Assembly: GCA_019308905.1 (NCBI GenBank)
Contig: JAFDHF010000002.1
Span: 75,854-139,853, forward strand
Source: Deltaproteobacteria bacterium
GTDB taxonomy: Bacteria > Desulfobacterota > BSN033 > WVXP01
Direction: 5' to 3'
DNA: 64,000 nt
In this document: piece by piece, positions 1-64,000 of the stretch
Layout of the letters: each line of letters starts with the position of its first letter
Position numbering within the stretch: position 1 is the stretch's first letter
The notes under the pieces: generated by a model
Told to the model about the DNA's origin: nothing
Databases searched by the model: none
What the model saw: only the letters and a program-made list of their open reading frames with translations
Made by a program: the position numbers and the translations under genes

Positions 1-132
1 AACGACCGTCAAGAACCGGCCTGTGCAGTATGGCCGTGCCAATTCCTCCCCCGGGGAAAACGCTCCAAGCTCACCAAAAGACTCAAAACGAGACTTGACC
101 CCTTCGTGGACCCCTTCGTGATGATATTTTTC

Positions 133-161
133 TTGACATGATACATTAAACAGAATACACT
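133..161 (+). promoter_or_regulatory. sigma70-like promoter (TTGACA, 17 nt spacer, TACACT) upstream of the GntR gene; a TGTACA palindrome just downstream is a possible operator
   Basis: Read directly from the sequence: TTGACA at 133-138 and TACACT at 156-161. An alternative -10 TACAAT lies at 165-170. Confidence 0.4.
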
Positions 162-245
162 CTGTACAATCATGGCTCCTGAGAGTTCTAGGTCGGGGCA
201 CATCCGAATCCTAATTCCAGAATTCTTACAGGGAGAGACATCAAG

Positions 246-950
246 GTGTACTCTTACAGACAGATCTGGGAAACCATCGCCAGGGACGTTCAGGAAGATA
301 TCCTCAATGGTCGCTACAAACCGGGAGACCGGCTGAAGGAGAACGAACTGGCCACGAAATACTCGGTAAGCAACACCCCGGTCAGAGAGGCATTGAGGTA
401 CCTGGAGCGGATCGGCTTCGTCGAGATCATCCCCCGTACCATGGCCCGTGTGAGAAACATCAGCAAGAAAGAGCTTGAGAATCTGTTTACGATTCAGAGC
501 GTCTTGGAAGAACTGGCGGTTCAGCAAGCGGTCCCGAACCTCAGGGAGAGCGACTATCGAGACCTTGAGCAGTGCTTGCGTCTCATCGCCAAGTTCTATC
601 GTGAGGGGAACTACCCTGAATATGAGAAGGCCCATGTTCGCTTTCATTCCAGCATATGGAAGGCTTCCGACAACAAGGAGCTCGTCGAGCTTCTTCAAAA
701 CATCTACGATCGGGTCCGGAGGTTCAGGGCCGTGACACGCCGCCATCCCGACAGGTCGAAGGATGTGGCTGGACCTCACCGGGAGATATTGGACGCTGTT
801 GTCCAGAGGGATAGCAAAAGGGCGGGAAAACTGGTCCGCGCCCATCTGGAGAGATTCGTCAAAGAGATCGTTGCCATCTTGGAAAAGGAAGAAGAACCAT
901 CCCGTCTTCAGACCGGGGAGAAAGACCGGGCTGCTTCCACGGGCAGATGA
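246..950 (+). CDS. GntR-family transcriptional regulator with FadR/FCD-type C-terminal domain
   Basis: N-terminal winged-HTH signature (RLKENELATKYSVSNTPVREALRYLE) followed by a helical FCD-like domain. GTG start. Confidence 0.8.
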   Translation: MYSYRQIWETIARDVQEDILNGRYKPGDRLKENELATKYSVSNTPVREALRYLERIGFVEIIPRTMARVRNISKKELENLFTIQSVLEELAVQQAVPNLRESDYRDLEQCLRLIAKFYREGNYPEYEKAHVRFHSSIWKASDNKELVELLQNIYDRVRRFRAVTRRHPDRSKDVAGPHREILDAVVQRDSKRAGKLVRAHLERFVKEIVAILEKEEEPSRLQTGEKDRAASTGR

Positions 951-1151
951 CCCAGGCATAGCTTTCTGTTGTTGTAGGGCACAGGAGGAGAGTGTTTTGG
1001 TACACGACTCGAGAGAAAAGGGACCAACGGGCTCGATCTTGAAGTTGCCTTCCATGCCGGCCTGCCTTTCGCCAACGGCAGGCCGGCAGTACTCCGGCAC
1101 GGCTTTACGCGGGGTTCAATCAAGAATATTGCGTAGAAAGGAGGACTCCAA

Positions 1152-2675
1152 ATGAACAAGAAGGGCGTTCTAATAGTCTCTGTGCTTTTTCTCGCTCTCA
1201 TGGTAGTACCGTTGAGCACTTCCGGTGCGAATCCGAGGTACGGGGGCACGCTCAGAGCCAGCGTCTACCATGAAATAGTCACCGGCGACCCTCACAGGTC
1301 GAGCAGCTACGTCGATCGCCAGCTCTTGCAAAACCTCTACAACACCCTTGTCACCTATGACAAAGACCTGAATATAGTCCCGGAGCTTGCCGAATCGTGG
1401 AAGACCCCTGATCCAAAGACCTATATATTCAAGCTCCGGAAAGGTATCAAATTCCACGATGGAACAGAGTTCAATGCGGAGGCCGTGAAGTTCAACCTGG
1501 AACGGGTGCTCGATCCCAAGACGAAGTCACGCGCCAGGGGCGAGATATCTGCAATCAAATCCGTTGAAGTACTGGATGCCTACACGGTCAAGCTTAACCT
1601 CGCGTATCCCTTCAGCCCCTTGCTTGCAGGATTGACCGACAGGGCGGGGTTCATGATCTCCCCGACCGCTTTCAAGAAGATGGGGCCCGACGAGTTCGGC
1701 CGGCATCCTGTGGGAACCGGTCCTTTTGAGTTCGCCGAATGGGTGAGGGATGACCATCTGACCCTGAAGAGGTTCGAAGGATACTGGGAGAAGGGACTCC
1801 CTTACCTGGACAGGGTCGTATTCAAGCCCATTCCGGACCAGGCAGTAAAGCTCACCAACTTGAAGAGCGGCGCTCTCGACGTAATCGACGATGTCCTACC
1901 CAAGGATGTGAAGGGGGTCAAGAGAAGCAAGGACCTGCTCTTGTATGAGGTCCCCAGCTTCGGTTTCAACGCGTTGCGCCTCAACTGCACAAAACCGCCC
2001 TTCAACAACAAGGCCCTCCGCCAGGCTGTCGCCTATGCCGTAGACAGGGAGGCGATCTGGGAGCACCTCTTCTACAAGACGGGCATCGTGGGACATGGCC
2101 CGATCGCCCCGGTTTCATGGGCCTACGACCCGAACGACTTCAGGTACACCTGCGACCTGAACAAGGCGAGGGAGAAACTGCGAGAGGGAGGGAAGCCAAA
2201 AGGGTTCAAGTTCACGATGTACACGAAGATCTCGCCTATCGATGTCCAGGTTGCTCAGGTCATGCAGGCGCAGCTCAAGAGGGTCGGGATCGAAACCAAG
2301 ATCGTCCAGCTCGAAGGTGCCCTCCATCTGAAAGTGATGCTGGAGAAGACCTACGAGGGAAACTACGGCCTCTGGTCAGGCTATCCCGAGCCCGATACGA
2401 ACCTGTACAGGCAGTTTCACCCCAAGGGTTCGGCCAATTGGACCGGCTATGCCGACCCGAGGGTGACGGAGCTTCTGGACAAGGCCAGGGAATCGCTGAA
2501 CCACGCTGAACGCAAGAGGTATTACAGCGAAGCCCTGGACATCATTATCCGAGATGCGCCCCAGATATTCGTCTACTACTATCCTCGCCGGGCAGGCGTC
2601 AGCGCGAAGGTGCAGAACTTTGTCCTCTACCCGGATGGAAAGCTGCGGTTCAAGACGGTCTGGCTCAGCAGGTAA
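1152..2675 (+). CDS. ABC transporter substrate-binding protein, family 5 (DppA/OppA-like, peptide/opine/nickel type)
   Basis: AAAGGAGG ribosome-binding site, signal peptide, and the length and motifs typical of SBP_bac_5 proteins. Confidence 0.9.
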   Translation: MNKKGVLIVSVLFLALMVVPLSTSGANPRYGGTLRASVYHEIVTGDPHRSSSYVDRQLLQNLYNTLVTYDKDLNIVPELAESWKTPDPKTYIFKLRKGIKFHDGTEFNAEAVKFNLERVLDPKTKSRARGEISAIKSVEVLDAYTVKLNLAYPFSPLLAGLTDRAGFMISPTAFKKMGPDEFGRHPVGTGPFEFAEWVRDDHLTLKRFEGYWEKGLPYLDRVVFKPIPDQAVKLTNLKSGALDVIDDVLPKDVKGVKRSKDLLLYEVPSFGFNALRLNCTKPPFNNKALRQAVAYAVDREAIWEHLFYKTGIVGHGPIAPVSWAYDPNDFRYTCDLNKAREKLREGGKPKGFKFTMYTKISPIDVQVAQVMQAQLKRVGIETKIVQLEGALHLKVMLEKTYEGNYGLWSGYPEPDTNLYRQFHPKGSANWTGYADPRVTELLDKARESLNHAERKRYYSEALDIIIRDAPQIFVYYYPRRAGVSAKVQNFVLYPDGKLRFKTVWLSR

Positions 2676-2710
2676 GGCCTGACATTCATGCACTCGGTCC
2701 AGAAAGGCGC

Positions 2711-2746
2711 AAGGGCCGTCAAGGACACCTATTGACGACGGCCCTT
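2711..2746 (+). other. perfect 10-bp GC-rich stem-loop (aagggccgtc / gacggccctt, 16-nt loop) between the substrate-binding-protein gene and the permease genes
   Basis: Inverted repeat read directly from the sequence. There is no U-tract after it. Confidence 0.4.
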
Positions 2747-2844
2747 ACCCATGTTCTCCCTTCCCCTCTCGCACCAGCCAGAAGGGGAGGGAGAACGGAT
2801 GCCCGGTCGGAGACCGGCCCAAGGAGCCTGGAGAGTTCTATGCC

Positions 2845-3789
2845 ATGCTGAATTACATCATCCGCCGCCTCTTTGTAGCAGTCCCGGTTCTGCTGCTCAT
2901 CAGCATCATCGTCTTCCTGCTCGTCCACCTCCTCCCCGGTGACCCGGCCACGGTGATGCTGGGAGAGGAGAGCACCCCTGAGATGATCCAGGCCTTGAGG
3001 GCCGAACTAGGCCTCGACCAACCTCTCCACAAGCAGTACCTCCAATGGCTGACCCGATGTCTCTCCGGAGACTTCGGCCGTTCCATTCAGACCAGACAGC
3101 CCGTGAGCGAGGCATTGGTCCAGCGGCTCCCTGTAACGATCGAGCTGACCCTGCTCGGCTTCTGCGTCTCGATCATGATAGCTCTGCCCATTGCCGTTGC
3201 CAGCGCAGTGCGCCCCAATTCCTGGATAGATGTTATGGGCAGCGCGTTTGCCACAATCGGTATCTCAATGCCTTCCTTCTGGCTGGGAATCTTGCTGATC
3301 TATGCCTTTGCCGTCAGCCTCCATCTACTACCGGCATCGGGCTATGTTCCCCTCAGGGAGAGCGTGGTCCAGAATCTCCTGCACATGGTTCTGCCGGCTT
3401 TCACCCTCGGTATGTGGCTCAGTGCGTCGGCAATGCGCATGATCAGGGCCGGAATGATCGACGTGCTCGAACGCCCTTACATCCGCACGGCTAGAGCCAA
3501 GGGCCTTTCCGAGAGAAGGGTTCTATGGCATCACGCCCTCAAGAATGCGTTTATCCCTGTTGTCACTATTCTCGGCCTCCAGTTGGGGCGCCTGATGGGT
3601 GGCGCCGTGGTGACAGAAACGATCTTTGCCCAGCCGGGCGTCGGCCAATTGGCGGTCAAATCGATCTTCATGCGCGATTTCCCCCCGGTACAGGCGATCG
3701 TTCTGGTTATGGCGATCTCTATGCTTTTGAGTAGCCTGGTCGTCGATATCCTTTACTCGTTCTTGGATCCAAGGATAAGGCTCAGATAG
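2845..3789 (+). CDS. ABC transporter permease (DppB/OppB-like)
   Basis: Multi-pass membrane protein with the binding-protein-dependent transport EAA-loop region. TAG stop. Confidence 0.85.
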   Translation: MLNYIIRRLFVAVPVLLLISIIVFLLVHLLPGDPATVMLGEESTPEMIQALRAELGLDQPLHKQYLQWLTRCLSGDFGRSIQTRQPVSEALVQRLPVTIELTLLGFCVSIMIALPIAVASAVRPNSWIDVMGSAFATIGISMPSFWLGILLIYAFAVSLHLLPASGYVPLRESVVQNLLHMVLPAFTLGMWLSASAMRMIRAGMIDVLERPYIRTARAKGLSERRVLWHHALKNAFIPVVTILGLQLGRLMGGAVVTETIFAQPGVGQLAVKSIFMRDFPPVQAIVLVMAISMLLSSLVVDILYSFLDPRIRLR

Positions 3790-3797
3790 GACCCGCG

Positions 3798-4679
3798 ATG
3801 GAAGCAGTGACCATGATCACCGAGAGAGTCGGGAAGCTGTTCGGGTGGAGGACAAACGTTCTCCCCCTTTTCAGGCGTTTTCCCCTGCTGGTTTGCGGGA
3901 TAGCGGTTCTTGTGGTGGTAACCGTCGCCGCCATCGCGGCACCCCTGCTCTCCCCTTACGATCCCCTCGGCGTCGATCTCTCTGCAATGCTGGAGCCCCC
4001 GAATACCCGCCATCTTTTGGGAACCGACGATCTCGGTCGAGACCTCCTGAGCCGGATCATCTACGGCGGGAGGATCTCGCTGAGCGTTTCGGTCGGGTCC
4101 GTATCGATCTCCCTCGGCGTGGGACTCCTGATCGGACTCATAACAGGTTACTGGGGCGGATGGATCGACACGGTACTGATGCGGCTGATGGACGCCATCC
4201 TGGCCTTTCCCTCCCTGGTACTAGCCCTCGCCATAGCCGCAGCTCTGGGGGCGAAACTCGTCAACACGGCCATCGCCATCGGAATCGTCTACATCCCTCA
4301 GTTCGCCCGATTGGCACGAGGACAGGTGCTGGCGGTCCGCGGGCTCGAGTACATCCAGGCTTCAAGGGGTCTCGGTGCTTCCAATACCAGGATCATCTTG
4401 AGTCATATTCTCCCTAACATCGCGATGCCTCTTATCGTCCAGGTAACGCTTTCTCTGGGATACGCCATCCTCGCCGAAGCCGCTCTCAGTTTCCTCGGTG
4501 TCGGGGTTCAGCCACCCCAGGCCGCATGGGGCACCATGCTCAGGATGGGCTATCCATACCTGGACACGGCACCCTGGCTCGCCATCGTGCCGGGAGCCGC
4601 GATATTCGTCGTCGTAATGGCCTTCACCTTCGTGGGAGATGGAATAGGCAATCTCCTTGGAGGCGGGTCAAGGAGATAA
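3798..4679 (+). CDS. ABC transporter permease (DppC/OppC-like)
   Basis: Membrane permease paralog immediately downstream of the first permease. Confidence 0.85.
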   Translation: MEAVTMITERVGKLFGWRTNVLPLFRRFPLLVCGIAVLVVVTVAAIAAPLLSPYDPLGVDLSAMLEPPNTRHLLGTDDLGRDLLSRIIYGGRISLSVSVGSVSISLGVGLLIGLITGYWGGWIDTVLMRLMDAILAFPSLVLALAIAAALGAKLVNTAIAIGIVYIPQFARLARGQVLAVRGLEYIQASRGLGASNTRIILSHILPNIAMPLIVQVTLSLGYAILAEAALSFLGVGVQPPQAAWGTMLRMGYPYLDTAPWLAIVPGAAIFVVVMAFTFVGDGIGNLLGGGSRR

Positions 4680-4694
4680 GGATACGAGGAGATT

Positions 4695-5597
4695 ATGATG
4701 CTGAGACTGCCGAGGTTCGATTATGAGCGGCCGACGAGGTTGGACGACGCCATCGGATTGCTGGCCGACAGGGACGGAGATTCAAGGATTCTCGCTGGAG
4801 GAACCGACCTGATTGTGCAGATGAAGAAGGGCGTCTTGAACGCGGATCTCATCGTGGACATAAAGTCGATCCCTCAACTCGCGGAGATCTCTCTGGATCC
4901 GAAGGGAAACCTGGCCATAGGAGCCAACGTGACCCTTTCGGCACTCGAGGGTTGGATCACGACGGAAAGCAAATGGGCAGGCCTGCTGATGGCTGTGCGG
5001 ACCATCGGTTCCGAGCAGGTGCGCAACCGTGCCACCGTTGCCGGGAACATCTGCAGGGCCTCTCCTTCTGGAGACATGGCTCCCATGCTGATGGTCATGG
5101 ACGCGAAGGTGAAGATCAAGGGCCCCAATGGGTATCGAGCTCTTCCCCTGGATGGGTTTTTCGCGGGCCCCGGCCAAACCGTGCTCTCCCCCGGGGAGAT
5201 CGTAACGTCCATCCTGGTCCCCAAGCCTTCAGGGCGTTTCTCGGCCGTGTATCTGAAGCATGGAACCCGCCGCGCCATGGATCTCGCCATAGTCGGCACA
5301 GCCGTGAGTATCAGCATGGATGATAGCGGGAAGAACGTCCTCCAGGCGAGGATTGCCCTGGGGGCCGTGGCTCCCACACCCATAAGGGTTCCGGACGGGG
5401 AGAGGCTCCTCGTTCAAGAGGGATTCTCGGAGAGTGTCGTCCGGGAGATTGCTTCGATGGCGGCAGACCGCTCCCGGCCGATTACCGATATGAGGTCCAC
5501 GGACAGTTATAGGTACGAGATGGTGAAGGTCAATGTCAGAAGGGCGCTCGGGCAGGCTTGGGCCGGAGCAGCAAGCAGAGGGGAGAGGACTTCATGA
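4695..5597 (+). CDS. xanthine dehydrogenase / CO dehydrogenase family, FAD-binding medium subunit
   Basis: FAD-binding PCMH-type N-terminus (ILAGGTDLIVQMKKG) and a CO-dehydrogenase flavoprotein C-terminal domain. Confidence 0.85.
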   Translation: MMLRLPRFDYERPTRLDDAIGLLADRDGDSRILAGGTDLIVQMKKGVLNADLIVDIKSIPQLAEISLDPKGNLAIGANVTLSALEGWITTESKWAGLLMAVRTIGSEQVRNRATVAGNICRASPSGDMAPMLMVMDAKVKIKGPNGYRALPLDGFFAGPGQTVLSPGEIVTSILVPKPSGRFSAVYLKHGTRRAMDLAIVGTAVSISMDDSGKNVLQARIALGAVAPTPIRVPDGERLLVQEGFSESVVREIASMAADRSRPITDMRSTDSYRYEMVKVNVRRALGQAWAGAASRGERTS

Positions 5598-6067
5598 AAC
5601 CCATCGCTTTCCACTTGAACGGAGAGAAAGTCAGCATAGCCGTGGAACCCCATTGGACCCTCTTGCAGGTTCTAAGAGACGTCCTGCATCTGACCGGTAC
5701 CCATCGGGGATGTGAAACAGGGGACTGCGGCGCATGCACGGTGATCCTGGACGGCCTGGCCGTAAACTCCTGTCTGATTCTCGCAGTCGAGGTCGAAGGT
5801 AGGTCTGTAGTGACAATCGAAGGCCTTGCGAGAGAGGGGGAGTTGGACCCGGTTCAAAAGGCATTCGTGGACAGGGGGGCCATCCAGTGTGGATTCTGCA
5901 CCCCAGGGATGGTCATGGCTTCAAAGGCATTGCTCCAGAAAAACCCCTCGCCTACCAGGGAGGAAATCTCCTTCAGACTCGCGGGGAACATCTGTCGTTG
6001 CACGGGTTATACAAAAATCATCGAAGCCGTGATTGCGGCGTCCAAGACGGGGAATAGCCAGAAATGA
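5594..6067 (+). CDS. xanthine dehydrogenase family (2Fe-2S)-binding small subunit
   Basis: Plant-type ferredoxin cysteines (CETGDCGACTV) plus a second [2Fe-2S] motif (CGFCTPG, CRCTGY). Its ATG overlaps the upstream TGA. Confidence 0.85.
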   Translation: MKPIAFHLNGEKVSIAVEPHWTLLQVLRDVLHLTGTHRGCETGDCGACTVILDGLAVNSCLILAVEVEGRSVVTIEGLAREGELDPVQKAFVDRGAIQCGFCTPGMVMASKALLQKNPSPTREEISFRLAGNICRCTGYTKIIEAVIAASKTGNSQK

Positions 6068-8391
6068 AAGAGAATGTGACAGGGTATCACGTCGTCGGGA
6101 AGAGCGTGACGAGACTCGATGCTGTGGAAAAGGTGACCGGCCATGGAGAATACATCCCTGACCTCCATCGCCCAAACATGCTGCATGGTGCGATGCTGAG
6201 GAGCCCCATTCCCCACGGCAGGATCCTCGATGTCGACACGGCCCGGGCAAAACGCCTCCCCGGCGTGAAAGCCGTCATTACCGGGAGAGACATCCCGGAC
6301 ACCTTCCTGGGGTTCCAGATCGCGCAGGCGAACAAGCGGCCCCTGTGTCTGGACAAGGTCCGTTACGTGGGAGATGAGATAGCCGCCGTTGCCGCCGAAA
6401 GCGAAGAAACAGCCAGGGAGGCCTGTTCCCTGATCAGAGTTCAGTTCGAACCCCTTCCCGCTGTCTTCGATCCAGAATCCTCATTGGAACCCGAGGCGCC
6501 GCTCGTTCATGAGGACAAGCCAAGAAACATCTCCGGAGAGGTTCACAAGGTTTTCGGAGACGTCGAAGAGGGCTTTGCAAGGGCCTTCCGTGTTTTTGAG
6601 TCGACTTTCAGGACAACAGGTGTTGCCCACTGCTGTATGGAGACACGGGGCGCCTTGGCTGAGTTCGACATGCAAGGGCGGGTCACACTCTGGTCTACGA
6701 CCCAGTTTCCCCATGTTCTCCGGGATATCATGTCTCGGGTGCTCGACATGCCTGTCGGAAAGATTCGCGTGCGCAAGGCTTTCATCGGCGGAGGATTCGG
6801 GAGCCGCCAGTCGATGGATTCGGTGGATCCGGTCTGTGTCTTGCTGGCCCAGAAAACCGGGAGACCCGTCAGGATCGTCAAGACCAGACCAGAGGAGCTG
6901 GTATCGGACCGGATCCGCTATCCAATGATAATCAAGCTCAAGACCGGCGTCAAAGAAACGGGAGAACTCCTGGCCAGAAAGGTGGAAATCCTTACGGACG
7001 GCGGCGCTTACAATGATCAGGGACTCGCCGTGACAACCAGCGCGGGCTCGAAGATCACCGGTCTCTATCGTGTCCCAAACGTGGAGATCGACGGCATGGT
7101 GGTGTTCACCAATAAGGTCTGGGGCGGGGCTTTCCGCGGTTACGGCAATCCCCAAATCACCTTTGCCATCGAATCGCAGATGGATGAAATCGCAGAAGAG
7201 CTGGGGATGGGGAAACTCGAGCTCCGGCTCCTCAACGCCAACAGGCAGGGTGATGTGACCGTTGCAGGAGCGAGATACGTGAGCTGCGGCTTTACCGAAT
7301 GCCTCGAAAAGAGCACGGCCGCGGCAGGCTGGAAGGACGGGGAAAAAACAAAGCACGAAGTCGGGAAGGGCCCGAAGCTCCGCGGGATGGGAATGGCAGG
7401 GATGATCCATACAGGGGGCGGGGGTATCAGCGCCCACGGCGGCAATTTCTCGTCGGCCTTCATCAAGGTCGAGGAAGACGGGTCCGTGGATCTGCTGACC
7501 GGCGTTCCGGATGTCGGGCAGGGCTCTGACACTGTCCTCGCACAGATCGCCGCAGAGGAAATTGGCGTCTCCATGGAGGCCATGAGAATCCACGCAGGGG
7601 ACACGGCCATCACCCCCTCGACCCAGGGCGTTCGGGGATCACGGGAGACATTCGTGGCCGGCAACGCCGTCAGAATCGCCGCGAGGAAGGCGAAAGACGA
7701 ACTCCTGAAAAGGGGTTCTTCCATGCTGGGAGTGGGAAAAGAAGAACTCGAGGTGGCAGATGGGAGAATCTACGTGAGATCGAATCCCGGCAGATACGTC
7801 ACCGTTGCCCAGGCCGCCGCGTTGCCCATGTTTGACCGGGCCTCCGCCTTTCCCATGGGGGTGCCCGTCGTAGCAAGCAGCTGCTATGTGGACCCGGTGA
7901 GCAAGCCCTCTGACCGTGAAACCGGGTACGGGAACATCTGCCCCACCTGGGTGTTCGGGGCCCAGGTAGCAGAGGTCGAAGTCGATCGTGAAACAGGACA
8001 GGTGACCGTCATACGGGTGATTGCGGCTCACGATGTGGGAAAAGCGATAAATCCCTGTGCCGTCGAGGGGCAGTTCGAAGGGGCGATCGTTCAGGGCATA
8101 GGAATGGCTCTCTCTGAGAGGATCATCTGGCAGGATGGAGCGGTGGCGAACCGGTACCTCGGGGACTACAAGCTCCCCACTACTATGGACACTCCTGGTA
8201 TAGAGACCATTCTTGTCGAGACGAATGACCCTTACGGGCCGTTCGGGGCCAAGGGTGTGGGAGAGGCGGCCATAGTTCCCACGGCCGCTGCCATAGCGAA
8301 CGCCGTTTACGACGCAACTGGTGTCAGGATCAGGGAACTGCCGATAACAGCCGAAAAAGTGCTAGCGGCTCTGAAGCAGAAAGGAGGCTGA
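6064..8391 (+). CDS. xanthine dehydrogenase / aldehyde oxidase family molybdopterin-binding large subunit
   Basis: 775 aa. Aldehyde-oxidase/xanthine-dehydrogenase a/b hammerhead domain and molybdopterin-binding domain. ATGA overlap with the FeS subunit. Confidence 0.9.
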   Translation: MKENVTGYHVVGKSVTRLDAVEKVTGHGEYIPDLHRPNMLHGAMLRSPIPHGRILDVDTARAKRLPGVKAVITGRDIPDTFLGFQIAQANKRPLCLDKVRYVGDEIAAVAAESEETAREACSLIRVQFEPLPAVFDPESSLEPEAPLVHEDKPRNISGEVHKVFGDVEEGFARAFRVFESTFRTTGVAHCCMETRGALAEFDMQGRVTLWSTTQFPHVLRDIMSRVLDMPVGKIRVRKAFIGGGFGSRQSMDSVDPVCVLLAQKTGRPVRIVKTRPEELVSDRIRYPMIIKLKTGVKETGELLARKVEILTDGGAYNDQGLAVTTSAGSKITGLYRVPNVEIDGMVVFTNKVWGGAFRGYGNPQITFAIESQMDEIAEELGMGKLELRLLNANRQGDVTVAGARYVSCGFTECLEKSTAAAGWKDGEKTKHEVGKGPKLRGMGMAGMIHTGGGGISAHGGNFSSAFIKVEEDGSVDLLTGVPDVGQGSDTVLAQIAAEEIGVSMEAMRIHAGDTAITPSTQGVRGSRETFVAGNAVRIAARKAKDELLKRGSSMLGVGKEELEVADGRIYVRSNPGRYVTVAQAAALPMFDRASAFPMGVPVVASSCYVDPVSKPSDRETGYGNICPTWVFGAQVAEVEVDRETGQVTVIRVIAAHDVGKAINPCAVEGQFEGAIVQGIGMALSERIIWQDGAVANRYLGDYKLPTTMDTPGIETILVETNDPYGPFGAKGVGEAAIVPTAAAIANAVYDATGVRIRELPITAEKVLAALKQKGG

Positions 8392-8397
8392 GAGGCT

Positions 8398-9129
8398 GTG
8401 GAAGCACGTCTTTGTCGAAAATTGCAGGATACGCTCTGCCTTGAGAAAAAACCCGTGGTCGTTGCCCTCTCCGACCGCTCTCCCGAGGGGGTGGAAAGAT
8501 TCAAAGGCGAGCAAAAGGCCTGCGAGTTTATCGATACGGTCCGTGAGGAGGATCGCCCCTTTTACACGACCCTGGAAAACCAGTCTTGCAGAAACGGCAA
8601 CTACTATCTCGGGTTGGCTCCACCCTTCGAAGGGTTGATCACCGGTGAGCACAACGCCGGTGAAAACGGCCGCGGACTGGTCGGGTCCCCCGGAGCCTTC
8701 AGACGCCTCCTTTCGGGGTATGAGATCGTACCCACCGGTACTGTTTCCGTAATCACCTATGCTCCGTTGGATAGGGTTCCATTCTCGGACCGGTTCGGCG
8801 GGCAGGTGGTGGTCGTCAGCTGCCTGCCCAGACAGGCACTGCTGTTGTTGAGGGGTGCCAACTTCAGGACCGGCCACACCGTCCCCGGCTTGACGGGCCC
8901 ATCCACGTGCTCCAGCGTCATTGCGGCCCCCTTGCTCCGCGGTCAGGTCCACTACTCCCTGGGATGCTTTGGACTCAGGCTCTTCACCAAGATTCGAGAC
9001 GAAGAACTCGTTGTCGGCATCCCCCGGGAAGAGCTGGTGGAGGTGGTGGAAGGGTTGGAGCGGTTTCTCGAGGGGAGACCGGACTTGGGTGTCCAAGAAA
9101 AACAGAATAGGGAGACGGAACACGGCTGA
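8398..9129 (+). CDS. DUF169-family protein (uncharacterised archaeal-cluster-related protein, COG2043-like)
   Basis: About 240 aa, with a C-terminal SLGCFGLR motif resembling the conserved SLGCxGCR motif of DUF169. GTG start 6 nt after the molybdo-subunit stop. Confidence 0.5.
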   Translation: MEARLCRKLQDTLCLEKKPVVVALSDRSPEGVERFKGEQKACEFIDTVREEDRPFYTTLENQSCRNGNYYLGLAPPFEGLITGEHNAGENGRGLVGSPGAFRRLLSGYEIVPTGTVSVITYAPLDRVPFSDRFGGQVVVVSCLPRQALLLLRGANFRTGHTVPGLTGPSTCSSVIAAPLLRGQVHYSLGCFGLRLFTKIRDEELVVGIPREELVEVVEGLERFLEGRPDLGVQEKQNRETEHG

Positions 9130-9278
9130 TTGGAAAACGATGCGGCAGGACCGGTGAAATTCCATCACTTGTGGTTTCATGCACGGGATTCCGGCGTCTT
9201 TCCTGCGATTCGCCCCAGGTTGCATTTCTGGCTCTGTCCCTTGCTCCGACCGGGGGCGGGGATTTCTACTCCTAAGTC

Positions 9279-10259
9279 ATGGCCGAACTGCTAAGGATCA
9301 GCGAACTGAAAACCTATTTCTTCACGGACAAGGGTGTCATAAGGGCCGTGGACGGGGCGAGTCTCTCCCTCGACAAGGGAGATACCCTAGGTATTGTAGG
9401 TGAGTCCGGATGCGGGAAATCCGTGACTGCCCTGTCGGTCTTGAGACTGATTCCAAAGCCCGGGAGGCAGGTGGGGGGCACCATTGTTTTTGAAGGTGAG
9501 GATCTGGCGAAATTGGACGAATTGGAGATGCGCAGGATCAGGGGGAACAAGATATCCATGATCTTTCAGGAGCCCATGGCATCGCTCAATCCCGTCATCA
9601 AGGTGGGAGACCAAGTTGCCGAGGTGATCCAGCTCCACCAGCACCTATCCAAGAGGGACGCCCTCGAAAAAACCGTCCAGATGTTTCGCCTCGTGGGTAT
9701 TCCGGCACCTGAAGCCCGATTGAAGAACTATCCCCACCAGATGAGCGGCGGGATGCAGCAGAGGGTCATGATCGCAATGGCCCTTTCGTGCAATCCCCAC
9801 TTGATGATCGCCGACGAGCCCACGACGGCCTTGGATGTGACCATTCAGGCGCAGATTCTGGCCCTCATCAACACCCTCAAAGAACAGATCGGCATGTCTG
9901 TCATACTGATCACTCACGACTTGGGGATCGTGGCCGAAACGGCGCAGCACGTGGCGGTCATGTATGCGGGGAACGTGGTTGAGTACTGTGACGTCGTCTC
10001 CCTTTTCGAAGACCCATTGCACCCGTATACACGCGGTCTGCTGAACTCTATTCCCATGTCCACAAAGGGGCAGGGGCGCAAACAGAAACTCAGGGCGATT
10101 CCCGGTGTTGTACCGAACCTGCTGGAATTGCCGACCGGATGCAGGTTTCAGGATCGTTGCCTCTTGCGTTCAAGGCAGTGTCTTGAAAGCGAGCCGGAAT
10201 TGGTCGAACACAAACCAGGGCATCTTGTCAGATGTTGGAGGGCATCGGCCGATCGATGA
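9279..10259 (+). CDS. ABC transporter ATP-binding protein (DppD/OppD-like)
   Basis: Walker A (GESGCGKS), ABC signature (LSGGMQQR), Walker B, and an oligopeptide-type C-terminal extension. Confidence 0.9.
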
Positions 10260-11236
10260 AGGAACGGGAAGAAACCAGCCTGGTAGTCTTGAGGGACCTG
10301 AGAAAGCATTACCCGGTCCAGCACGGCCTTTTTTCGAGGACCCGGGCCGCGGTCAAGGCCGTCGACGGGGTCTCCCTTTCAATAATGAGAGGCGAAACAC
10401 TGGGGCTCGTCGGTGAAAGCGGATGCGGCAAATCCACCCTGGGGAGACTCATTCTGAGGTTTGAAGAACCTACAACAGGGAGTATCTACTTTGAAGGCCG
10501 GAACATCCTGGAGTTCGGCAGGAAGCAGATGAGGCATCTCAGGCGGGAAATGCAGATCATCTTTCAAGACCCCTTTTCATCCCTTGATCCGAGAAAGAAA
10601 GTCTCCAGTATACTGGCGGAGCCCTTCATTGTCCACAAGCTGGTCGCCAACAAAAGGGAGAGACAAGAGAAGGTTCTGAAACTGATGGAACTGGTGGGGC
10701 TGAGACCGGACCAGTCGAACCGCTATCCCCAGGAGTTCAGCGGCGGCCAGAGGCAGAGAATCGGAATAGCAAGGGCCCTGGCCCTGAATCCCAAACTGAT
10801 AATCGCCGATGAACCCATCTCCTCACTCGATCTTTCTATCCAAGCACAAGTCGTCAATCTGCTTGTGGATCTTCAGTTGAGGCTCGGGCTGACATATCTC
10901 TTTATCTCCCATGACCTGAGAGTGGTCCACCACGTAAGCGACAGGGTTGCGGTGATGTACCTCGGCAAGATCGTTGAATTGGCCGATGGAGAGACCCTGT
11001 ACAACGATCCTGTCCATCCATATTCGGAAGCACTCGTGGGATCCGCTCCTATTCCCAACCCGAAAGTGAAAAGGAAAAAGATCCTTCTTGAAGGAGACGT
11101 TCCGAGCCCGATCAACCCGCCTTCGGGATGCCGTTTCCACACGAGATGCCCCATACGAAAGGATCTCTGCTCAAGAGAGGACCCCCCCCTCGAACCGAGG
11201 GCAAACGGATCCATTGTGGCTTGCCATTTCAGATGA
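10232..11236 (+). CDS. ABC transporter ATP-binding protein (DppF/OppF-like)
   Basis: Walker A (GESGCGKST), signature (FSGGQRQR), and a cysteine-rich C-terminal region. Confidence 0.9.
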
Positions 11237-11277
11237 CTTCACTGGGGCGTGCCTAGGGAATGTCCCCAAGAAAATTG

Positions 11278-11306
11278 TTGACAAGAGAGTCCGCCCAGTA
11301 TATGAT
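11278..11306 (+). promoter_or_regulatory. sigma70-like promoter (TTGACA, 17 nt spacer, TATGAT) driving the riboswitch-btuB transcript
   Basis: Hexamers read directly from the sequence: TTGACA 11278-11283 and TATGAT 11301-11306. Confidence 0.5.
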
Positions 11307-11319
11307 ATGGGTGTGACAA

Positions 11320-11480
11320 GGTAAGCGGATGCTTTGGGTGTAGGGAAGACGGTTGGAAGCCGTCGCGGACCCGCCGCTGTGAGTGGGGACGAAAGCCACA
11401 CAGAGTGCCACTGTTCCGCGTGAGCGGAGCGGGAAGGCGTGGTGAGTAGGACGATCCACGAGCCAGAAAACCTGCCCAAG
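11320..11480 (+). ncRNA. cobalamin (adenosylcobalamin) riboswitch aptamer
   Basis: Contains GGGAAG...GGTTGGAAGCCG...CCCGCCGCTGTGAG...GCCACTG and the B12 box AGCCAGAAAACCTGCC (11461-11476). It lies upstream of a TonB-dependent receptor gene. Confidence 0.75.
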
Positions 11481-11533
11481 GCGTTTCTCCATGAAGATTC
11501 CTCGAGGAGTGGGAAAATGGAGTGGGCCAACAG

Positions 11534-11576
11534 AGAAAGCCTGATCTTCGTCGGGGATCAGGCTTTCTTTTTCTGA
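11534..11576 (+). terminator. intrinsic terminator / riboswitch expression-platform attenuator (agaaagcctgatc ... gatcaggctttct followed by a TTTTCT tract)
   Basis: 13-bp inverted repeat followed by a T-tract, between the aptamer and the btuB-like start codon. Confidence 0.6.
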
Positions 11577-11726
11577 AATCGCCGCCAACTCTCTCCTGTT
11601 GTCAAACTCCTCTGCCCGAATCTTCGACCGGTCGTACCCAGCCGGATGGTTCATCCGCCCTCAGTGGGAGGAATCTCTCCGGCTCCGTGCAGGACAGTGT
11701 AAAACTCGAAAAAGGAGGAACAGAAC

Positions 11727-13838
11727 ATGAAGCCATCGCACAACCCCACACGTCCGCCGAAATCGACGGCCCGACCCGCCCACCCTTCACGGCACGGCAG
11801 GAGTCCGAAATCCCTTGCAAGGGGCCTCCTGGCACTCGCCTGTGCAGGGAGCCTCGCGCTGGCCCTGGATTCCACACCCTCTCCGGCCCAGGAGCCCGAT
11901 GAGAAGTCGGAGGTCCCCGTACTTCGCGAGGTTGTCGTAACGGCGACGAGACGGCAGGAAGAGATCCGGAAGGTCCCGGGCAACGTCACCGTCATCACCG
12001 AGAAGGACATAGAGAACTGGGAGACGATGACCGTGGCCGATCTGCTCCGGTCACAGGAAGGGATCGTGGTGAGAGATCTCCTGGGAAACGGAAAGGCCGC
12101 CCAGGTGGACCTCCGTGGATTCGGGGAGACAGCGCCCTTCAACACCCTCGTCCTGGTTGACGGGAGACGGGTCAACGAGATCGATCTGAGCGGTGTCGAT
12201 TGGACCCAGATCCCTCTGGATCAGGTGGAGCGCTTGGAGATCGTCCGGGGCACCGGAAGCGTCCTGTACGGGGACAACGCGGTTGGTGGAGTGATCAATA
12301 TCATCACCAAATCCCCTGAGGGAAAACCTTCGGCCATGATCGGCGGCGTCGGCGGAAGTTACGGGCGCAACGGGGCCAAAGCCTCTGTCGGCGGCGGGAC
12401 CGAGAAAATCGCGGCCTCTTTGACCGGCAGCTATGACGCAACAAGCGGATACAGGGACAACGAAGACTTCCGGAGAGGGGATGTCGGAGGAAAGGTCATC
12501 TACGATGTGACCGACGCTATCAGCCTCAACCTTACCGGATCCTATCACCGTGACGAATACGGTCTGCCGGGCCCACTCACGGAAGCAGAAGTCGAGGTGG
12601 ACAGGCGGTCCACCAGCAGGCCCCTCGACAATGCCAGAACCAGGGACGGGTACCTGAAGCTCGGCACGGATTGGGATCTGGGAGAGTACGGGCGAATCGT
12701 GGCGGACCTCTCGTACAGGGACCGGAACAACAGGGACGAGTTCGTCAGCTATTCGTCGGCTTCGGATCGGGATACCGCAACCTGGGCCTTCACCCCTCGA
12801 TACATCTGGGACGGAGAGATCACGGACCGCCCAAACACCCTCACCGCAGGAATCGATATCTATGCATCCGACCTGGACGCGGATTTTTTCTTTGGAACGC
12901 CCCTTGCTCCCTCGGGCTTTTCCAGGATCGAAAAGGATTCCTACGGGTTTTATGCGAGCGATGAATTTTCCCTGTCCGACAACCTCATCCTTTCCCTGGG
13001 TGCCCGGCACGAAGAGGTCAAGTACGATCTCGAACAGGAGGATTTCCTCTTCGGCCTCGTCCCCCTGGATGAAACAGTGAAAGACTCTGCAAATGCATAC
13101 ACCGCAGGACTCACCCTCCTCTACGGCAAAGGATCCTCCGCCTTTGTCCGAGTCAACCAGAGTTTTCGATTTCCCCTCACGGATGAACTCGTCGTCTTTG
13201 ATTTCGTGAATACGGGAAGCATTCGGATAAATTCCGACATCAAGCCTCAGATCGGCCATCACCTCGATATAGGGGTGAGACACTTCTTCACCCCCGACGT
13301 GCAAGCCAACGTCACCCTCTTCCACGCGGAGATCGAGGACGAGATCTTTTTCAATCCGCTGACCTACACCAACGAGAACTATCCGGAAACCCTGCACCAG
13401 GGCATCGAGGTCGGAGCGAGGGCGCAACTGCTCAAGAAGATTACGGTTTTCGGAAACTATACCTACGAGAAGGCGACCTTCGAGAAGGGTTCCTTCAGCG
13501 GCAACGACATACCCGCCGTACCGAGACACAAGGCAAACCTCGGACTCAAGATCAGTGATTTCGCCCCTGGACTTACCTTCGCTGCCGACTACAACTACGT
13601 GGGCTCGAGCTACCTCATCAGCGACGTCGCCAACGATTCGTCCAAGCTCGATGCTTATTTCACGGTCAATGCCAGGCTCACCTACAACTGGAAATGGCTC
13701 AGGGCCTATGCCGGCGTGAACAACGCGACAGACGAAAAGTACTCCGAATACGGCGTGGTCTCAGGTTTCTCTCAGACCTCTTACTTCTATCCCGCCCCTG
13801 GAAGGAACTGGGTGGCGGGCATCGAGGCCAGCTTTTAA
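11727..13838 (+). CDS. btuB: TonB-dependent outer-membrane receptor, BtuB-like (probable corrinoid transporter)
   Basis: Signal peptide, TonB box (EVVVTAT), plug domain, 22-strand barrel ending in a C-terminal aromatic residue (…GIEASF), and a cobalamin riboswitch upstream. Confidence 0.85.
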   Translation: MKPSHNPTRPPKSTARPAHPSRHGRSPKSLARGLLALACAGSLALALDSTPSPAQEPDEKSEVPVLREVVVTATRRQEEIRKVPGNVTVITEKDIENWETMTVADLLRSQEGIVVRDLLGNGKAAQVDLRGFGETAPFNTLVLVDGRRVNEIDLSGVDWTQIPLDQVERLEIVRGTGSVLYGDNAVGGVINIITKSPEGKPSAMIGGVGGSYGRNGAKASVGGGTEKIAASLTGSYDATSGYRDNEDFRRGDVGGKVIYDVTDAISLNLTGSYHRDEYGLPGPLTEAEVEVDRRSTSRPLDNARTRDGYLKLGTDWDLGEYGRIVADLSYRDRNNRDEFVSYSSASDRDTATWAFTPRYIWDGEITDRPNTLTAGIDIYASDLDADFFFGTPLAPSGFSRIEKDSYGFYASDEFSLSDNLILSLGARHEEVKYDLEQEDFLFGLVPLDETVKDSANAYTAGLTLLYGKGSSAFVRVNQSFRFPLTDELVVFDFVNTGSIRINSDIKPQIGHHLDIGVRHFFTPDVQANVTLFHAEIEDEIFFNPLTYTNENYPETLHQGIEVGARAQLLKKITVFGNYTYEKATFEKGSFSGNDIPAVPRHKANLGLKISDFAPGLTFAADYNYVGSSYLISDVANDSSKLDAYFTVNARLTYNWKWLRAYAGVNNATDEKYSEYGVVSGFSQTSYFYPAPGRNWVAGIEASF

Positions 13839-13866
13839 CACCTCCAGTCCATGAAAGGGAAAAAAC

Positions 13867-14190
13867 ATGCCTGACACAGATCGAGAGGGAATCGAGGAAG
13901 TATTCGTCATCAAGACCGAGGAGATCGATTTTTTCGGTGCCCTGGTCAGGGAGAAAGGAGGGAAGTCGGCTGTCAGCGGCAGGGTCTGGTTCCGTGGCGG
14001 CACCAGGTGGTACTTCGCTTCACGGGGGGGCGAGCGGGGCGATCTGAGAGAGAGGCTGGCAGGGCTGTCCGAGAACGTGGCATCCCTTTACGGCACGCAC
14101 GTCTTCTGCCTGAAGTTCAGCCGGACCATGGACTACCGGGGATTCATCCGTCGATTGCGAGAAGCCAAACAGGCAATGGCCCGCGCATAG
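13867..14190 (+). CDS. small hypothetical protein (107 aa) co-transcribed with the btuB-like gene
   Basis: Good ribosome-binding site 28 nt after the btuB-like stop. No recognisable family and no transmembrane segment. Confidence 0.4.
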   Translation: MPDTDREGIEEVFVIKTEEIDFFGALVREKGGKSAVSGRVWFRGGTRWYFASRGGERGDLRERLAGLSENVASLYGTHVFCLKFSRTMDYRGFIRRLREAKQAMARA

Positions 14191-14198
14191 AAAAGGAC

Positions 14199-14939
14199 TC
14201 ACGGGTTCAAGGCAACCACAAGGCCGAGGGAAAGGACCTCGGACAGCTCATCCGCTGCTCCCAGGACGTCGCCCGTGATGCCTCCCAGTCTGTGGTGGAA
14301 GTAGAGACGAATCCCACGGCTCAACAGTACGTTGGCTGCCAGAACCGCCACTCCCTTAAGGCCGAACAGCCCCACCGCGGCTGCCAGGGCGGAAAAGGTG
14401 GAAACCACGATCTCTCTTCTGCCCACTCCCAGGGCAAAGGGGCGGGCGAGTCCTCCTTCTGGCCGAGCATAGGAGGAACCATGGATTACCTGGACCATGG
14501 ACCACCGGCCGAGGGTGGCCATCAGGATCAAGGAGCGGTCCAGGATCGACCAGGGAGTCTCTGCAATAAGGGTGAGCTTGAGGAGGAGAATGCACACCAG
14601 GCCCACGGCTCCAAAGGCCCCTACCCGGCTGTCCCGCATGATCCTGAGTCTCTCTTGCCTGGTCCTGCCGCTTCTCAGACCGTCGATCGTGTCCGAGAGG
14701 CCGTCCAGATGCAGCGCCCCCGTGACCAGCACAAGAGCCACCACCAGGAGCACCGCCACGACCCTCTGGGGGAAGAAGAGAAGGAACAGGTGCCTGGAAG
14801 CGACCAAAATCAGCCCGATGCAAAAGCCCACAAGGGGATAGTAGGCCATGGACCGCGCCATCTCCAGGTCGGAGAAGCCGGTGCGTCCCGGAACGGGGAT
14901 AACGGTAAGGAATCGGACTGCAGCCACGAATTCTCTCAT
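14199..14939 (-). CDS. cobS: adenosylcobinamide-GDP ribazoletransferase (cobalamin 5'-phosphate synthase)
   Basis: The MREFVAAVRFLTVIPVP N-terminus is typical of CobS, and the protein is polytopic. The true start is the internal ATG at 14937-14939, not the longer ORF listed in the track. Confidence 0.8.
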   Translation of the reverse strand: MREFVAAVRFLTVIPVPGRTGFSDLEMARSMAYYPLVGFCIGLILVASRHLFLLFFPQRVVAVLLVVALVLVTGALHLDGLSDTIDGLRSGRTRQERLRIMRDSRVGAFGAVGLVCILLLKLTLIAETPWSILDRSLILMATLGRWSMVQVIHGSSYARPEGGLARPFALGVGRREIVVSTFSALAAAVGLFGLKGVAVLAANVLLSRGIRLYFHHRLGGITGDVLGAADELSEVLSLGLVVALNP

Positions 14940-15475
14940 CCCTTGTCCTTTACGACCAAGGGGATCCCTGCAACCATCAGGACAACCCTGTCGGCCGCTT
15001 GGGCGACTCTCTGATTGAGCCTCCCTGCCAAGTCCCTGAAAGAACGGGCCAGCGGATTCTCGGGTACGACTCCCCACCCCACCTCGTTGGAAACCAAAAC
15101 TACGGGGATCTTTGTGGTCTTCAAAGACCCGACCAAGCCCTCGAGCCTCTCTTCCATGCCGTCCTTGTCCTCGCGGTAGGTCATCAGCAGGTTGGAAACC
15201 CATAGGGTGAGGCAGTCGATCAGGACCACGCTGTACCTGTCCTGAGCCTCGGAGAGGACCCTTGCGATCTCCAGCGGCTCTTCCCTGGTCTCCCACAGAT
15301 CTCCACGCTCACGCCTGTGATTCTCGATTCTTTCTGCCATCTCACGGTCGAGGGCCTGGGCCGTGGCGACGAAGAGTCTCTTCCCCTGAAAGGCCTCTCC
15401 TATCTCCCGGGCATACAGGCTCTTGCCGCTCCGGGCGGCCCCCAGTACGAGAATGACCCGAGGGGTGCCTCCCAT
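14936..15475 (-). CDS. cobU: bifunctional adenosylcobinamide kinase / adenosylcobinamide-phosphate guanylyltransferase
   Basis: P-loop (GAARSGKS) and CobU/CobP length. Its stop overlaps the cobS start (ATGA). A GGAGG ribosome-binding site precedes the ATG at 15475. Confidence 0.85.
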   Translation of the reverse strand: MGGTPRVILVLGAARSGKSLYAREIGEAFQGKRLFVATAQALDREMAERIENHRRERGDLWETREEPLEIARVLSEAQDRYSVVLIDCLTLWVSNLLMTYREDKDGMEERLEGLVGSLKTTKIPVVLVSNEVGWGVVPENPLARSFRDLAGRLNQRVAQAADRVVLMVAGIPLVVKDKG

Positions 15476-15513
15476 GGGGTCGCCTCCGGCTCTCCTGTCG
15501 TCTCCCATCTCCG

Positions 15514-16218
15514 CTACCTCTTCCACCCACCGAAGCGGGCCGCTCTCCCGCGGGAATCCCGGCCTCCCGGTGATTTATCTTCGCCCAGACGCGACCGAAT
15601 CCCGCTGGTAACCGCCTGTCTTACCGCTTGACCGATCAACGAGCCTATGGGAGTATGTTTCCCCGCATATCTCTCACCCCTTCTCCTCCATGGAGAAGCC
15701 ACTGCGATGCAGTCCGTACCCGTTCCCGTGGCGGGTCTTCCACTGACTCGACTCTTGAGGAGTGAATCCATGAAAGCGGCGGTTCGCGCCTCGGCCGCGA
15801 GGGAGACGACCTCAACCATGGCCCCCCTGGAGAGAGGCACGGAGACATGACACAAGAGATTGACGGTTCCGACTACCCCTCCTGTGCCGGGGGGATCCCC
15901 CACGGCAAGAGCGTTCGAGAGGCCAACCGTGGCGATACAGCCCACCGTCAGTGACCCGTCAGACCTTCTTACGTCCTGATATCCCTTCAGGTCGGTGCCG
16001 GTCATCATGCCCACGCCACAGGAAAGACGCGCCTCCTTGAGGCGCCTCCTCAGCAGACGAACCGGATCCACGTCCGGTCCCAGTTCCCCTTCTTTCACCT
16101 GCAGCCAGGCCAAGCTCCTGCTCTTTCTAAACCCGCCGCCCACGACGGCCCAGCTCAAGATCCGCATCTCCTCTCCGAACCGGACGACCAGGAACCGACC
16201 TCTTTTCTCGACAACCAT
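15514..16218 (-). CDS. cbiZ: probable adenosylcobinamide amidohydrolase (CbiZ family)
   Basis: About 230 aa, lying between cobD and cobU in a cobinamide salvage operon. The assignment rests on size, context and weak motif similarity. Confidence 0.5.
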   Translation of the reverse strand: MVVEKRGRFLVVRFGEEMRILSWAVVGGGFRKSRSLAWLQVKEGELGPDVDPVRLLRRRLKEARLSCGVGMMTGTDLKGYQDVRRSDGSLTVGCIATVGLSNALAVGDPPGTGGVVGTVNLLCHVSVPLSRGAMVEVVSLAAEARTAAFMDSLLKSRVSGRPATGTGTDCIAVASPWRRRGERYAGKHTPIGSLIGQAVRQAVTSGIRSRLGEDKSPGGRDSRGRAARFGGWKR

Positions 16219-16302
16219 AGAGCCGACCCCCTCTCGGCTTGACGATCCTGATCGGTCTGCCCCCGGGAACCGGAACAGGCCGGCAAGACCCTGGAGGATC
16301 CG

Positions 16303-17259
16303 TCAAGACAGAGCCGAAACCAACATAAGTGTCACCGCCACGGCCGCTACCATTGCCAGCGAAACACCGAACATGATTCCGATGCTTTCCCCGGCCCTCT
16401 GAACAGAGACGGGCTCAAAGGCCTTCCCGATGTAGGGTTTCTGAAGGACCTCCCCGAAATACACGGACGGCCCCCCGAGTCGAATCCCGAGTGCCCCTGC
16501 CACGGCTGCCTCGGGAAAGCCGGCGTTGGGACTCTCATGGTTCCTTCCTTCTCTCCAGGCGGTTTCCAGTGCCTTCTTCCAGTCTCTCCCGAGAACAAAG
16601 GAGACCCACACTATCAGAAGGGCCGTGATCCTGGAAGGCAGGAAGTTGGCCGCGTCGTCCAGCCTGGCCGAGGCCCATCCGAAATCGAGGTACCTGGAGT
16701 TGCGATACCCCACCATCGAATCGAGGGTGTTCACCGCCTTGTAGGCCAGGGCCAGAGCCGGCCCGCCTATTCCGAGGTAGAAAAGGGGAGCCACGATACC
16801 GTCGGAGGTATTCTCTGCAACCGTCTCCACAACCGCACGACAGATCTCCGAATCATCGAGATGCCGCGTGTCCCGGCTCACCAGCCCTGCCAGGCGCTTC
16901 CTGGCTCCCGTCGTGTCACCGGCCCCCAGGCGCTCGACCACACTCGAAGCCTCTCTGCCCAGGCTTCGCGTGGCGAGAGTAGTGTAAGCCAAAAAGATGG
17001 AGACCGCCACTCCCAATCTCCAGTCATAGCACCGTGCGAGCCTCAATGAACCTTCTGCAAGAACCCAGGTTCCACCCACGACCAGGCCTACCAGCACACA
17101 GCCCGCCCATTTCTTGCCTCTCTCGGTCAAACCCGGGCGCAAGAGCAGTCTCTCCGACAAAGCGATCCCCTTCCCCATCATCACGACCGGGTGGGGCAAC
17201 CACCTGGGATCACCGAAGATCAGATCGGCGAGGTAGGCGATAATGATCTGGCCGGTCAT
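16303..17259 (-). CDS. cobD: adenosylcobinamide-phosphate synthase (CobD/CbiB)
   Basis: Integral membrane CobD/CbiB signature (LIFGDPRWLPHPV...). ATGA overlap with the cobT stop. Confidence 0.85.
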   Translation of the reverse strand: MTGQIIIAYLADLIFGDPRWLPHPVVMMGKGIALSERLLLRPGLTERGKKWAGCVLVGLVVGGTWVLAEGSLRLARCYDWRLGVAVSIFLAYTTLATRSLGREASSVVERLGAGDTTGARKRLAGLVSRDTRHLDDSEICRAVVETVAENTSDGIVAPLFYLGIGGPALALAYKAVNTLDSMVGYRNSRYLDFGWASARLDDAANFLPSRITALLIVWVSFVLGRDWKKALETAWREGRNHESPNAGFPEAAVAGALGIRLGGPSVYFGEVLQKPYIGKAFEPVSVQRAGESIGIMFGVSLAMVAAVAVTLMLVSALS

Positions 17260-18323
17260 CCCTTCTTCCCGCTCACGCCCGCCTCCTCGAAGGTGGCCAT
17301 CTCGTTGTAAAGCCTCAGGGCCGCATCCACCAATTGGATGCCGAGAGCAGCCCCGGTTCCCTCGCCCAGCCGCATGGAGAGATCCAGCACCGGGCGGATG
17401 CCTATCCGGTCGAGCATGACCCTGTGGCCGATCTCGGCCGAACTGTGAGAAGCGAAAATGTAAGCCTTGATCCTGGGGTTCATCTCAGTGGCGATAAGAA
17501 TCCCGGCCGTGGAGATCAGCCCGTCGGCGACGACCGGAATGCGATTGGCGGAAGCCCCGATGGCGACACCCGTGATACCCGCGATCTCGAATCCCCCCAG
17601 TTTGGCCAAGACATCCAGAGGATCCCGAGGATCAGGCCTGTTCACACTGAGAGCCCTCTCCACGACCTCGATCTTCTTCTCCAATCCTCGGTCGTCGACA
17701 CCCGTACCCCTGCCCGTCACCTCTCTCGCGGGAAGACCGGCTACGGCGGCTATGATCGCACTGCTCGGCGTCGTATTGCCGATTCCCATATCGCCCACGC
17801 CGATGATGTCCACCCCTTCCCTTTTCACCTCTTCGACGATCTCGATTCCCGCCAGTACCGCCTCGAGGGCCTGCCTGGCTGTCATGGCCGGCCCCTTGGT
17901 GATGTTCGCCGTCCCCCTTGCCACCCTTCTTATGACCAGACCCTCGACAGGCTCGAAATCATGGTCTACACCCATATCAACCACGTAGAGACGGGCCCCG
18001 ATGAATCGGGCCAGAACACTTATGGCCGCCCCCTTGTGGAGAAAATTACGAACCATCTGGGAGGTCACCTCCTTGGGATAGAGGCTCACCTCCTCCTCGG
18101 CCACCCCATGATCCCCCGCGAGGATGAGGATGGTCTTGCGGTTGATCGCAGGTCGAAGCTCCTGCTTGACGGCCACGTAGTGCCTCACGAATTCCTCCAG
18201 GCGGCCAAGGCTCCCCCGGGGTTTTGTGAGACTGTCCAGGCGCTTCTGTGCTTCTTCCAGGAATTCATCCTTCAGGGGCTCGACCCGTGCCAGATACTCT
18301 TCTATTTTTTCCCGCAGTTCCAC
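17256..18323 (-). CDS. cobT: nicotinate-nucleotide--dimethylbenzimidazole phosphoribosyltransferase
   Basis: The CobT fold shows clear homology across its length (e.g. GDMGIGNTT). GTG start with an AAGGAG ribosome-binding site. Confidence 0.85.
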   Translation of the reverse strand: MELREKIEEYLARVEPLKDEFLEEAQKRLDSLTKPRGSLGRLEEFVRHYVAVKQELRPAINRKTILILAGDHGVAEEEVSLYPKEVTSQMVRNFLHKGAAISVLARFIGARLYVVDMGVDHDFEPVEGLVIRRVARGTANITKGPAMTARQALEAVLAGIEIVEEVKREGVDIIGVGDMGIGNTTPSSAIIAAVAGLPAREVTGRGTGVDDRGLEKKIEVVERALSVNRPDPRDPLDVLAKLGGFEIAGITGVAIGASANRIPVVADGLISTAGILIATEMNPRIKAYIFASHSSAEIGHRVMLDRIGIRPVLDLSMRLGEGTGAALGIQLVDAALRLYNEMATFEEAGVSGKKG

Positions 18324-18376
18324 TTCCTGCTCCTTTCCCCCGAAGAACTCCCAGGGAAGCGTCGCCTAACAGAGTG

Positions 18377-18428
18377 GACAAAAGATAAGGGCTTCGACGG
18401 ACTATCAAGCATCCCCGTCGGAGCCCTT
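18377..18428 (-). terminator. putative attenuator hairpin in the expression platform of the second cobalamin riboswitch
   Basis: On the minus-strand RNA: GGGCTCCGACGG...CCGTCGAAGCCC (one mismatch) followed by a TTATCTTTTGT tract, lying between the aptamer and the cobT start. Confidence 0.4.
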
Positions 18429-18439
18429 TGCCATCGAGT

Positions 18440-18622
18440 CCCGATCGACATCCCTCTGCAGCAGGTCTTCTGGCTCTCGGATCTTCCTTTGGGCTGCGGC
18501 CTTCCCGTCAGGGTGAACCCTGGCAGTGACGCGAGACGGGCGATCGCCCGGCAGCCTTCAGTCCCCGATCACAGCGGCGGGACCGCCGCGGATTTCCACC
18601 GCGTTCCGGGATGCTGCAAGGG
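18440..18622 (-). ncRNA. cobalamin riboswitch aptamer (second copy, minus strand) leading the cobT-cobD-cbiZ-cobU-cobS operon
   Basis: The minus-strand RNA carries GGTGGAAATCCGCGG...CCCGCCGCTGTGA...GTCACTGCC and the B12 box AGCCAGAAGACCTGC. The core resembles riboswitch 1 (shared CCCGCCGCTGTGA...GGGGAC). Confidence 0.7.
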
Positions 18623-18630
18623 AAATTCAT

Positions 18631-18658
18631 CTTATGATGCTTTCCCGCTCCTTGTCAA
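18631..18658 (-). promoter_or_regulatory. candidate sigma70 promoter for the riboswitch-cob operon (TTGACA, 16-17 nt spacer, CATAAG/ATAAGA)
   Basis: Hexamers read on the minus strand. They overlap the 3' end of the convergent aldehyde dehydrogenase gene. Confidence 0.35.
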
Positions 18659-18659
18659 G

Positions 18660-20153
18660 TCAAAGCACCTTCTCTATGTCGATGGCGCAGGTCTTGAGAT
18701 GGGTCACGTCATCCAGGGTGTATCGGCCGCCGAGTCGCCCGTATCCGCTCTTTGTACCGCCCCCGCCGCCAAAAGGCTCATGGGCCTCCCAGTAGTCCGT
18801 GGTGTCGTTGAATACGATATTGCCCGTCCGGAGCCGCGAAGCGTAGAAGAAACACCTCTTGATCGAGGAGGTAAACACCGACATCTGCAACCCGTACCCG
18901 CTCTCATTGGCTATTTGCACGGCTTCCTCATCGTTCTGGAAGGTGATCACAGGTGCCACGGGGCCGAAGGTCTCCTCCTTGTTCAGAAGGCTGTCCCGAG
19001 AAACCCCGTCGATAACAGTGGCGGGAAAATAGAGATCAGTGCGCCATCCGCTTTGCACCCTGCCGCCGAGCAGAATCCTTGCCCCTTTTGCCACCGCGTC
19101 CTCCAGGTGCGTCTTGGTCTTTGCAACGGTAGGCTCGTTGTTGAGAGGCCCCATACAGGTCTCCTCCTCCATGGGATCCCCGAGTCTCCAGGTCTCTGCC
19201 TCCTTCACGAGCAGTCCAAGGAACTCATCGTGAACCTTCCTGTCAACCAGGATCCTCTCCGTGGCACAGCAGACCTGACCTGCATTGAAGAAGCACCCGA
19301 AGGCCGCAGCCCTTGCCGCCTCTTCTATGTTGGCGTCGGAACAGACGATCTGCGGACCGTTGCCTCCCAGTTCCATAAGGGTTCTCTTGATACCCGCCCG
19401 TGAACAGATCGAAGTTCCGGTGAGGGTTTCCCCTGTGAACCCGATCATGTCCACCCCGGGATGGCCGACCAGATAGTCTCCCACCTTTCCTCCGGGGCCT
19501 GTGATGAGATTGAAGACACCCTTCGGATATCCTAAATCGTCCAAAGCATCTTGGATGCAGCGGCCCACGAGTATCATGGAAAGAGGAGTATAGGAGGCGG
19601 GCTTCATTATGATAGTATTCCCCGCCGCAAGAGAGGGTCCGAGATACTCGGAAGGTATCACCGTGGGAAAGTTCCAGGGCGTGATCACCGCCATCGTACC
19701 GACAGCCTCACGAAAGGTGAAGACACGCTTGTTCGGGTCCTCCATGGGAATGACGGGCGTTTCCAGGCGAACGATATCCTCTGCGGCAATCTGGAAATTC
19801 CTGGCCGTCTCCCGGACCTCAGGAAGGGCTTCCCTGAAATAGGACTTCCCCTGCTCCATGGTGAGCACCCTGCCTATAATCTCCGCCCTGGCAGAAATCA
19901 GCTCCGAAATCCTTCGGACCAGAGCCGAACGCTCGAAAACCGGTGTGAGCCTGAACGGTTCCCAGGCCTTTCGGGCGGCTTCGACGGCTCTGTCCACATC
20001 ACTCGGGTCGCACAGGGGCACCCTGCCGAGCACCTCACCGGTTACCGGGCTCTTCACCTCAAAGGTCTTCCCGGATCCGGCACCGCGCCAGACCCCGGCT
20101 ACGAGATTGGTGTTCTCCTTCAGTTCTTCGGGCAGTTCGAATTTCTCAGCCAT
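18660..20153 (-). CDS. NAD(P)-dependent aldehyde dehydrogenase family protein
   Basis: ALDH catalytic motifs (ELGGNGP and a catalytic Cys in FNAGQVCCA). The start was refined to the ATG at 20151-20153, which has a GGAGG ribosome-binding site. Confidence 0.85.
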   Translation of the reverse strand: MAEKFELPEELKENTNLVAGVWRGAGSGKTFEVKSPVTGEVLGRVPLCDPSDVDRAVEAARKAWEPFRLTPVFERSALVRRISELISARAEIIGRVLTMEQGKSYFREALPEVRETARNFQIAAEDIVRLETPVIPMEDPNKRVFTFREAVGTMAVITPWNFPTVIPSEYLGPSLAAGNTIIMKPASYTPLSMILVGRCIQDALDDLGYPKGVFNLITGPGGKVGDYLVGHPGVDMIGFTGETLTGTSICSRAGIKRTLMELGGNGPQIVCSDANIEEAARAAAFGCFFNAGQVCCATERILVDRKVHDEFLGLLVKEAETWRLGDPMEEETCMGPLNNEPTVAKTKTHLEDAVAKGARILLGGRVQSGWRTDLYFPATVIDGVSRDSLLNKEETFGPVAPVITFQNDEEAVQIANESGYGLQMSVFTSSIKRCFFYASRLRTGNIVFNDTTDYWEAHEPFGGGGGTKSGYGRLGGRYTLDDVTHLKTCAIDIEKVL

Positions 20154-20164
20154 TTCATGCCTCC

Positions 20165-22162
20165 TTACCCGCATCCAAGATCTTCCATGAGGTCCTGGAG
20201 CATTTCCGCGAGTTCCCCCGCTGCTTCTCCCGTAACAAAGTCCGGGGGCCTGGGCTCGCCGTCGGTCTTCCTGTAAGCGTCTCGAAGCTGGCCGCACGCC
20301 TCTTCGATATCGCCCTCCTCTATCAGGTCGCCTGCCGACTCGATCATGTTCCTCAGGGCGCGGAGCCTCTTTTCAGCCGAATTACCCGGGCCACTTCCGA
20401 TAAGCGTACCATTTTCGACCGACTCGTCGAAGAATTCAAGGATCTCGGCTACCTGTTCTCCAGGCGGTATCTCCGTCTCTAACCCGGTTCCGCTCAAGGT
20501 TACCACCACTGTCGGCTCGCCAGAATCATCGCTCTTGATCTCAAGGTGAGCAGACGAAGTCCCGAGGCTTGACGGCGTGTACATGACCTCCACGTAAAGG
20601 GTCTCACCGGGAGGCACTTCGGTCGGAGCACCCGGACCCGAGGCAATCGAGAAATCGCTGCTGCTGCCATCCTGAAAGGCGATACTGTCCACGGACAGCC
20701 CTATGCTTCCCAGATTCGAGATGCCGACCAGAACCGTAGCCGAGGAGCCCAGTTCTACATTACCAAAATCATAGCCGAGAGGTGAAACCTCGATGTGGGG
20801 GCCACAAACGACAGAAACCTCAGCAGAGGAGCCCCCTACTGCGATGAGGGGACTGAGAGGGGCGGCAGGTGAGCTGGCCCCTGGGGCAGTGGTCACTTGA
20901 TCCACACCTGGTGTATCGAAAACCCGGGCCTCGCTCGTGCCCACAGCCTGGCAATAGGGGATCTCCCCATAGCTATCGAGTTTCATTACCAGGAGATCGC
21001 CGGCATACCCGGTACCGCCGCCCACAATGTATCCCCTGTCTGCGGTCTGTTCGACAGAACAACCCCTGCCGGAGCCGTACCCCACGTAGGCCTTCTGCCA
21101 GGATATGTTTCCGACTTTATCCAGCTTCAATATCAACCAGTGATAATCCCCGAAGGACCAAGTCTTACCTGCCACGATGTATCCGCCATCTTCGGTCTGG
21201 CAGATAGAGTGCGCCCTGTCGTCACCCTCTCCTCCACAGCTCTTCTGCCACATGATCCCCCCTGTTGGGTCGAGTTTCAGGACCCAAAAATCCGATTCCG
21301 GAGGGCCGCCTGCGCCAAAGGTGGTGGTCCCGCCGGCTACGATATACCCGCCATCCGTGGTCTGCCGTATAGACCTGGCATACTCGTAATTGTCCCCTCC
21401 GTAGCTCTTCTGCCACGCCACCGTTCCATCGGGGTTGAGCTTTATGACCCAGACCCCCTCGGCCCCCGGGCCAAAAGAGTTGGTCTCGCCGGCCACGACG
21501 TACCCGTCGGATGCTCCGGTACTGTCGAATGTCTCCCGAACACAAGAGGCATAGTCGTCCCTAGCCCCCCCAAAGGTCCTCTGCCAGACAATCTGCCCAT
21601 CGGAGTCGAGCTTCAACACCCATGAGTCTGATCTTTCTGCTCCAAAAGAGAAAGTCAGCCCGCCCACCATGTATCCGCCGTCTGTCGTCTGTTGGATGGA
21701 AAATGCTTCGTCCGTATTCTCCCCTCCATAGGTTTTCTGCCAGACAACGTTTCCATCCAGATCGAGTCTCAGCACCCAGAGGTCGACCCCCGTCCCCTCC
21801 TCCGGCGACGATCCTCTTTGACCCGCGACAACGTATCCATTGGGGCTCCCACTCTCGTCAAAGGTCTCTTCCACGGAGTAGGCCATGTCATAATAGATGT
21901 CCCCGTATGTCTTCTGCCAGACGATCTCTCCCTCCTGGTCGAGTTTCAAGACCCAGACATCGGATGATCCGCTTGCCCCAAAAGAGAGTGTCTGCCCAGC
22001 CACGATGTATCCACCATCGGTCGTCTGGTGGATCGAATAGGCCTGATCATGTTGACTCCCACCATAGGTCTTGGCCCACTGAGCATAGGAGGGCGAAGGT
22101 ACGTTGAACCCTACGGCAAGACAAACCAACACCAAAAGAACCGGAATCGACTTTTTTCCCAT
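20165..22162 (-). CDS. secreted repeat protein: seven roughly 52-aa W-x-K-T-Y-G-G ... DGGY-V-AG ... W-V-L-K-L-D blades (predicted 7-bladed beta-propeller), a choice-of-anchor-D / ASH-like Ig domain and an acidic helical C-terminal tail
   Basis: Signal peptide (MGKKSIPVLLVLVCLAVGF...AQ). Seven clear tandem protein repeats. Ig-like domain (FGNVELGSSATVLVGISNLGSIGLSVDSIAF...HLEIKSDDSGEP). The start was refined to the ATG at 22160-22162, which has a GGAGG ribosome-binding site. Confidence 0.7.
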   Translation of the reverse strand: MGKKSIPVLLVLVCLAVGFNVPSPSYAQWAKTYGGSQHDQAYSIHQTTDGGYIVAGQTLSFGASGSSDVWVLKLDQEGEIVWQKTYGDIYYDMAYSVEETFDESGSPNGYVVAGQRGSSPEEGTGVDLWVLRLDLDGNVVWQKTYGGENTDEAFSIQQTTDGGYMVGGLTFSFGAERSDSWVLKLDSDGQIVWQRTFGGARDDYASCVRETFDSTGASDGYVVAGETNSFGPGAEGVWVIKLNPDGTVAWQKSYGGDNYEYARSIRQTTDGGYIVAGGTTTFGAGGPPESDFWVLKLDPTGGIMWQKSCGGEGDDRAHSICQTEDGGYIVAGKTWSFGDYHWLILKLDKVGNISWQKAYVGYGSGRGCSVEQTADRGYIVGGGTGYAGDLLVMKLDSYGEIPYCQAVGTSEARVFDTPGVDQVTTAPGASSPAAPLSPLIAVGGSSAEVSVVCGPHIEVSPLGYDFGNVELGSSATVLVGISNLGSIGLSVDSIAFQDGSSSDFSIASGPGAPTEVPPGETLYVEVMYTPSSLGTSSAHLEIKSDDSGEPTVVVTLSGTGLETEIPPGEQVAEILEFFDESVENGTLIGSGPGNSAEKRLRALRNMIESAGDLIEEGDIEEACGQLRDAYRKTDGEPRPPDFVTGEAAGELAEMLQDLMEDLGCG
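20860..22010 (-). repeat. seven divergent tandem repeats of about 156 bp inside the propeller gene (recurring ...TCTTCTGCCAGAC... blocks on the plus strand)
   Basis: Periodic DNA and protein repeat seen directly in the sequence. Confidence 0.5.
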
Positions 22163-22318
22163 AGCCTCAATCCTCCTAAAGATGCCGAATACCTGCCGTT
22201 CAGCCTCCATTTTCCGGCAGCGACCGAATCTTCCATCTCCCTTGGATTGCCCACAGGGCGACCGTACAGAAACGGGCACGCCCCATCCCCCGAGTCTCTT
22301 TTCGAAAGGATCCGAGTC

Positions 22319-23572
22319 CTAGGGGCTCAAGCCGTCGAGGTTCAGCTCAACGCCGAGTTGGGCCAGGCCGAAGATGACCTCCTCGGGTGCAAACTCGCAA
22401 TGCCCGTACTGGTTGAAAAGACTCGGGTAGGCCCTCAAAAACCGGGATCGACCCTTGAGTGCCACCCTGGCCATGTAAATCAACTCGTGCCTGTACGGAA
22501 CGATCGGATCCTTCAGATTGTGGAGCGATACCACCGGGACCTCCAACTCGCCGGTCGGCCGGTAGAAATCCGCCACGTACCTCCTAGCCTCCGGGTCGGA
22601 CGAGACCCTTTCAACACCGGCATTCAGCTCCTTGTCGTCCCACCAGGAGCCGGTGCCCCTATACCATCTGAACCGGTTCCCATAGGGCATTCCACCGGCC
22701 TTGTCTACCAGGTCGACGGACCCGCAGATGCTGTACTTCAGAATGCCGATTGCTGCCTCCACGTCCTGGTCTGGCCACATGCCCCGTGCTGCCCTGGTGA
22801 CGTCGAAGAGATCATCGGTCTTCTCTCCGCCGCCCAGGAGAGCCGCGGTGATCCCTTCAACGAGGTAAGGGTCGAAATTGCCGCAGGCGGTGTTGTAAGC
22901 GTATTCGAATTCCCCTGGGCCGTATTTGTCGGGATCGACGTACAGGGGGGTGGCCGGATCGTCGGGATGCCGGAAAACGCCTGGGAAGAAATAGTCGAAC
23001 ACGACTCGGAAATCGGCGAGGTACCTGACCTGAAAGGGCATCCCTCCTATGGGCCCACACATGGTCAGTGCACCGCCGTTGAATACTTCCGGGTGTTTCT
23101 CCACCATCATCGTAGCGATCAGGCCTCCCTCCGAAGCCCCCACGACGAATACCTTGGAGGCGGAACCGGCCTGGTCTTCCACCTGATCCACCAAGTCGAG
23201 TATGTCTCCTTCTGCCTCTTCCACCGCGTCTCCCGCCGTGCTGTAACTAGTCGTGGCAAAGGCATAACCACTCGAGACAACGAGCTCGACCAGGTCCGGG
23301 AACCTCGAGAGTTCATCCCACGGCAGCACCGGATCCGGTGGGAACTGGTATCCGTGGGCATAGACGATCAGCTCCCCGTTCCAATCAGAGGGGACACAGA
23401 TGAGTGTGTCGGCTTGGTCCGGCAAACCGTGTGAAATCCGACACCCTAGTGGAAGGGAAAAGGCGAATGGGCCCTCGGCAAAGGCCGGCCTCCCGGAGGC
23501 GAATGCACAGACAAGGAGACCGATTCCAAGAAGCGCCAGGACTCTGTTTGTTTTCTTGTCTCTTCTCCTCAT
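22319..23572 (-). CDS. secreted alpha/beta-hydrolase (esterase/lipase-like) with a GASEG nucleophile motif
   Basis: Signal peptide, GxSxG motif (VVGASEGG), AAGGAGG ribosome-binding site, and an AT-rich promoter region upstream (23600-23720). Confidence 0.65.
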   Translation of the reverse strand: MRRRDKKTNRVLALLGIGLLVCAFASGRPAFAEGPFAFSLPLGCRISHGLPDQADTLICVPSDWNGELIVYAHGYQFPPDPVLPWDELSRFPDLVELVVSSGYAFATTSYSTAGDAVEEAEGDILDLVDQVEDQAGSASKVFVVGASEGGLIATMMVEKHPEVFNGGALTMCGPIGGMPFQVRYLADFRVVFDYFFPGVFRHPDDPATPLYVDPDKYGPGEFEYAYNTACGNFDPYLVEGITAALLGGGEKTDDLFDVTRAARGMWPDQDVEAAIGILKYSICGSVDLVDKAGGMPYGNRFRWYRGTGSWWDDKELNAGVERVSSDPEARRYVADFYRPTGELEVPVVSLHNLKDPIVPYRHELIYMARVALKGRSRFLRAYPSLFNQYGHCEFAPEEVIFGLAQLGVELNLDGLSP

Positions 23573-23919
23573 GATTTCCTCCTTTCCTGGATACCATGTG
23601 TGAAAAACAGTACCGCTATTGGGAAGAAAACTTCACACAAGATATTGAAATTACAAGAGAAATCTACGGAGAATATAGCAGATTAAGAAGATATGTCAAG
23701 AAGAAAATCCCTTGAGTCTCCTCCCTTTCGGAGAAGACCCTTATGCCTGAGCGACATCAGGGAAGCGGTGGGGCGGGCTTGCAAGGGCCGGAAAAACTCC
23801 TCCACAGAGAAAAACGGCCGTTTCCCCGTGAAAGGAGCGCGGTGCGAGTGGTGGACATGAGGTCGGGCCCTGGACATCCAACCGAGCCTGAGTTGGAACC
23901 CGGGAAAGGGCCCGGCACC

Positions 23920-25476
23920 TCAATGGACCTTTTTTTCGTAACCCTCCCAATAAGCATCTCTGATAAGCTTTTTGTGGATCTTTCCAGAACCGGTCTTGGG
24001 AAGGGAATCGACCAAATCGACGGATTTCGGGCTCTTGTAGTGGGCGAGATTCTCCTTGCAAAAGGCCACTATCTCCCCCTCGGTGGCGGTTTGTCCTTCC
24101 TTGAGCACGACGACCGCCTTGACCGCCTCGCCCCACTTCTCGTCGGGAACCCCGACAACCGCCGCCTCCAAAACCGCAGGGTGCTGGTAGAGGACATGCT
24201 CCACCTCGGTTGAGTAGACGTTCTCTCCGCCCGTGACAATCATGTCTTTCTTACGATCCACGATCGTGACGTAGCCCTCCTCGTCGATCACGGCCATGTC
24301 CCCGGTGTAGAGCCACCCGTCCCGGATAGCCTTCCGGGTCTCTTCCGGTTGTTTCCAGTACCCGCAGGTGACTATCTCCCCCCGCACGATGATCTCCCCC
24401 ACCTCTTTCTCATCGGGGTTTACCTCGGTGCCGTCCTCCCTCACCACCTTGAGCTCCACGCCGATAAATTCACGGCCGGTTTTGGACTTGTACTTCAACT
24501 GTTCCTCGTATGGGAGCCTCTTCAGGTGGTCCTTCAAGATCGAGAGGGTAAGATAGGGGCTGGTCTCCGTCATGCCGTAAGTCTGGATATAGTCGCACCC
24601 GAAGGTCTCTATGATCCTCCGAACCACATGCGGAGCGATCGGGGCGCCTCCGCTCAAAAGGACTCTCAAGCTACTGCAGTCGTACCGGCCCACGGAGGGA
24701 TCGTTTATCAGGAGGTTGAGGGTGGTGGGTATCATATTGGTGATCGTGACCCTTTCCCTTTCGATGGTCTCGAGAACCCGCCTGGCCTCAAAATGGGGGA
24801 TCATCACGTGGGTCGCCCCCACCCACGTGACCGCCCACGTGGCCCATGCATCGGCGAGATGAAACATGGGAGCCACGTGAATCCAGACATCACTGTCCGT
24901 GAGGTGAAGTTCCCCAATGGTCCCCAGGGCATGGCTCGCCACGTTCCTGTGGCTCAGCATCACCCCCTTGGGCCTGCCCGTGGTCCCGCTGGTGTAATAG
25001 ATCTGTGCCAGATCGTCTCCTTCCAGAGAAACCGGAGGAGGCGGTTCTCCTCCGGAATCGGAAAGGAATTCCTCGTACGACCCCCCCGCTCCGCTGAAAA
25101 GAACCCTCCAGCCCCCAGGCCTTCCGGCCTGGACTTGCTCCACGATCTCGCCGAATTCGGGGGACGCGATGAGAAGCTGGCTCTCGGAGTCATCGAGTAT
25201 GAACGCCACCTCCCTGGGAGAGAGACGATAGTTGACGGGGACCAGCACTGCTCCCGTAATCGCCGTGCCGAAATAGGACTCCAAGAAGACATGACAGTTG
25301 GGGTGGAGGATTGCGACCTTCCCCCCCTTGCCGATACCCAGACGGCCGAGACCGCCCGCGAAACGGTACACCCGGTCTATGAACTCGCCATAGGTAAACC
25401 GCTCTTCCCCACAGACGATCGCCTCCTTCCTGTGGAAGAGCCGCGCCGCCTTGGACAGGGGTTCTCTCAAAACCAT
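23920..25476 (-). CDS. AMP-dependent synthetase/ligase (acyl-CoA synthetase family)
   Basis: AMP-binding motif YTSGTTGRPKGV and a C-terminal GEIxxRG…K motif. 518 aa. Confidence 0.85.
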   Translation of the reverse strand: MVLREPLSKAARLFHRKEAIVCGEERFTYGEFIDRVYRFAGGLGRLGIGKGGKVAILHPNCHVFLESYFGTAITGAVLVPVNYRLSPREVAFILDDSESQLLIASPEFGEIVEQVQAGRPGGWRVLFSGAGGSYEEFLSDSGGEPPPPVSLEGDDLAQIYYTSGTTGRPKGVMLSHRNVASHALGTIGELHLTDSDVWIHVAPMFHLADAWATWAVTWVGATHVMIPHFEARRVLETIERERVTITNMIPTTLNLLINDPSVGRYDCSSLRVLLSGGAPIAPHVVRRIIETFGCDYIQTYGMTETSPYLTLSILKDHLKRLPYEEQLKYKSKTGREFIGVELKVVREDGTEVNPDEKEVGEIIVRGEIVTCGYWKQPEETRKAIRDGWLYTGDMAVIDEEGYVTIVDRKKDMIVTGGENVYSTEVEHVLYQHPAVLEAAVVGVPDEKWGEAVKAVVVLKEGQTATEGEIVAFCKENLAHYKSPKSVDLVDSLPKTGSGKIHKKLIRDAYWEGYEKKVH

Positions 25477-25568
25477 GGACCTCTCCCCTTCAGGAACTCA
25501 CTCCAGGCACGGTGCGCCTGCTCGGACTCCATGGAACACGGGAGACCGCCACAACCGCCGGGAAGCCG

Positions 25569-26867
25569 TCACCCGATCTCTCCGAGCGATTCCTCAAGGA
25601 TTGCAAGTCCACGGTCGAGCTCGTCGTCGGAGATAACCAGGGGCATAAGGGCCCGCATTATGTTCCCGTGGGTTCCCGCGGAGATGGTAATCAATCCCTT
25701 CTCGTAACATTTCTTCACCAACTGGCCCGTCTCCTCCTTTGCCGGCTCCCTGGTGACCCGGTCCCTGACCAGTTCCATGGCCACCATCGCCCCCACCCCT
25801 CGGACATCCCCGATGAGCTCGTAAGTCTCCTCCATTTCCTTGAAACGATCCATCACCTTTCGGCCGACCGTCTCGGCCCGGCCGAGGAGGTCCTCAGCTT
25901 CAAAGGTCTCTATCACCGCAAGCCCGGCACGGCAGGCCAGGGGATTCCCCCCGAAGGTCCCCCCGAGGCCTCCGACATGGGGAGCCTCCATGATCTCGGC
26001 CCTCCCGGTGACCCCGGCGATGGGAAGCCCTCCCCCCAGGGATTTTGCCGTGGTTATGATATCGGGCTCCACCCCGAAATGCTCTATGGCAAACATCCTC
26101 GCGGTCCGGCCGAACCCTGTCTGGACCTCGTCGTCGATATAGAGGATCCCGTTCTGCTCGCAGATCTCCTTGACCTTTCGGTGCCATCCCGCTGGTGGGA
26201 CCACGAACCCGCCTTCCCCGAGAACCGGCTCTGCCAGGACCGCGGCCACATTCTCGGCCGAGATATGGGTGTTGAAGACCTCTTTCAGATAGTCGGCGCA
26301 CCGGAGCTCGCAGGAGGGATACTCGAGGCCGAAAGCGCACCTGTAGCAGTAGGCATAGGGAATCCGATAGACATCAGGCGCATATGGTCCGAACCCGAAC
26401 TTGTACGGCTTGACCTTGCTCGTCAGGGTCATGGCCAGAAGGGTCCGGCCGTGGAAGGCGTCCTCAAAAACGACAATACCGGGCCGCCCGGTTGCATAAC
26501 GGGCGATCTTGACCGCATTCTCCACCGCTTCGGCCCCGCTGTTGACAAACATCGTCTTCTTCGGAAACGCGCCGGGAGTGATCTGGTTCATCTTTCTGGC
26601 AAGTTCCACGTAGGACTCGTACATCACCACATGGAAGCAGGTATGGGTGAATTTCTCGGCTTGATCCTTGACCGCCTCTACCACCCGGGGAGCACAGTGG
26701 CCCACGTTCATCACCCCGATGCCACCTGCAAAATCGATGAATTCCCGACCCTCCACGTCCCTGATGGTCGCGCCCTTTGCCCCGGCCGCAAAGTAAGGCG
26801 TCACGTTGAATGGTCCCCGGGGAACATTCTCCTCCCGCGCTTTCAAGAGATCTTCCGTCTTTGACAT
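25569..26867 (-). CDS. class III (omega-) aminotransferase, GABA / 5-aminovalerate-aminotransferase-like
   Basis: PLP fold type I class III signature (DEVQTGFGRTARMFA). The start was refined to the ATG at 26865-26867, which has a GGAGG ribosome-binding site. Confidence 0.85.
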   Translation of the reverse strand: MSKTEDLLKAREENVPRGPFNVTPYFAAGAKGATIRDVEGREFIDFAGGIGVMNVGHCAPRVVEAVKDQAEKFTHTCFHVVMYESYVELARKMNQITPGAFPKKTMFVNSGAEAVENAVKIARYATGRPGIVVFEDAFHGRTLLAMTLTSKVKPYKFGFGPYAPDVYRIPYAYCYRCAFGLEYPSCELRCADYLKEVFNTHISAENVAAVLAEPVLGEGGFVVPPAGWHRKVKEICEQNGILYIDDEVQTGFGRTARMFAIEHFGVEPDIITTAKSLGGGLPIAGVTGRAEIMEAPHVGGLGGTFGGNPLACRAGLAVIETFEAEDLLGRAETVGRKVMDRFKEMEETYELIGDVRGVGAMVAMELVRDRVTREPAKEETGQLVKKCYEKGLITISAGTHGNIMRALMPLVISDDELDRGLAILEESLGEIG

Positions 26868-26947
26868 GTCTTCCTCCTTCTGTTCATTTGTCGGGGCGGT
26901 GCTGTCTGGGGGGACAACCCCAAGAGACTCCTGATCATTCCAAAACC

Positions 26948-28696
26948 TCAAGGCGGCACTCCCTCTTCGTCCCAACCCCTCAGTTGATAGTACTCTGCCA
27001 GAAGCCGATCAAAATCCTCTCTCTTGAAAATCCTTCCCTCTTCGATGGGCTCCTCAAAGAAACGCCTCGGCAGGGTATCGTCCTCCCGGGTGAGTCCCTC
27101 CCGGATATTGAAAGCCCGCGTCGCGTCGGCGATGTTGCAGGCGATCCTGCGGAGCTCTTCCTCTTTGAGGTCGAGACCCGTGGTGGCCATGATCACCTCT
27201 CTGAGATCATCCCAAAGGTAGAGATCCCGGAAAAACCGGCAGAAGATCATGGTATCGAAGATATTGAGCCGGTCCTCGTAGTCGACAAAGATCCTTGCCT
27301 TGCCCTCCATCCGATCAGGGGGGCTGATTCCTGCCAGTTCCGGCTTGTAGAAAGTGGTGCGCAGGTGGCATGCGCCGCGGTCCGATGTTGCAAACGCAAG
27401 CCCCATACCCTTGAGAGATCGGGGATCGTATCCTGCCGGTTCCATCCCCTTTACATGAATCGCGAGATCCTCGAGTCCCCACTCTCGACTGGCAAAGCGG
27501 ATTCCTTCGGCCAGAGCCGCGCCGATTCCATCCCGGTTCACAATTCCGTCGAGAAGCCGGGCCACGCCGTCAACATCGCCGTAATCGAGTCTGTCCGGAA
27601 TCCTTCCCCTCAGCGAGGCCTCGATGGCAAAGGCCGCCAGATTTCCCGCGGTGATCGTATCCAGGCCGAGGTTGTCGCAGAGATCGTTGAGATAGGCGAT
27701 CTCTTCGATACGATCGATCATGCAGAGTCCGCCGAAGGCATAGATGGTCTCGTATTCAGGCCCCTCGATCTTGAGTCCCTTGTGGCGCCCCTCCCGGACC
27801 TCAGAGAGCTTTCCGCAGGCCATAAAGCACTTGCTGCATGCCCTGGGCCTGGTGCTGAGTCTCTCCTTCATGGTCTCGGCGGCCAGTCTCTCCCAGTGCT
27901 CGCATCTGCCCTGGCTCCAGTACCGGGACGGAAAGGACGCCACAGGTGTGAGAAGGGCCACCATCATGGGAGTCCCCAGGTTCCTGTAGGCCGCAACACC
28001 CGGGTTGTCCTTTGCCTTGGCCAGTGTCTTCCTGCGGAACTCCTCCACGAGATCTCCATGGGCCAGCTCTCTCTTTGCCTCGCCGTAGAAGACGATCCCC
28101 TTAACCTTCTTGGATCCCATGACAGCCCCCACCCCTGTCCGACCGGCACACCGCCAGTGGTCGTTACCGATGAGGGCGAACCGCACGAGGCTCTCTCCTG
28201 CGGGTCCTATGACAACGGCCTTGGCTCCTCTGGCATCGACTGCCTTCAGGAGAGCATCCTCGGTCTCGTAGGTCCCCTTTCCCCAGAGACCCGAAGCATC
28301 GTGGAACCCCACACCCCTGTCGCTGATCTCCAAGAAGACCGGTTCGGTACTCTTCCCGTAAAGGACAATCGCATCGTAGCCCGCCCTGCTCATGGGCTCC
28401 GCCGTCTTCCCCCCTGAATAGGACTCCGAGTAGAACCCCGTCAGGGGCGACTTGGTAAATACACCGTACCTGCTCGAACCATGAACAGGGGTGTCTGTCA
28501 CGGGTCCCAAGGCAAAGATCAGATTGTTCTCCTCAGAAAAGGGATCCACACCGGGCGGATTCCCCTCGAGGAGCAGGTGGGTGGCAAGCCCCTTGCCCCC
28601 CAGATAACGTGACAAGACCGAATCATCCACGGCATCAGACCTGTAGGTCCGCCGGGAGAGGTCGATATAGAGTATCCTGCCAAAAAAACCCTTCAT
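26948..28696 (-). CDS. tungsten-type aldehyde:ferredoxin oxidoreductase (AOR family)
   Basis: AOR N-terminal domain (MKGFFGRILYIDLS...) and C-terminal domains. Start refined to the ATG at 28694-28696. Confidence 0.85.
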   Translation of the reverse strand: MKGFFGRILYIDLSRRTYRSDAVDDSVLSRYLGGKGLATHLLLEGNPPGVDPFSEENNLIFALGPVTDTPVHGSSRYGVFTKSPLTGFYSESYSGGKTAEPMSRAGYDAIVLYGKSTEPVFLEISDRGVGFHDASGLWGKGTYETEDALLKAVDARGAKAVVIGPAGESLVRFALIGNDHWRCAGRTGVGAVMGSKKVKGIVFYGEAKRELAHGDLVEEFRRKTLAKAKDNPGVAAYRNLGTPMMVALLTPVASFPSRYWSQGRCEHWERLAAETMKERLSTRPRACSKCFMACGKLSEVREGRHKGLKIEGPEYETIYAFGGLCMIDRIEEIAYLNDLCDNLGLDTITAGNLAAFAIEASLRGRIPDRLDYGDVDGVARLLDGIVNRDGIGAALAEGIRFASREWGLEDLAIHVKGMEPAGYDPRSLKGMGLAFATSDRGACHLRTTFYKPELAGISPPDRMEGKARIFVDYEDRLNIFDTMIFCRFFRDLYLWDDLREVIMATTGLDLKEEELRRIACNIADATRAFNIREGLTREDDTLPRRFFEEPIEEGRIFKREDFDRLLAEYYQLRGWDEEGVPP

Positions 28697-29354
28697 CCCC
28701 GACACCTCCATCCTCGCTGCAATCGCCTCCACTTCAGAAACCGGGAACCCAGTCTATCACAGAGGCGGGTTCTTTTCCAGGTGGGGAGCGATCCAGCAGA
28801 GGTCTCTCCCCCTCCGGCTAGGCGCACGACTCCCCTCCCATGGAGCTACCGTACTTACGAACTGGACCATTCTTATCTCGCACAGGACATGAAGTCAACG
28901 GGAGAAAAGACGGATCTTCCCGGTTCCGGTCACTCCCAACGACTCCCAGTAGAATCCGCCGACTGATAGACCACCCGTTCAAATACGGGTTCAAAGCCCG
29001 ACAATACCGGATTGGAACCACCCTCATGGGACGGGCTGAACATGCCTAATGACCTTCAGCCTCCTGTTTCCAAGACCGCCCACAAGGCAAACCATGATAA
29101 AGAAAGAGACAGCCGATTGCAATGGATTTCTGCTTGCAACCGAAGCGCCGGATATGGTAATTTGCTCTTTGTGACGGCCGCCTGTTCTCCTTGCACAGCA
29201 CGTTTCGACTGTATCGTCTCCTGCACAGGGATCTTTTCCTTCAGAGACAACATGTATCGGATCCTATAAGGATACCCCAAGGCTAGGGGATTCTGCCTTC
29301 GAGGGCCGGAGAAATTGAAACGAAAACCGTGAGTGACTGTTACGAGATCCTGCC

Positions 29355-29885
29355 ATGCGAAAGAAAACAGGAAAAAGACTCGACAAGATCGATTCCAAGA
29401 TCATCGGTCTTTTACAGAAGAACGGGAGACTTCCGAATACACAGATCGCCAAGGAACTCGGCATATCCGAGACTACGGTCAGGAAGCGCCTGGACCGCCT
29501 GATCGAAGAGGAGTTCATACAGGTTGTCGCCGTAGGTAACCCTTTCAAACTGGGATTCGGAATCGTAGGAACGATCAAGATCAGCATAGACATCAAGGAA
29601 GTCGAGAACGTCATAAGAGAGTTACAAAAGCTGCACGAAGTGTGGTACATAGCTGTAACAACAGGGGCCACCGATATCGATATCGAATTCAACACCCGTT
29701 CTCTCGAGGATCTCCATGACCTGGTCTACGAAAAAATCAACAAGATTGACGGTATCATTCGGACAGAAACAATGTTGATCATAAGGTACGCCAAGAGGCG
29801 CTACGACTGGGGTACCGCCTTGGACTACCCGAGGTCTTCGCTATCGAACATGGAGGAAAAGCAAGGAGAGATCCAGATTCCTTGA
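29355..29885 (+). CDS. Lrp/AsnC-family transcriptional regulator
   Basis: HTH_AsnC N-terminus (IDSKIIGLLQKNGRLPNTQIAKELGISETTVRKRL) plus a RAM domain. Confidence 0.85.
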   Translation: MRKKTGKRLDKIDSKIIGLLQKNGRLPNTQIAKELGISETTVRKRLDRLIEEEFIQVVAVGNPFKLGFGIVGTIKISIDIKEVENVIRELQKLHEVWYIAVTTGATDIDIEFNTRSLEDLHDLVYEKINKIDGIIRTETMLIIRYAKRRYDWGTALDYPRSSLSNMEEKQGEIQIP

Positions 29886-29898
29886 CCCGTCGAACCGC

Positions 29899-31974
29899 TC
29901 ACCCGGGCTGGCCAACGGCTTCCATGACGTAGTACCCCTCTTCCTGGAGGGAAATCTCGAAGCGACCAGGAACGAGGATGGTCGTATCCGGCAGGACCAG
30001 TATCGCCGGTCCTGCAACCTTCATACCTGCCATAAGCTTATCGGCGTCATAACAGAGAGTCTCCACGAAATCCTCCTCTCCCTCAAAATAGGCCTGCTGC
30101 CTGCCGATCAAGGCGTCGGACGGAACGCCACCTCCACTGGACCGCCCCTGCAAGGCGATCCTCGGCGTGAGGCTTCTGGCCAGACTTCTCCACATGACAA
30201 ACTCCACATTGGACTGCGGATCGGCCGTCTTGTATCTTGCCAGATGGGCCCTGTGGAAATCTTCGGCCAGGCGAGCCACGACCTCAGGTGTCGCCCTGCT
30301 ACCCTCCAGGGCAACCTCGAGTTCGATGACCTGCATGGGATACCTGGCGGCCGAGTAATACTCGAAAACCCGGGTCTCAGGCGGCGCCCCGAGCCGGTCG
30401 AGGAACGCTCTTCCCTTCTCTTCGAGCTCTCCCAGGATTCTGTTAACCCCCTCGTAGTCGAAATCTCTGCTGGTGGTGTACCTGCTGGCGACGCTGCTCA
30501 AGGCTATATCCGCATTGAGTCCGCCAAAGGCACAGAGCACCGCTGTCTCCTTGGGGATGATAACCCGCTTGACCCCCATCTCCCTGGCAAGACCTGCAGC
30601 AAAAAGCCCTGTCGCGCCTCCACCTGAAACAATAACAAACTCCCTGGGATCGATACCTCGCCTTACCGTCATATCCAGAATGCCGCCCACCATCTTCTCT
30701 CTGGCCACCTGGTAGATGCCCATGGCCGCCTGCCTGACACTCAGACCGAGAGGTGAGGCTATTTTTTCTTCCACCGCCTTCTCTGCCGACTCGGGAGATA
30801 TCGCCATCCTTCCGCCCAGGAAATAACCGGGAATGATGTACCCGAGGGCGACACAGGCATCGGTGACCGTGGGCTCCGTGCCCCCCCTCATGTAGCATGC
30901 AGGACCGGGCACCGCACCGGCGCTCTGCGGACCGACATTGAGTCTGCCTGCCGGGTCCACCCATGCAATACTTCCGCCTCCGGCCCCGAGGGTCAATATT
31001 TCCGTAGCGGATACACCTGTTGGGTAGTTGAGAATCCTTCCATCTCTCGTCGTTGTTATCCGCCCTTCGATCACCGTGCTCACATCGAAGCTTGTCCCCC
31101 CCATATCGATCACGAGGCAATTCTGTTCCTTGTTTTGTTCTGCAAAGTACAGCCCTGCCACAGGCCCCATGGAGGGCCCGGAAAAAAGCATGAACACGGG
31201 TTTTTCCATGATCTCTTCGATCGGCACCAGTCCCCCGCTCGACACAACGATCAGAGGATCCCCTCTGAAGCCCTTTTCGGATAAGGTATCCCGAAGCCTC
31301 TTCAAATACTCCGTGACGACGGGTTGAACCATACAGTTGAGAACAGTGCAGGACATGCGGTGGTATTCGCGGATAATCGGCTGGACCTCGCAGCTGAGGC
31401 TGTAGGACACGCTCGGCCACTCTTCCCGGATTATCTCACCGATCCGTCGTTCGTGCCGGGGATTGACTATGGACCACAACAGGCAGACTGCTATGGTTTT
31501 CACATCCCACTTCTTGAACTGAGCTACAGCCCGTCTGACCTCATCCTCACTAAGAGGAACGAGTACCTTCCCCTCTTTGTTCATCCTTTCGGTCACTTCC
31601 AGGCAGAGATACGGCCGGACCAGAGGCTCGGGAGGGGAAACCTTGTAATCGAATATGTTCAGGCGACGGCCCTCTCCACGCCAGAGAACGTATTTGGTTC
31701 CCCTACTACAGATGACCCCGCACTTGACGCCCTTCCTCTCGAGAATGGCATTGGTCGCCGTGGTGGAGCCGTGGATGAACACATCGGTTTTGCTTAGGAG
31801 ACCTTCGAGGCCGACCCCCAACCCCTTGCCGGCCAGTGTCAAGCAGTCCAGGACTCCCCGGGTGAGATCCTCCGGAGTGGTCGGTGCCTTATGCCTTCCC
31901 AACAAGACCTCGTCATCCGCTACCGCGAGATCGGTGAAAGTCCCGCCCACATCCACACTGATTCTATATCCCAC
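29899..31974 (-). CDS. hyuA: hydantoinase/oxoprolinase family protein, A (beta) subunit
   Basis: Hydantoinase_A N-terminus (RISVDVGGTFTDLAV) and ASKHA-fold ATPase. GTG start. Confidence 0.85.
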   Translation of the reverse strand: MGYRISVDVGGTFTDLAVADDEVLLGRHKAPTTPEDLTRGVLDCLTLAGKGLGVGLEGLLSKTDVFIHGSTTATNAILERKGVKCGVICSRGTKYVLWRGEGRRLNIFDYKVSPPEPLVRPYLCLEVTERMNKEGKVLVPLSEDEVRRAVAQFKKWDVKTIAVCLLWSIVNPRHERRIGEIIREEWPSVSYSLSCEVQPIIREYHRMSCTVLNCMVQPVVTEYLKRLRDTLSEKGFRGDPLIVVSSGGLVPIEEIMEKPVFMLFSGPSMGPVAGLYFAEQNKEQNCLVIDMGGTSFDVSTVIEGRITTTRDGRILNYPTGVSATEILTLGAGGGSIAWVDPAGRLNVGPQSAGAVPGPACYMRGGTEPTVTDACVALGYIIPGYFLGGRMAISPESAEKAVEEKIASPLGLSVRQAAMGIYQVAREKMVGGILDMTVRRGIDPREFVIVSGGGATGLFAAGLAREMGVKRVIIPKETAVLCAFGGLNADIALSSVASRYTTSRDFDYEGVNRILGELEEKGRAFLDRLGAPPETRVFEYYSAARYPMQVIELEVALEGSRATPEVVARLAEDFHRAHLARYKTADPQSNVEFVMWRSLARSLTPRIALQGRSSGGGVPSDALIGRQQAYFEGEEDFVETLCYDADKLMAGMKVAGPAILVLPDTTILVPGRFEISLQEEGYYVMEAVGQPG

Positions 31975-31977
31975 CTC

Positions 31978-33861
31978 TCATTTCCCCTCGGCTTCTCTCT
32001 TGGCCTGTTCCCGGAGTTTCTCGGTGGCCGCGTAGTCGACCTCGAACAACTCTGGCTCTGTATTGATGACCACCTTGTAGATGTCCCTCGCGGCCTCAAG
32101 GGAGACGAAGCCGTCTCTCACATCGGCCCGGACCGCCTCCGGGTCCCGCTCCGCGGGATCGCCGTAACCGCCCCCCCCGCTGGTCACGGCCACCCACTCC
32201 TCATCAGGGCCGACAGTCGCGTTGCCTGCGCTGGAAAGATGCCTCAACCTTTTCCCGGTGTGATGGTCGACGATCCAATGATCATCCGAAGAACCGGCAA
32301 GGCCCCCGTAAAGCCCGAAGGGCCTGTTCGTGTACCCGGTCGCGGCATATATGAGGAGCATCTCGTGGTTCACCGGTTGAATCCTCTGGCCCACAGACAC
32401 CCCGCCCCTCCATTTGCCTGGGCCCCCGGAGTCCCTTGCGGCACTGATCTCCCAGACTATGTTCGGTACCGCCAGCTCAAAGGTCTCTATGAATTCATAC
32501 CCCATATTGCCCATAATACACGGGGCAAACATGTGGGGCAGCCCGTCGAAGCCCTCTGTTGCCCCGCCCGCGGCAGCCGCCAGATAGTACTGATGTCCAT
32601 AAGGCTCACCGGTCGACGGATCGACTCCAGAGGCATCGAGATTGGCGACGGAAAACTCGCCCATACCGGCAATGGCACGGTCCGGCAGGATCTTTGACCA
32701 CGTCTTGAACACGAGATTCGTGATGGTGTCGCAAAAACCGGTGGTGGCTATACTGGTTGCGGCCGGCCATCGCGGTATCCCTGCTATCGAACCTTCTCTC
32801 AGCAGGACCTCTATGTGATCCATGACCCCGTCATTGAGGGGGAGGCTGGGATCGAGTACGGGAAGCGTACCTTGAATGGCCGAACACCTCGCCGTCGCAT
32901 AGGTCAAGTTATAGGAACACTCAAGCTGATCGGGCATCTCTCTGTAGTCAAAAGTGATCACACCCCTGTCCGGGTCAATGGATAGTTTCATTCTAAGGTT
33001 GACCCCTTCCGGGCAGAACTCCTCGATTTTCTCACTGATCATCTCTTCTTCCACGGTCACCTTGGGAAATTTCCTGATTTCCTCCCTCATCTTCCTGTCG
33101 CCGTACCTCAGGGTCTCTTCGAAACACCCTTTCACGGTATCGTAGCCGAACCGGTCGCAGAGTTCTATGACCCTGTTCTCGGCGACCCACAGAGACCCGG
33201 TCTGGGCAAGGAAATCTCCGTACCACTGTCTTGAATACCGGAAGTTGTAACCGATAAAGCGAATCAGGTCCGGAATTATCTCATGGTTGCGGCACAGTCT
33301 CACACCAGGGAAATGCATCCCCTCTTGGTAGATCTCCTTGGCATAGACATCGCCTGTCGTGGGCAACGGGCACCCTATGTCGATCAGGTGGCACTTGTTG
33401 ACCGCCCAGACAACGAATTTTCCCTTGTAGAAGATAGGAGCAAACATCGTCCAATCGCCGACGTGTGCATTGCCGGCAAAAGAGGCGTTATTGACGAAAA
33501 CATCCCCCTCATGAATGTCGTCTCCAAAAGACCTTATGACCCATCTCAAGGCGGGACTCAGGGTTCCCACGTGCACGGGGAGGCAGTCGAACATGAACAG
33601 GACCTTTGCCCTTGCATTCAGTAAAGTGCACGTAAAATCCTTCGCGCCGTAGAGAATCGGATTCCGCGCAGTAGCGAGAATCGTCTCGGTCATCTCGCTC
33701 ATGATCCCTTCGGCTCTTGCCACGACCACCGAAAAGGTGATCGGGTCGACCTCCGCATCTCCGGTCTCCAGCGCACCGGGTATGCCTTGTATCTCCCCTT
33801 CTTCGATCTCGCTGGTTATCTTTTCGACAGCATACGGCGGAAAATCTATGGTCTGTTGCAT
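31978..33861 (-). CDS. hyuB: hydantoinase B / oxoprolinase family protein (alpha subunit)
   Basis: Hydantoinase_B homology over the full length. Its stop lies 3 nt from the hyuA start, forming an operon. Confidence 0.85.
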   Translation of the reverse strand: MQQTIDFPPYAVEKITSEIEEGEIQGIPGALETGDAEVDPITFSVVVARAEGIMSEMTETILATARNPILYGAKDFTCTLLNARAKVLFMFDCLPVHVGTLSPALRWVIRSFGDDIHEGDVFVNNASFAGNAHVGDWTMFAPIFYKGKFVVWAVNKCHLIDIGCPLPTTGDVYAKEIYQEGMHFPGVRLCRNHEIIPDLIRFIGYNFRYSRQWYGDFLAQTGSLWVAENRVIELCDRFGYDTVKGCFEETLRYGDRKMREEIRKFPKVTVEEEMISEKIEEFCPEGVNLRMKLSIDPDRGVITFDYREMPDQLECSYNLTYATARCSAIQGTLPVLDPSLPLNDGVMDHIEVLLREGSIAGIPRWPAATSIATTGFCDTITNLVFKTWSKILPDRAIAGMGEFSVANLDASGVDPSTGEPYGHQYYLAAAAGGATEGFDGLPHMFAPCIMGNMGYEFIETFELAVPNIVWEISAARDSGGPGKWRGGVSVGQRIQPVNHEMLLIYAATGYTNRPFGLYGGLAGSSDDHWIVDHHTGKRLRHLSSAGNATVGPDEEWVAVTSGGGGYGDPAERDPEAVRADVRDGFVSLEAARDIYKVVINTEPELFEVDYAATEKLREQAKREAEGK

Positions 33862-34041
33862 TCCCCCTGCCCCTATGAATCCAACGGAATCTCAGGCCTC
33901 CTCTGTCCGGTGCAAAGCTCGTCAGGATTACAGCTCTTCCTCCTGGCAAATCCTCCCGTCAGGTCGCAGAATTGAGCCACTCGATACGGAACTGCAACGG
34001 GAAAGCCGTATCGCGACGGCAATTGACCAGACTCCCGGTGA

Positions 34042-35229
34042 CTAGGTGAGATCCTCCTTCTTGGTGGCCTGGACCTTCATCTCCCTCTTTGCCAGTTCTC
34101 GGAAAAAGTACTTTGGGTCGATTGCTCCTTCCGGGCCCCACACGCCCGGTCGGACCCTTCCTTCCGATTGCATCCGGGCCGTGATGGAAGGCGGTACACC
34201 CGTTGACACTTCTCCGCAAGAAAAACCCCATCGGCTGTGGGTTCTGATGATGCAGTCGATCACGTATTCCGTCCTTTTCCCGTCCTTGTTGCCGATCACC
34301 TGGGCCCGAAGACACTCCATATCGTTGAGTGCAAGCTCCACACCCGCCATCTTCTCTTTGACATGCCTGTCGACCACGGCAGCCAGCACCTCGATGGGAG
34401 TCACCTTGGCACCGCCCACCTCGACCGGCTCCTTGCTCGCGAAACCGAGGGAGGCCAGGAACTGGGCCTTCTGTTCGAATTCAGCCGGGAGGCTCAACCG
34501 CCAGGTAACCTCCTTGATCCCTTTGTCTCCAAATGAAGCGGGGATAGTGGCCGGCTCGGAGTGAAGGGTATGGATGCAGGTCCGCCGTCCGATGGGCTCC
34601 GGGAAGTCGATCTCCATGGCCCCGGACATGGGTGGAAGTGTCCTGTACTCCCCGTCGATGAACTCCACGCAGTCATCGGAGTACTCCTCCATGATCGTCC
34701 TGATCGAGTACGGCGGTACAAAGGCTTCCACTCCTTTGGTGTCGGTCATATCGATACTCGCGTCGCTCAGGCGGACGATTTCCACCGTATCGAGCTGGTC
34801 GTAGCCGTACCGGGCCAGAACGTTGGTGATCCCCGGAGCTCCTCCGATCCCCAGAACGGCCGTGAGCCCGGCCTTCTCGAAATCGTCGAAAAGCTCCAGC
34901 TGCCGCCGTGTTGTATGGAACATCCCTCCGAGATCGTTGTAATGGCAGCCACCCTTGAGGCAGGCCTTCATGACGTTCAGGTTGACATAGTACTGGGCTG
35001 CATTGATCACGGCGTCATATCCCTTGAGCAGTTCCGCCGTTTCGTCGACTCTGTACGCATCGACGAAGGCTCCCTTGATACGGGAATCCCCCATCGAGGC
35101 CGCTGCCTCTTCCGCCTTTTGACCCTGATAATCCGCAAGGAGAATCTCCTCTACCCCGGCATTCTCGCTCAGATCCCTCACTATGGTCCGTGCCATGGCT
35201 CCTGCCCCGCCAACGACTGCGACTCTCAT
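34042..35229 (-). CDS. saccharopine dehydrogenase family NAD(P)-binding protein
   Basis: Rossmann N-terminus (MRVAVVGGAGAMARTIV) and a saccharopine-dehydrogenase C-terminal domain. Start at the ATG 35227-35229, which has a GGAGG ribosome-binding site. Confidence 0.8.
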   Translation of the reverse strand: MRVAVVGGAGAMARTIVRDLSENAGVEEILLADYQGQKAEEAAASMGDSRIKGAFVDAYRVDETAELLKGYDAVINAAQYYVNLNVMKACLKGGCHYNDLGGMFHTTRRQLELFDDFEKAGLTAVLGIGGAPGITNVLARYGYDQLDTVEIVRLSDASIDMTDTKGVEAFVPPYSIRTIMEEYSDDCVEFIDGEYRTLPPMSGAMEIDFPEPIGRRTCIHTLHSEPATIPASFGDKGIKEVTWRLSLPAEFEQKAQFLASLGFASKEPVEVGGAKVTPIEVLAAVVDRHVKEKMAGVELALNDMECLRAQVIGNKDGKRTEYVIDCIIRTHSRWGFSCGEVSTGVPPSITARMQSEGRVRPGVWGPEGAIDPKYFFRELAKREMKVQATKKEDLT

Positions 35230-35312
35230 CTTTCTCCTCCCATCGTCCATCCATCAGAACTGGGTGTTTGGAAACATACGACCCGTCCCGAGCCTCCACA
35301 ACAAGCAGGGGA

Positions 35313-37181
35313 CTATCTTACCGGCTTCCCGTGCTTCAGGTCCGGATATCCATGGATGTCCCTGACAATCTCCTCGAGCCCGAGAGATCTCAATTTATCC
35401 GGAACCGGCCTCCCTTCATCATCCCATTGCCTCAGCTCGTAGTACCGCTCGAGCATCTCTTGAAGCGGAACGACCTGGCCCCGACAGGGCCCATCGGGCA
35501 GAGGGGTTTTCAGGAATCGATCAGGGAGAGTATCGTCCTTGGACGTGATTCCCTCCCTGACATCGAAAGCCCGTTCGACGGCGACTATCCTCTCTCCGAT
35601 CCTCAAGAGCTGGGGGAAGCTCATCCTCTTCCCGGTTACTGCATTCACCAGTTTCGTAAGGAATCGATCGTAGTAACCGCCTATGTCGCTGAGAAAATGA
35701 CAGACACCAAGGCTGTCTTCGACCGCCCGCAACTCCTCCATGTATTTGACCAAATCGGCTTTGCCTTCCACCCTTGTCCTCTCTTCGATCCCGGCATAGG
35801 GTTCCATGTAGACACCCACCTTGTTATGGGCCCCTCCAACGGTTGAAACCGCCGTGCCGAGAGCCCATGCATTGAGGCCTCTCAACTCGACCATGACGAG
35901 TTCAAGACCCTTGACGTGCATTGCGAAATTCCTGGTCTCTTCGCCCCACTCCTCGGAGAGTCTCTTTGTCCCCCTTGATAGAAGATCGCCGATCCCTTGC
36001 CGGCGGGCGACTCTCCCTATCAGGGAAAGAACCGCCTCTTCGTCGCCCCAGGTCAGATCAATCTCCTCCACATCCTGCTTTTGGAGGATTCCTTTCTCGT
36101 GGCATTCCATGACAAAGGAGAGGGTGGCTCCGAGGGATATCTCATCGAGACCGTATCTGTTGCACTCCGTGTGAATCTTCAACATTGCTGCCGGGTCCGG
36201 AATGTCGAGACCGGATCCGAACTGACCGGTCACGGTGAGCTGAGGAGCCTCGCCGAAGGAGTTTCTGTACCTCCCTTTTCTGACCACGAAAGAATGGCTG
36301 CAGGCCGTCATGCAGGTGCCGCAGGCTTTGCTCTTGATCCAGTTCTGTCTTTCGAAGATCTCACCTCTCAATCTGTGGACCTTCCTGTATACTCCTGTTT
36401 GGAAATTCTTTGTCTCCAATACACCGGCCCTGCTGTAGTTCTCCGTCTCACCGATCGTCCCTTTTCTCAGGAGGCTCTCGAGGTAGTCGGTCCGTGAGAA
36501 AAGATTCTCCGCCCGCCGAACGAGGTCGAGAAGTCTGCCGTGATTCGCCACATGGACCGACCGTCCGCTTCGCACTGCAACGGCCTTCAACCCCTTGGAA
36601 CCCATGACTGCTCCAAGGCCTCCACGACCGGCCGCCCTGTTCATGTCACCTATTATGTTGGCGTAGCTCACCAGATTCTCGCCCGCTTGGCCGATCGCCG
36701 CTATTCGAACATAGGGATCCCCCAATTCCGTCCGGATGATATTGTTCGTCTCCCATACGTCCTTTCCCCAAAGATGCCCCGCCTCCCTCAATTCGATACA
36801 CCCGTCACTGATATGCAAATACACGGGTTCCTTCGAAGCGCCCTTGAGAACGAGTAGATCGACCCCGGCTCTTCGCAGCTCTATCCCAAAAAAGCCCTTT
36901 GCCGTCCCCAGGGCGATGATTCCGGTGAGGGGAGATTTCGATCCCACGTTCCAAACGCACGAACTCGGCACCAGGGTGCCGACAAGCGGGCCTACTCCGA
37001 AAGCGAGCACGTTGCCAGGCGCGAGGGGATCGATTTCGGGACCTACGAGGCGATAGAGGGTGTGGGAGATCAATCCACGACCCCCCAGGAATCTCTCCAT
37101 TGAACCCTCGGGAAGGGATGTCCTGCTGATCTGTGAGGCCCCGAGATCGACTGTGACCTGAGTTCCCGTCCATCGGGCCAT
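35313..37181 (-). CDS. tungsten-type aldehyde:ferredoxin oxidoreductase (second AOR paralog)
   Basis: AOR N-terminal and C-terminal domains. Start refined to the ATG at 37179-37181. Confidence 0.85.
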   Translation of the reverse strand: MARWTGTQVTVDLGASQISRTSLPEGSMERFLGGRGLISHTLYRLVGPEIDPLAPGNVLAFGVGPLVGTLVPSSCVWNVGSKSPLTGIIALGTAKGFFGIELRRAGVDLLVLKGASKEPVYLHISDGCIELREAGHLWGKDVWETNNIIRTELGDPYVRIAAIGQAGENLVSYANIIGDMNRAAGRGGLGAVMGSKGLKAVAVRSGRSVHVANHGRLLDLVRRAENLFSRTDYLESLLRKGTIGETENYSRAGVLETKNFQTGVYRKVHRLRGEIFERQNWIKSKACGTCMTACSHSFVVRKGRYRNSFGEAPQLTVTGQFGSGLDIPDPAAMLKIHTECNRYGLDEISLGATLSFVMECHEKGILQKQDVEEIDLTWGDEEAVLSLIGRVARRQGIGDLLSRGTKRLSEEWGEETRNFAMHVKGLELVMVELRGLNAWALGTAVSTVGGAHNKVGVYMEPYAGIEERTRVEGKADLVKYMEELRAVEDSLGVCHFLSDIGGYYDRFLTKLVNAVTGKRMSFPQLLRIGERIVAVERAFDVREGITSKDDTLPDRFLKTPLPDGPCRGQVVPLQEMLERYYELRQWDDEGRPVPDKLRSLGLEEIVRDIHGYPDLKHGKPVR

Positions 37182-37201
37182 GATTGGATGTCTCTTTCCC
37201 G

Positions 37202-37525
37202 CTAGAGTTTTGTCTTTCCACCAACGAGAGGAGCCGTGATCACACCCAGCCCCCTCTCCTTTAGACACACCCCTGCCTCACCCACGTCCATGAACTCGAT
37301 CGCACGGGCAGGACAGAGGCGAGTGCATTCGCCGCAGGCATTGCAGCCGACCTTGATCACCGGTATGTTGACGTCGAGCTTTTCGTCACTGAGAATGAGT
37401 ATGAATGCATCCTCTCTTTCGAGATTTTTCACGGCAGAGCAAACGATCTCGCAGACCCGGCACCCACTGCATCGATCCAAGTGGACCAAAAGCGTCTTGT
37501 CCTGGATGAGTACATTCCTGTTCAT
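37202..37525 (-). CDS. 2x[4Fe-4S] ferredoxin (AOR-associated electron carrier)
   Basis: Two CxxCxxCxxxCP clusters (CSGCRVCEIVC and CNACGECTRLCP). It lies directly upstream of the AOR gene. Confidence 0.8.
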   Translation of the reverse strand: MNRNVLIQDKTLLVHLDRCSGCRVCEIVCSAVKNLEREDAFILILSDEKLDVNIPVIKVGCNACGECTRLCPARAIEFMDVGEAGVCLKERGLGVITAPLVGGKTKL

Positions 37526-37986
37526 GACTTCAATTCGTACAAATAGGTAGGCTCTGTACTGATTTTCGTCATTCTAGGACGGAATTCGCCGAATGTCAAT
37601 ATTTTATATCGCGCATTTTTCACAGTCCGAAGGCCAACCGGGGAATCATGCGTCCCTGTATCTGCGGGCCTGCCCCGACCCGGTTCCGCTCCTGAAAGGG
37701 GTGAAGCCACCCTCAAGCGCACCGTATCGGAGTGCTCAACCAGCCAGATGGGAAAGCCATGCGGGCAAACCTCTCAGAACTCGGTCTTGTTGGAAGTAGA
37801 GCTTCCTAGGTTCAAGAATTTCTTATGTTTTCCTACCGATACGGAGCGGGGCACCTGAGGCTGCGAGCCCGGCGAAGCGTATCGGGGCTTTTGCCCAATT
37901 GCAGCAGTTTTTCGTCGCAATTGGCCTTAAAGTTCGTAACTTTCGTCGTATTCAGGCCCAAATATTCTGTTTGTCGAATTTCGTGC

Positions 37987-38015
37987 TTGACATCCGAGCA
38001 GGATGAATGTATCTT
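37987..38015 (+). promoter_or_regulatory. candidate sigma70 promoter (TTGACA, 17 nt spacer, TATCTT) for the liv-type operon
   Basis: TTGACA at 37987-37992. It lies in a 565-nt divergent intergenic region. Confidence 0.3.
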
Positions 38016-38090
38016 GGTCTTTTGATCATCGGGCTGGGTGGCTGCCCGTGCATTTTGCCTGGTGAAAGACCAGAAAGGAGGGGCGAGACG

Positions 38091-39314
38091 ATGAGGAAGG
38101 GAATCTGCCTTATCACAGGATTGGTTTGGTGCCTTGGGACCGTTCTCATGGGGAATGTACCTCTCGGTGCGGCAGAGGTGATCAAAGTGGGGGCTCTTGT
38201 TCCTTACACCGGCGCTTACTCGAGCGATGGTGACGATATGCTGAAGGGTATCACCATGGGGGTTGACGAGATCAACGCCAGGGGAGGGATCCTGGGAAAG
38301 AAGATCAAGATCATCATCGGCGACACAGGGGAACTCGAACCGGACAAGATCGTTACAGCGGTGGAAAAGCTCGTGAACCGCGACAAGGTGAACGCCATAT
38401 TCACGGGTTACGCGGACACCGGATCGGACGTTACGGCTGTCGGAAAGTACGATATCCCCTATTTTCATGCCGACACAACCCACATTTCCCTGGATCTCGT
38501 GAAGGAGAATATCGACAAGTACTGGAATGTCTTCATGGTGGACGATGACGAAGGCATCTACGGCCCCTGGGTCTATGAGGCGGTCACCAAGACACTGGGA
38601 ATCGAGTTCCGAAACAAGAAAGTGGCAATAATCACCAACGACTACTCGTTCACCAAGTGGATTTCAGATGACTTCAGAAAAGCCCTGAAAGGAGGCGGAT
38701 GGGAGATCGTTGTCGACGAGTTCGTCCCCTTTGGGACGAGTGAGTGGGGATCCACTCTCGGGAAGATAAGGTCCAAAGATCCGTCCTGGATTCTTTTCAT
38801 CGATATGATGCCTGCCGAAGAGGCGAGCTTTATCCGGCAATTCACAGAGAAACCAATCAACGCTCACGTCTACATGATGTACGGTCCTTCGATTCCGGAA
38901 TTCTTGGAGCTAGCCGGGGAAGCGGCAAACGGGATTTTCTGGTGTACCCAGATAGCACCTCTTGTCCACACGGAAAAGGGTAAGAACTGGGCCAAGAGGT
39001 TTGAGAAAAAGTACGGCCGCTCTCCCGGATTCAGCACCTCTGCATTCACCTACGACGAGGTCTACATCTGGGCGCAAGCAGTCCAAAAGGTCGGAAACGA
39101 GAAGGACTACAGGGCTGTATGCAAAGCCGTTCTGGACGCCCCTTACGAGGGTATATGTGGAAAATATGTCTTTGATCCCAAGGACCAGCACGCCATGATT
39201 GCCGACGACAAGATTCCGGTCCATCTCTATCAGGTCCGGAACAGGCACCATGTGTTGACCGTCCTGGGTGATAGGGTGATGTCGCCCTACGTGACACCTC
39301 CTTGGTTCAAGTGA
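38091..39314 (+). CDS. ABC transporter substrate-binding protein, LivK / branched-chain-amino-acid (periplasmic binding protein type I) family
   Basis: Signal peptide, Peripla_BP_6-like architecture, and an AAAGGAGG ribosome-binding site. Start refined to the ATG at 38091. Confidence 0.85.
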   Translation: MRKGICLITGLVWCLGTVLMGNVPLGAAEVIKVGALVPYTGAYSSDGDDMLKGITMGVDEINARGGILGKKIKIIIGDTGELEPDKIVTAVEKLVNRDKVNAIFTGYADTGSDVTAVGKYDIPYFHADTTHISLDLVKENIDKYWNVFMVDDDEGIYGPWVYEAVTKTLGIEFRNKKVAIITNDYSFTKWISDDFRKALKGGGWEIVVDEFVPFGTSEWGSTLGKIRSKDPSWILFIDMMPAEEASFIRQFTEKPINAHVYMMYGPSIPEFLELAGEAANGIFWCTQIAPLVHTEKGKNWAKRFEKKYGRSPGFSTSAFTYDEVYIWAQAVQKVGNEKDYRAVCKAVLDAPYEGICGKYVFDPKDQHAMIADDKIPVHLYQVRNRHHVLTVLGDRVMSPYVTPPWFK

Positions 39315-39368
39315 GTTTCTGCCAAGCAGCAGGAGACGAGATTCTTCTTTGGGATCGGTTGTTGGCTG

Positions 39369-39407
39369 TTTTGCCCCGCCGGCGCTTGCTGCGCCGGCGG
39401 GGCAAAA
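39369..39407. other. 17-bp perfect GC-rich hairpin (ttttgccccgccggcgc-ttgct-gcgccggcggggcaaaa) after the LivK-like gene, with a T-tract on the 5' side and an A-tract on the 3' side
   Basis: Inverted repeat read directly from the sequence. It has no 3' U-tract in either orientation, so it is likely an mRNA-stabilising or processing hairpin rather than a canonical terminator. Confidence 0.5.
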
Positions 39408-39514
39408 AAACCACCCGGAAAGGATGAAATCCTGTTCTTCGTGACAGGGGCTCCGCTTCGGAAGATCCGAAGACACGGCCCACATAACCGGACAGCGTAT
39501 TTCATTGAACGGAG

Positions 39515-40231
39515 ATGTTGCTTTCAGCCAGAAACCTGAGTATGAGATTCGGGAACCTCCTCGCCCTGAACTCGGTCAGTTTCGACGTGGCCGAGGGTGA
39601 GGTGTTCGGAATCGCAGGGCCCAACGGTGCGGGCAAGACAACCCTTTTCAACGTCATCACAGGATTCTATCGAGGGACGGGCAAGATTCTCTTCGGCGGC
39701 GGGGAAATTCAGGGCCTTCAACCTCACCAGATCTGTCACCGCGGCATAGCGAGAACCTTTCAGCTTCCCAACATCTTCGCAAGCCTTACCGTCTATCAAA
39801 ACATCAGATTCGGAGCACACTTCGGCAACCCGGGAAGCCCGACCAAGGACAAGGAGATCGAGGAGATACTCGAGCTGACCGAGCTGGAAGAGAAGAGGGA
39901 TCTGCGTACGAGAAGCATCGATCTGTTCGCCAAGAAAAAAACAATGCTTGCCAGCGCCGTTGCGACAAAGCCGAAACTCCTTCTCCTGGATGAGCCGATC
40001 GGAGGGCTCAACCCTGACGAAATCGATCATTTTCTGAATCTGATTGGAAGAGTGAGAGTCGAACTCGGTGTTACCTTCATGATCATCGAGCATCTGATGG
40101 AGTACCTCATGGAGCTCTCCGATCGTCTGATGATCTTGGATTTTGGTGAAAAAATCTGTATCGGTACCCCTTCGACGGTTGCCAGAGACAAAAGAGTCGT
40201 GGAGGTCTATCTCGGGGAAGGGTCGGCCTGA
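39515..40231 (+). CDS. ABC transporter ATP-binding protein (LivG-like)
   Basis: Walker A (GPNGAGKTT), signature and Walker B motifs. Confidence 0.85.
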   Translation: MLLSARNLSMRFGNLLALNSVSFDVAEGEVFGIAGPNGAGKTTLFNVITGFYRGTGKILFGGGEIQGLQPHQICHRGIARTFQLPNIFASLTVYQNIRFGAHFGNPGSPTKDKEIEEILELTELEEKRDLRTRSIDLFAKKKTMLASAVATKPKLLLLDEPIGGLNPDEIDHFLNLIGRVRVELGVTFMIIEHLMEYLMELSDRLMILDFGEKICIGTPSTVARDKRVVEVYLGEGSA

Positions 40232-40944
40232 TGCTGCAGGTGACAAGGATAGACACCTACTATGATGAATTCAGGGTCCTCAAAGAGATTTCTCTATCTG
40301 TTTCGGAGGGAGATCTTGTTCTTGTGTTCGGCCCCAACGGCCACGGGAAGAGTACACTGCTGAAAACCATCTCGGGACTGATAAAGCCGTCAACCGGAAC
40401 GATCGAGTTCGATGGAAGAGAAATCCACCACCTCCCTATCGACCGGATCGTCGCGATGGGATTGGTCTATATTCCGGAAGAGAGACACCTGTTCACCGAA
40501 ATGACCGTGCTGGAAAACCTCAAACTCGGGGCATACAACCCGTCGGCCTGGCCGAAGCTGCAACAGAGTCTTGAATTCGTTTTCAACCTGTTCCCGAGGC
40601 TCGAAGAGAGGAAAAAGCAGATCGTCTCGACCCTGAGTGGAGGGGAATTGAGGATGCTTGCCATAGGCCGAGGGCTCATGGCGGGAGCCAAGTTTCTGGC
40701 GATAGACGAGCCGTCTCTGGGATTATCGCCGATCCTCACAAGAGAGGTCTTCCGCAAAATCGAAGAAATCAACAGGAACAACATCACCATCCTCCTGGTA
40801 GAGCAAAACATAAAGGAGACCGCTTACATGGCCCGCCGTGTCTATCTCATGGAGGACGGCCGCATTACTTTTGGCGGCACCAAGGAGGAGGCTCTTCTGA
40901 ATTCTAGAGTCAGGCAGGCGTTTTTGGGGAGAAAGAAGGCATAA
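40231..40944 (+). CDS. ABC transporter ATP-binding protein (LivF-like)
   Basis: Walker A (GPNGHGKST), LSGGE signature, and a 1-nt overlap with the upstream gene. Confidence 0.85.
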   Translation: MLQVTRIDTYYDEFRVLKEISLSVSEGDLVLVFGPNGHGKSTLLKTISGLIKPSTGTIEFDGREIHHLPIDRIVAMGLVYIPEERHLFTEMTVLENLKLGAYNPSAWPKLQQSLEFVFNLFPRLEERKKQIVSTLSGGELRMLAIGRGLMAGAKFLAIDEPSLGLSPILTREVFRKIEEINRNNITILLVEQNIKETAYMARRVYLMEDGRITFGGTKEEALLNSRVRQAFLGRKKA

Positions 40945-40946
40945 AA

Positions 40947-41816
40947 GTGACCAGTCTCTTCGTTGAATCTCTCATAAGCGGCATTACCCTCGGAGCCGTC
41001 TATGCCGTAATTGCCATGGGGCTTTGCCTCGTCTACGGAGTGTCGAAAATCTTCAATTTCTGCCACGGAACGATGTTCACCCTGGGCGCCTATTTCGCGT
41101 GGCTCTGCATCAACAGGTTCCATCTCAACTATGGACTGACCTTCCTCATCGTCCTTCCCGTGATGTTCGGAATCGGTCTGGCCCTTGAGCGAATCGTGAT
41201 CCATCCTCTCCGATGGAAATCCGACTGGCAATTCACGACCATTGTGGCGACCCTAGGAGTGGCCATTCTCTTGGAAAACATGATCCAGATAGTCTTTAAC
41301 CCGAGAACCAAGATGCTCCCCCCGATTCTCGAAGGGACGGCTGGAATCGGCGGGTATGTGATCAGCAGGCACGAAGTGATCATCTTTTTCGTGGCCATTT
41401 TGACCATCGTCCTGACACAGTTCTATCTCACCAAGGCCAAGACGGGAATGGCGGTTCGAGCTGTCTCGCAGGACACCGAAGGGGCACAGATCGTCGGAAT
41501 AAGGGTGGACCGTCTCTTCTCTTACACATTCGGCATTTCTGTGGTCATGGCGGCCATCGGCGGCATCCTGATGGCCCCAAAATTCTATATCACCCCCTCG
41601 GGAGGATGGGTACCACTGATCAAGGGATTCATCATCGTGTGTTTCGGAGGGCTTGGAAGCATCCCGGGAACCCTATACGCCGCATTCATATTGGGGATCT
41701 TCGAGGCCATGGTTTCGCTCTACATTGGACCTCTCTGGGTCTTTCCCTTTTGGACCCTTCTTTTCATTCTGATCCTCTCCTTCAAGCCGCGAGGGCTTTT
41801 GGGTGCATGGGGCTGA
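40947..41816 (+). CDS. branched-chain-amino-acid-type ABC permease (LivH-like)
   Basis: BPD_transp_2 membrane protein. GTG start. Confidence 0.85.
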   Translation: MTSLFVESLISGITLGAVYAVIAMGLCLVYGVSKIFNFCHGTMFTLGAYFAWLCINRFHLNYGLTFLIVLPVMFGIGLALERIVIHPLRWKSDWQFTTIVATLGVAILLENMIQIVFNPRTKMLPPILEGTAGIGGYVISRHEVIIFFVAILTIVLTQFYLTKAKTGMAVRAVSQDTEGAQIVGIRVDRLFSYTFGISVVMAAIGGILMAPKFYITPSGGWVPLIKGFIIVCFGGLGSIPGTLYAAFILGIFEAMVSLYIGPLWVFPFWTLLFILILSFKPRGLLGAWG

Positions 41817-42810
41817 GTTCATGACCGACCGCAAGAAGTACATCGCACCACTCTTTTTGCTGTTCTTCCTGCTGTTCCCCCTCTTCGTCCGGGACCGCTA
41901 TATCATTCATATCGTCATTCTGTGTTTCATATGGGGTGCGGTAGCCGAGTCATGGAATCTGATCATGGGATACGCGGGCATCTTTTCCCTCGGCCAAATC
42001 GGTTTTTTCGTGATCGGGGGCTATACCTCGGCCATGCTCTCCAAAGCCCTCGGCTTGTCCCCATGGCTGGGAATGCCGTCCGGCGGACTGCTGGCTGTCG
42101 CCGCAGGCCTGATAATCGGCCTCCCATGCCTCAGGCTCAAGGGTGTCTATATCGCCTTGCTCACACTGGCCTTTGCGGACTCTATTCCATACCTCATCAT
42201 TCTGACGGAGGGAATCGGGAGTGGAGGGTCGAGCGGTTTGCCGGGCATCCCTTCCCTGTCTCTCGGGGGCTTCGATTACGGGTTCGAAAAAATACCTTAC
42301 TACTACACGGCCCTCGTTCTATCCGGAATCTGTCTCTTGGTCATATACAAGGTGATCCGCTCGAACATCGGGCTGGGCTTCATGGGGCTCCGGGACTCGG
42401 AGGATTTTGCCAAGAGCCTGGGAATCAACGAGTATAAGTACAAGCTCCTCGTATTCGGAATCTCTGCTTTTCTAACGGGCATAATGGGGGCGTTCTACGG
42501 TCATTACGTTTCGTCCCTGGGTCCCAAGCTCCTTGGGCTAGATCTGTTTCTAACCGTTATCATGATGGTCGAGTTCGGTGGAACCGGACGCTTTCCAGGG
42601 GCCCTCCTCGGGGCGTTCATCATCACTCTGCTCAATGAATTCTTGAGGGCGTTCGGACTATACCGGCTCGTCATCTTGGGGGTCGTGGTTGTTTCATCCA
42701 TTATCTTCATGCCCGAAGGAGTGATCGGGTACGTCGACTACATCGGTCGAATCCGTGTTCTGGCCGGAGCAGGCAGAGCAAGACAGAAGGGCGACACGGA
42801 TAAGCTTTGA
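41803..42810 (+). CDS. branched-chain-amino-acid-type ABC permease (LivM-like)
   Basis: BPD_transp_2 membrane protein. An alternative start lies at 41821. Confidence 0.8.
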   Translation: MHGAEFMTDRKKYIAPLFLLFFLLFPLFVRDRYIIHIVILCFIWGAVAESWNLIMGYAGIFSLGQIGFFVIGGYTSAMLSKALGLSPWLGMPSGGLLAVAAGLIIGLPCLRLKGVYIALLTLAFADSIPYLIILTEGIGSGGSSGLPGIPSLSLGGFDYGFEKIPYYYTALVLSGICLLVIYKVIRSNIGLGFMGLRDSEDFAKSLGINEYKYKLLVFGISAFLTGIMGAFYGHYVSSLGPKLLGLDLFLTVIMMVEFGGTGRFPGALLGAFIITLLNEFLRAFGLYRLVILGVVVVSSIIFMPEGVIGYVDYIGRIRVLAGAGRARQKGDTDKL

Positions 42811-42859
42811 AGTGCCTCGTTTCCAGGCACCTGAAAGAGTATCGAACTCCGGGAGCCCT

Positions 42860-43714
42860 ATGGATACTTTCAAGTGGCCACAAGGTTACAATAGCGCCGC
42901 CACTTTCAGCTTCGATGTGGACGCCTCTGCCGAGGAGATGCTCCATCACGGAACCGTTTCCGGGGCCTACTCGGCCGGAAACTACGGCCCCAGGGCCGGT
43001 CTCCCCCGCATTCTCGACTTACTCGACGGGCTCGGTGTAAAGGCAACTTTCCATGTACCCGGCTGGGTCGCGGAAGTCTTCCCGAGGGAAATCAAGGAGG
43101 CCCACCAGAGGGGACATGAAATTGCAGCACACGGATACCTTCACGAGAATATCAGCCTTCTTGATTCCGACACAGAGAGGGAAATCCACAGGAAATCCCA
43201 CGGAATACTCGGCGATTTGACCGGTACCCCCCCTAGAGGCTTCAGAACACCCGGAGGTCCTTTGACTCCGAGGACCATCGAGATGCTCCTCGAGTTGGGT
43301 TATGATTATGACAGCAGCTCGTGCAGCGACTATTTCCCGTCATTGCTCACGGTGGGAGAGCACAGAGTCCGAATGGCTGAACTCCCCTGGTCATGGCTCC
43401 TCGACGATTTTCCCTTTTTCTGGGGAGGGGTGGACAGCGGCAATTTCGCTCCTATCAGCCTTCCAGACGATGCTCTGGAATACTGGATCGCCGAGTTCGA
43501 CAGTATCCACGAAATCGGCGGTCTCTGCGTGCTTGTCAATCATCCCCGCTGTATCGGCAGACCTTCGAGAATCCGTATCCTGAAGGAGTTCATCAATCAC
43601 GTCAAGGACACCCCCGGTGTCTGGCTCACCACCCAGGAAAGGGTCGCGGACTGGGTTTTGGGAAAGCATGAAACCGGTGACAAGCCCCTTGGAAGTCCGG
43701 GGAGTCGGCAATGA
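42860..43714 (+). CDS. polysaccharide deacetylase (NodB-homology / PuuE-allantoinase-like) family protein
   Basis: NodB motifs (TFSFDVD...HVPGW...HGYLHE). Start refined to the ATG at 42860. Confidence 0.75.
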   Translation: MDTFKWPQGYNSAATFSFDVDASAEEMLHHGTVSGAYSAGNYGPRAGLPRILDLLDGLGVKATFHVPGWVAEVFPREIKEAHQRGHEIAAHGYLHENISLLDSDTEREIHRKSHGILGDLTGTPPRGFRTPGGPLTPRTIEMLLELGYDYDSSSCSDYFPSLLTVGEHRVRMAELPWSWLLDDFPFFWGGVDSGNFAPISLPDDALEYWIAEFDSIHEIGGLCVLVNHPRCIGRPSRIRILKEFINHVKDTPGVWLTTQERVADWVLGKHETGDKPLGSPGSRQ

Positions 43715-44535
43715 GGTTTTCATGGCCAAAAGGGGAAACCTGTGCCGTTTTGCTGAGCTTCGAGTTTGATGCTGAAAGCGTGGAATGGGGATATAAGAGG
43801 ACCATTTCAGGGGCGGACGACATCGGCGGGTTTTCTCCGAAGTTCGGCATACCCCGAATCCTGGAAGTCCTCAACAAATACCGGATCAAGGCGACCTTCT
43901 TTGTTCCCGGGTGGGATGCCGAACGGTATCCCCGAAGTGTCCGAGAAATCGTAGAGGAAGGCCACGAGGTGGCGGCGCACGGCTACGTCCACGAGGACCT
44001 CTCCCGACTCGACGCGGGTGAAGAAACAGAAGTCTTTCGAAAAACCCATGACCTTCTGAGAGAAATAGCCGGAACCCCGCCTTGCGGGTTCAGGGCCGGA
44101 GCATACAACACGCCTCTGTCCCCCCATACACTTGCTATTCTGCAGAACCTCGATTATCTCTACGATAGCAGCTTCCTCGACCATGACCTGCCGTACCGTA
44201 TCTCTCTGGATGGCAAGACCACGAAACTGATTGAAATTCCTTGGAGTTGGCCCCTCAACGACATCGTTTTCGCCTCTCCCCCTATCTCCTGTGGCCTCGG
44301 GTATGTGCTTCCGCCCAGGACTCCCGGATGGATTCTCGAGTACTGGAAAGAAGAATTCGAAAGCCTTTTCACAGAAGTAGGGTTTTTCCACCTGGTAATG
44401 CATCCAAGAGACATGGGGAGAGGTTCTCGTATCCCTATTCTGGACGGGCTCCTTGATTTCATGAGGGGCCGGAGTATCTGGTTCGCCACCTGCAGGGAGC
44501 TTGCCGAGTGGTGCTCAGGGCAGTTGGAGACGTGA
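43711..44535 (+). CDS. polysaccharide deacetylase family protein, tandem paralog of the upstream gene
   Basis: Same motif set (LSFEFDAE...FFVPGW...HGYVHE). ATGA overlap with the upstream paralog. Confidence 0.75.
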   Translation: MRFSWPKGETCAVLLSFEFDAESVEWGYKRTISGADDIGGFSPKFGIPRILEVLNKYRIKATFFVPGWDAERYPRSVREIVEEGHEVAAHGYVHEDLSRLDAGEETEVFRKTHDLLREIAGTPPCGFRAGAYNTPLSPHTLAILQNLDYLYDSSFLDHDLPYRISLDGKTTKLIEIPWSWPLNDIVFASPPISCGLGYVLPPRTPGWILEYWKEEFESLFTEVGFFHLVMHPRDMGRGSRIPILDGLLDFMRGRSIWFATCRELAEWCSGQLET

Positions 44536-44684
44536 CAGCTAACCCTGGATGCGGCCCTGTGGCCTGTATCCCATGGGAGGCGGTGCCTCAGCGATTCAGA
44601 GAGACCCTCTCTCTTCACATTTCCCTTTTCCGGTGCTATACTGCACCCTGTTCCTGCCTGACGGAGTCACCGAAGGGGGAGGCC

Positions 44685-45977
44685 ATGCTTTCCGAAAAAG
44701 AGAAGAGTCTCCTGGGCCTCATCGACGAGAACAGGGACGGGATTGTTCGATATCTTAGAAAGCTCCTCGCCTTCAGGACAGTGACACCAGCACAGGGTCA
44801 AAGAGCCGAAACCGGCGACTTTCTGGAACATCAGCGGGTCGTCTCCGAGACACTGGAAGAAAGCGGATTCCGAGTCGAGACGTGGGAAATCGAACCCTCG
44901 AAACTCGAGCCGTTTCCGGGGGTATACATCGATCCAGAGAGAGATCTCAGCAACATGCCCGTTCTGGTGGGAAGGCTCCGTGGACAGGGAGGGGGCAGAT
45001 CCCTGATACTGAACGGCCATTACGACGTGGTACCCCCCGGTATCGTCGAAAACTGGAAGCATGACCCCTTTGGAGCGGAGATAGAAGACAACAGGATCTT
45101 CGGCCGCGGGTCCAGCGACATGAAAGGCGGCATCGCCGCCATGGTCCAGGCCCTGCGAATTATCCACACGTCGGGGATAAGACTAAATGGGGATGTCACC
45201 GTGGAGATCGTCCCGGACGAAGAGGCGACCAGCATGGGGACCCTGGCATGCTGCCAGAAGGGTTACAATGCCGACGGAGCCGTGATCCCCGAGCCTACGG
45301 ACATGAACGTGCTCATTGCCGTGCGCGGCAACCTGAGCGGTACCATCACGGTCTTCGGCAGGGCCGGCCATGCCGATATCAACCAGCCCCACTGGAAGGA
45401 AGGAGGGGCCGTCAACGCCATTTCAAAAGCCGCCAAGATCGTCCTCGCCCTCGAGGACCTCACGCGGGAGTGGAGAGACAGACCCGACAAGAGGCATCCC
45501 TACCTCGACCCGGATATCATCGTCCCCACGACAATCAGCGGCGGCAAGTGGGTTGTCTCTTATCCTGAGGAGGTCAAGATAGGATTCACCGCAGACTTCA
45601 ACTCGCCGGCCGCCAACCTCAGAGAAGAAATAGAGGCACAACTCAAGAGGGTGGCAGCAGCCGATTCCTGGATGAGGGAGCATCCGCCCCTCCTTGAGGC
45701 AGATCTCATGTACGGAGCGGAGATCGACAGAAACGAACCGATCGCAATGGCGGCCTTCACGACCCTCGAGGAACTCGGTTTCCAACCGCGGTTCTGCGGT
45801 TGGGGCACACTGACCGATGCCATCCACCTTGTGAACTATTCCAAGATCCCCACCGTCTCCATCGGGCCTGATGGAAGGACGGCCCATGAGACCGATGAAT
45901 ACCTCGACATAGAACAACTCACGGCTACGGCCAAGGCGCTGGCTCTTCTCATTCTGAGGTGGTGCGGATCGGAGTAA
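44685..45977 (+). CDS. M20-family metallo-amidohydrolase (ArgE/DapE/succinyl-diaminopimelate-desuccinylase-like)
   Basis: M20 metal-binding motifs (LNGHYDVVP, GRGSSDMKGG). Start refined to the ATG at 44685. Confidence 0.8.
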   Translation: MLSEKEKSLLGLIDENRDGIVRYLRKLLAFRTVTPAQGQRAETGDFLEHQRVVSETLEESGFRVETWEIEPSKLEPFPGVYIDPERDLSNMPVLVGRLRGQGGGRSLILNGHYDVVPPGIVENWKHDPFGAEIEDNRIFGRGSSDMKGGIAAMVQALRIIHTSGIRLNGDVTVEIVPDEEATSMGTLACCQKGYNADGAVIPEPTDMNVLIAVRGNLSGTITVFGRAGHADINQPHWKEGGAVNAISKAAKIVLALEDLTREWRDRPDKRHPYLDPDIIVPTTISGGKWVVSYPEEVKIGFTADFNSPAANLREEIEAQLKRVAAADSWMREHPPLLEADLMYGAEIDRNEPIAMAAFTTLEELGFQPRFCGWGTLTDAIHLVNYSKIPTVSIGPDGRTAHETDEYLDIEQLTATAKALALLILRWCGSE

Positions 45978-46002
45978 ACAGAGCCCGTGCGGGAGAAGGA
46001 CG

Positions 46003-47247
46003 ATGAAAAAGGGCTTACGATATCGAACCAGGGAACTCTACCACCCGGAAAGGATCTCCATCTTCCCCATCGAAGAGTACACAAGCAGGATGACCAAGGT
46101 GAGGGAGGCCATGGCACGAGACAGGATAGATCTGTTGTACTGCTCCGCCCCCGAAAGCCTCTTCTACCTCACAGGTTACGAGAGCAGTTGGTATAGATCC
46201 GGAAGCCCCCGGGAGTGGCCGCCCCTGAGCGGGCTGGTCATCAAGCAGGATGTCGACGACCCGATCTTCTTCGAAATGGCGGAAGAGGAGGTTCTCGTGC
46301 GGACCACCTCCATAGTTGCCGATGTACGTATGCTGGATTTTGAATCCGCGGAGTACATAATCGACTTCGTGCTCAAGAGCCTCGACCACCAAGGGTGGCT
46401 CAGGGGAACGGTCGGTTTTGAGAAGTTGAGCTATCGCCCCCACCCTTACGCGAGCGGGCTCTTTCAGTCTGCCCTGGAAGAGCGGGGCCTGAGAGTCGTT
46501 GACGCCTCCCATATCGTCAGAGAGATACGGGCCGTCAAGTCCCCTCTCGAGATGGCCTACGTGCGGGTGGCCTCGAGAATCGCCGACATAGGCCTGAAGG
46601 CCGCTCTTGACCACGTATGCCCGGGCATGACCGAGATCGAGCTCCGCGCCGAGATCGACTATGCCTGTGCCAACGCGGGAGGAGAGAACCCCGGGCTTGC
46701 TACTTACGTCCACGGGGGACCAAAGAGCGCCGCCAACCACATGCTCGCCTCCCGGCGGATCATCAAGCCGGGCGACGTGGTGTACATCGATCTTTGCGGG
46801 GTCTATCACCGCTACCATGCGGACGTGGCACGGACCCTATGCCTGGGGGAACCAGACTCCGCAGTGGCCAGACAGGTCGAACTCTCTGCAAAGGCCTGGC
46901 CTCTCCTATTGGAAACCATAAGGCCGAACCTGCCATTTGCCGAGCTGACCAAGACCATGCGGGCCTATTATGAAGAGGCCGGAATCTGGGAAGACCGATG
47001 GTGGGTCGGCGGCTATGACCTCGGCATTGCCTTTCCACCGGACTGGGTGGGCGTCTTTTCATACGATCCGGAAACAGATCCCGGTGAGTGGGCCATGGTC
47101 CCGGGCACCGTGGTCAACTACGAGTCGGACTTCTACCTGCCCAAAGGTGCGGGCATGTCGGCCATCATGGATACCATAGCCGTCGGAGAGGACAAGGCGG
47201 AGATACTGAGCACGATCCCCCAGGAGCTCATCGTCGTGGAAGAATGA
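46003..47247 (+). CDS. M24-family metallopeptidase with creatinase/prolidase N-terminal domain (Xaa-Pro aminopeptidase / creatinase-like)
   Basis: Creatinase_N-like N-terminus followed by the M24 pita-bread fold (HGGPKSAANH...). Confidence 0.8.
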   Translation: MKKGLRYRTRELYHPERISIFPIEEYTSRMTKVREAMARDRIDLLYCSAPESLFYLTGYESSWYRSGSPREWPPLSGLVIKQDVDDPIFFEMAEEEVLVRTTSIVADVRMLDFESAEYIIDFVLKSLDHQGWLRGTVGFEKLSYRPHPYASGLFQSALEERGLRVVDASHIVREIRAVKSPLEMAYVRVASRIADIGLKAALDHVCPGMTEIELRAEIDYACANAGGENPGLATYVHGGPKSAANHMLASRRIIKPGDVVYIDLCGVYHRYHADVARTLCLGEPDSAVARQVELSAKAWPLLLETIRPNLPFAELTKTMRAYYEEAGIWEDRWWVGGYDLGIAFPPDWVGVFSYDPETDPGEWAMVPGTVVNYESDFYLPKGAGMSAIMDTIAVGEDKAEILSTIPQELIVVEE

Positions 47248-47262
47248 AAGGAATCCCAGGTC

Positions 47263-48567
47263 ATGGCAAAGGCAGCCTGGAGCAGTGGTTTCTATCCTTT
47301 CCCTTTTTGGGCCATGGACCAGAAGATCTGGTACAGGTACGTCCAGGCCCTGCGGGGAGATGACCGCAGGAATCTGTCGAGTTATCCTTTCAAGTGGGCC
47401 TATGTGCCACCTGACAGTCCGGAAGAGGCGGTGGAATTCCTCAACGATACGGGAACGGAAATAGATCTGGTGAGTGCAGACTCGGTCCTCGGCAAGCTGG
47501 AGAACATGCTCGATTTCGAAGGGATGAGGCGCCAGGGGCTGGTGGAATGGAGAGATGCGAGGACCGGCGAGGAGCCGGCAGACGGTTTTCGAATGATCGC
47601 GGAATGGGAACCCATGGCCGGTGTGCTTCTCAACTGGCCGATCTTCTACCCCCCTCTCTGGGATACTTTCCATCAGATTATCGCCGCCCTGGACCACACA
47701 ACAACCTTCCTCAGGATCCCCGAGGGTTACCTGGGAGCGGCCGTGCTGGCCTGGCTCGAAGCAAAAGGAATCGACCTCGACCGTGTCCGTCCCATCCCCG
47801 GTCCGGTGGGCGACATCTGGGCGAGGGACTACTCGCCGATATACGGGGTGAGCGGTTACAGCGGCAGGGGGGTCGCCCACAAGTTCTCCTTTGCCGCATT
47901 CTATCCGGACTACAGGATCACCTGCCGCCCGATCGTGGAGATAGATGACAGATTCGCCTGGACAGGGGGATTCACCCTCCGTCGCTCGACGATCCTGCTC
48001 GATGGGGGGAGCCTCATCACGAACGGACAGGGAACTTACGTGGTCACCCGAAGGGTACTGAAGGACAACTCGGCACTCCCGAATCTCCTGGCCCAGCTCG
48101 AGCACTGGCTGGGTGCGCGGCGGATGATCGTCATCGATGAAGAGCCCGGGGACCAGATCGGGCACATAAACTCTCTCAAGTTCATCGGTCCGAGCACGAT
48201 CCTCGTGGGAAGGCCCGACAGGGAGAACTCTCCGATTTCAAAATACTACGCCGCTGTTGCCGGCCTCCTCGAACGGGAAGGTTTTGAAATCGTAGACATC
48301 CCCTATCCGGCCGGTCTGTCCCGTCCCCTGCCCGATGGGGAAAAGAGCGCCCACGGCCTTTACGCGAACTGTCTCATGATAAACCGCCGCCTCCTGGTGG
48401 CCCGGTTCGGAAGCGACGACTATGACGCCCGGGCTCTCGAGGTGTACCGCAAGGCCCTGCCCGACTACGAGATATTCGACATCGACTGCTCGGTTCTCGC
48501 AAATGGCGGTGGCGCCATAAACTGCAGTACCAAAGAGATCCCCGATGCATCGAAGGCGAGTCGATAG
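47263..48567 (+). CDS. agmatine deiminase / Porphyromonas-type peptidyl-arginine deiminase family protein with an N-terminal extension of about 110 aa
   Basis: Guanidino-group-modifying motifs (AEWEP...WP, GDIWARDYSP, LDGGS...GQGT, GHINSL, C-terminal GGGAINCSTKEIP with the catalytic Cys). Confidence 0.7.
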   Translation: MAKAAWSSGFYPFPFWAMDQKIWYRYVQALRGDDRRNLSSYPFKWAYVPPDSPEEAVEFLNDTGTEIDLVSADSVLGKLENMLDFEGMRRQGLVEWRDARTGEEPADGFRMIAEWEPMAGVLLNWPIFYPPLWDTFHQIIAALDHTTTFLRIPEGYLGAAVLAWLEAKGIDLDRVRPIPGPVGDIWARDYSPIYGVSGYSGRGVAHKFSFAAFYPDYRITCRPIVEIDDRFAWTGGFTLRRSTILLDGGSLITNGQGTYVVTRRVLKDNSALPNLLAQLEHWLGARRMIVIDEEPGDQIGHINSLKFIGPSTILVGRPDRENSPISKYYAAVAGLLEREGFEIVDIPYPAGLSRPLPDGEKSAHGLYANCLMINRRLLVARFGSDDYDARALEVYRKALPDYEIFDIDCSVLANGGGAINCSTKEIPDASKASR

Positions 48568-48679
48568 GAGATGCAGCTGAGGCCGATGAGTGTTCTTCTG
48601 CGAGAAAGACGCGGCCGTAAGGTCGACAAGTTCCGGGAATCCTTGACCGAGAACCTGGAAAACCAGGGTCTCTTTTGTC

Positions 48680-48708
48680 TTGACAAAAGACATCCCCTAT
48701 CTTATAAG
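48680..48708 (+). promoter_or_regulatory. strong sigma70-like promoter (TTGACA, 17 nt spacer, TATAAG) followed by a leader of about 190 nt before the APC permease gene
   Basis: Hexamers read directly from the sequence: TTGACA 48680-48685 and TATAAG 48703-48708. Confidence 0.5.
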
Positions 48709-48896
48709 CTTTACTCTGTCTCATGTGGTATTTTGAAAGAATGCATGGGTTTCAAAAGAGGGTATCTGCTGGAACCCAACAAGGGGTTGTGAGGGCAGTC
48801 AAATCACAAAAGGGAAAGGAGGTGGAATCTCTAGGGATCTGACCCTTGTCGGTAGAGATATCCAAAAAGGGAAAAACAGAGGAAGGAGGGAAAGAA

Positions 48897-50504
48897 ATGG
48901 CGAAAGAAGGAGTGGTATTTGCAAGAAAGGCCAGTGGGTTGACAAGAGAAGCGGGGCTTCTCGATACCACCTACTTCGGCATAATGAACAATGCCGTTCC
49001 TATCAGCATATGGTTTGTCCTGATGGCGTTCTACTGGCTTCCCGGGGCGAGTCTCACCCTTGCATGCCTGCTCGCCCTCGCAATGGTCGTCTTCGGTTTC
49101 GCCTCGGTCTGGGGTATCCTCGGGGGTTCCATGCCGCGAAGCGGAGGCAGCTACGTCTACAACTCGCGGATCATCCATCCGGTCATCGGCCTCGGCGTCA
49201 GTTTTGCCAATGCCGGCTTCGTCATGCTCTCCTGGATATGGGTGCTCGCTCCATGGGTGGGGGAGGTCGGCTTCCCCATCATGGCGGGCTGCCTGGGGAT
49301 CCCCCTCGAGTCCGTTGAACCCTTTACCTCCGGGTGGGGTCTCTACGCGGTGGCGACTATTGTCAATGTCACAGCCTTTGTTGTGGTCATGTCCGGGATG
49401 AGGACCTACTTCAGAATCCAGAAGATCTTTGTCACCTGGTCTCTCATCGGGGCTGCCATTGCAGGTATCATAATTACGGCTACCTCCAACAAGGAGTTCG
49501 TGCAGGTCTGGAATAACCTTGCGGCCAAGATGGGATCGCTGGATTGGAATACCACCGTGGCTGCCGCCACAAAGGAGATCGGGGAGATACCGGATACCTG
49601 GAATTGGAAATCGACGATCGGGATGATGCTGCCGGTGAGCTGGGTAGCCATATACGGCTATATCATCACCTTCATCGGCGGCGAGATCAAAAGCCCCAGG
49701 AAGAACATCTTCACGGCCCAGATCCTCAATGCCGTCATCTGTATCGGTTTTCTCCTCTGGGTTGGGCTGGCTTTCAAGAGCATGACCGGCTGGAAGGGAC
49801 TCCATGCGATCTCGTTCCTGAGCGACACGGAGAACACATTGAACGGGTACACGTTCCCGTTTCACACGACCTATATCAACGTGGCCTCCATGCTTGTGAA
49901 CTTCAATGTCGTGCTTGGGATCATCATGGCCGGCGCCTTCATGGTGGCTGACTGGCTCTGGATCGCTTTCTCCTACATCGCCTGGAGCCGGGCGGCCTTT
50001 GCGTGGGGCATGGACGGGCTCGGACCTAAATGGTTCACCGACATCTCTCCCAAGTACGGCCAGCCGGTGAAGCTGCTGCTCGCCATGTTCATCGCGGCCC
50101 AGATAGCCCTGACAGAGTACGCCTTCAACCCCGAGGTTCTCGCCTCCATCTCAGTGGAGGTAGTCCAGCTCGGATCGGTCTTCGGCGTGACCTGTCTCGC
50201 CTGTCTGATATTCCCCTATGTGGGGAAGACTTCCCACATCTGGAACGCATCGCCTTACAAGAACTGGCGCATTGCAGGTATCCCCTATGCAACCATCGCC
50301 GGCATCATCGGGTTGGCTCTGGTGGTGATGATGGTGTACGCTTACTATATCACCGAGGAGTTCGCCTTCATGCACAACATCTGGACACTGATCTACGGGA
50401 TCGTGTGGGCCATAGGGATCACATGGTATTTCGTCTGGAAGAACAAGAGGGCTAAAGAGGGCATCGACGTGACCCTCGCCTTCACCGAGATACCGCCTGA
50501 GTAA
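48897..50504 (+). CDS. APC-superfamily amino acid/polyamine/organocation permease
   Basis: About 12 transmembrane segments and an APC-type N-terminal region. Start refined to the ATG at 48897, which has a GGAAGGAGGG ribosome-binding site. Confidence 0.85.
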   Translation: MAKEGVVFARKASGLTREAGLLDTTYFGIMNNAVPISIWFVLMAFYWLPGASLTLACLLALAMVVFGFASVWGILGGSMPRSGGSYVYNSRIIHPVIGLGVSFANAGFVMLSWIWVLAPWVGEVGFPIMAGCLGIPLESVEPFTSGWGLYAVATIVNVTAFVVVMSGMRTYFRIQKIFVTWSLIGAAIAGIIITATSNKEFVQVWNNLAAKMGSLDWNTTVAAATKEIGEIPDTWNWKSTIGMMLPVSWVAIYGYIITFIGGEIKSPRKNIFTAQILNAVICIGFLLWVGLAFKSMTGWKGLHAISFLSDTENTLNGYTFPFHTTYINVASMLVNFNVVLGIIMAGAFMVADWLWIAFSYIAWSRAAFAWGMDGLGPKWFTDISPKYGQPVKLLLAMFIAAQIALTEYAFNPEVLASISVEVVQLGSVFGVTCLACLIFPYVGKTSHIWNASPYKNWRIAGIPYATIAGIIGLALVVMMVYAYYITEEFAFMHNIWTLIYGIVWAIGITWYFVWKNKRAKEGIDVTLAFTEIPPE

Positions 50505-50527
50505 AGCAAGCCCTCAGGGTCTTTCGG

Positions 50528-50566
50528 CTTTTCCAGCGGACTTGAAATCCGGTCCGCTGGAAAAGC
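50528..50566 (+). terminator. putative terminator hairpin after the APC permease (cttttccagcggac ... gtccgctggaaaag), lacking a clear 3' U-tract
   Basis: 14-bp inverted repeat read directly from the sequence. Confidence 0.4.
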
Positions 50567-50598
50567 AAAACCTAAACGAGACAGGAAGGAGCCGGTTT

Positions 50599-51582
50599 GT
50601 GAAGATACTCTTTTCCACTGACGTTCATGGATCCGATGTCTGCTTCAGGAAATTCCTCAACGCCCTCAAGATCTACAAGGTCGACGTGGGTATACTCCTG
50701 GGCGACCTCTGCGGCAAGATGATAAACCCCATCATCAAACAGCCGGATGGAACGTATATCGTCCATCTCCTCGGAGAAAGGCGGCAGCTCAAGACCGAAG
50801 AGGAGCTCCAAACCGCACAGAAAGAACTCGCTGCCATGGGCAACTACTACATCCTGACCGATCCCGAAGAGGTGGAGGTTCTCAAGGCCGAGGGAAAGAC
50901 CGTTGCCGGAAGGATCGATGAGCGGGCCACTCAGATCTCACTTAGTGCGGGAAAGGTCGAGACCCTGTTCAAGAAACTCGCCCTGGAAAGGCTCGAGAGC
51001 TGGATGAGACTCGCCGAGGAGAGACTGGAAGGCAGCAACATCGAGATGTTCATGGCCCCTGGAAACGACGATATCTTCGAGATGGACGAGGTCCTGGACC
51101 GGTCGACGTACGTAGTGAATGCGGATAATCGAAAAGTGGACGTCAAGGGCCACGAGATGATCACCCTTTCCTGGTCGAATCCCACGCCCTGGGACACACC
51201 GAGGGAGTGCTCAGAGGAGGAACTGGAAGAGAAGATCGAGAAGCTCGTCTCCCAGGTGCAGGACATGGAGACCGCCATCTTCAACTTCCATGCCCCTCCT
51301 CATGGAACCATGCTCGATGAATGCGCCAAGCTGTCCGAGGACCTCGTCCCATCCACGGAGGAGAGTATTTCAGCCGGGAGCGTGGCGGTCCTGAATGCCA
51401 TAAAGAAGTACCAGCCTCTCCTGGGACTCCATGGACACATCCACGAATCCCGGGCCGTGCAAAAAATCGGAAGGACCACCTGTATAAACCCTGGCAGTGA
51501 ATATACAGAAGCAATCTTGAGGGCCGTACTGATCACCCTCGAGAAGAACAAGGTGAAAAACTACATGTTTGTGGGTGGATGA
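50599..51582 (+). CDS. calcineurin-like metallophosphoesterase
   Basis: Metallophosphoesterase motifs (STDVHG, GDL, GNDD, GHIHE). GTG start placed after the hairpin. Confidence 0.7.
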   Translation: MKILFSTDVHGSDVCFRKFLNALKIYKVDVGILLGDLCGKMINPIIKQPDGTYIVHLLGERRQLKTEEELQTAQKELAAMGNYYILTDPEEVEVLKAEGKTVAGRIDERATQISLSAGKVETLFKKLALERLESWMRLAEERLEGSNIEMFMAPGNDDIFEMDEVLDRSTYVVNADNRKVDVKGHEMITLSWSNPTPWDTPRECSEEELEEKIEKLVSQVQDMETAIFNFHAPPHGTMLDECAKLSEDLVPSTEESISAGSVAVLNAIKKYQPLLGLHGHIHESRAVQKIGRTTCINPGSEYTEAILRAVLITLEKNKVKNYMFVGG

Positions 51583-51600
51583 GCGGGGAGAGGACAAGAA

Positions 51601-52443
51601 ATGGAGACATTCAGACTCCCTTCCGAGATTCCGGAAGAAGAGTGGCCTGACCCATCTGTCTTCATCGAGGAGGCAAAGGCCTGCGTCCAGGAGGCCCAGG
51701 AAAAAGGAATAGTCATCAGGATCATGGGCGGTATGGCGATATACCTCCATTCCCAGGAGCATGAAGAACTCTGGAAAAGGCTCGGAAGACTCGGAAAGAA
51801 GGTGTTCACCGACATCGACTACGTCAGTTACGGCAAGTACCGAGCCAAGCTGCTCAAGTTTTTCGAGACCAGAGGATTCACCATAAACCAGAGAATGCTC
51901 TACCTCTACGGGAAGGCCCGGCATATCTACTATGGAAGCAGGATCCCCATGGTGGAGGTCTTCTATGACAAGCTGGAGATGAATCACACCATCCTCTATG
52001 CGGGAAGGCTTGAGGCCGATTCCCCTACCCTGCCCCTTGCCGAGTTGCTGCTCCAGAAGATTCAGATGGTGCACATGAACGAAAAGGACGTCAAGGATAC
52101 CATCGTGCTCCTCCGGGCCCACGAGGTCGGGGATGACGACGATGACAGGATAAACCGCAAGGCGGTGGGTGAGAGGCTTCTCTCCGATTGGGGGTTTTAC
52201 TACACCGCAACAAGCAATCTCAAGAAGGTGAGAGAATCTCTCACCGGCTACGACGCCTTGGATGAACAGGACGTTTCAGTGGTCGACAAGAGACTGGGCG
52301 AGCTCCTCAAGTACCTGGAAGAGGGCCCCAAGAGCGTAAGATGGAAGTTGAGAGCGAAGCTGGGAACAAAGGTGAAATGGTACAACGTCATCGACGACTG
52401 GGATGTCATCAGCAAGGAATCCTCTGAAACCGAGAAAGAGTGA
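51601..52443 (+). CDS. hypothetical protein (280 aa, acidic, no recognisable family)
   Basis: Good ribosome-binding site and codon usage. It contains an acidic DDDDD tract. Confidence 0.5.
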   Translation: METFRLPSEIPEEEWPDPSVFIEEAKACVQEAQEKGIVIRIMGGMAIYLHSQEHEELWKRLGRLGKKVFTDIDYVSYGKYRAKLLKFFETRGFTINQRMLYLYGKARHIYYGSRIPMVEVFYDKLEMNHTILYAGRLEADSPTLPLAELLLQKIQMVHMNEKDVKDTIVLLRAHEVGDDDDDRINRKAVGERLLSDWGFYYTATSNLKKVRESLTGYDALDEQDVSVVDKRLGELLKYLEEGPKSVRWKLRAKLGTKVKWYNVIDDWDVISKESSETEKE

Positions 52444-52483
52444 TAGAGGGGCTTGAATCCGGGTACAAGAGGTCCAGGCCGTT

Positions 52484-53155
52484 ATGTTTCGATCAAAGAG
52501 GGCCCGACAAGACAGGACACCATCGAAACTGGAGCACCTCTGCTATCTGGTTGTACAGCTCGACTCGATCAGGGCCTTCAAGAGGATCGCACTAACGGAG
52601 ATCGAACGATCCTTCCAGGAGATCCACCAGAGCAAGCTCTGGGAGGAGATCCGGCCCGACGTGGAGAAAATCGTCTATTTCCCTTCCACAATCCCTCGCG
52701 CCCTGAAACTCATGCAGGTCTCCGCCCTGCTCAGGCGGCTGTTCCCGATCTGCCTCTTCTCGGTGATTCTCTTTGTGCTCGATCAGGCTGGAATCGTATC
52801 GTTGCCCACTTCACCTGCGGCTTCTTTTGTCTTCATCATTCTCCCCATCGCCATCTTGATCGCTTTCGTCTACGCCGACCTCCTCACGAGGCGCACGATA
52901 ATCCAATACGAACGCAGGCACCCGAATATGCAGACCAAGCAGAAGGAACACATCAAGACCGCCATTGAAAGGCTCATCCAGGAACTGAACAGAGAGATTC
53001 AGGCCGTGGGGAGGAAGCCCGGCAACTACAAGATGGAAGTCTTCTTTACAGATTACAGAGGAATAAACATCGTGAGGGAGAACAGGGCAAGGCTGTCGAG
53101 AAGGAAGTATCCCGTCTATCTCGCCATACCCGCCCCGACGGGGGCGGCCGAATAG
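52484..53155 (+). CDS. hypothetical membrane protein (2 predicted transmembrane helices)
   Basis: Two hydrophobic helices (LFPICLFSVILFVL and FVFIILPIAILIAFVY). No recognisable homology. Confidence 0.45.
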   Translation: MFRSKRARQDRTPSKLEHLCYLVVQLDSIRAFKRIALTEIERSFQEIHQSKLWEEIRPDVEKIVYFPSTIPRALKLMQVSALLRRLFPICLFSVILFVLDQAGIVSLPTSPAASFVFIILPIAILIAFVYADLLTRRTIIQYERRHPNMQTKQKEHIKTAIERLIQELNREIQAVGRKPGNYKMEVFFTDYRGINIVRENRARLSRRKYPVYLAIPAPTGAAE

Positions 53156-53416
53156 TCGAGACCCGGCCCTTTAGACCAGAGTCCAACCATGACCCAACTC
53201 AAAGCCATACGGATGGAGACTCAAGGCGTTGCCGGGGCCGTCTCCACGGCTCTTTGTGTCTCCTCCCTTACCGAATCTCTCTTTCACCGAGTCCCACCGC
53301 ACGCCCAACAGACTGGAAGGCCCAGAGGGTACCAGAGAAAGTCCCGAGGAAACCCTGTGCCCATCTTTCTGTTGTGTCGTCATAACACCAAACCCAAGAA
53401 GGAGGTATGAAAGGTT

Positions 53417-54718
53417 ATGGAGAGTGGCAAGAAAAGCCGGGAAATGCTGAACAGAGCCCAACAGGTCATCCCCTTGGGGGTTAACTCGAACTTCAGGTAC
53501 TGGGGTGACGACAAGACCCTGATCATCAAAAGGGGCCAGGGAGCCTATATCTGGGACCAGGATGACAGGAGGTACATCGACTACCGCCTCGGTTTCGGCC
53601 CCACCATCCTAGGGCATGGGTATCCCTCGGTCGTCGAGCGGGTAAAGGAGGCCCTGGAGATGGGGAACGTCTTTGCCATGACGAACGAATACGAGATCTC
53701 AGCCGCGGAGAAGATCAAGAAGCTCACAGGAGTAGACCTGGTGAGATACGCGAACTCGGGGACAGAGGCCACCATGCACGCCATCCGGATCGCCCGGGCG
53801 TATACGGGCAGGGACAAGGTGCTCAAATTCGAGGGATGCTACCACGGCTTCCACGACTACACGCTCTGGAACTGCCAACCTCCCATTCCCGGCGCCGGCT
53901 ATAGAAGATCACCGGTGCTCGTGGCACAGGGCTCGGGAATCCCACAGGTCATCGCCCAATTGGTCTATTCCATTCCCTTCAACGACGAGGAACTCCTTGA
54001 GAAAAAGGTGAGAGAGAGCTGGGGAGATATCGCCTGCATCATCATCGAGCCTCTCATGGGAAACACGGCTTCCATCATGCCCAAGAAAGGCTTTCTCGAA
54101 CTCGTCCGAAGCCTCTGCGATCAGTACGGAATCGTCATGATCATGGACGAAGTCAAGACGGGTTTCAGGATCGCAAAAGGCGGGGCCCAGGAATACTTCA
54201 ACATCAAGGCCGACCTCGTGACCTATGCCAAGGCCCTGGGAAACGGCTTCCCCATAGCGGCCATCGGCGGCAAGAAGGAGATCATGGGCGAGATCGGCTG
54301 GCAGAAGATTCCCCACGGCGGAACCTATTGTGCCAATGCCGTGGCCGTCGCTGCCGCCGATGCGACCCTCGACGCCATCGCAGGAGGGGCTCTTGAAAAG
54401 GTCGATGCCCACGGCAGGATCCTGGCCGAGGGGCTCAAGAACGTCTTGAAAGAGAGAGGCGTTCCCGGAATAGTCCAAGGCCCTCCATCCATGCCGGGGG
54501 TGGTCTTCACGGAAAAGGAGGAGGTCCGCGAGTATCGGGACTGGGCCGATTCCGACCACGACACATACGAGGAGGTCATCCTGAAGCTCTTCGAGAAGGG
54601 CGTGATGCCGGACAAGGACTCCAGAGAGCCATGGTTCATCTCGGCCTCCCACAGCGACAGCGATGCGGACCAGGCAATCGGGGCCTTTGACGAAGCCGTG
54701 AAGGAAGTGTTCGGCTGA
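53417..54718 (+). CDS. class III aminotransferase, glutamate-1-semialdehyde-aminomutase-like
   Basis: PLP class III features (GTEATMHAIRIARAYTG and DEVKTGFR with the catalytic Lys). Confidence 0.85.
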   Translation: MESGKKSREMLNRAQQVIPLGVNSNFRYWGDDKTLIIKRGQGAYIWDQDDRRYIDYRLGFGPTILGHGYPSVVERVKEALEMGNVFAMTNEYEISAAEKIKKLTGVDLVRYANSGTEATMHAIRIARAYTGRDKVLKFEGCYHGFHDYTLWNCQPPIPGAGYRRSPVLVAQGSGIPQVIAQLVYSIPFNDEELLEKKVRESWGDIACIIIEPLMGNTASIMPKKGFLELVRSLCDQYGIVMIMDEVKTGFRIAKGGAQEYFNIKADLVTYAKALGNGFPIAAIGGKKEIMGEIGWQKIPHGGTYCANAVAVAAADATLDAIAGGALEKVDAHGRILAEGLKNVLKERGVPGIVQGPPSMPGVVFTEKEEVREYRDWADSDHDTYEEVILKLFEKGVMPDKDSREPWFISASHSDSDADQAIGAFDEAVKEVFG

Positions 54719-54742
54719 AATCCGGAGAAAGGAGGTGAACTC

Positions 54743-56197
54743 ATGCGGAAAGGTCCAGTAGCAGGCACCGAGATGTCGACAGGCTGGGGCCTGAAGACCC
54801 TCACACAGGACGGCCTCGAGAAGATCCATGCGGCCACGCTCGATGTCATGCAGACCACGGGGATCTCGGTGGGGAGCGATGAGGCCCTCGACATCCTGGA
54901 CAAAGGCGGGTGCTGGGTCAACAGGAAAACCCAGGTGGTGAGATTCCCCCCCCACATAGTGAAGGAAGCCCTTTCCACCTGTCCTGGCCGCATCCTGCTT
55001 GCCGGCCGTGATCCGGCCGACGATTTCATGATGGGCGGGCGGGAAGTCGGGTTTACGACCTTTGGAACAGGCGTCCTTGTGGTAGATCCCGAGACAGGAG
55101 AGGTCAGGCCTTCGACAAAACACGACATGGGGATGACAGCCCTTCTGGCAGACGCCATGGAGAACGTGGACGTACTCACAACTCCTGTAGCAGCCAGGGA
55201 CAAGCCCGATTCATCCTACGATCTCCACATGGCCGAGGCGAGTTTTGTCAACTGCTCCAAGCACCTTCACAGCGATGCCGAGGACGGCCAGAGGGCGATA
55301 AAGATCATAGAAATGGCCTCGGCCATCGTGGGAGGCGAGGAACAACTCAAGGCGAGACCGATCGTCTCCTTGGCCATCTGCCCCACGAGCCCTTTACAGC
55401 TCATCGAGCCCATGGCGGAGGTGATCATCGAGGCTGCCAGACACTGGATTCCCATCGACGTCCTCAGCATGGCCATGGCCGGCGCTTCAAGCCCCATCTC
55501 GCTCTCGGGGGCCATGGTCACCCACAACGCAGAGGTCCTTTCGGGTATCGTCCTGGCTCAACTGACCAGCCCCGGCGCCCCGGTGATCTATGGCAGTTCC
55601 ACCACGACCTTTGATATGAAAAGGGGAACCGCGGTCGTGGGGGCGCCGGAACTCGGGATGATAAGCGCCCTGGTGGCGGAGCTTGCCAACTACTACAACC
55701 TTCCGAGCTATGTCGCCGGCGGGTAGGCTGATTCGAAGATATCCGATGCCCAGGCAGGCCACGAGAAGACCGTTACGGCTCTGCTGCCGGCCCTGGCAGG
55801 GGCCAATCTCATCTACGGTCTGGGCATGCTCGAGATGGGCATGACCTTCAGCTTCGGCCAACTGGTCATCGACGATGAGATCGCGGCGATGGTCAAGAGA
55901 GTGGTTGCAGGGGTTTCTGTCGAGGACGAGCCGATGGGTGTGGATCTGATCAAGCAGGTGGGCATAGGGGGTAACTTCCTGACCCAGAGGCACAGCCTCA
56001 GGCACGTGGCCACGGAGCAATCTCAGGTGAGGATCTTCGATCGTCGCATGCGAGGAGCATGGGAGAAGAGAGGATCCAAGGATCTGCTTCAAGTGGCAAA
56101 CGAGAGAGCCCTGGAGTTGCTGAAAACCCACAAGCCCCTTCCGCTACCCGACGGAGTCGAGGAACAGCTAGAAAGGATCGTGGCCAGTGCGGAATAA
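54743..56197 (+). CDS. mttB: trimethylamine:corrinoid methyltransferase (MttB) homolog with an in-frame amber codon (TAG at 55724-55726) at the conserved pyrrolysine position. The predicted full product is 484 aa with Pyl near residue 328.
   Basis: The ORFs 54743..55726 and 55826..56197 are in the same frame and separated by a single TAG with no other stop. Both halves are MttB-family sequence. The TAG position corresponds to Pyl334 of methanogen MttB. Confidence 0.75.
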
Positions 56198-56254
56198 ATC
56201 GCATGAAGGAATCTGTGGTCCGAAGAGAAAGGATTCTCCATCGAGGAGGGAGAA

Positions 56255-57664
56255 ATGACGACCAATATCTTGACCAGGATGGGCGACGGGGAGAGGGTCT
56301 CCATGTTGCCCGACCAAGTCAAAGAGGACCTCTGGGCAGGGACCAGGGATGCGGCCCAGAGGGGTGGAATTCCGGAACTTTCCCAGGAGGAGGTGGAGCA
56401 GCTCTTCGATATTTTTGCCGACACCAACCGCATCGTCAGTGTCCGTCCAGGCCACGAGGTTGTCATGACGGACGATGGCGGTGCCATGTTGCTTGTCTGC
56501 GAGCAGAGCGATGGAGGGGTGGGGATTCCCATGAGCCGGCTCCAGTCGATTCTAACCTATGAGCGGGGTTGCGCGGCCGACACTGCATCGCTCGGACACC
56601 ACGATTACAGCTACAAGGCCGTGAAGCCCCTGGTCTTCTATGAGATGCAGGAGTATTACGCCGCATCTCAGGTAACCACTATCCCCCTCTTTTACGGTTC
56701 GCAGCCCAATCTGGGCCTGTATTACCAGCCTGACGGCCCCTTTCCCAATCCAGCGGATCTTCTCCCCCAGGGCAAGATCAGGGAAGCCAGAGAGACCCAG
56801 GAAAAGGCGGCCGACCGCCTCAGGAAGGACATGGTCTATATCGGCACCAAACTCTACGAGGTCGGCTGCGAGGGCATCAACTTCGATACCGCGGCCTCAG
56901 CCGGGGACGCGGATTTTTGGGCGACCCTGGAGGCCGTGGCCGAACTCAAGGGTGCGGCCCCACACATGGCCGTGGAAGTGGGGATGTCCAGTGAGTTCGT
57001 CCTGGGCATGCACGGCGAGATCAAGTTCGACGGCAAGCGGCTCGCAGGTATGTATCCCCACGAACAGGTAAAGGTCGCGGAGGCTGCAGGGGCGGATATC
57101 TTCGGTCCAGCCGTGAACGTAAACACCACGAAATCGATGCCGTGGAACCTCGCCAGGGCTGTGACCTTTGTCAAGGAGACCGTTCGAGCTGCCAGAATTC
57201 CCGTCCACGTCAACGCAGGCATGGGGGTGGGAGGAGTCCCCATGTTTGAGATCCCTCCTATTGACTGTGTGACCAGGGCATCCAAGGCATTGGTCGAAAT
57301 CGGGAAGGCAGACGGGTTGTAGGTGGGCACGGGGGATCCTTTCGGCATGCCTATGGCCCACATAATGGCTGCGGGTATGGGTGGCATGAGGACCGCCGGA
57401 GATCTGGTGGCCTGGATGCAGATGACCCGGAAGATGAAAATAGGCGAAGCCAAACATTATGTGGCAGAGAGATTGGGCCTGAGACCGGTGGACCTGTCAG
57501 ACGAGGAGGTCATGCGCCGGGTTAGGGAGGAGCTCGGCATAGGCGTGATCACGGCGGTGGCAGGGGATGCTAAAGGAATAGCGGCCAAACTCAAGATCGC
57601 CGAACTGCTCGATATTCGGATCAATTCGGTCGATCTGTTCAAATCCAGGATCGGCTACCCGTGA
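56255..57664 (+). CDS. mtbB: dimethylamine:corrinoid methyltransferase (MtbB, Dimeth_PyL family) homolog with an in-frame amber codon (TAG at 57320-57322) at the conserved pyrrolysine position. The predicted product is 469 aa with Pyl at residue 356.
   Basis: ORFs 56255..57322 and 57323..57664 are contiguous and in the same frame. Strong MtbB-like motifs lie on both sides of the TAG ([29 protein letters not shown]...TAG...[29 protein letters not shown]). Confidence 0.75.
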
Positions 57665-57746
57665 ATTGAGTCCAGAGCGGCGAGATCACTTTTCGTGATT
57701 CAAGGTCACCCGGTGAGAAGAGCTGTTCCAGGGAGGGATTCGCAAC

Positions 57747-58427
57747 ATGAACGAAGAACTCATGGCTGAGGCCAGAAAGTCCATTACGGAAGGCGATAAG
57801 AACAAGGCCGGAGAAATTGCAAGGAAAGGTCTTTCACAAGGACTCGACCCCATGGCGCTTCTTGAGGATGGCTTTATTCCGGCGATAACAGAGGTGGGAA
57901 GACTCTTTGAGCAGGAGGAGATCTTCCTGCCAGAGCTGATGTTGGCCGCCGAGGCGATGAAGACTGCCGCCGCGATCTGTAACGGGGCCCTGCCCAAGGA
58001 AAGGGTGAAGCAGATAGGTCGAGTGGTCATAGGAACAGTCGAGGGCGATATCCACGACATCGGGAAGAGCATCGTTGAATCCTTTCTCTCTGCCCACGGC
58101 TTCGAGGTCCACGATCTTGGCAGGGAGGTACCCACCGATGAGTTCATCAAGAGGGCCGTTGAGCTGAAAGCCGACGTCATCGCCACCAGCGCCATGCTGA
58201 CAACCACCATGGGGGCACAGCAGGACCTGGAGGATGAGCTGAGGAAGAGGTTTCTCCGCGACAGGTTCAAGACGATCATCGGAGGAGCACCTGTGGACCA
58301 GCAGTGGGCGGATACAATCGGTGCTGACGCCTATGCAGAGGATGCCTCTGAGGCCGTGCAGAAGATCAGGGAACTCCTCGGATCCCAGGCCTCCGCGGCC
58401 CCTGAGAAAGGTCGAAAGAATCGGTAA
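57747..58427 (+). CDS. cobalamin-binding corrinoid protein (MtbC/MttC/MtgC-like)
   Basis: N-terminal helical cap plus a B12-binding Rossmann domain with the DxHxxG motif (GDIHDIGK). Confidence 0.85.
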   Translation: MNEELMAEARKSITEGDKNKAGEIARKGLSQGLDPMALLEDGFIPAITEVGRLFEQEEIFLPELMLAAEAMKTAAAICNGALPKERVKQIGRVVIGTVEGDIHDIGKSIVESFLSAHGFEVHDLGREVPTDEFIKRAVELKADVIATSAMLTTTMGAQQDLEDELRKRFLRDRFKTIIGGAPVDQQWADTIGADAYAEDASEAVQKIRELLGSQASAAPEKGRKNR

Positions 58428-58468
58428 AAGGGGTTCAGGCGGCCAAGACCGGAGGGGGGAACTAATTC

Positions 58469-59953
58469 ATGGACACATGGCGAGAGAGGGCCAGAAGCGG
58501 CATAACCCCCATTGTGGTCAGACCTGGGATGAGAATTGAGCTTCTCAGTGGCAGAGAGCTCGAAAGGGTTCACCAGGCTACGCTGACGGTTCTCGGGCAA
58601 AGTGGCGTGAGATTTCCCTATGAAAGGGGTCTCAAGATCTTTGCGGAAGCAGGCGCAAAGGTCGATTTCGAAAGTAAGATCGTCCGGATCCCGGCTGATC
58701 TGCTGATGAGAAGCCTCGCCAACGCGCCGAGAACCATCGCCATGGCTTCCAGAGGCCCCGAGGATCTCGATCTCTATCTGGATGGAACCAGGAGTTACTG
58801 CGGGACCGAGGGGACTGGGCTGGCCGTAGTCGATCTGGAGACTCGCAAGCGAAGGCCTTCTACAAAAAGAGACGTGGCCATGATGGCCCAGATCTGCGAC
58901 TATCTTCCTTCCATCGGCTTTTACTGGCCCATGGTGAGTGCCCGTGACGTCCCTCCGGGGGTGATCTCACTCCACGAACTCGAGGCATCCTTTACCCACA
59001 CGGAAAAACACGTCCATATCATCAGCTGCACAGAGGCGAAGACCGCAGGTTATGCCGTTGAGATGGCCAGAGCCGTTGCAGGCGACAGCGAATCGCTGAG
59101 AAAACGCCCTCCCCTTTCCCTGCTGGTCTGTGCAACTTCTCCACTGACACAGGACAAAGGCTCACTGGAGGCGGCCCTGAGATTCGCCGAGGCGGGACTC
59201 CCTGTATGCTTCTGCACCATGCCGGTCGTGGGCTCCACCGGCCCGGGTTCCATGGCAGGGACCATGATCATGGGAAATGCGGAGATCCTGAGCGCCCTCT
59301 GCCTCATTCAACTGGTCTATCCCGGAGCGCCGGTCTGTTACGCTTTTTTCCACGACATGATAAACCCCTTCACCGGTCAATGCTGGGCCTCGGCGCCCCA
59401 GAAGGCGGGATTTCATACGGCGGTCGTACAACTCGGGCACTACTACAATCTCCCGGTAATGAGCGGCTATGGAGGCACCGACGCTCGCAAGCCGGAAAGT
59501 TGGCAGACAGGGAAAGACAACGCCATCGATGCCCTGTTCTCCTTTCTCACAGGCCCTGACCTTATGCCTTCTCTGGGGCTTCTCGAGGCCTACACTCTTC
59601 TGTACCCGGAGAAGATCCTCTTGGACACCGAGATTTTCAACTCCGTCAAGACCATGACAGAGGGAGTCAGAATCGATGAGGGGGCACTTGCCCTGGATGA
59701 GATCATGGCTGTTGGTCCTGGTGGCCACTTCCTCGACAGGGATTATACCTGCGAGAATCTCCGCAAGCTCTGGCAGCCCGGTGTCGCCAACCAGTGGTCT
59801 CCCCAAGCTGGAGGCTTTCTCGATCCACAGGAGGCTGCAATAGAAAAGATCAGGTGGATTCTTGCCAACCATCACCCGAACCCCCTTGAGGAGAAGGTGG
59901 AGAAAGAGCTCGCGAGGATCATCAGGACAGCCGAGAGAGAACTGCTGGGCTAG
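58469..59953 (+). CDS. MttB-superfamily methyltransferase without an amber codon (non-pyrrolysine paralog, quaternary-amine/glycine-betaine-type MtgB-like)
   Basis: Full-length uninterrupted 494-aa MttB-family protein. It has G at the position aligned to Pyl of the upstream paralog. TAG stop. Confidence 0.85.
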   Translation: MDTWRERARSGITPIVVRPGMRIELLSGRELERVHQATLTVLGQSGVRFPYERGLKIFAEAGAKVDFESKIVRIPADLLMRSLANAPRTIAMASRGPEDLDLYLDGTRSYCGTEGTGLAVVDLETRKRRPSTKRDVAMMAQICDYLPSIGFYWPMVSARDVPPGVISLHELEASFTHTEKHVHIISCTEAKTAGYAVEMARAVAGDSESLRKRPPLSLLVCATSPLTQDKGSLEAALRFAEAGLPVCFCTMPVVGSTGPGSMAGTMIMGNAEILSALCLIQLVYPGAPVCYAFFHDMINPFTGQCWASAPQKAGFHTAVVQLGHYYNLPVMSGYGGTDARKPESWQTGKDNAIDALFSFLTGPDLMPSLGLLEAYTLLYPEKILLDTEIFNSVKTMTEGVRIDEGALALDEIMAVGPGGHFLDRDYTCENLRKLWQPGVANQWSPQAGGFLDPQEAAIEKIRWILANHHPNPLEEKVEKELARIIRTAERELLG

Positions 59954-60047
59954 TCTCGATGGGCGAAGAAGAACCTCCAAAGGGAAGACAAGACATGAAA
60001 AAAGAGGCAGGATTTTCCGGCCTGAGACCCGAGCAAGGAGAATCCAC

Positions 60048-60956
60048 GTGGAGGCGATCGAGATCAGCCGGGAGGCGGAAGCGGGTCTGAAGAAAAGACC
60101 CAAAAGCCTTTTTCCCTGGGAAATACCCTTCTACATGGGGCCGATCACGGTCCTGGTAGTGGTCTTTGTCTTTGCTCCCCTGGTGATCATCCTGTTTTTC
60201 AGCTTCCTGAAAGCAGGCCCTCTGGGCGAGATAGTGTACCGGTTCAACCTCGATAATTTCCGGGCCATCCTTGGAGGCGGCTATGGAAAGGTCTTTCTTT
60301 ACTCCTTTTATCTTGCTGCACAGACAAATCTGGCATGCATCGTCTTGGCCTATCCGCTGGCCTACTTTATCGCGAGGTACGGAGGCAGATGGAAGATCTT
60401 TCTCATCTTCATGGTCATCATCCCCTCCTGGGTGGCCTATCTTATCAGACTTTACGCCTTCAAGACCATAGTGGGAAAACAGGGCCTCATCAACAGCCTC
60501 CTCATCCACCTCGGGCTCATCTCAGCCCCCATCGAGATGCTCTACACACCCTTTATCGTCATGGTCGGCCTGGTTTACACGTGGTTGCCCTTTATGGTTC
60601 TCCCTCTCCATGCCTCCCTGGAAGGGCTCGATCCGGCCCTACTCGAGGCTGCCACGGATCTGGGGGCCACACCCATCCGCCGCTTCTTCAGGGTCACCCT
60701 CCCCCTCACCCGGGGGGGGCTCATCGCAGGATCGATACTCGTGTTCATCCCCACTCTGGGAGACTGGCTCGTTCCCTATCTGCTGGGTGGGTCGAAGGTT
60801 ATGATGGTTGGAAACCTGGTCGCCGAAAAGTTCATCATGCTGGGCAATATCCCGGAGGGCTCCAGCCTAGCCGTCATGCTGGCAGCCACGCTGGTCCTGA
60901 TTCTATACCTTTCCATCAAATGGGGGGGGAAGGAAGCGATGGAGAGAATTCTGTGA
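60048..60956 (+). CDS. ABC transporter permease (PotB/PotH-like)
   Basis: BPD_transp_1 membrane protein. The GTG start at 60048 has an AAGGAG ribosome-binding site. Confidence 0.75.
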   Translation: MEAIEISREAEAGLKKRPKSLFPWEIPFYMGPITVLVVVFVFAPLVIILFFSFLKAGPLGEIVYRFNLDNFRAILGGGYGKVFLYSFYLAAQTNLACIVLAYPLAYFIARYGGRWKIFLIFMVIIPSWVAYLIRLYAFKTIVGKQGLINSLLIHLGLISAPIEMLYTPFIVMVGLVYTWLPFMVLPLHASLEGLDPALLEAATDLGATPIRRFFRVTLPLTRGGLIAGSILVFIPTLGDWLVPYLLGGSKVMMVGNLVAEKFIMLGNIPEGSSLAVMLAATLVLILYLSIKWGGKEAMERIL

Positions 60957-61744
60957 ACCGAAGAAATGTCGCCTCGAAACTCCTCGGCCTGATGTCTTTC
61001 TGCATCTATTTCTTCCTATGGGCTCCGGCTCTTGTCATCATCGTCTTTTCTTTCAGCAGCAATAAGTACGGCGTAAAATGGGAAGATTTCACCACCCGCT
61101 GGTATGTTTTCCTCTTTCACAACATGGATGTGAGAGATGCCCTCTTCCGGAGCCTTGTGGTCGCATCCGTCACGGTCATCGTCTCCACAGTGATAGGAAC
61201 CATCACGGCATACGGCCTCTACAAGTTCCGTTTCAGGGGCAAACAGCTCCTGCGGACATCCATCCTTATTCCAATTGTCTTGCCCAGTGTCGTGACAGGA
61301 GCTTCGTTGCTCGTGTTTTTTACTAGGCTGATACACATCCCCCTGGGATACCCGAGTATCATCCTGGCCCACATAACCTTCAGTACGCCCCTGGCCGTAT
61401 TTGTCATCCTCGGGAGAATGCAGAGAATAGACTGGGCCTGGGAAGAGGCCGCACTCGACCTGGGAGCAAACCGGGTCCGCACTTTCCTGAGAGTGACCGG
61501 GCCCCTCTTGCTACCGGCCATCATAGCCTCGGCGGTTCTGATCTTTCCATGGTCCTTTGACGATTTCGTTATCACTTATTTTGTGGCGGGAATCGGTACC
61601 ACGACTCTACCGATCTATGTGTTCTCCCAGATTCGGTTCGGCGCCACCCCTGTCATCAATACCATCGGGACGCTCTTTGTGGCCGTGACCATAGGAGCGC
61701 TCATCGTTTTTCGGCTGGTAGAGAAGAAGGGGGAATCCATTTAG
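60953..61744 (+). CDS. ABC transporter permease (PotC/PotI-like)
   Basis: BPD_transp_1 membrane protein. Its GTG start overlaps the upstream stop. TAG stop. Confidence 0.75.
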   Translation: MNRRNVASKLLGLMSFCIYFFLWAPALVIIVFSFSSNKYGVKWEDFTTRWYVFLFHNMDVRDALFRSLVVASVTVIVSTVIGTITAYGLYKFRFRGKQLLRTSILIPIVLPSVVTGASLLVFFTRLIHIPLGYPSIILAHITFSTPLAVFVILGRMQRIDWAWEEAALDLGANRVRTFLRVTGPLLLPAIIASAVLIFPWSFDDFVITYFVAGIGTTTLPIYVFSQIRFGATPVINTIGTLFVAVTIGALIVFRLVEKKGESI

Positions 61745-61922
61745 GGAAGGCGGATCTGGGGGAGAGAGACCAGGCCTCTTAGTCCACCTTCACGAAAGGG
61801 GGTGAGAGAAGAGCTTTCGGTATGGAGACCACATGGATCAGGAGAAGATTGATTCTTGAACAAAGGCTCTGTTCCATGAAGCCCTTGCAGAAGTAAGAAC
61901 CTGCAGGAAGGAGGTCACTCAA

Positions 61923-63056
61923 ATGAAGATGAAGAATCTCGGCAAGGTTGGCATGGCTTTTTTCTTCTCGATTGTTTTCACCATGGGTGTGCTGTCCGGC
62001 GCCCTGGCCGAAGGCAAATACAAGGATTACCCGGTACCAAAGGCCTGCATGGATCAGGTCCGCAAGGAGGGGAGCAGGCTTTTCATCTACGACTGGGCCG
62101 AGTGGTGGCCCGAGGATCTGTTTGCCAATTTCACAAAGGAATTTGGCGTAAAGATCACGAGGGATCATTTTGCGGACTCAGAGGAGATGGTGACAAAGAT
62201 CAAGCTCAATCCCAAGGCCCCCTACGACCTTGTCACAGGCATAGGGCCTGAACATGTGATGCGGCTGAAGGGGTTGGGCCTGGTCCGGCAGCTCAACCAT
62301 GACTGGCTTCCCAATGTGGATGCCTATCTGGAAGACCAATACAAGAAGCTACCCTATGATCCGGGCAACCATTTTCAGATCGGCGATTCTGTCTACTTTA
62401 CGACCTACACGTACAACTCGAAATACGTGGACCCCAACGACCCCTTGATCCCCTCGTGGAAGCTGCTTTTCGAGGGCAAGAAGTACGCAGGCAAGATTAC
62501 CATGATCGACAACATGTTCGAGACTGTCGGCACGGCCTTGAAGTATCTCGGATACTCGTACAACTCTGTGAACGAGAAAGAGCTGGAAGAGGCAAGAAAG
62601 GTTCTGCTCAAGCAGAAACCAATGGTGATGGCTTACGATTCCTGGCCGAGGCGACTCCTGGTGGAAGAGGAGGCCTGGATCTCGCACCTGTGGGTCGGAG
62701 ACAGTTGGCTCCTCCATCAGGATATGCCCACTATACTGGGGGCCCTGCCGACAGAGGGGACTTTTATGGCCCTGAACACGGACTTTCTTCCCATAGGCGG
62801 TAAACATCCGGCGGCGGCACACCTGTTTCTCAATTATCTTTTCCGGACGGATGTGAACGCAAAGCTGATCCAATGGATCGGCTATCCTCCTGTCCACAAA
62901 CACGTCATGGAGCTGATGTCCGATGAGATGAAGAAATGGCCCGGCTTCATCATCAAACCGGAATATGCCAAGAAGTGTGACATCTTCGATATCAAGGCTG
63001 TTACCGGAAGGGGAAGAGAGCTGAGAGCTAAGATATGGGAGGAGCTGAAAAAATAG
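61923..63056 (+). CDS. ABC transporter substrate-binding protein, PotD/PotF (spermidine/putrescine) family
   Basis: Signal peptide, SBP_bac_1/8-like fold, and an AGGAAGGAGG ribosome-binding site. Confidence 0.8.
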   Translation: MKMKNLGKVGMAFFFSIVFTMGVLSGALAEGKYKDYPVPKACMDQVRKEGSRLFIYDWAEWWPEDLFANFTKEFGVKITRDHFADSEEMVTKIKLNPKAPYDLVTGIGPEHVMRLKGLGLVRQLNHDWLPNVDAYLEDQYKKLPYDPGNHFQIGDSVYFTTYTYNSKYVDPNDPLIPSWKLLFEGKKYAGKITMIDNMFETVGTALKYLGYSYNSVNEKELEEARKVLLKQKPMVMAYDSWPRRLLVEEEAWISHLWVGDSWLLHQDMPTILGALPTEGTFMALNTDFLPIGGKHPAAAHLFLNYLFRTDVNAKLIQWIGYPPVHKHVMELMSDEMKKWPGFIIKPEYAKKCDIFDIKAVTGRGRELRAKIWEELKK

Positions 63057-63080
63057 CTCCTCTGCCGTCTCTGATACAGT

Positions 63081-63111
63081 GGGGAGGGGGGATTTCTTTG
63101 TTCCCCCCTCC
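63081..63111 (+). other. GC hairpin (gggagggggg ... cccccctccc) between the potD-like and potA-like genes
   Basis: Inverted repeat read directly from the sequence. Confidence 0.4.
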
Positions 63112-63202
63112 CTGCTGGGGGGGCTTTGTAGTGCCTTGGGCGAGCAAGAGGAAAGCGCCGGAATCCTCTTGTTCTACTTTGCAGGACGAAGGGTCATAAG
63201 GG

Positions 63203-64000
63203 ATGAAAATTGGGAACGGCAAACCGCCAGGCGCTGGCCAAACAGGACTCGCCCTGGAGGTAAGAGACGCGGTAAAACGGTTTGGAGAAATCACGGCGGT
63301 CGACCATGTAAGCCTGGCCATCAGGGAAGGGGAGATATTCTCGCTTCTCGGCCCCAGCGGTTGCGGAAAGACCACTCTCCTCCGGATTGTGGCAGGCCTG
63401 GAAACGCCGGACGAGGGTGATGTCCTGATCGCCGGGAGGGTGGTCAACAACGTGCCTCCTTACAAGAGAGACTGCAGCATCGTATTCCAGCAGCTGGCCC
63501 TTTTCCCCCACATGTCGATCTTCGACAACATCGCCTTTGGTCTGGTCGAAAGGAGGGTGGCCAGGGAGGAAATCAGGCAGAGGGTTTTGGAGGTGCTTGC
63601 CTTTGTCAACCTGGAAGGAATGGAAACCAGGAGGCCGAGCCAGCTCAGTGGCGGCCAGCAACAGCGGGTCGCTCTGGCACGTTCTCTGGTTCTGAAGCCC
63701 AAGGTGCTGCTCCTTGACGAACCTCTCGCATCCTTGGACCGGAAGTTGAGAAAGGAGATGCAGGTCGAACTGAAGAGAATCCAGCGGGAGGTGGGAACAA
63801 CCTTTCTCTATGTTACCCATGACCAGAAGGTGGCACTCAGCCTTTCCGATAGGATCGGTGTGATGAAAGACGGAAGGGTCGTTCAGATAGGGACATCGAG
63901 CGAGATATACGAGACCCCTAAGACCACCTTTGTAGCTTCTTTCATGGGAGCAACCAACATTTTCCTGGGAGAGATGATCTCCAGGGGGAATGGAAAGATC
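63203..64000 (+). CDS. ABC transporter ATP-binding protein (PotA-like), 3'-truncated by the window end
   Basis: Walker A (GPSGCGKTT), Q-loop, signature (LSGGQQQR) and Walker B (LLLDEP). The reading frame is open to the end of the window. Confidence 0.8.

What the first reader, a model, noticed from the sequence alone, without database searches (positions are those of the whole stretch)
23920..37525. Probable lactam / omega-amino-acid catabolic module built from a HyuA/HyuB pair, aminotransferase, two tungsten AORs, ferredoxin, aldehyde dehydrogenase, CoA ligase and saccharopine-dehydrogenase-like gene under Lrp
ATP-dependent HyuA/HyuB-type enzymes open lactams such as 5-oxoproline, delta-valerolactam and caprolactam to omega-amino acids. 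A class III aminotransferase then yields an oxo-acid. The aldehyde group is oxidised here by AOR with a ferredoxin (an anaerobic solution) or by the nearby NAD-dependent aldehyde dehydrogenase at 18660-20153, and the acid is activated by the AMP-forming ligase. This parallels the aerobic caprolactam and valerolactam pathways, but with tungsten AORs substituted. The saccharopine-dehydrogenase-family gene and Lrp regulator point to lysine-derived substrates.
Basis: inference. Interest (0 to 1): 0.5.

Follow-up and report, generated by a model that had tools for sequence, protein, structure and literature searches.

The report
Anaerobic cyclic-amide and polyamine-type amine breakdown genes

Summary
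The region is not one operon.

- **Unit 1:** fdx-AOR2-SacDH-like-HyuB-HyuA, with a strong promoter-like site at 37599-37571.
- **Unit 2:** AOR1, a GABA-type aminotransferase and an acyl-CoA ligase, ending in a terminator-like hairpin at 23834-23799.
- **Regulator:** the Lrp/AsnC gene lies between the units on the other strand.
- **ALDH:** the gene at 18660-20153 belongs to a separate unit.

HyuAB is an intact member of the ATP-dependent hydantoinase/oxoprolinase family, with ATP motifs and metal tetrad conserved. It forms its own clade. It is not a caprolactamase, N-methylhydantoinase or carboxylase orthologue.

HyuBA orthologues recur with orthologues of the SacDH-like gene, a Liv-type ABC importer and an Lrp. 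The SacDH-like protein is structurally closest to carboxyspermidine dehydrogenases. In bacteria and haloarchaea its homologues sit next to an aldehyde-oxidising enzyme (AOR or ALDH), usually with polyamine transporters. One locus encodes a putrescine aminotransferase fused to an AOR.

The pathway logic (cyclic amide, then amine, then aldehyde, then acid, with AOR replacing ALDH) is supported. The lysine link is not; a polyamine link is favoured. The substrate is unknown. This is a new variant of a known kind, of moderate interest.

The parts
37571..37599 (-). Promoter-like site (TTGACA-17-TAGAAT, 11 of 12) upstream of the ferredoxin gene. Probable start of unit 1.
   Evidence: consensus match only
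37202..37525 (-). Small 2x[4Fe-4S]-type ferredoxin, 107 aa. First gene of unit 1 and the presumed electron acceptor of AOR2.
   Evidence: Fer4 family hits; two CxxCxxC-type cysteine motifs visible in the translation
35313..37181 (-). AOR2, an aldehyde:ferredoxin oxidoreductase family protein of 622 aa starting at MARWTG. It is a lineage-specific paralogue, 32% identical to AOR1.
   Evidence: AFOR_N and AFOR_C; best solved relative 1AOR at 403 bits, aligned from residue 6; no homologue above 42% identity; AOR1 versus AOR2
34042..35229 (-). Saccharopine-dehydrogenase-family oxidoreductase that is carboxyspermidine-dehydrogenase-like, 395 aa. The proposed reaction is NAD(P)-dependent oxidation of a C-N bond of an omega- or secondary amine, releasing an aldehyde.
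   Evidence: Pfam; PDB sequence hits with 8DEB best; AF2 model at pLDDT 96 with Foldseek top hits CASDH at TM 0.82-0.86; gene contexts
31978..33861 (-). HyuB, the metal-binding hydrolytic subunit of an ATP-dependent hydantoinase/oxoprolinase-family enzyme, 627 aa.
   Evidence: PF02538; CapB metal tetrad conserved as D75/H133/D136/H158, with 32% identity to CapB
29899..31974 (-). HyuA, the ATP-binding (ASKHA) subunit, 691 aa. Its start lies 3 bp after the hyuB stop.
   Evidence: Pfam; motifs DVGGTFTD, DMGGTSFD and GAVPGP in the translation compared; separate clade in the tree
29355..29885 (+). Lrp/AsnC-family regulator, convergent with hyuA and divergent from AOR1.
   Evidence: 45% identical orthologue beside the HyuBA-SacDH-Liv cluster in L107; Lrp/AsnC also beside the SacDH-like clusters of haloarchaeal plasmids
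26948..28696 (-). AOR1, an aldehyde:ferredoxin oxidoreductase family protein and first gene of unit 2.
   Evidence: 55% identical orthologue next to the aminotransferase orthologue in L006
25569..26867 (-). Class-III omega-aminotransferase of the GABA/5-aminovalerate transaminase type.
   Evidence: TIGR00700 at 557.5 against a cut-off of 506.65; orthologues next to AORs in L006 (56%) and L026 (67%)
23920..25476 (-). AMP-forming acyl-CoA ligase, last gene of unit 2. Substrate not inferable.
   Evidence: ligase homologues at 28-30% identity also lie beside the SacDH-HyuBA clusters L030 and L031
23799..23834 (-). Terminator-like hairpin (14 pairs plus a T-run) after the ligase. Marks the end of unit 2.
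   Evidence: consensus match only
38007..42810 (+). Liv/HAAT-type ABC importer (binding protein, two ATPases, two permeases), divergent from unit 1. Probable uptake system for the HyuAB substrate. The binding protein resembles urea/amide binders only weakly.
   Evidence: 58-76% identical orthologues directly upstream of hyuBA in L003; Liv-type transporters beside hyuBA in L004, L021, L023, L107 and L108
42755..48567 (+). Block of C-N hydrolases downstream of the importer: two polysaccharide-deacetylase-fold proteins, an ArgE/DapE deacylase, an M24 (DoeA-like) hydrolase and an agmatine-deiminase-like protein. They possibly trim acyl or guanidino groups. Membership of the module is inferred only.
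   Evidence: a deacetylase-fold homologue lies beside hyuBA in L003
48846..52443 (+). Amino-acid-type permease, a Metallophos protein and an unknown 280-aa protein. The same trio precedes hyuB-hyuA-SacDH-Liv in L107.
   Evidence: 28%, 43% and 38% identity

Best explanation
The locus is an anaerobic catabolic island for small nitrogen compounds. It joins two aldehyde-generating amine modules to AOR-family aldehyde oxidoreductases.

**Unit 1 (fdx-AOR2-SacDH-like-HyuB-HyuA, with the divergent Liv-type importer).**
1. An imported neutral cyclic amide (a lactam or a related ring) is opened by HyuAB at the cost of ATP. This step is inferred from family chemistry.
2. The amine that is freed is oxidised at its C-N bond by the carboxyspermidine-dehydrogenase-like NAD(P) enzyme, giving an aldehyde. 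This is inferred from the chemistry shared by all characterised members of that fold, and from the fact that this gene is next to an aldehyde oxidiser in nearly every context read.
3. AOR2 oxidises the aldehyde to the acid and passes the electrons to the co-encoded ferredoxin.

**Unit 2 (AOR1-aminotransferase-ligase).**
1. An omega-amino compound of GABA, 5-aminovalerate or diamine type is transaminated to an aldehyde.
2. AOR1 oxidises the aldehyde.
3. The ligase activates the acid as a CoA thioester.

**Regulation and substrates.** The Lrp/AsnC regulator between the units probably controls them. The compounds handled are most likely polyamine-related (putrescine or spermidine derivatives and their lactams) rather than lysine-derived.

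**Shown here:** gene identities, intact catalytic motifs, unit boundaries at the level of consensus signals, and the conserved gene associations.

**Inferred:** every reaction step, the substrate, and the order of HyuAB and the dehydrogenase.
For: **HyuAB**
- ATP-binding motifs and the Asp-His-Asp-His metal site are intact.
- The carboxylases are distant (223-332 bits, against 436 for CapA) and form the outgroup.

**HyuBA with the SacDH-like gene**
- SacDH orthologues (56-66% identity) lie next to HyuBA orthologues (61-81%) in L001, L021, L022 and L107 as well as in the window. That is 5 of 10 independent orthologue loci, against 2 of 94 paralogue loci (Fisher p = 5e-5).
- The two paralogue exceptions, L030 and L031, belong to a neighbouring group in the NJ tree. 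They carry 2-3 SacDH-like genes plus a ligase and a Liv transporter.

**SacDH-like gene with an aldehyde oxidiser**
- AOR: window, L024, L025 and L111.
- ALDH: L109, L111, L112 and L113. An alcohol dehydrogenase sits beside it in L110.

**Polyamine context**
- Pot-type ABC transporters in L024, L025, L109, L111 and L112.
- Agmatinase in L025 (TIGR01230, 181 against a cut-off of 174).
- Putrescine aminotransferase in L025 (NF008570, 639.5 against a cut-off of 612).
- A spermidine-synthase-like gene in L025 and a histone-deacetylase-family fragment in L021.
- An agmatine-deiminase-like gene in the window.
- Fold: the AF2 model (pLDDT 96) is closest to carboxyspermidine dehydrogenases (TM 0.82-0.86), then to L-lysine 6-dehydrogenase and saccharopine reductases.

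**Aminotransferase to AOR**
- Orthologous AT-AOR1 pair in L006, beside another HyuBA pair.
- AT orthologue followed by an AOR and a ferredoxin in L026.
- A single 1055-aa aminotransferase-AOR fusion in L025.

**Regulator**
- Lrp orthologue in L107, and Lrp/AsnC genes in L109 and L111.

**Unit boundaries:**
Against: - No experiment or expression data bears on any step, and the substrate is unknown.
- HyuBA orthologues also occur without the SacDH-like gene. They are found with an amidohydrolase plus a CN-hydrolase (L003), with DAO-type flavoproteins (L004, L108), and inside a Liv operon in aerobic Sinorhizobium and Pseudomonas.
- SacDH orthologues at 73-74% identity occur without HyuBA within 10 kb (L024, L025). 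The coupling is therefore facultative.
- AOR2 has no orthologue elsewhere. L001, L022 and L107 have no AOR or aminotransferase nearby.
- Units 1 and 2 could serve different substrates.
- Promoter and terminator calls are consensus matches only.
- No known polyamine-derived lactam has been shown to be a bacterial growth substrate under anoxic conditions (own knowledge).
- The deacylase and deiminase genes could belong to an unrelated pathway.
Confidence: 0.5

Rival explanations
1. A lysine-derived lactam (delta-valerolactam or caprolactam type) is opened by a caprolactamase-like HyuAB to 5-aminovalerate or 6-aminocaproate. This is transaminated, the semialdehyde is oxidised by an AOR or the ALDH, and the dicarboxylate is activated by the ligase. 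The SacDH-family gene marks lysine metabolism.
For: - The best curated family for both subunits is caprolactamase (NF050156 at 592 bits, NF050157 at 312 bits).
- 6YRA is the best solved relative.
- The GABA/5-aminovalerate-type aminotransferase, an AOR and a ligase lie in one unit.
- A ligase makes more sense for glutarate or adipate than for succinate (inference).
Against: - Both scores are far below the equivalog cut-off of 1000.
- Identity to CapB is 32%, only 2 of 15 pocket residues are kept, and the lactamase-specific vicinal Cys-Cys is lost.
- HyuA falls in a separate clade in the tree.
- No lysine-pathway gene was seen among the window genes scanned.
- The SacDH-family protein groups with carboxyspermidine dehydrogenases and sits in polyamine contexts.
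- The ALDH is in another transcription unit.
Confidence: 0.15
2. A hydantoin or ureide route. HyuAB is an N-methylhydantoinase-like or 5-substituted-hydantoin-opening enzyme, for example in creatinine or another cyclic ureide pathway. Its N-carbamoyl product is cleaved by a carbamoylase or amidase. The resulting secondary amine (sarcosine-like) is split by the SacDH-like enzyme, and the aldehyde goes to the AOR.
For: - HyuA scores almost the same against the fused N-methylhydantoinase 7HK5 (422 bits) as against CapA (436 bits).
- L003 has an amidohydrolase upstream and a CN-hydrolase downstream of hyuBA.
- The window has PuuE-like deacetylase-fold proteins and M20, M24 and deiminase-like hydrolases.
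- L024 has an allantoate-amidohydrolase/carbamoylase-type M20.
- Methylamine methyltransferases lie nearby.
Against: - HyuB is clearly nearer to CapB (249 bits) than to the N-methylhydantoinase (170 bits).
- The window's M20 is an ArgE/DapE deacylase, not a carbamoylase.
- The M24 protein resembles ectoine hydrolase rather than creatinase, and only weakly.
- All deacetylase-fold scores are far below the PuuE cut-off.
- The L003 amidohydrolase scores best as Xaa-Pro dipeptidase.
- No carbamoylase or creatinine deaminase orthologue accompanies hyuBA in the window, L001, L022 or L107.
Confidence: 0.12
3. No common pathway. The region is a juxtaposition of independent units: a HyuBA-SacDH-Liv cassette of unknown role, an orphan AOR with its ferredoxin, and a generic GABA/omega-amine aminotransferase-AOR-ligase operon. 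They are assembled by rearrangement and only look like a pathway.
For: - There are at least two transcription units, with an opposed regulator gene between them.
- AOR2 is unique to this genome.
- The gene order differs from L107, which has the same cassette without an AOR or aminotransferase.
- The aminotransferase-AOR pair occurs elsewhere without SacDH.
Against: Independent recurrence of the same combinations with non-orthologous parts:
- HyuBA paralogue with the AT-AOR1 orthologues in L006.
- SacDH with an AOR and an aminotransferase in L024, L025 and L026.
- SacDH with an AOR and an ALDH in a haloarchaeon, L111.

Recruitment of unrelated AOR lineages to the same neighbours argues for function, not chance.
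Confidence: 0.18
4. HyuAB is an ATP-dependent carboxylase (acetone or acetophenone carboxylase type) acting on a carbonyl compound produced by the dehydrogenase or aminotransferase.
For: - Same superfamily, and the metal site is shared with the carboxylases.
- Caprolactamase itself needs bicarbonate (abstract; Table 2).
Against: - The lowest scores are to Acx and Apc subunits, which are the outgroups in the tree.
- No gamma or epsilon subunit gene was found in the ORF and family scans of the region.
- HyuB (627 aa) is shorter than the carboxylase subunits (684 and 776 aa), whose long C-terminal arms bind the gamma subunit.
Confidence: 0.03

Closest known systems
Caprolactam and valerolactam pathway of Pseudomonas (CapAB in P. 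jessenii, OplBA in P. putida, followed by an omega-aminotransferase and an aldehyde dehydrogenase; PMC8453981, PMC6061476, PMC11033972)
   Same: - A two-subunit ATP-dependent ring-opening enzyme encoded in the order B then A.
- ATP motifs and the Asp-His-Asp-His metal site are conserved.
- It is followed by omega-amine removal and aldehyde oxidation.
- It is the best-scoring curated family and the best solved structure.
   Different: - Only 32% identity to CapB, and NCBIfam scores at 31-59% of the cut-off.
- The hydrophobic pocket is largely replaced, and the vicinal disulfide is absent.
- HyuA sits in a separate clade.
- The context is anaerobic, with AOR plus ferredoxin in place of NAD-dependent ALDH.
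- A carboxyspermidine-dehydrogenase-like enzyme is added.
- The importer is of Liv type.
N-methylpyrrolidone pathway of Alicycliphilus sp. BQ1 (nmpAB hydantoinase-type amidohydrolase, nmpC amino-acid oxidase, nmpF succinate-semialdehyde dehydrogenase). The genes are listed in PMC6987047. The pathway details from Solis-Gonzalez et al. 2018 are recalled from memory, because that paper was not readable here.
   Same: The logic is the same: HyuAB-type opening of an N-substituted lactam gives a secondary amine, oxidative C-N cleavage gives an aldehyde, and the aldehyde is oxidised to the acid. HyuBA orthologues in L004 and L108 have DAO-type flavoproteins where this locus has the SacDH-like gene.
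   Different: That pathway uses an O2-dependent flavin oxidase and an NAD-dependent ALDH. Here an NAD(P) dehydrogenase of the saccharopine/carboxyspermidine dehydrogenase fold and an AOR are used. Sequence relatedness to NmpAB was not tested, because no sequence was available.
Carboxyspermidine dehydrogenase (CASDH: B. fragilis 8DEB, H. pylori 8H4Z and 8H52) and relatives (L-lysine 6-dehydrogenase 3ABI, saccharopine reductase, homospermidine synthase)
   Same: - Same fold (TM 0.82-0.86 to CASDH).
- Same Pfam domains.
- The expected chemistry is shared: NAD(P)-linked interconversion of an amine plus an aldehyde with a C-N bond.
   Different: - Only 20-24% identity to CASDH.
- NF043000 scores 60 bits against a cut-off of 800.
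- No carboxyspermidine decarboxylase gene lies nearby.
- The neighbours are catabolic (aldehyde oxidisers, importers, aminotransferases), which suggests the oxidative direction.
Anaerobic indoleacetate pathway of Aromatoleum and Azoarcus (the hydantoinase-like IaaCE is proposed to open the 2-oxindole lactam; cited in PMC8453981)
   Same: It is a precedent for an ATP-dependent HyuAB-type lactam opening in an anaerobic degradation pathway.
   Different: The substrate class is different (aromatic). No SacDH-like gene or AOR link has been described for it. Relatedness was not tested here.
Putrescine aminotransferase route (PatA/YgjG then PatD aminobutyraldehyde dehydrogenase, then GabT and GabD) of E. 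coli (own knowledge)
   Same: The sequence amine, aldehyde, acid, second transamination and second aldehyde oxidation matches aminotransferase plus AOR1 and, possibly, AOR2.
   Different: The aldehyde oxidation uses ferredoxin-linked AORs. In L025 the aminotransferase is fused to the AOR.

Membership tests
ATP-dependent hydantoinase/oxoprolinase superfamily (HyuA/HyuB type) | A subunit with ASKHA ATP-binding motifs (DxGGTxTD, DxGGT, GxxPGP) and the Pfam domains Hydant_A_N, Hydantoinase_A and Hydant_A_C | tested here: met
   Pfam E values of 4e-81, 2e-43 and 3e-11. DVGGTFTD, DMGGTSFD and GAVPGP are present in the translation and match the motifs listed.
ATP-dependent hydantoinase/oxoprolinase superfamily (HyuA/HyuB type) | [quoted passage not shown] | tested here: met
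   D75, H133, D136 and H158 align with CapB D41, H99, D102 and H124.
Caprolactamase / valerolactamase (CapAB, OplAB) equivalog | Score at or above the curated NCBIfam equivalog cut-off for both subunits | tested here: not met
   NF050156 scores 591.9 and NF050157 scores 312.2, each against a cut-off of 1000.
Caprolactamase / valerolactamase (CapAB, OplAB) equivalog | Hydrophobic CapB pocket with the vicinal Cys410-Cys411 disulfide, which is conserved in the lactamases but not in hydantoinases, oxoprolinases or carboxylases | tested here: not met
   Two of 15 pocket positions are identical, and Cys-Cys is replaced by Cys-Ile. This rests on a pairwise HMMER alignment.
Caprolactamase / valerolactamase (CapAB, OplAB) equivalog | ATP- and bicarbonate-dependent hydrolysis of a lactam | not testable with these tools
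   This needs an enzyme assay.
Acetone / acetophenone carboxylase | Closest similarity to the Acx or Apc subunits, additional gamma (or epsilon) subunit genes, and an extended B-type subunit | tested here: not met
   Scores are 223-332 bits for the A subunit and 94-136 bits for the B subunit, against 436 and 249 for CapAB. The carboxylases are the outgroup in the NJ tree. No extra small-subunit gene lies between 29.9 and 37.5 kb.
N-methylhydantoinase (ATP-hydrolysing) | Orthology to the characterised enzyme (PDB 7HK5 / 9H03, fused A-B protein) | tested here: inconclusive
   The A part scores 422 bits, nearly equal to CapA. The B part scores 170 bits, clearly lower than CapB. The enzyme sits on a separate branch in the tree.
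Aldehyde:ferredoxin oxidoreductase family (AOR proper) | AFOR_N and AFOR_C domains, the [4Fe-4S] Cys motif, and closest similarity to AOR rather than to BamB, GAPOR, FOR or WOR5 | tested here: met
   Domains. CxxCxxxC is present in both proteins (RACSKCFMAC and KACGTCMTAC). The best solved relatives are 9MQX and 1AOR at 381-403 bits, against 174-222 bits for BamB.
Aldehyde:ferredoxin oxidoreductase family (AOR proper) | Tungsten (rather than molybdenum) in the pterin cofactor | not testable with these tools
   The metal cannot be read from sequence. No tungstate transporter gene was seen among the window genes scanned.
Carboxy(nor)spermidine dehydrogenase | Score at or above the NCBIfam equivalog cut-off, and pairing with a carboxyspermidine decarboxylase gene | tested here: not met
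   NF043000 scores 60 bits against a cut-off of 800. No decarboxylase lies in the window's neighbourhood or in the related loci read.
Saccharopine dehydrogenase / reductase of lysine metabolism | Closest similarity to LYS9/AASS-type enzymes and a lysine-pathway context | tested here: not met
   Saccharopine reductases rank below CASDH and LysDH in both sequence and fold. No lysine genes lie nearby.
4-aminobutyrate (omega-amino acid) transaminase | Score above the curated equivalog cut-off | tested here: met
   TIGR00700 scores 557.5 against 506.65. Other GABA-transaminase models score below their own cut-offs. The models do not separate GABA from 5-aminovalerate as substrate (own knowledge).

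The most novel reading that the evidence does not exclude
The saccharopine/carboxyspermidine-dehydrogenase-like protein defines an uncharacterised, oxygen-independent, NAD(P)-dependent route for cleaving polyamine-type secondary or terminal amines into an amine plus an aldehyde. The route would be used by both bacteria and haloarchaea, always paired with an aldehyde oxidiser (AOR in anaerobes, ALDH in aerobes).

In this lineage the route would be coupled to an ATP-dependent HyuAB lactamase of a new clade that opens polyamine-derived lactams. Examples are 2-pyrrolidone or N-(3-aminopropyl)- and N-(3-acetamidopropyl)-pyrrolidin-2-one, opened to GABA or isoputreanine-type products. That would explain the deacylases, the amide-type importer, both AORs and the GABA-type aminotransferase in one scheme.
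Probability: 0.3. Interest if true: 0.7.

Novelty: new variant of a known kind. Interest (0 to 1): 0.48.

Why it matters
Known bacterial polyamine breakdown relies on gamma-glutamylation, acetylation, aminotransferases, or O2- or heme/FAD-dependent oxidases and dehydrogenases. How strict anaerobes cleave the internal C-N bonds of polyamines, and how they open very stable 5-7-membered lactams, is essentially undescribed. The paper searches found nothing on either point.

The conserved trio HyuBA, CASDH-like dehydrogenase and aldehyde oxidiser gives concrete, clonable candidates for both steps. The aminotransferase-AOR fusion is direct genomic evidence that AOR-family enzymes serve amine catabolism in mesophilic anaerobes.

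ATP-dependent lactamases are also of biotechnological interest for nylon-monomer and lactam hydrolysis (PMC11033972, PMC11879879). A new clade with a different pocket widens the enzyme panel.

Tried and rejected
- **Exact look-up of HyuA:** not on record.
- **Genome-collection scan with the single HyuA protein:** it used poorly conserved peptides and returned only 37-40% paralogues, mostly Binatia.
- **Metagenome scan with an orthologue alignment:** These served as a background set, not as orthologue contexts.
- **Literature searches:** searches for hydantoinase with saccharopine dehydrogenase and AOR, for agropinic acid with hydantoinase, for AOR with putrescine, and for CASDH in catabolism found nothing relevant. 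The NMP pathway paper PMC5734037 is not held.
- **Opine-lactam idea:** this is the AgaFG/AgaE scheme of Ti plasmids, recalled from memory. It could not be tested, because Agrobacterium plasmid hits were not examined individually. It remains a sub-variant of the 'N-substituted lactam' idea.
- **Binding protein of the importer:** the best solved relative, 3H5L, carries only a generic 'putative branched-chain amino acid ABC transporter' name in the table, with no ligand information. It gives no clue to the substrate.
- **Ligase:** only generic acyl-CoA synthetase relatives were found.
- **Repeat search for regulator sites in the two intergenic regions:** only short two-copy matches, not interpretable.
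- **Rfam:** no riboswitch or RNA element within 23.9-38 kb.
- **Creatinase reading of the M24 gene:** rejected, because it is nearer to ectoine hydrolase, and only weakly.
- **BamB (benzoyl-CoA reductase) reading of the AORs:** rejected.

Full report
**1. Source and gene map**

The window comes from an uncultured Deltaproteobacteria/Desulfobacterota-type genome. HyuA, the SacDH-like protein and AOR2 are 100% identical to proteins recorded for a 'MAG: Deltaproteobacteria bacterium'. Two of them lie on a 168-kb contig.

ORF listing and Pfam/NCBIfam scans confirm every gene in the finding. On the minus strand the order is:

- ferredoxin, 37202-37525
- AOR2, 35313-37181
- saccharopine-dehydrogenase-family gene, 34042-35229
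- hyuB, 31978-33861
- hyuA, 29899-31974
- AOR1, 26948-28696
- class-III aminotransferase, 25569-26867
- AMP-forming ligase, 23920-25476

The Lrp/AsnC gene (29355-29885) is on the plus strand. It is convergent with hyuA and divergent from AOR1.

**2. Transcription units**

These rest on consensus matches only.

- An 11/12 sigma-70-like site lies at 37599-37571, just before the ferredoxin gene.
- A 14-pair hairpin with a T-run lies at 23834-23799, just after the ligase.
- Another 11/12 promoter-like site lies at 23699-23672, before the next gene, a secreted alpha/beta hydrolase.
- A cobalamin riboswitch at 18443-18633 sits between the ALDH and the cob genes.

The ALDH at 18660-20153 follows the hydrolase and a large Ig-like protein. 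It is therefore not in the same unit as the module. No Rfam element lies inside 23.9-38 kb.

**3. What HyuAB is**

- HyuA keeps the three ATP-binding motifs listed for the family.
- HyuB keeps the Asp-His-Asp-His metal tetrad that is essential in caprolactamase (D75, H133, D136, H158).
- Caprolactamase is the best curated family, but the scores (592 and 312) are far below the equivalog cut-off of 1000.
- Against solved structures, HyuA scores 436 bits to CapA, 422 to a fused N-methylhydantoinase (7HK5), 332 to acetophenone carboxylase and 223 to acetone carboxylase. HyuB scores 249, 170, 136 and 94 in the same order.
- HyuB is 32% identical to CapB.
- Of the 15 residues that line the hydrophobic CapB pocket, two are kept. 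The vicinal Cys410-Cys411 disulfide is replaced by Cys-Ile. The authors of the caprolactamase paper found that disulfide only in the lactamases.
- I built a neighbour-joining tree of 111 HyuA-type sequences, without bootstrap. The reference sequences were rebuilt from the HMMER alignments. The tree puts the window's protein in its own clade, apart from the CapA and N-methylhydantoinase branches. The carboxylases are the outgroups.

HyuAB is therefore an intact member of the hydrolytic part of the family, but not a member of any characterised subfamily. Its substrate cannot be read from homology.

**4. What travels with HyuBA**

I read ten independent loci with HyuA orthologues at 59-73% identity.

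- *SacDH-like gene.* Orthologues at 56-66% identity are adjacent or in the same cluster in five loci: the window, L001, L021, L022 and L107. L022 appears to hold nothing but hyuB-hyuA-SacDH. Among 94 loci with more distant HyuA paralogues, a SacDH-like gene appears in two (Fisher p = 5e-5). Those two, L030 and L031, belong to a neighbouring group in the tree. They carry two or three SacDH-like genes, a ligase and a Liv-type transporter around hyuBA.
- *Liv-type ABC importer.* It lies beside hyuBA in the window, L003, L004, L021, L023, L107 and L108. The L003 importer is orthologous to the window's (58-76% identity).
- *L107.* This locus is the most telling. An Lrp/AsnC gene (45% identical to the window's) faces an amino-acid-type permease, a Metallophos protein (43%), small unknown ORFs, an unknown protein (38%), hyuB (66%), hyuA (61%), SacDH (56%) and the Liv transporter. 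This is the same gene set as window 29.3-52.4 kb, in another order.
- *Other partners.* These are an amidohydrolase and a CN-hydrolase (L003), and DAO-type flavoproteins (L004, L108). The flavoprotein after hyuA in L020 scores best as a carotenoid ketolase/desaturase-type protein.

**5. What the SacDH-like protein is**

- *Sequence.* Its best solved relatives are carboxyspermidine dehydrogenases (8DEB, 98 bits). L-lysine dehydrogenase (3ABI) scores far lower, at 43 bits.
- *Fold.* The AlphaFold model built on 42 homologues has pLDDT 96. Its best Foldseek matches are carboxyspermidine dehydrogenases from B. fragilis and H. pylori (TM 0.82-0.86, 20-24% identity). Next come L-lysine 6-dehydrogenase, then saccharopine dehydrogenases and reductases, then homospermidine synthase.
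- *Chemistry.* All of these enzymes interconvert an amine plus an aldehyde with a C-N bond, using NAD(P) (established knowledge).
- *Membership.* It is not a carboxyspermidine dehydrogenase. It scores 60 bits against a cut-off of 800, and no decarboxylase partner was seen.

Its neighbours elsewhere are strikingly consistent.

| Locus | Identity to the window's protein | Neighbours |
|---|---|---|
| L024 | 74% | Pot-type ABC transporter, carbamoylase-type M20, SacDH-like followed by an AOR, a class-III aminotransferase |
| L025 | 73% | Pot-type transporter, ALDH, spermidine-synthase-like gene, SacDH-like, a 1055-aa fusion of putrescine aminotransferase (NF008570, 639.5 vs 612) with an AOR, a polyferredoxin, an agmatinase (TIGR01230, 181 vs 174) |
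| L026 | 61% | an orthologue of the window's aminotransferase (67%), an AOR, a ferredoxin, a TRAP transporter |
| Haladaptatus salinisoli plasmid (L109) | 31-37% | arginine-deiminase-family gene, Lrp/AsnC, polyamine ABC transporter, two ALDHs, SacDH-like |
| Natribaculum luteum plasmid (L111) | 31-37% | as L109, but with an AOR plus an ALDH before the SacDH-like gene and a CoA-acylating malonate-semialdehyde-type dehydrogenase after it |
| Pararhizobium gei (L112) | 31-37% | polyamine transporter, ALDH, SacDH-like |
| Terrarubrum (L113) | 31-37% | SacDH-like followed by an ALDH |
| Acidisoma (L110) | 31-37% | alcohol dehydrogenase, SacDH-like, Pot-like transporter |

An aldehyde-oxidising enzyme is thus the constant companion of this gene. 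The AORs involved are not orthologous to each other (31-38% identity). That argues for repeated functional recruitment.

**6. The AORs and unit 2**

- Both AORs belong to the AOR group proper. Their best relatives are 1AOR and 9MQX, and BamB is far lower. Both keep the CxxCxxxC cluster motif.
- They are 32% identical to each other.
- AOR2 has no homologue above 42% identity in 5.8 billion proteins.
- AOR1 and the aminotransferase have 55-56% identical orthologues side by side in a Desulforhopalus MAG. There they are divergent from a regulator and another hyuBA pair of a neighbouring group (L006).
- Together with the L025 fusion, this makes the chain aminotransferase, aldehyde, AOR the best-supported step of the whole scheme.
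- The ligase is a generic acyl-CoA synthetase.

**7. Interpretation**

Three points change.

1. The SacDH-family gene is not a marker of lysine metabolism. It is probably a working step, the NAD(P)-dependent release of an aldehyde from the amine. It is the gene most tightly linked to hyuBA.
2. The recurring company points to polyamine-type compounds. This company consists of polyamine transporters, agmatinase, putrescine aminotransferase, an agmatine-deiminase-like gene, deacylases and the carboxyspermidine-dehydrogenase fold.
3. The module is larger than stated, because it includes the importer and the downstream genes. It is also more fragmented, with at least two units, a separate ALDH, and an AOR2 specific to this genome.

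The substrate of HyuAB remains open.

**8. Novelty**

ATP-dependent lactam-opening pathways are known in aerobes (caprolactam, valerolactam, N-methylpyrrolidone). One anaerobic case has been proposed (indoleacetate).

I found no description of three things in the searchable literature:

- a HyuAB clade coupled to a carboxyspermidine-dehydrogenase-like enzyme;
- that enzyme family in catabolism;
- aminotransferase-AOR coupling in polyamine breakdown.

I rate the finding a new variant of a known kind, of moderate interest. The higher-interest reading is an oxygen-independent polyamine-cleaving dehydrogenase family, coupled here to a polyamine-lactam hydrolase. It is not excluded, and I put it at about 30%.

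Noticed in passing
window 54743-56230 and 56255-57700 (in-frame TAG at 55724-55726 and 57320-57322): Trimethylamine (mttB) and dimethylamine (mtbB) methyltransferase genes each carry an in-frame amber codon. A PYLIS element starts at each TAG (RF02510 at 81.7 bits, RF02509 at 82.6 bits). Read-through of the mttB TAG gives a full-length MttB. So this deltaproteobacterial genome appears to use pyrrolysine. A corrinoid protein (57747-58427) and a second, uninterrupted MttB-family gene (58469-59953) follow.
   Followed up: partly
window 11319-11493 (+) and 18443-18633 (-): Two cobalamin riboswitches. One precedes a TonB-dependent receptor (11727-13838). The other precedes the cobT-cobD/cbiB-cbiZ-cobS salvage genes (14199-18323).
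   Followed up: no
window 1152-11236: A CoxMSL-type molybdenum hydroxylase (FAD subunit 4695-5597, 2Fe-2S subunit 5558-6067, Mo subunit 6064-8391) and a DUF169 protein are embedded inside an Opp/Dpp-type ABC transporter operon. This may be an N-heterocycle or other hydroxylation system. Such enzymes can make lactam-type products, but no link to hyuAB was tested.
   Followed up: no
L025 11426-14593: A single 1055-aa ORF fuses a putrescine aminotransferase (NF008570, 639.5 against a cut-off of 612) to an AOR-family domain. A polyferredoxin and an agmatinase follow. This fusion links amine transamination to ferredoxin-dependent aldehyde oxidation.
   Followed up: partly
window 35313-37181: AOR2 has no homologue above 42% identity among 5.8 billion clustered proteins, apart from its own entry. 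It is an unusually isolated AOR lineage. The public gene call (595 aa) starts 27 residues later than the start supported by the alignment to 1AOR.
   Followed up: partly
L109 (Haladaptatus salinisoli plasmid) and L111 (Natribaculum luteum plasmid): Haloarchaeal megaplasmids carry the cluster arginine-deiminase-family gene, Lrp/AsnC, polyamine ABC transporter, (AOR and/or ALDH), SacDH-like gene and, in L111, a CoA-acylating semialdehyde dehydrogenase. This is a cultured, annotated system in which the proposed polyamine-cleaving role of the SacDH-like family could be tested genetically.
   Followed up: partly
window 48846-53155 and L107 2132-6593: A permease, a Metallophos phosphoesterase-like protein and a conserved protein without any Pfam hit (window 51601-52443) recur next to the HyuBA-SacDH-Liv genes in two distant genomes. 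Their role is unknown.
   Followed up: partly
window 53417-54718: A second class-III aminotransferase scores above the cut-off of the guanitoxin transaminase model GntE (550.5 against 525) and near the glutamate-1-semialdehyde aminomutase models. It lies just upstream of the methylamine methyltransferase genes.
   Followed up: no
L004 / L005 610-3201: A PxpABC-type 5-oxoprolinase gene set (LamB_YcsF, CT_C_D, CT_A_B) lies about 5 kb from a hyuBA orthologue. This suggests that hyuBA of this clade is not the cell's 5-oxoprolinase.
   Followed up: no

What the first reader, a model, noticed from the sequence alone, without database searches (positions are those of the whole stretch)
38091..50504. 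Amide/guanidino-compound catabolic cluster: Liv-type importer, two tandem NodB-fold deacetylase paralogs, M20, creatinase-type M24, N-terminally extended agmatine-deiminase-like enzyme, APC permease
Five consecutive hydrolases that act on C-N bonds (amide, peptide, guanidino) sit between two uptake systems. Creatinase-type M24 enzymes and agmatine-deiminase/PAD enzymes both attack guanidino or amidino groups. The polysaccharide-deacetylase fold includes PuuE allantoinase. The deiminase homolog carries an extra N-terminal domain of about 110 aa that is not part of canonical AguA. The arrangement suggests degradation of a guanidino-containing or ureido-containing osmolyte or peptide, such as creatine, guanidinoacetate or arginine-containing dipeptides. 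Its products (sarcosine and methylamines) could feed the downstream methyltransferase module.
Basis: inference. Interest (0 to 1): 0.5.

Follow-up and report, generated by a model that had tools for sequence, protein, structure and literature searches.

The report
Mosaic nitrogen-compound hydrolase gene cluster
The run of five C-N hydrolase genes between transporters is real, but it is a patchwork of four independently travelling gene modules in an uncultured anaerobic sediment bacterium; the unusual part is a rare, uncharacterised relative of agmatine deiminase with an extra helical N-terminal domain and an altered catalytic triad.

Summary
Comparative genomics across 114 related loci shows no conserved seven-gene block. 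There are four modules. (1) A Liv-type ABC importer coupled to a tandem NodB pair, which recurs elsewhere with other partners. (2) An M20 deacylase plus an M24 hydrolase whose nearest solved relative is ectoine hydrolase DoeA, not creatinase. (3) A PAD-like gene that is absent at this position in the nearest relative (L007). Elsewhere it sits beside a bona fide AguB N-carbamoylputrescine amidase and a PotABCD-type importer. An ortholog of that importer lies 11 kb downstream and runs off the window. (4) An APC permease, a metallophosphoesterase and two orphan genes, which travel with the M24. The PAD-like family has about 78 sequence clusters, all from metagenomes or MAGs. It keeps the Cys, the His, one guanidine-binding Asp and both distal-amine-binding Asps. 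The triad Asp is Asn, Cys or Gly in all 67 members whose motif could be read. Its 109-residue helical N-domain is family-specific. It coexists with canonical AguA, so it is a distinct paralog, probably acting on agmatine or an analog. The substrate is unresolved; creatine is not supported specifically.

The parts
37987..38015 (+). sigma-70-like promoter candidate upstream of the binding-protein gene
   Evidence: TTGACA-17-TATCTT. This is a consensus match only; the number of such sites in the region is not above the shuffled controls.
38091..39314 (+). Periplasmic substrate-binding protein of a Liv/Urt-type ABC importer
   Evidence: PF13458, 191 bits. Best NCBIfam hits are urea SBPs at 94/85 bits, far below the ~495 cutoffs. 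Best PDB match is 3h5l, an uncharacterised BCAA-type SBP. ATG at 38091 preceded by GGAGGGG.
39515..42810 (+). Two ABC ATPases (39515-40231, 40231-40944) and two permeases (40947-41816, 41803-42810) of the same importer
   Evidence: PF00005, PF12399 and PF02653. Genes overlap or are 2 bp apart.
42857..43714 (+). NodB-fold amidohydrolase 1 (FDVD, HGYLH motifs)
   Evidence: PF01522, 70.8 bits. PuuE model scores 72 bits against a 424.6 cutoff. Orthologs (57-59%) lie directly upstream of NodB2 orthologs in L110-L112. Motifs.
43711..44535 (+). NodB-fold amidohydrolase 2 (FEFD, HGYVH motifs), a paralog of NodB1 with a 4-bp overlap
   Evidence: PF01522, 70 bits. 41% identical to NodB1. Best PDB match is 3rxz at E 1.5e-43, then HpPgdA and PuuE. 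The pair is conserved in L110-L114.
44614..44642 (+). sigma-70-like promoter candidate in the 149-bp gap before the M20 gene
   Evidence: TTCACA-17-TATACT with an upstream TG. Consensus match only.
44685..45977 (+). M20 ArgE/DapE-family deacylase with the M20 metal-binding sequence motifs
   Evidence: TIGR01910 scores 246.6 against a 217.6 cutoff. The motifs HYDVVP, GRGSSDMKGG, PDEE, PEPT and AHETDE align with 3pfo. Assignment of these motifs to individual metal ligands is from memory of the family, not from a tool. Orthologs (57-70%) are adjacent to the M24 in L007, L012, L062, L067 and L072, and adjacent to the PAD-like gene in L099.
46003..47247 (+). M24 'pita-bread' hydrolase of the DoeA/creatinase branch; the peptidase dinuclear metal site is not intact
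   Evidence: PF00557 and PF01321. Best PDB match is ectoine hydrolase 6twj/6twk at E 1e-30; creatinase scores 2e-8. NF038259 scores 161 against a 575 cutoff. Ligand positions: D263; D/N274; D/E339 (His in prolidase); E374; M/I389 (Glu in prolidase).
47263..48567 (+). PAD_porph (agmatine-deiminase-like) protein of a rare family with an altered triad (C421, H301, N303)
   Evidence: PF04371, 128.8 bits, residues 110-427. TIGR03380 scores 58 against a 382 cutoff. The family has 78 clusters. Motif census. AF2 model pLDDT 84; Foldseek top hits are AguA/PPAD structures.
47263..47589 (+). Family-specific helical N-terminal domain (residues 1-109) of the PAD-like protein
   Evidence: Conserved in all full-length homologs. 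No Pfam hit. Only 18 representatives among 1.84 billion, mostly short N-terminal fragments, plus full-length member P0060 and one weak (E 8e-5) hit in a 4179-aa protein. Six short helices. No PDB fold match.
48654..48708 (+). Terminator-like hairpin (48654-48667 plus T-tract) followed by a promoter-like TTGACA-17-TATAAG (48680-48708), in the gap between the PAD-like gene and the permease
   Evidence: Hairpin. Promoter-like hexamers read directly from the sequence. Consensus matches only.
48897..50504 (+). Divergent APC-superfamily permease
   Evidence: PF00324, 39 bits. No PDB sequence match. Orthologs (70-84%) follow the M24 in L007, L008 and L025; a 29% homolog does so in L017.
50542..53155 (+). 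Metallophosphoesterase (50542-51582) and two orphan proteins (51601-52443; 52484-53155, membrane) that travel with the permease and the M24
   Evidence: PF00149, 30 bits; the two others have no Pfam or NCBIfam family. Co-linear orthologs in L007, L008 and L025, and partly in L017.
53417..54718 (+). Class-III aminotransferase heading the Pyl-methyltransferase block; a likely downstream step for amines
   Evidence: PF00202. NF041362 (GntE) scores 550.5 against a 525 cutoff. Orthologs (67-91%) lie next to the M24 module (L007) and next to PAD-like/AguB modules (L001, L003).
59862..64000 (+). PotABCD-type importer (two permeases, SBP 61923-63056, and a PotA ATPase that starts after 63056 and runs off the window end); the usual partner of the PAD-like family
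   Evidence: Pfam. PotD model scores 119 bits. PotA reading frame. 55-73% identical (by subunit) to the transporter immediately upstream of PAD-like-AguB in L001, L003, L092 and L094; PotA and the permeases also match in L105, and PotA in L102.
25569..37525 (-). Divergent upstream operon(s): GABA aminotransferase, AFOR, lactamase-like HydA/HydB, saccharopine-dehydrogenase-like protein, AFOR and ferredoxin. Linked by synteny to the M24 and the NodB pair elsewhere.
   Evidence: Pfam and NCBIfam. L014 has SacDH-SacDH-M24-GABA-AT(50%)-AFOR(56%). L110-L112 have SacDH-NodB1-NodB2.

Best explanation
The region is a physically contiguous but evolutionarily composite stretch of a nitrogen-compound catabolic island. 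The host is an uncultured, pyrrolysine-using deltaproteobacterium. It is not one dedicated seven-gene pathway. Four units are likely.

**TU1.** A Liv/Urt-type ABC importer is tightly packed with a co-inherited pair of NodB-fold paralogs (46 bp after the last permease; the two NodB genes overlap by 4 bp). The pair is probably a heteromeric, metal-dependent amidohydrolase acting on an imported small amide.

**TU2.** M20-M24-PAD-like. The M24 lacks the peptidase dinuclear site and belongs to the ectoine-hydrolase/creatinase branch. It probably cleaves an amidine or guanidine C-N bond of a small carboxylate-bearing solute. The M20, with its metal-binding motifs intact, removes the resulting (or a preceding) N-acyl or N-carbamoyl group. 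The PAD-like enzyme uses Cys421/His301 to deiminate the guanidino group of agmatine or a close cationic analog to the N-carbamoyl amine. That product is normally finished by an AguB amidase, which is not in the window and may lie just past its end. Here the M20 may do that step instead.

**TU3.** An APC permease with a metallophosphoesterase and two orphan proteins. This is the usual companion of the M24 and presumably its uptake system.

**TU4 and onward.** An aminotransferase and Pyl-dependent methyltransferases. Together with AFOR and GABA aminotransferase upstream, they would take the released amines on to aldehydes and acids.

**Shown:** gene content, the catalytic residue inventory, and the modular synteny. 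**Inferred:** substrates, the heteromer, the transcription units, and the flow between modules.
For: - **Families and residues:**
- **PAD-like and AguB.** A CN_hydrolase lies within ~2 kb of the PAD-like gene in 11 of 11 distinct informative loci. The L001 example passes the AguB equivalog cutoff, 458 against 410.
- **PAD-like and PotABCD.** A PotABCD ortholog lies directly upstream of PAD-like-AguB in L001, L003, L092, L094, L102 and L105. It is 55-73% identical (by subunit) to window genes 59862->64000.
- **Closest relative.** L007 has M20-M24-[444 bp]-APC-... with no PAD-like gene, and its upstream gene is not a NodB.
- **M24 companions.** M24-APC-MPE-U280-U223 recurs in L007, L008 and L025, and partly in L017. 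An M20 is adjacent to the M24 in L007, L012, L062, L067 and L072. M20-PAD-like are adjacent in L099.
- **NodB pair.** NodB1-NodB2 orthologs occur in L110-L114 with SacDH, a C45 acyltransferase-family protein, M19 or TRAP partners.
- **Distinct paralog.** Canonical AguA genes coexist with the PAD-like gene in L099 and L101.
- **Substrate-binding residues.** The equivalents of MtAIH Asp220 and Asp89, which bind the distal amine, are invariant here (D297, D184), as is the guanidine-binding equivalent D189 (PMC6447857, read).
- **Unit boundaries.** Gaps, GC content and promoter/terminator-like sites coincide with the module borders.
Against: - M20, M24 and PAD-like are only 25 and 15 bp apart and share composition (GC 0.58-0.595).
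- Same-strand adjacency of all four units may still reflect a common regulon.
- Promoter and terminator calls are consensus matches whose counts do not clearly exceed the shuffled controls: promoters do not, and terminators do by less than two SD.
- The loci were gathered with the M24, PAD-like and NodB2 proteins as queries, so the frequency of M20 adjacency is conditioned on those queries.
- Only a handful of close relatives exist (>=57% M24 identity: 8 loci).
- Loss of the triad Asp could mean the PAD-like enzyme is not a deiminase at all.
- No substrate has been tested.
Confidence: 0.55

Rival explanations
1. This is a single dedicated pathway for one guanidino or ureido osmolyte such as creatine or guanidinoacetate. 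The importer brings it in, and the five hydrolases act in sequence. The resulting sarcosine and methylamines feed the methyltransferases.
For: - All genes are on one strand and closely spaced.
- The M24 has a Creatinase_N domain, and its peptidase metal site is degraded.
- MttB-family, corrinoid, GCV_T and flavin amine-oxidoreductase genes lie next to PAD-like genes in L099 and other loci.
- Hydantoinase-type genes are present in the window.
Against: - The block is not conserved in any of 114 loci; the modules recombine freely.
- The closest relative lacks the PAD-like, NodB and Liv genes.
- Creatinase is a distant match (E 2e-8 against 1e-30 for DoeA).
- The hydantoinase subunits are closest to caprolactamase.
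- The PAD-like family's usual partner is a true N-carbamoylputrescine amidase with a polyamine-type importer.
Confidence: 0.12
2. The M20-M24 core is an anaerobic analog of the ectoine (cyclic amidine) degradation route. The M24 opens the ring as DoeA/EutD does. The M20 replaces DoeB/EutE as the N-acetyl-diaminobutyrate deacetylase. A class-III aminotransferase and AFOR replace DoeD and DoeC. On this reading the PAD-like and NodB genes are unrelated neighbours.
For: - DoeA is the best solved and the best NCBIfam match, and it shares the GY.[IL]GI..PPDW motif.
- M20-M24 pairing recurs.
- In L014 the M24 is flanked by an aminotransferase and an AFOR.
- The ectoine-route step names (DoeB, DoeD, DoeC) and the notion of a saline source habitat come from my own knowledge; no tool result addresses either.
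Against: - Scores are far below the DoeA cutoffs (161 against 575 and 129 against 613).
- E374, invariant in this family, aligns with Met in DoeA. D263 aligns with Glu, and D/E339 with Pro.
- No AstE/AspA-type deacetylase and no EutABC or EnuR genes are present.
- The adjacent aminotransferase in L014 is a GABA-AT equivalog, not a DABA-AT.
Confidence: 0.15
3. The M20 and M24 are ordinary dipeptidase and prolidase enzymes, and the cluster serves peptide or amino-acid scavenging.
For: The Pfam names Peptidase_M20 and Peptidase_M24. P. furiosus prolidase is the second-best PDB match at E 7.5e-27. Liv-type and APC importers are classic amino-acid systems.
Against: The prolidase His ligand is Asp/Glu, one Glu ligand is Met/Ile, and the second Asp is Asn in half of the family. 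The M20 passes the ArgE/DapE deacylase model, not a dipeptidase model. The SBP and the permease match no characterised amino-acid system.
Confidence: 0.08
4. The PAD-like family is not an ammonia-releasing deiminase. It is a DDAH-like (di)methylaminohydrolase acting on N-methylated agmatine-type guanidines. It would release methylamine or dimethylamine for the neighbouring Pyl-dependent methyltransferases and leave N-carbamoylputrescine for AguB.
For: - In MtAIH the triad Asp contacts the leaving nitrogen (PMC6447857). In this family it is replaced by Asn, Cys or Gly in 67 of 67 readable members, while the distal-amine-binding Asps are kept.
- The family sits among MttB, MtbB and corrinoid genes in L001, L003, L092, L094, L099 and the window.
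- It coexists with canonical AguA.
Against: This rests purely on inference from one residue and on guilt by association in genomes that are rich in MttB paralogs. No natural pool of methylated agmatine is known to me. There is no structural evidence for a pocket that would hold methyl groups.
Confidence: 0.08

Closest known systems
Agmatine deiminase / N-carbamoylputrescine amidase pathway (AguA-AguB; PF04371, TIGR03380, TIGR03381)
   Same: The pentein fold has top structural matches 1xkn, C. jejuni, plant and E. faecalis AguA, and PPAD. The Cys nucleophile, the His, the first guanidine-binding Asp and both distal-amine Asps are conserved. In other genomes the gene sits next to a true AguB and a polyamine-type ABC importer.
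   Different: It has an extra 109-residue helical N-domain. The triad Asp (HxD) is Asn, Cys or Gly throughout the family. The His before the Cys is Asn or Tyr in most members. It scores 58 bits against the 382 equivalog cutoff. It coexists with canonical AguA as a separate paralog. In this window it follows M20-M24 and has no AguB nearby.
Neofunctionalised AIH homologs such as diagmatine iminohydrolase (J Biol Chem 2026, PMC13625781)
   Same: This is a precedent that AguA-family paralogs specialise on other guanidino-polyamines and still hand N-carbamoyl products to AguB-type amidases.
   Different: That paper lists its AIH enzymes at 332 and 368 aa and never uses the term 'N-terminal', so no extension is described there; I did not inspect their triad residues. 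They act in biosynthesis next to SpeY. Here the context is import and catabolism.
Ectoine hydrolase DoeA/EutD with deacetylase DoeB/EutE
   Same: It is the best solved relative of the M24 (6twj, 6twk, 6yo9, E 1e-30) and shares the GY..GI..PPDW segment that replaces the peptidase His-ligand motif. The hydrolase is paired with a deacylase gene.
   Different: The aligned segment is at low identity and falls far below the DoeA model cutoffs. The active-site positions differ (D263, D/E339 and E374 against E, P and M). The partner is an M20, not an AstE/AspA-type enzyme.
Creatinase (creatine amidinohydrolase, 1chm/7yto)
   Same: The Creatinase_N plus pita-bread architecture is shared. That creatinase itself is metal-independent is from my own knowledge, not from a tool.
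   Different: It is only a distant sequence match (E 2e-8 and 1e-6). No creatinase-specific residues could be checked.
Extended NodB/CE4 subgroup: M. smegmatis 3rxz, H. pylori HpPgdA, PuuE allantoinase
   Same: Both NodB proteins align over their full length with 3rxz (E 1.5e-43) and partly with HpPgdA and PuuE. The HxxxH and acidic motif positions are kept.
   Different: The PuuE model scores 72 and 69 against a 424.6 cutoff. Here they are a co-inherited heterologous pair (FDVD and FE[FY]D lineages), and the substrate is unknown.

Membership tests
Canonical agmatine deiminase AguA | Matches the PAD_porph domain model (PF04371) | tested here: met
   128.8 bits against a 25 cutoff, residues 110-427.
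Canonical agmatine deiminase AguA | Reaches the NCBIfam equivalog score (TIGR03380 / NF010070) | tested here: not met
   58.3 against 381.8, and 63.8 against 483. Canonical AguAs in L099 and L101 score 327-388 bits on PF04371, against 119-129 for this family.
Canonical agmatine deiminase AguA | Nucleophilic Cys and general acid/base His | tested here: met
   C421 (GGGAINCS) and H301 align with the Cys and His of 1xkn, 1zbr and 6nib. H301 is invariant and C421 nearly invariant.
Canonical agmatine deiminase AguA | Catalytic-triad, guanidine-binding Asp two residues after the His (HxD; Asp226 in MtAIH) | tested here: not met
   N303 in the window protein. Across 71 full-length members: Asn 53, Cys 12, Gly 2, Asp 0, and 4 not matched by the motif pattern. 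Role of Asp226 from PMC6447857.
Canonical agmatine deiminase AguA | Second guanidine-binding Asp and the distal-amine-binding Asps (Asp94, Asp220 and Asp89 in MtAIH) | tested here: met
   D189, D297 and D184 are invariant in the 22-sequence alignment.
Canonical agmatine deiminase AguA | Adjacent AguB (or putrescine carbamoyltransferase) to process N-carbamoylputrescine | tested here: not met
   No CN_hydrolase in the 64-kb window (tblastn, E<=1e-3). It is present next to homologs in 11 of 11 informative loci. It may lie beyond the window end, after PotA.
Canonical agmatine deiminase AguA | Agmatine to N-carbamoylputrescine plus NH3 activity | not testable with these tools
   Needs an enzyme assay.
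Creatinase | Close sequence relationship to characterised creatinases | tested here: not met
   7yto at E 2e-8 and 1chm at E 1e-6, ranked 31st or lower. DoeA and prolidases score far better.
Creatinase | Substrate-binding residues of creatinase | not tested
   No creatinase alignment could be displayed with the tools. My recollection of the residues was not used as evidence.
Ectoine hydrolase DoeA/EutD | Reaches the NCBIfam cutoffs (NF038259, TIGR02993) | tested here: not met
   161.1 against 575, and 128.7 against 613.
Ectoine hydrolase DoeA/EutD | Partner DoeB/EutE-type deacetylase and EutABC/EnuR genes in the cluster | tested here: not met
   No such Pfam family among the window genes scanned. 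An M20 is the partner instead.
M24 metallopeptidase (prolidase / aminopeptidase P) | Five conserved ligands of the dinuclear metal centre (D, D, H, E, E) | tested here: not met
   D263 is kept. Position 274 is D in 11 and N in 13 of 25. The His position is D/E339. E374 is kept. The last Glu is M/I389.
ArgE/DapE-family M20 deacylase | NCBIfam subfamily cutoff, and the M20 metal-binding sequence motifs | tested here: met
   TIGR01910 scores 246.6 against 217.6. The HYDVVP, SSDMKGG, PDEE, PEPT and AHETDE motifs align with 3pfo. Mapping of these motifs to the metal ligands is from memory of the family.
PuuE allantoinase | Reaches the TIGR03212 equivalog-domain cutoff | tested here: not met
   72.0 (NodB1) and 69.4 (NodB2) against 424.6.
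Urea (UrtA) or branched-chain amino-acid (LivJ) binding protein | Reaches the equivalog cutoffs | tested here: not met
   93.8 against 494.8, 85.1 against 492.75 and 68 against 477. Only the superfamily (PF13458) is met.
A single co-inherited catabolic operon (the proposed seven-gene block) | The block or most of it is conserved in related genomes | tested here: not met
   None of 83 M24 loci has a PAD-like gene; two have a weak, non-adjacent NodB match (L034 33%, L081 24%). No PAD-like locus has the M24. One of five distinct NodB-pair loci shares any other cluster gene type. The modules recombine.

The most novel reading that the evidence does not exclude
The N-extended PAD-like family, whose triad Asp is replaced by Asn, Cys or Gly, is a new pentein activity. 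On this reading it is a (di)methylaminohydrolase or otherwise modified-guanidine hydrolase acting on methylated or substituted agmatine-type compounds in anoxic sediments. It would release methylamines that feed the adjacent pyrrolysine-dependent methyltransferases, and it would pass the N-carbamoyl amine to AguB or to the M20. This would link guanidino-compound breakdown to methylamine-based energy metabolism.
Probability: 0.08. Interest if true: 0.75.

Novelty: new variant of a known kind. Interest (0 to 1): 0.35.

Why it matters
The main result corrects a plausible over-reading: adjacency of five C-N hydrolases does not make a pathway, and this block is assembled from modules that move independently. 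Three leads are worth testing.

1. A rare AguA paralog found only in metagenomes and MAGs. It has an unrecognised N-terminal domain and lacks a residue counted among the conserved catalytic triad of guanidine-modifying enzymes (PMC6447857), yet it stays paired with AguB and a polyamine-type importer.
2. An uncharacterised M24 family in the ectoine-hydrolase/creatinase branch, paired with an M20 deacylase and a dedicated permease. It occurs across Deltaproteobacteria, Dehalococcoidia and Bathyarchaeia.
3. A co-inherited NodB heteropair.

All three sit in islands that also carry pyrrolysine-dependent methylamine methyltransferases. They may therefore help explain how anaerobes in sediments recycle nitrogen-rich osmolytes and polyamines.

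Tried and rejected
- **Exact-sequence look-ups.** Look-ups of the PAD-like protein and the PotD-like SBP, made to read beyond the window, found nothing on record. Whether AguB follows PotA is therefore unknown.
- **Riboswitches.** A Rfam scan of 37200-53500 at permissive E-values found no guanidine or other riboswitch.
- **The N-terminal domain.** A search of 1.84 billion representatives with the N-domain alone found only family members and fragments, apart from one weak (E 8e-5) hit in a 4179-aa protein. The isolated model had pLDDT 68.6 and gave no significant PDB fold match. There was no Pfam hit.
- **The two orphan proteins.** Relaxed Pfam searches found nothing meaningful.
- **The APC permease.** It has no sequence match in the PDB.
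- **Literature.** Searches for the PAD-like family, for links between MttB and sarcosine/creatine, and for agmatine together with pyrrolysine found nothing relevant. The EutD structure paper is not held, and the ectoine-catabolism paper I searched in its place contained none of the active-site terms, so DoeA ligand-binding residues could not be compared.
- **Recent horizontal acquisition of the PAD-like gene.** Not supported by composition: its GC, GC3 and codon usage match M20 and M24. Insertion here and loss in L007 cannot be told apart.
- **Prolidase reading of the M24.** Rejected on the ligand inventory.
- **PuuE allantoinase reading of the NodB genes.** Rejected on model scores.

Full report
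**Observation.**
- A Peripla_BP_6 binding protein at 38091-39314. Its ATG follows a GGAGGGG Shine-Dalgarno sequence.
- Two ABC ATPases and two BPD_transp_2 permeases, spanning 39515-42810.
- Two NodB-fold paralogs at 42857-43714 and 43711-44535, 41% identical to each other.
- An M20 ArgE/DapE-type deacylase at 44685-45977.
- An M24 protein with a Creatinase_N domain at 46003-47247.
- A 434-aa PAD_porph protein at 47263-48567, whose Pfam match begins at residue 110.
- A divergent APC permease at 48897-50504.

The finding's right-hand border cuts a unit. Three further genes follow at 18-40 bp spacing: a metallophosphoesterase and two orphans, to 53155. Large minus-strand ORFs over the same DNA (for example 47059-48165) have no support, and I take them to be shadows of this GC-rich coding sequence.

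**Source and setting.**
The PAD-like and NodB2 proteins are 100% identical to proteins of a 'MAG: Deltaproteobacteria bacterium' on a 168-kb contig. The window is a nitrogen-compound and corrinoid island.
- Downstream lie a class-III aminotransferase, Pyl-type mttB and mtbB with in-frame TAG codons and Rfam PYLIS elements, a corrinoid protein, a non-Pyl MttB homolog and a PotABCD-type importer.
- Upstream on the minus strand lie a ferredoxin, an AFOR, a saccharopine-dehydrogenase-like gene, lactamase-like HydA/HydB, a second AFOR, a GABA-aminotransferase equivalog, an acyl-CoA synthetase, an aldehyde dehydrogenase and corrinoid salvage genes behind cobalamin riboswitches.

**Is it one cluster?**
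I collected 114 related loci and compared them with the window proteins by tblastn and Pfam. They came from:
- exact-protein look-ups of PAD-like, M24 and NodB2 homologs;
- a scan of species-representative genomes with an M24 alignment;
- a metagenome scan with a PAD-like alignment.

The block is not conserved anywhere. Four modules recur independently.

(a) *The NodB pair.* NodB1 and NodB2 orthologs, in the same order, occur in L110-L112 after a saccharopine-dehydrogenase-like gene and before a C45 acyltransferase-family (AAT) gene. In L113/L114 they sit between an M19 dipeptidase with a TRAP transporter and an AAT with a glycyl-radical enzyme. The two lineages differ consistently in the first acidic motif, FDVD against FE[FY]D, and both keep HGYxH. 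Only in the window are they joined to a Liv-type importer: NodB1 starts 46 bp after the last permease, or overlaps it if the upstream GTG is used.

(b) *M20 and M24.* M20 orthologs at 57-70% identity lie directly beside the M24 in L007, L012, L062, L067 and L072.

(c) *M24 with the permease unit.* M24-APC-metallophosphoesterase-U280-U223 is co-linear in L007, L008 and L025 (a Dehalococcoidia MAG). It is partly present in L017, a Bathyarchaeia MAG.

(d) *The PAD-like gene.*
- It is next to a CN_hydrolase in 11 of 11 distinct informative loci. The L001 example passes the AguB equivalog cutoff, 458 against 410 bits.
- It usually follows a PotABCD-type importer.
- None of 83 M24 loci contains a PAD-like gene.
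- The closest relative, L007, is 73-77% identical at the DNA level over the aligned segments. It has M20-M24, then a 444-bp gap, then APC and the following genes through to the aminotransferase and Pyl-mttB. It has no PAD-like gene, and its upstream gene is not a NodB.
- The window has no CN_hydrolase. However, its own PotABCD-type genes (59862->64000) are 55-73% identical, by subunit, to the importer that directly precedes PAD-like-AguB in L001, L003, L092, L094, L102 and L105. The PotA gene runs off the window end, so an AguB may lie just beyond it.

**Transcription units.**
The gaps are 200 bp after the SBP, 149 bp before the M20, 326 bp after the PAD-like gene and 261 bp before the aminotransferase. 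These coincide with the module borders and with a GC step, 0.52-0.56 for Liv plus NodB against 0.58-0.595 for M20-M24-PAD-like. Consensus sites fall in the gaps:
- TTGACA-17-TATCTT before the SBP;
- TTCACA-17-TATACT before the M20;
- a hairpin with a T-tract, then TTGACA-17-TATAAG, between the PAD-like gene and the permease;
- a terminator-like hairpin after U223.

These are pattern matches whose overall number does not clearly exceed the shuffled controls (promoters 7 against 7.4; terminators 23 against 15.8, sd 4.2), so four units is an inference. Within the second unit the spacing is 25 and 15 bp, so M20, M24 and PAD-like are probably co-transcribed here. No riboswitch is present.

**The PAD-like protein.**
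Seventy-eight homolog clusters exist, all about 435 aa and all from metagenomes or MAGs. The AlphaFold model has pLDDT 84 and pTM 0.87. It shows a pentein domain whose best structural matches are 1xkn, C. jejuni, plant and E. faecalis agmatine deiminases, and PPAD. A six-helix N-terminal domain precedes it.

The N-domain has no Pfam family. It has no detectable fold relative. It occurs in only 18 of 1.84 billion representative proteins, mostly fragments of this family.

HMMER alignments to solved AguAs, read with the MtAIH structure paper (PMC6447857), give this residue map:

| MtAIH residue | Role | Window protein |
|---|---|---|
| Cys366 | nucleophile | C421 |
| His224 | general acid/base | H301 |
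| Asp94 | binds the guanidine | D189 |
| Asp220, Asp89 | bind the distal amine | D297, D184 |
| Asp226 | catalytic triad | N303 |

Of 71 full-length family members, the Asp226 position is Asn in 53, Cys in 12, Gly in 2 and Asp in none; 4 did not match the motif pattern. Canonical AguA genes in the same contigs read GHID.

Canonical AguA-AguB pairs coexist with the PAD-like gene in L099 and L101. The family is therefore a distinct paralog. I infer that its substrate resembles agmatine: a cationic distal amine, an AguB partner and a polyamine-type importer all point that way. Its chemistry at the leaving nitrogen is modified. Neofunctionalised AIH paralogs are known, for example diagmatine iminohydrolase (PMC13625781).

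**The M24 and M20.**
The best solved relative of the M24 is ectoine hydrolase DoeA (E 1e-30). Archaeal prolidases follow at 7.5e-27. Creatinases are far behind at 2e-8 and 1e-6. The M24 shares with DoeA the GY.[IL]GI..PPDW segment that replaces the peptidase GHGxG His-ligand motif.

Across 25 family members the five prolidase ligand positions read as follows:
- D263: Asp in 23 of 25.
- Position 274: Asp in 11, Asn in 13.
- Position 339 (His in prolidase): Asp or Glu in 25 of 25.
- E374: Glu in 25 of 25.
- Position 389 (Glu in prolidase): Met or Ile.

So it is not a dinuclear peptidase. It is not a DoeA ortholog either: it scores 161 against 575, and the DoeA residues at three of these positions are E, P and M. 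The M20 passes the ArgE/DapE deacylase model and aligns with 3pfo across the M20 metal-binding motifs.

The same M20 ortholog group is found beside the M24 in five loci and beside the PAD-like gene in L099. In the window it sits beside both. An amidinohydrolase-type M24 and a deiminase are two alternative ways to attack a guanidino or amidino group. In L014 an M24 ortholog (58%) lies between saccharopine-dehydrogenase-like genes and orthologs of the window's GABA aminotransferase and AFOR. That hints that the M24 product is an omega-amino acid or a related amine.

**Verdict.**
The genes are C-N hydrolases with a plausible amidine/guanidine focus in the M20-M24-PAD-like unit, and methyltransferase and aminotransferase neighbours do recur. 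But the seven-gene pathway, the creatinase assignment and the creatine or ureide substrates are not supported, and the flanking importers are not the PAD-like gene's usual partner.

My best explanation, at confidence about 0.55, is a composite island of four units, with the substrate classes inferred as described. The rivals are:
- a single creatine-type pathway (0.12);
- an ectoine-like route for M24-M20 (0.15);
- peptide scavenging (0.08);
- a DDAH-like methylamine-releasing role for the PAD-like family (0.08).

The cluster as a whole is ordinary. The PAD-like family is a new variant of a known enzyme kind, and the M24 family with its permease module is uncharacterised. Overall interest is 0.35.

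Noticed in passing
window 54743-56198 and 56255-57700: Both mttB and mtbB carry an in-frame TAG, at 55724-55726 and 57320-57322. Each TAG is followed immediately by an Rfam PYLIS element (PYLIS_3 at 82 bits, PYLIS_2 at 83 bits), and the MTTB Pfam match continues after the mttB TAG. So this deltaproteobacterial MAG decodes pyrrolysine.
   Followed up: partly
window 53417-54718: The class-III aminotransferase directly upstream of Pyl-mttB passes the NCBIfam equivalog cutoff for GntE, the guanitoxin-biosynthesis transaminase (550.5 against 525). It scores well above the HemL models. Orthologs at 67-91% identity sit in the same methyltransferase clusters in L001, L003 and L007. Why a GntE-like transaminase travels with TMA/DMA methyltransferases is unexplained.
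   Followed up: partly
window 48897-53155; L007, L008, L025, L017: The unit of APC permease, metallophosphoesterase, a 280-aa orphan and a 223-aa membrane orphan is co-linear in MAGs labelled Deltaproteobacteria and Dehalococcoidia. It is partly present in a Bathyarchaeia MAG, always next to the M24. The two orphans match no Pfam or NCBIfam family.
   Followed up: partly
window 59862-64000: A PotABCD-type importer has its PotA ATPase running off the window end. In six other loci its ortholog is followed directly by the PAD-like gene and AguB. The window may therefore stop just short of an AguB or a second PAD-like gene.
   Followed up: partly
window 25569-33861 (minus strand): Lactamase-like HydA/HydB (best match caprolactamase CapA/CapB, below cutoff) sit with an AFOR and a GABA-aminotransferase equivalog (557 against 507). 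This looks like a route from a lactam to an omega-amino acid, then a semialdehyde, then a diacid, using a tungsten/molybdenum AFOR in place of an NAD-dependent dehydrogenase.
   Followed up: no
window 11319-11493 (+) and 18443-18633 (-): Two cobalamin riboswitches. One precedes a TonB-dependent receptor (11727-13838). The other precedes a CobT-CobD-CbiZ-CobS corrinoid salvage and remodelling operon. This fits the heavy corrinoid demand of the methyltransferases.
   Followed up: no
window 4695-9129: A xanthine-dehydrogenase-family molybdoenzyme (FAD subunit 4695-5597, MoCo subunit 6064-8391) and a DUF169 protein are inserted between the permease genes and the ATPase genes of an Opp/Dpp-type ABC transporter.
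   Followed up: no
L101 1-16465 and L099 8122-13642: L101 carries three PAD_porph genes (two canonical ones of 346 and 348 aa, plus the N-extended type) and two AguB-like genes within 16 kb. It also has a NodB gene next to one canonical AguA. L099 has MTTB-M20-PAD-like facing a corrinoid gene and a canonical aguBA pair, with GCV_T and two flavin amine oxidoreductases upstream.
   Followed up: partly
L016 10001-15867: An Anaerolineaceae MAG carries four tandem M24 paralogs of this family (38-51% identity to the window protein). This suggests diversification of substrate range within the family.
   Followed up: no
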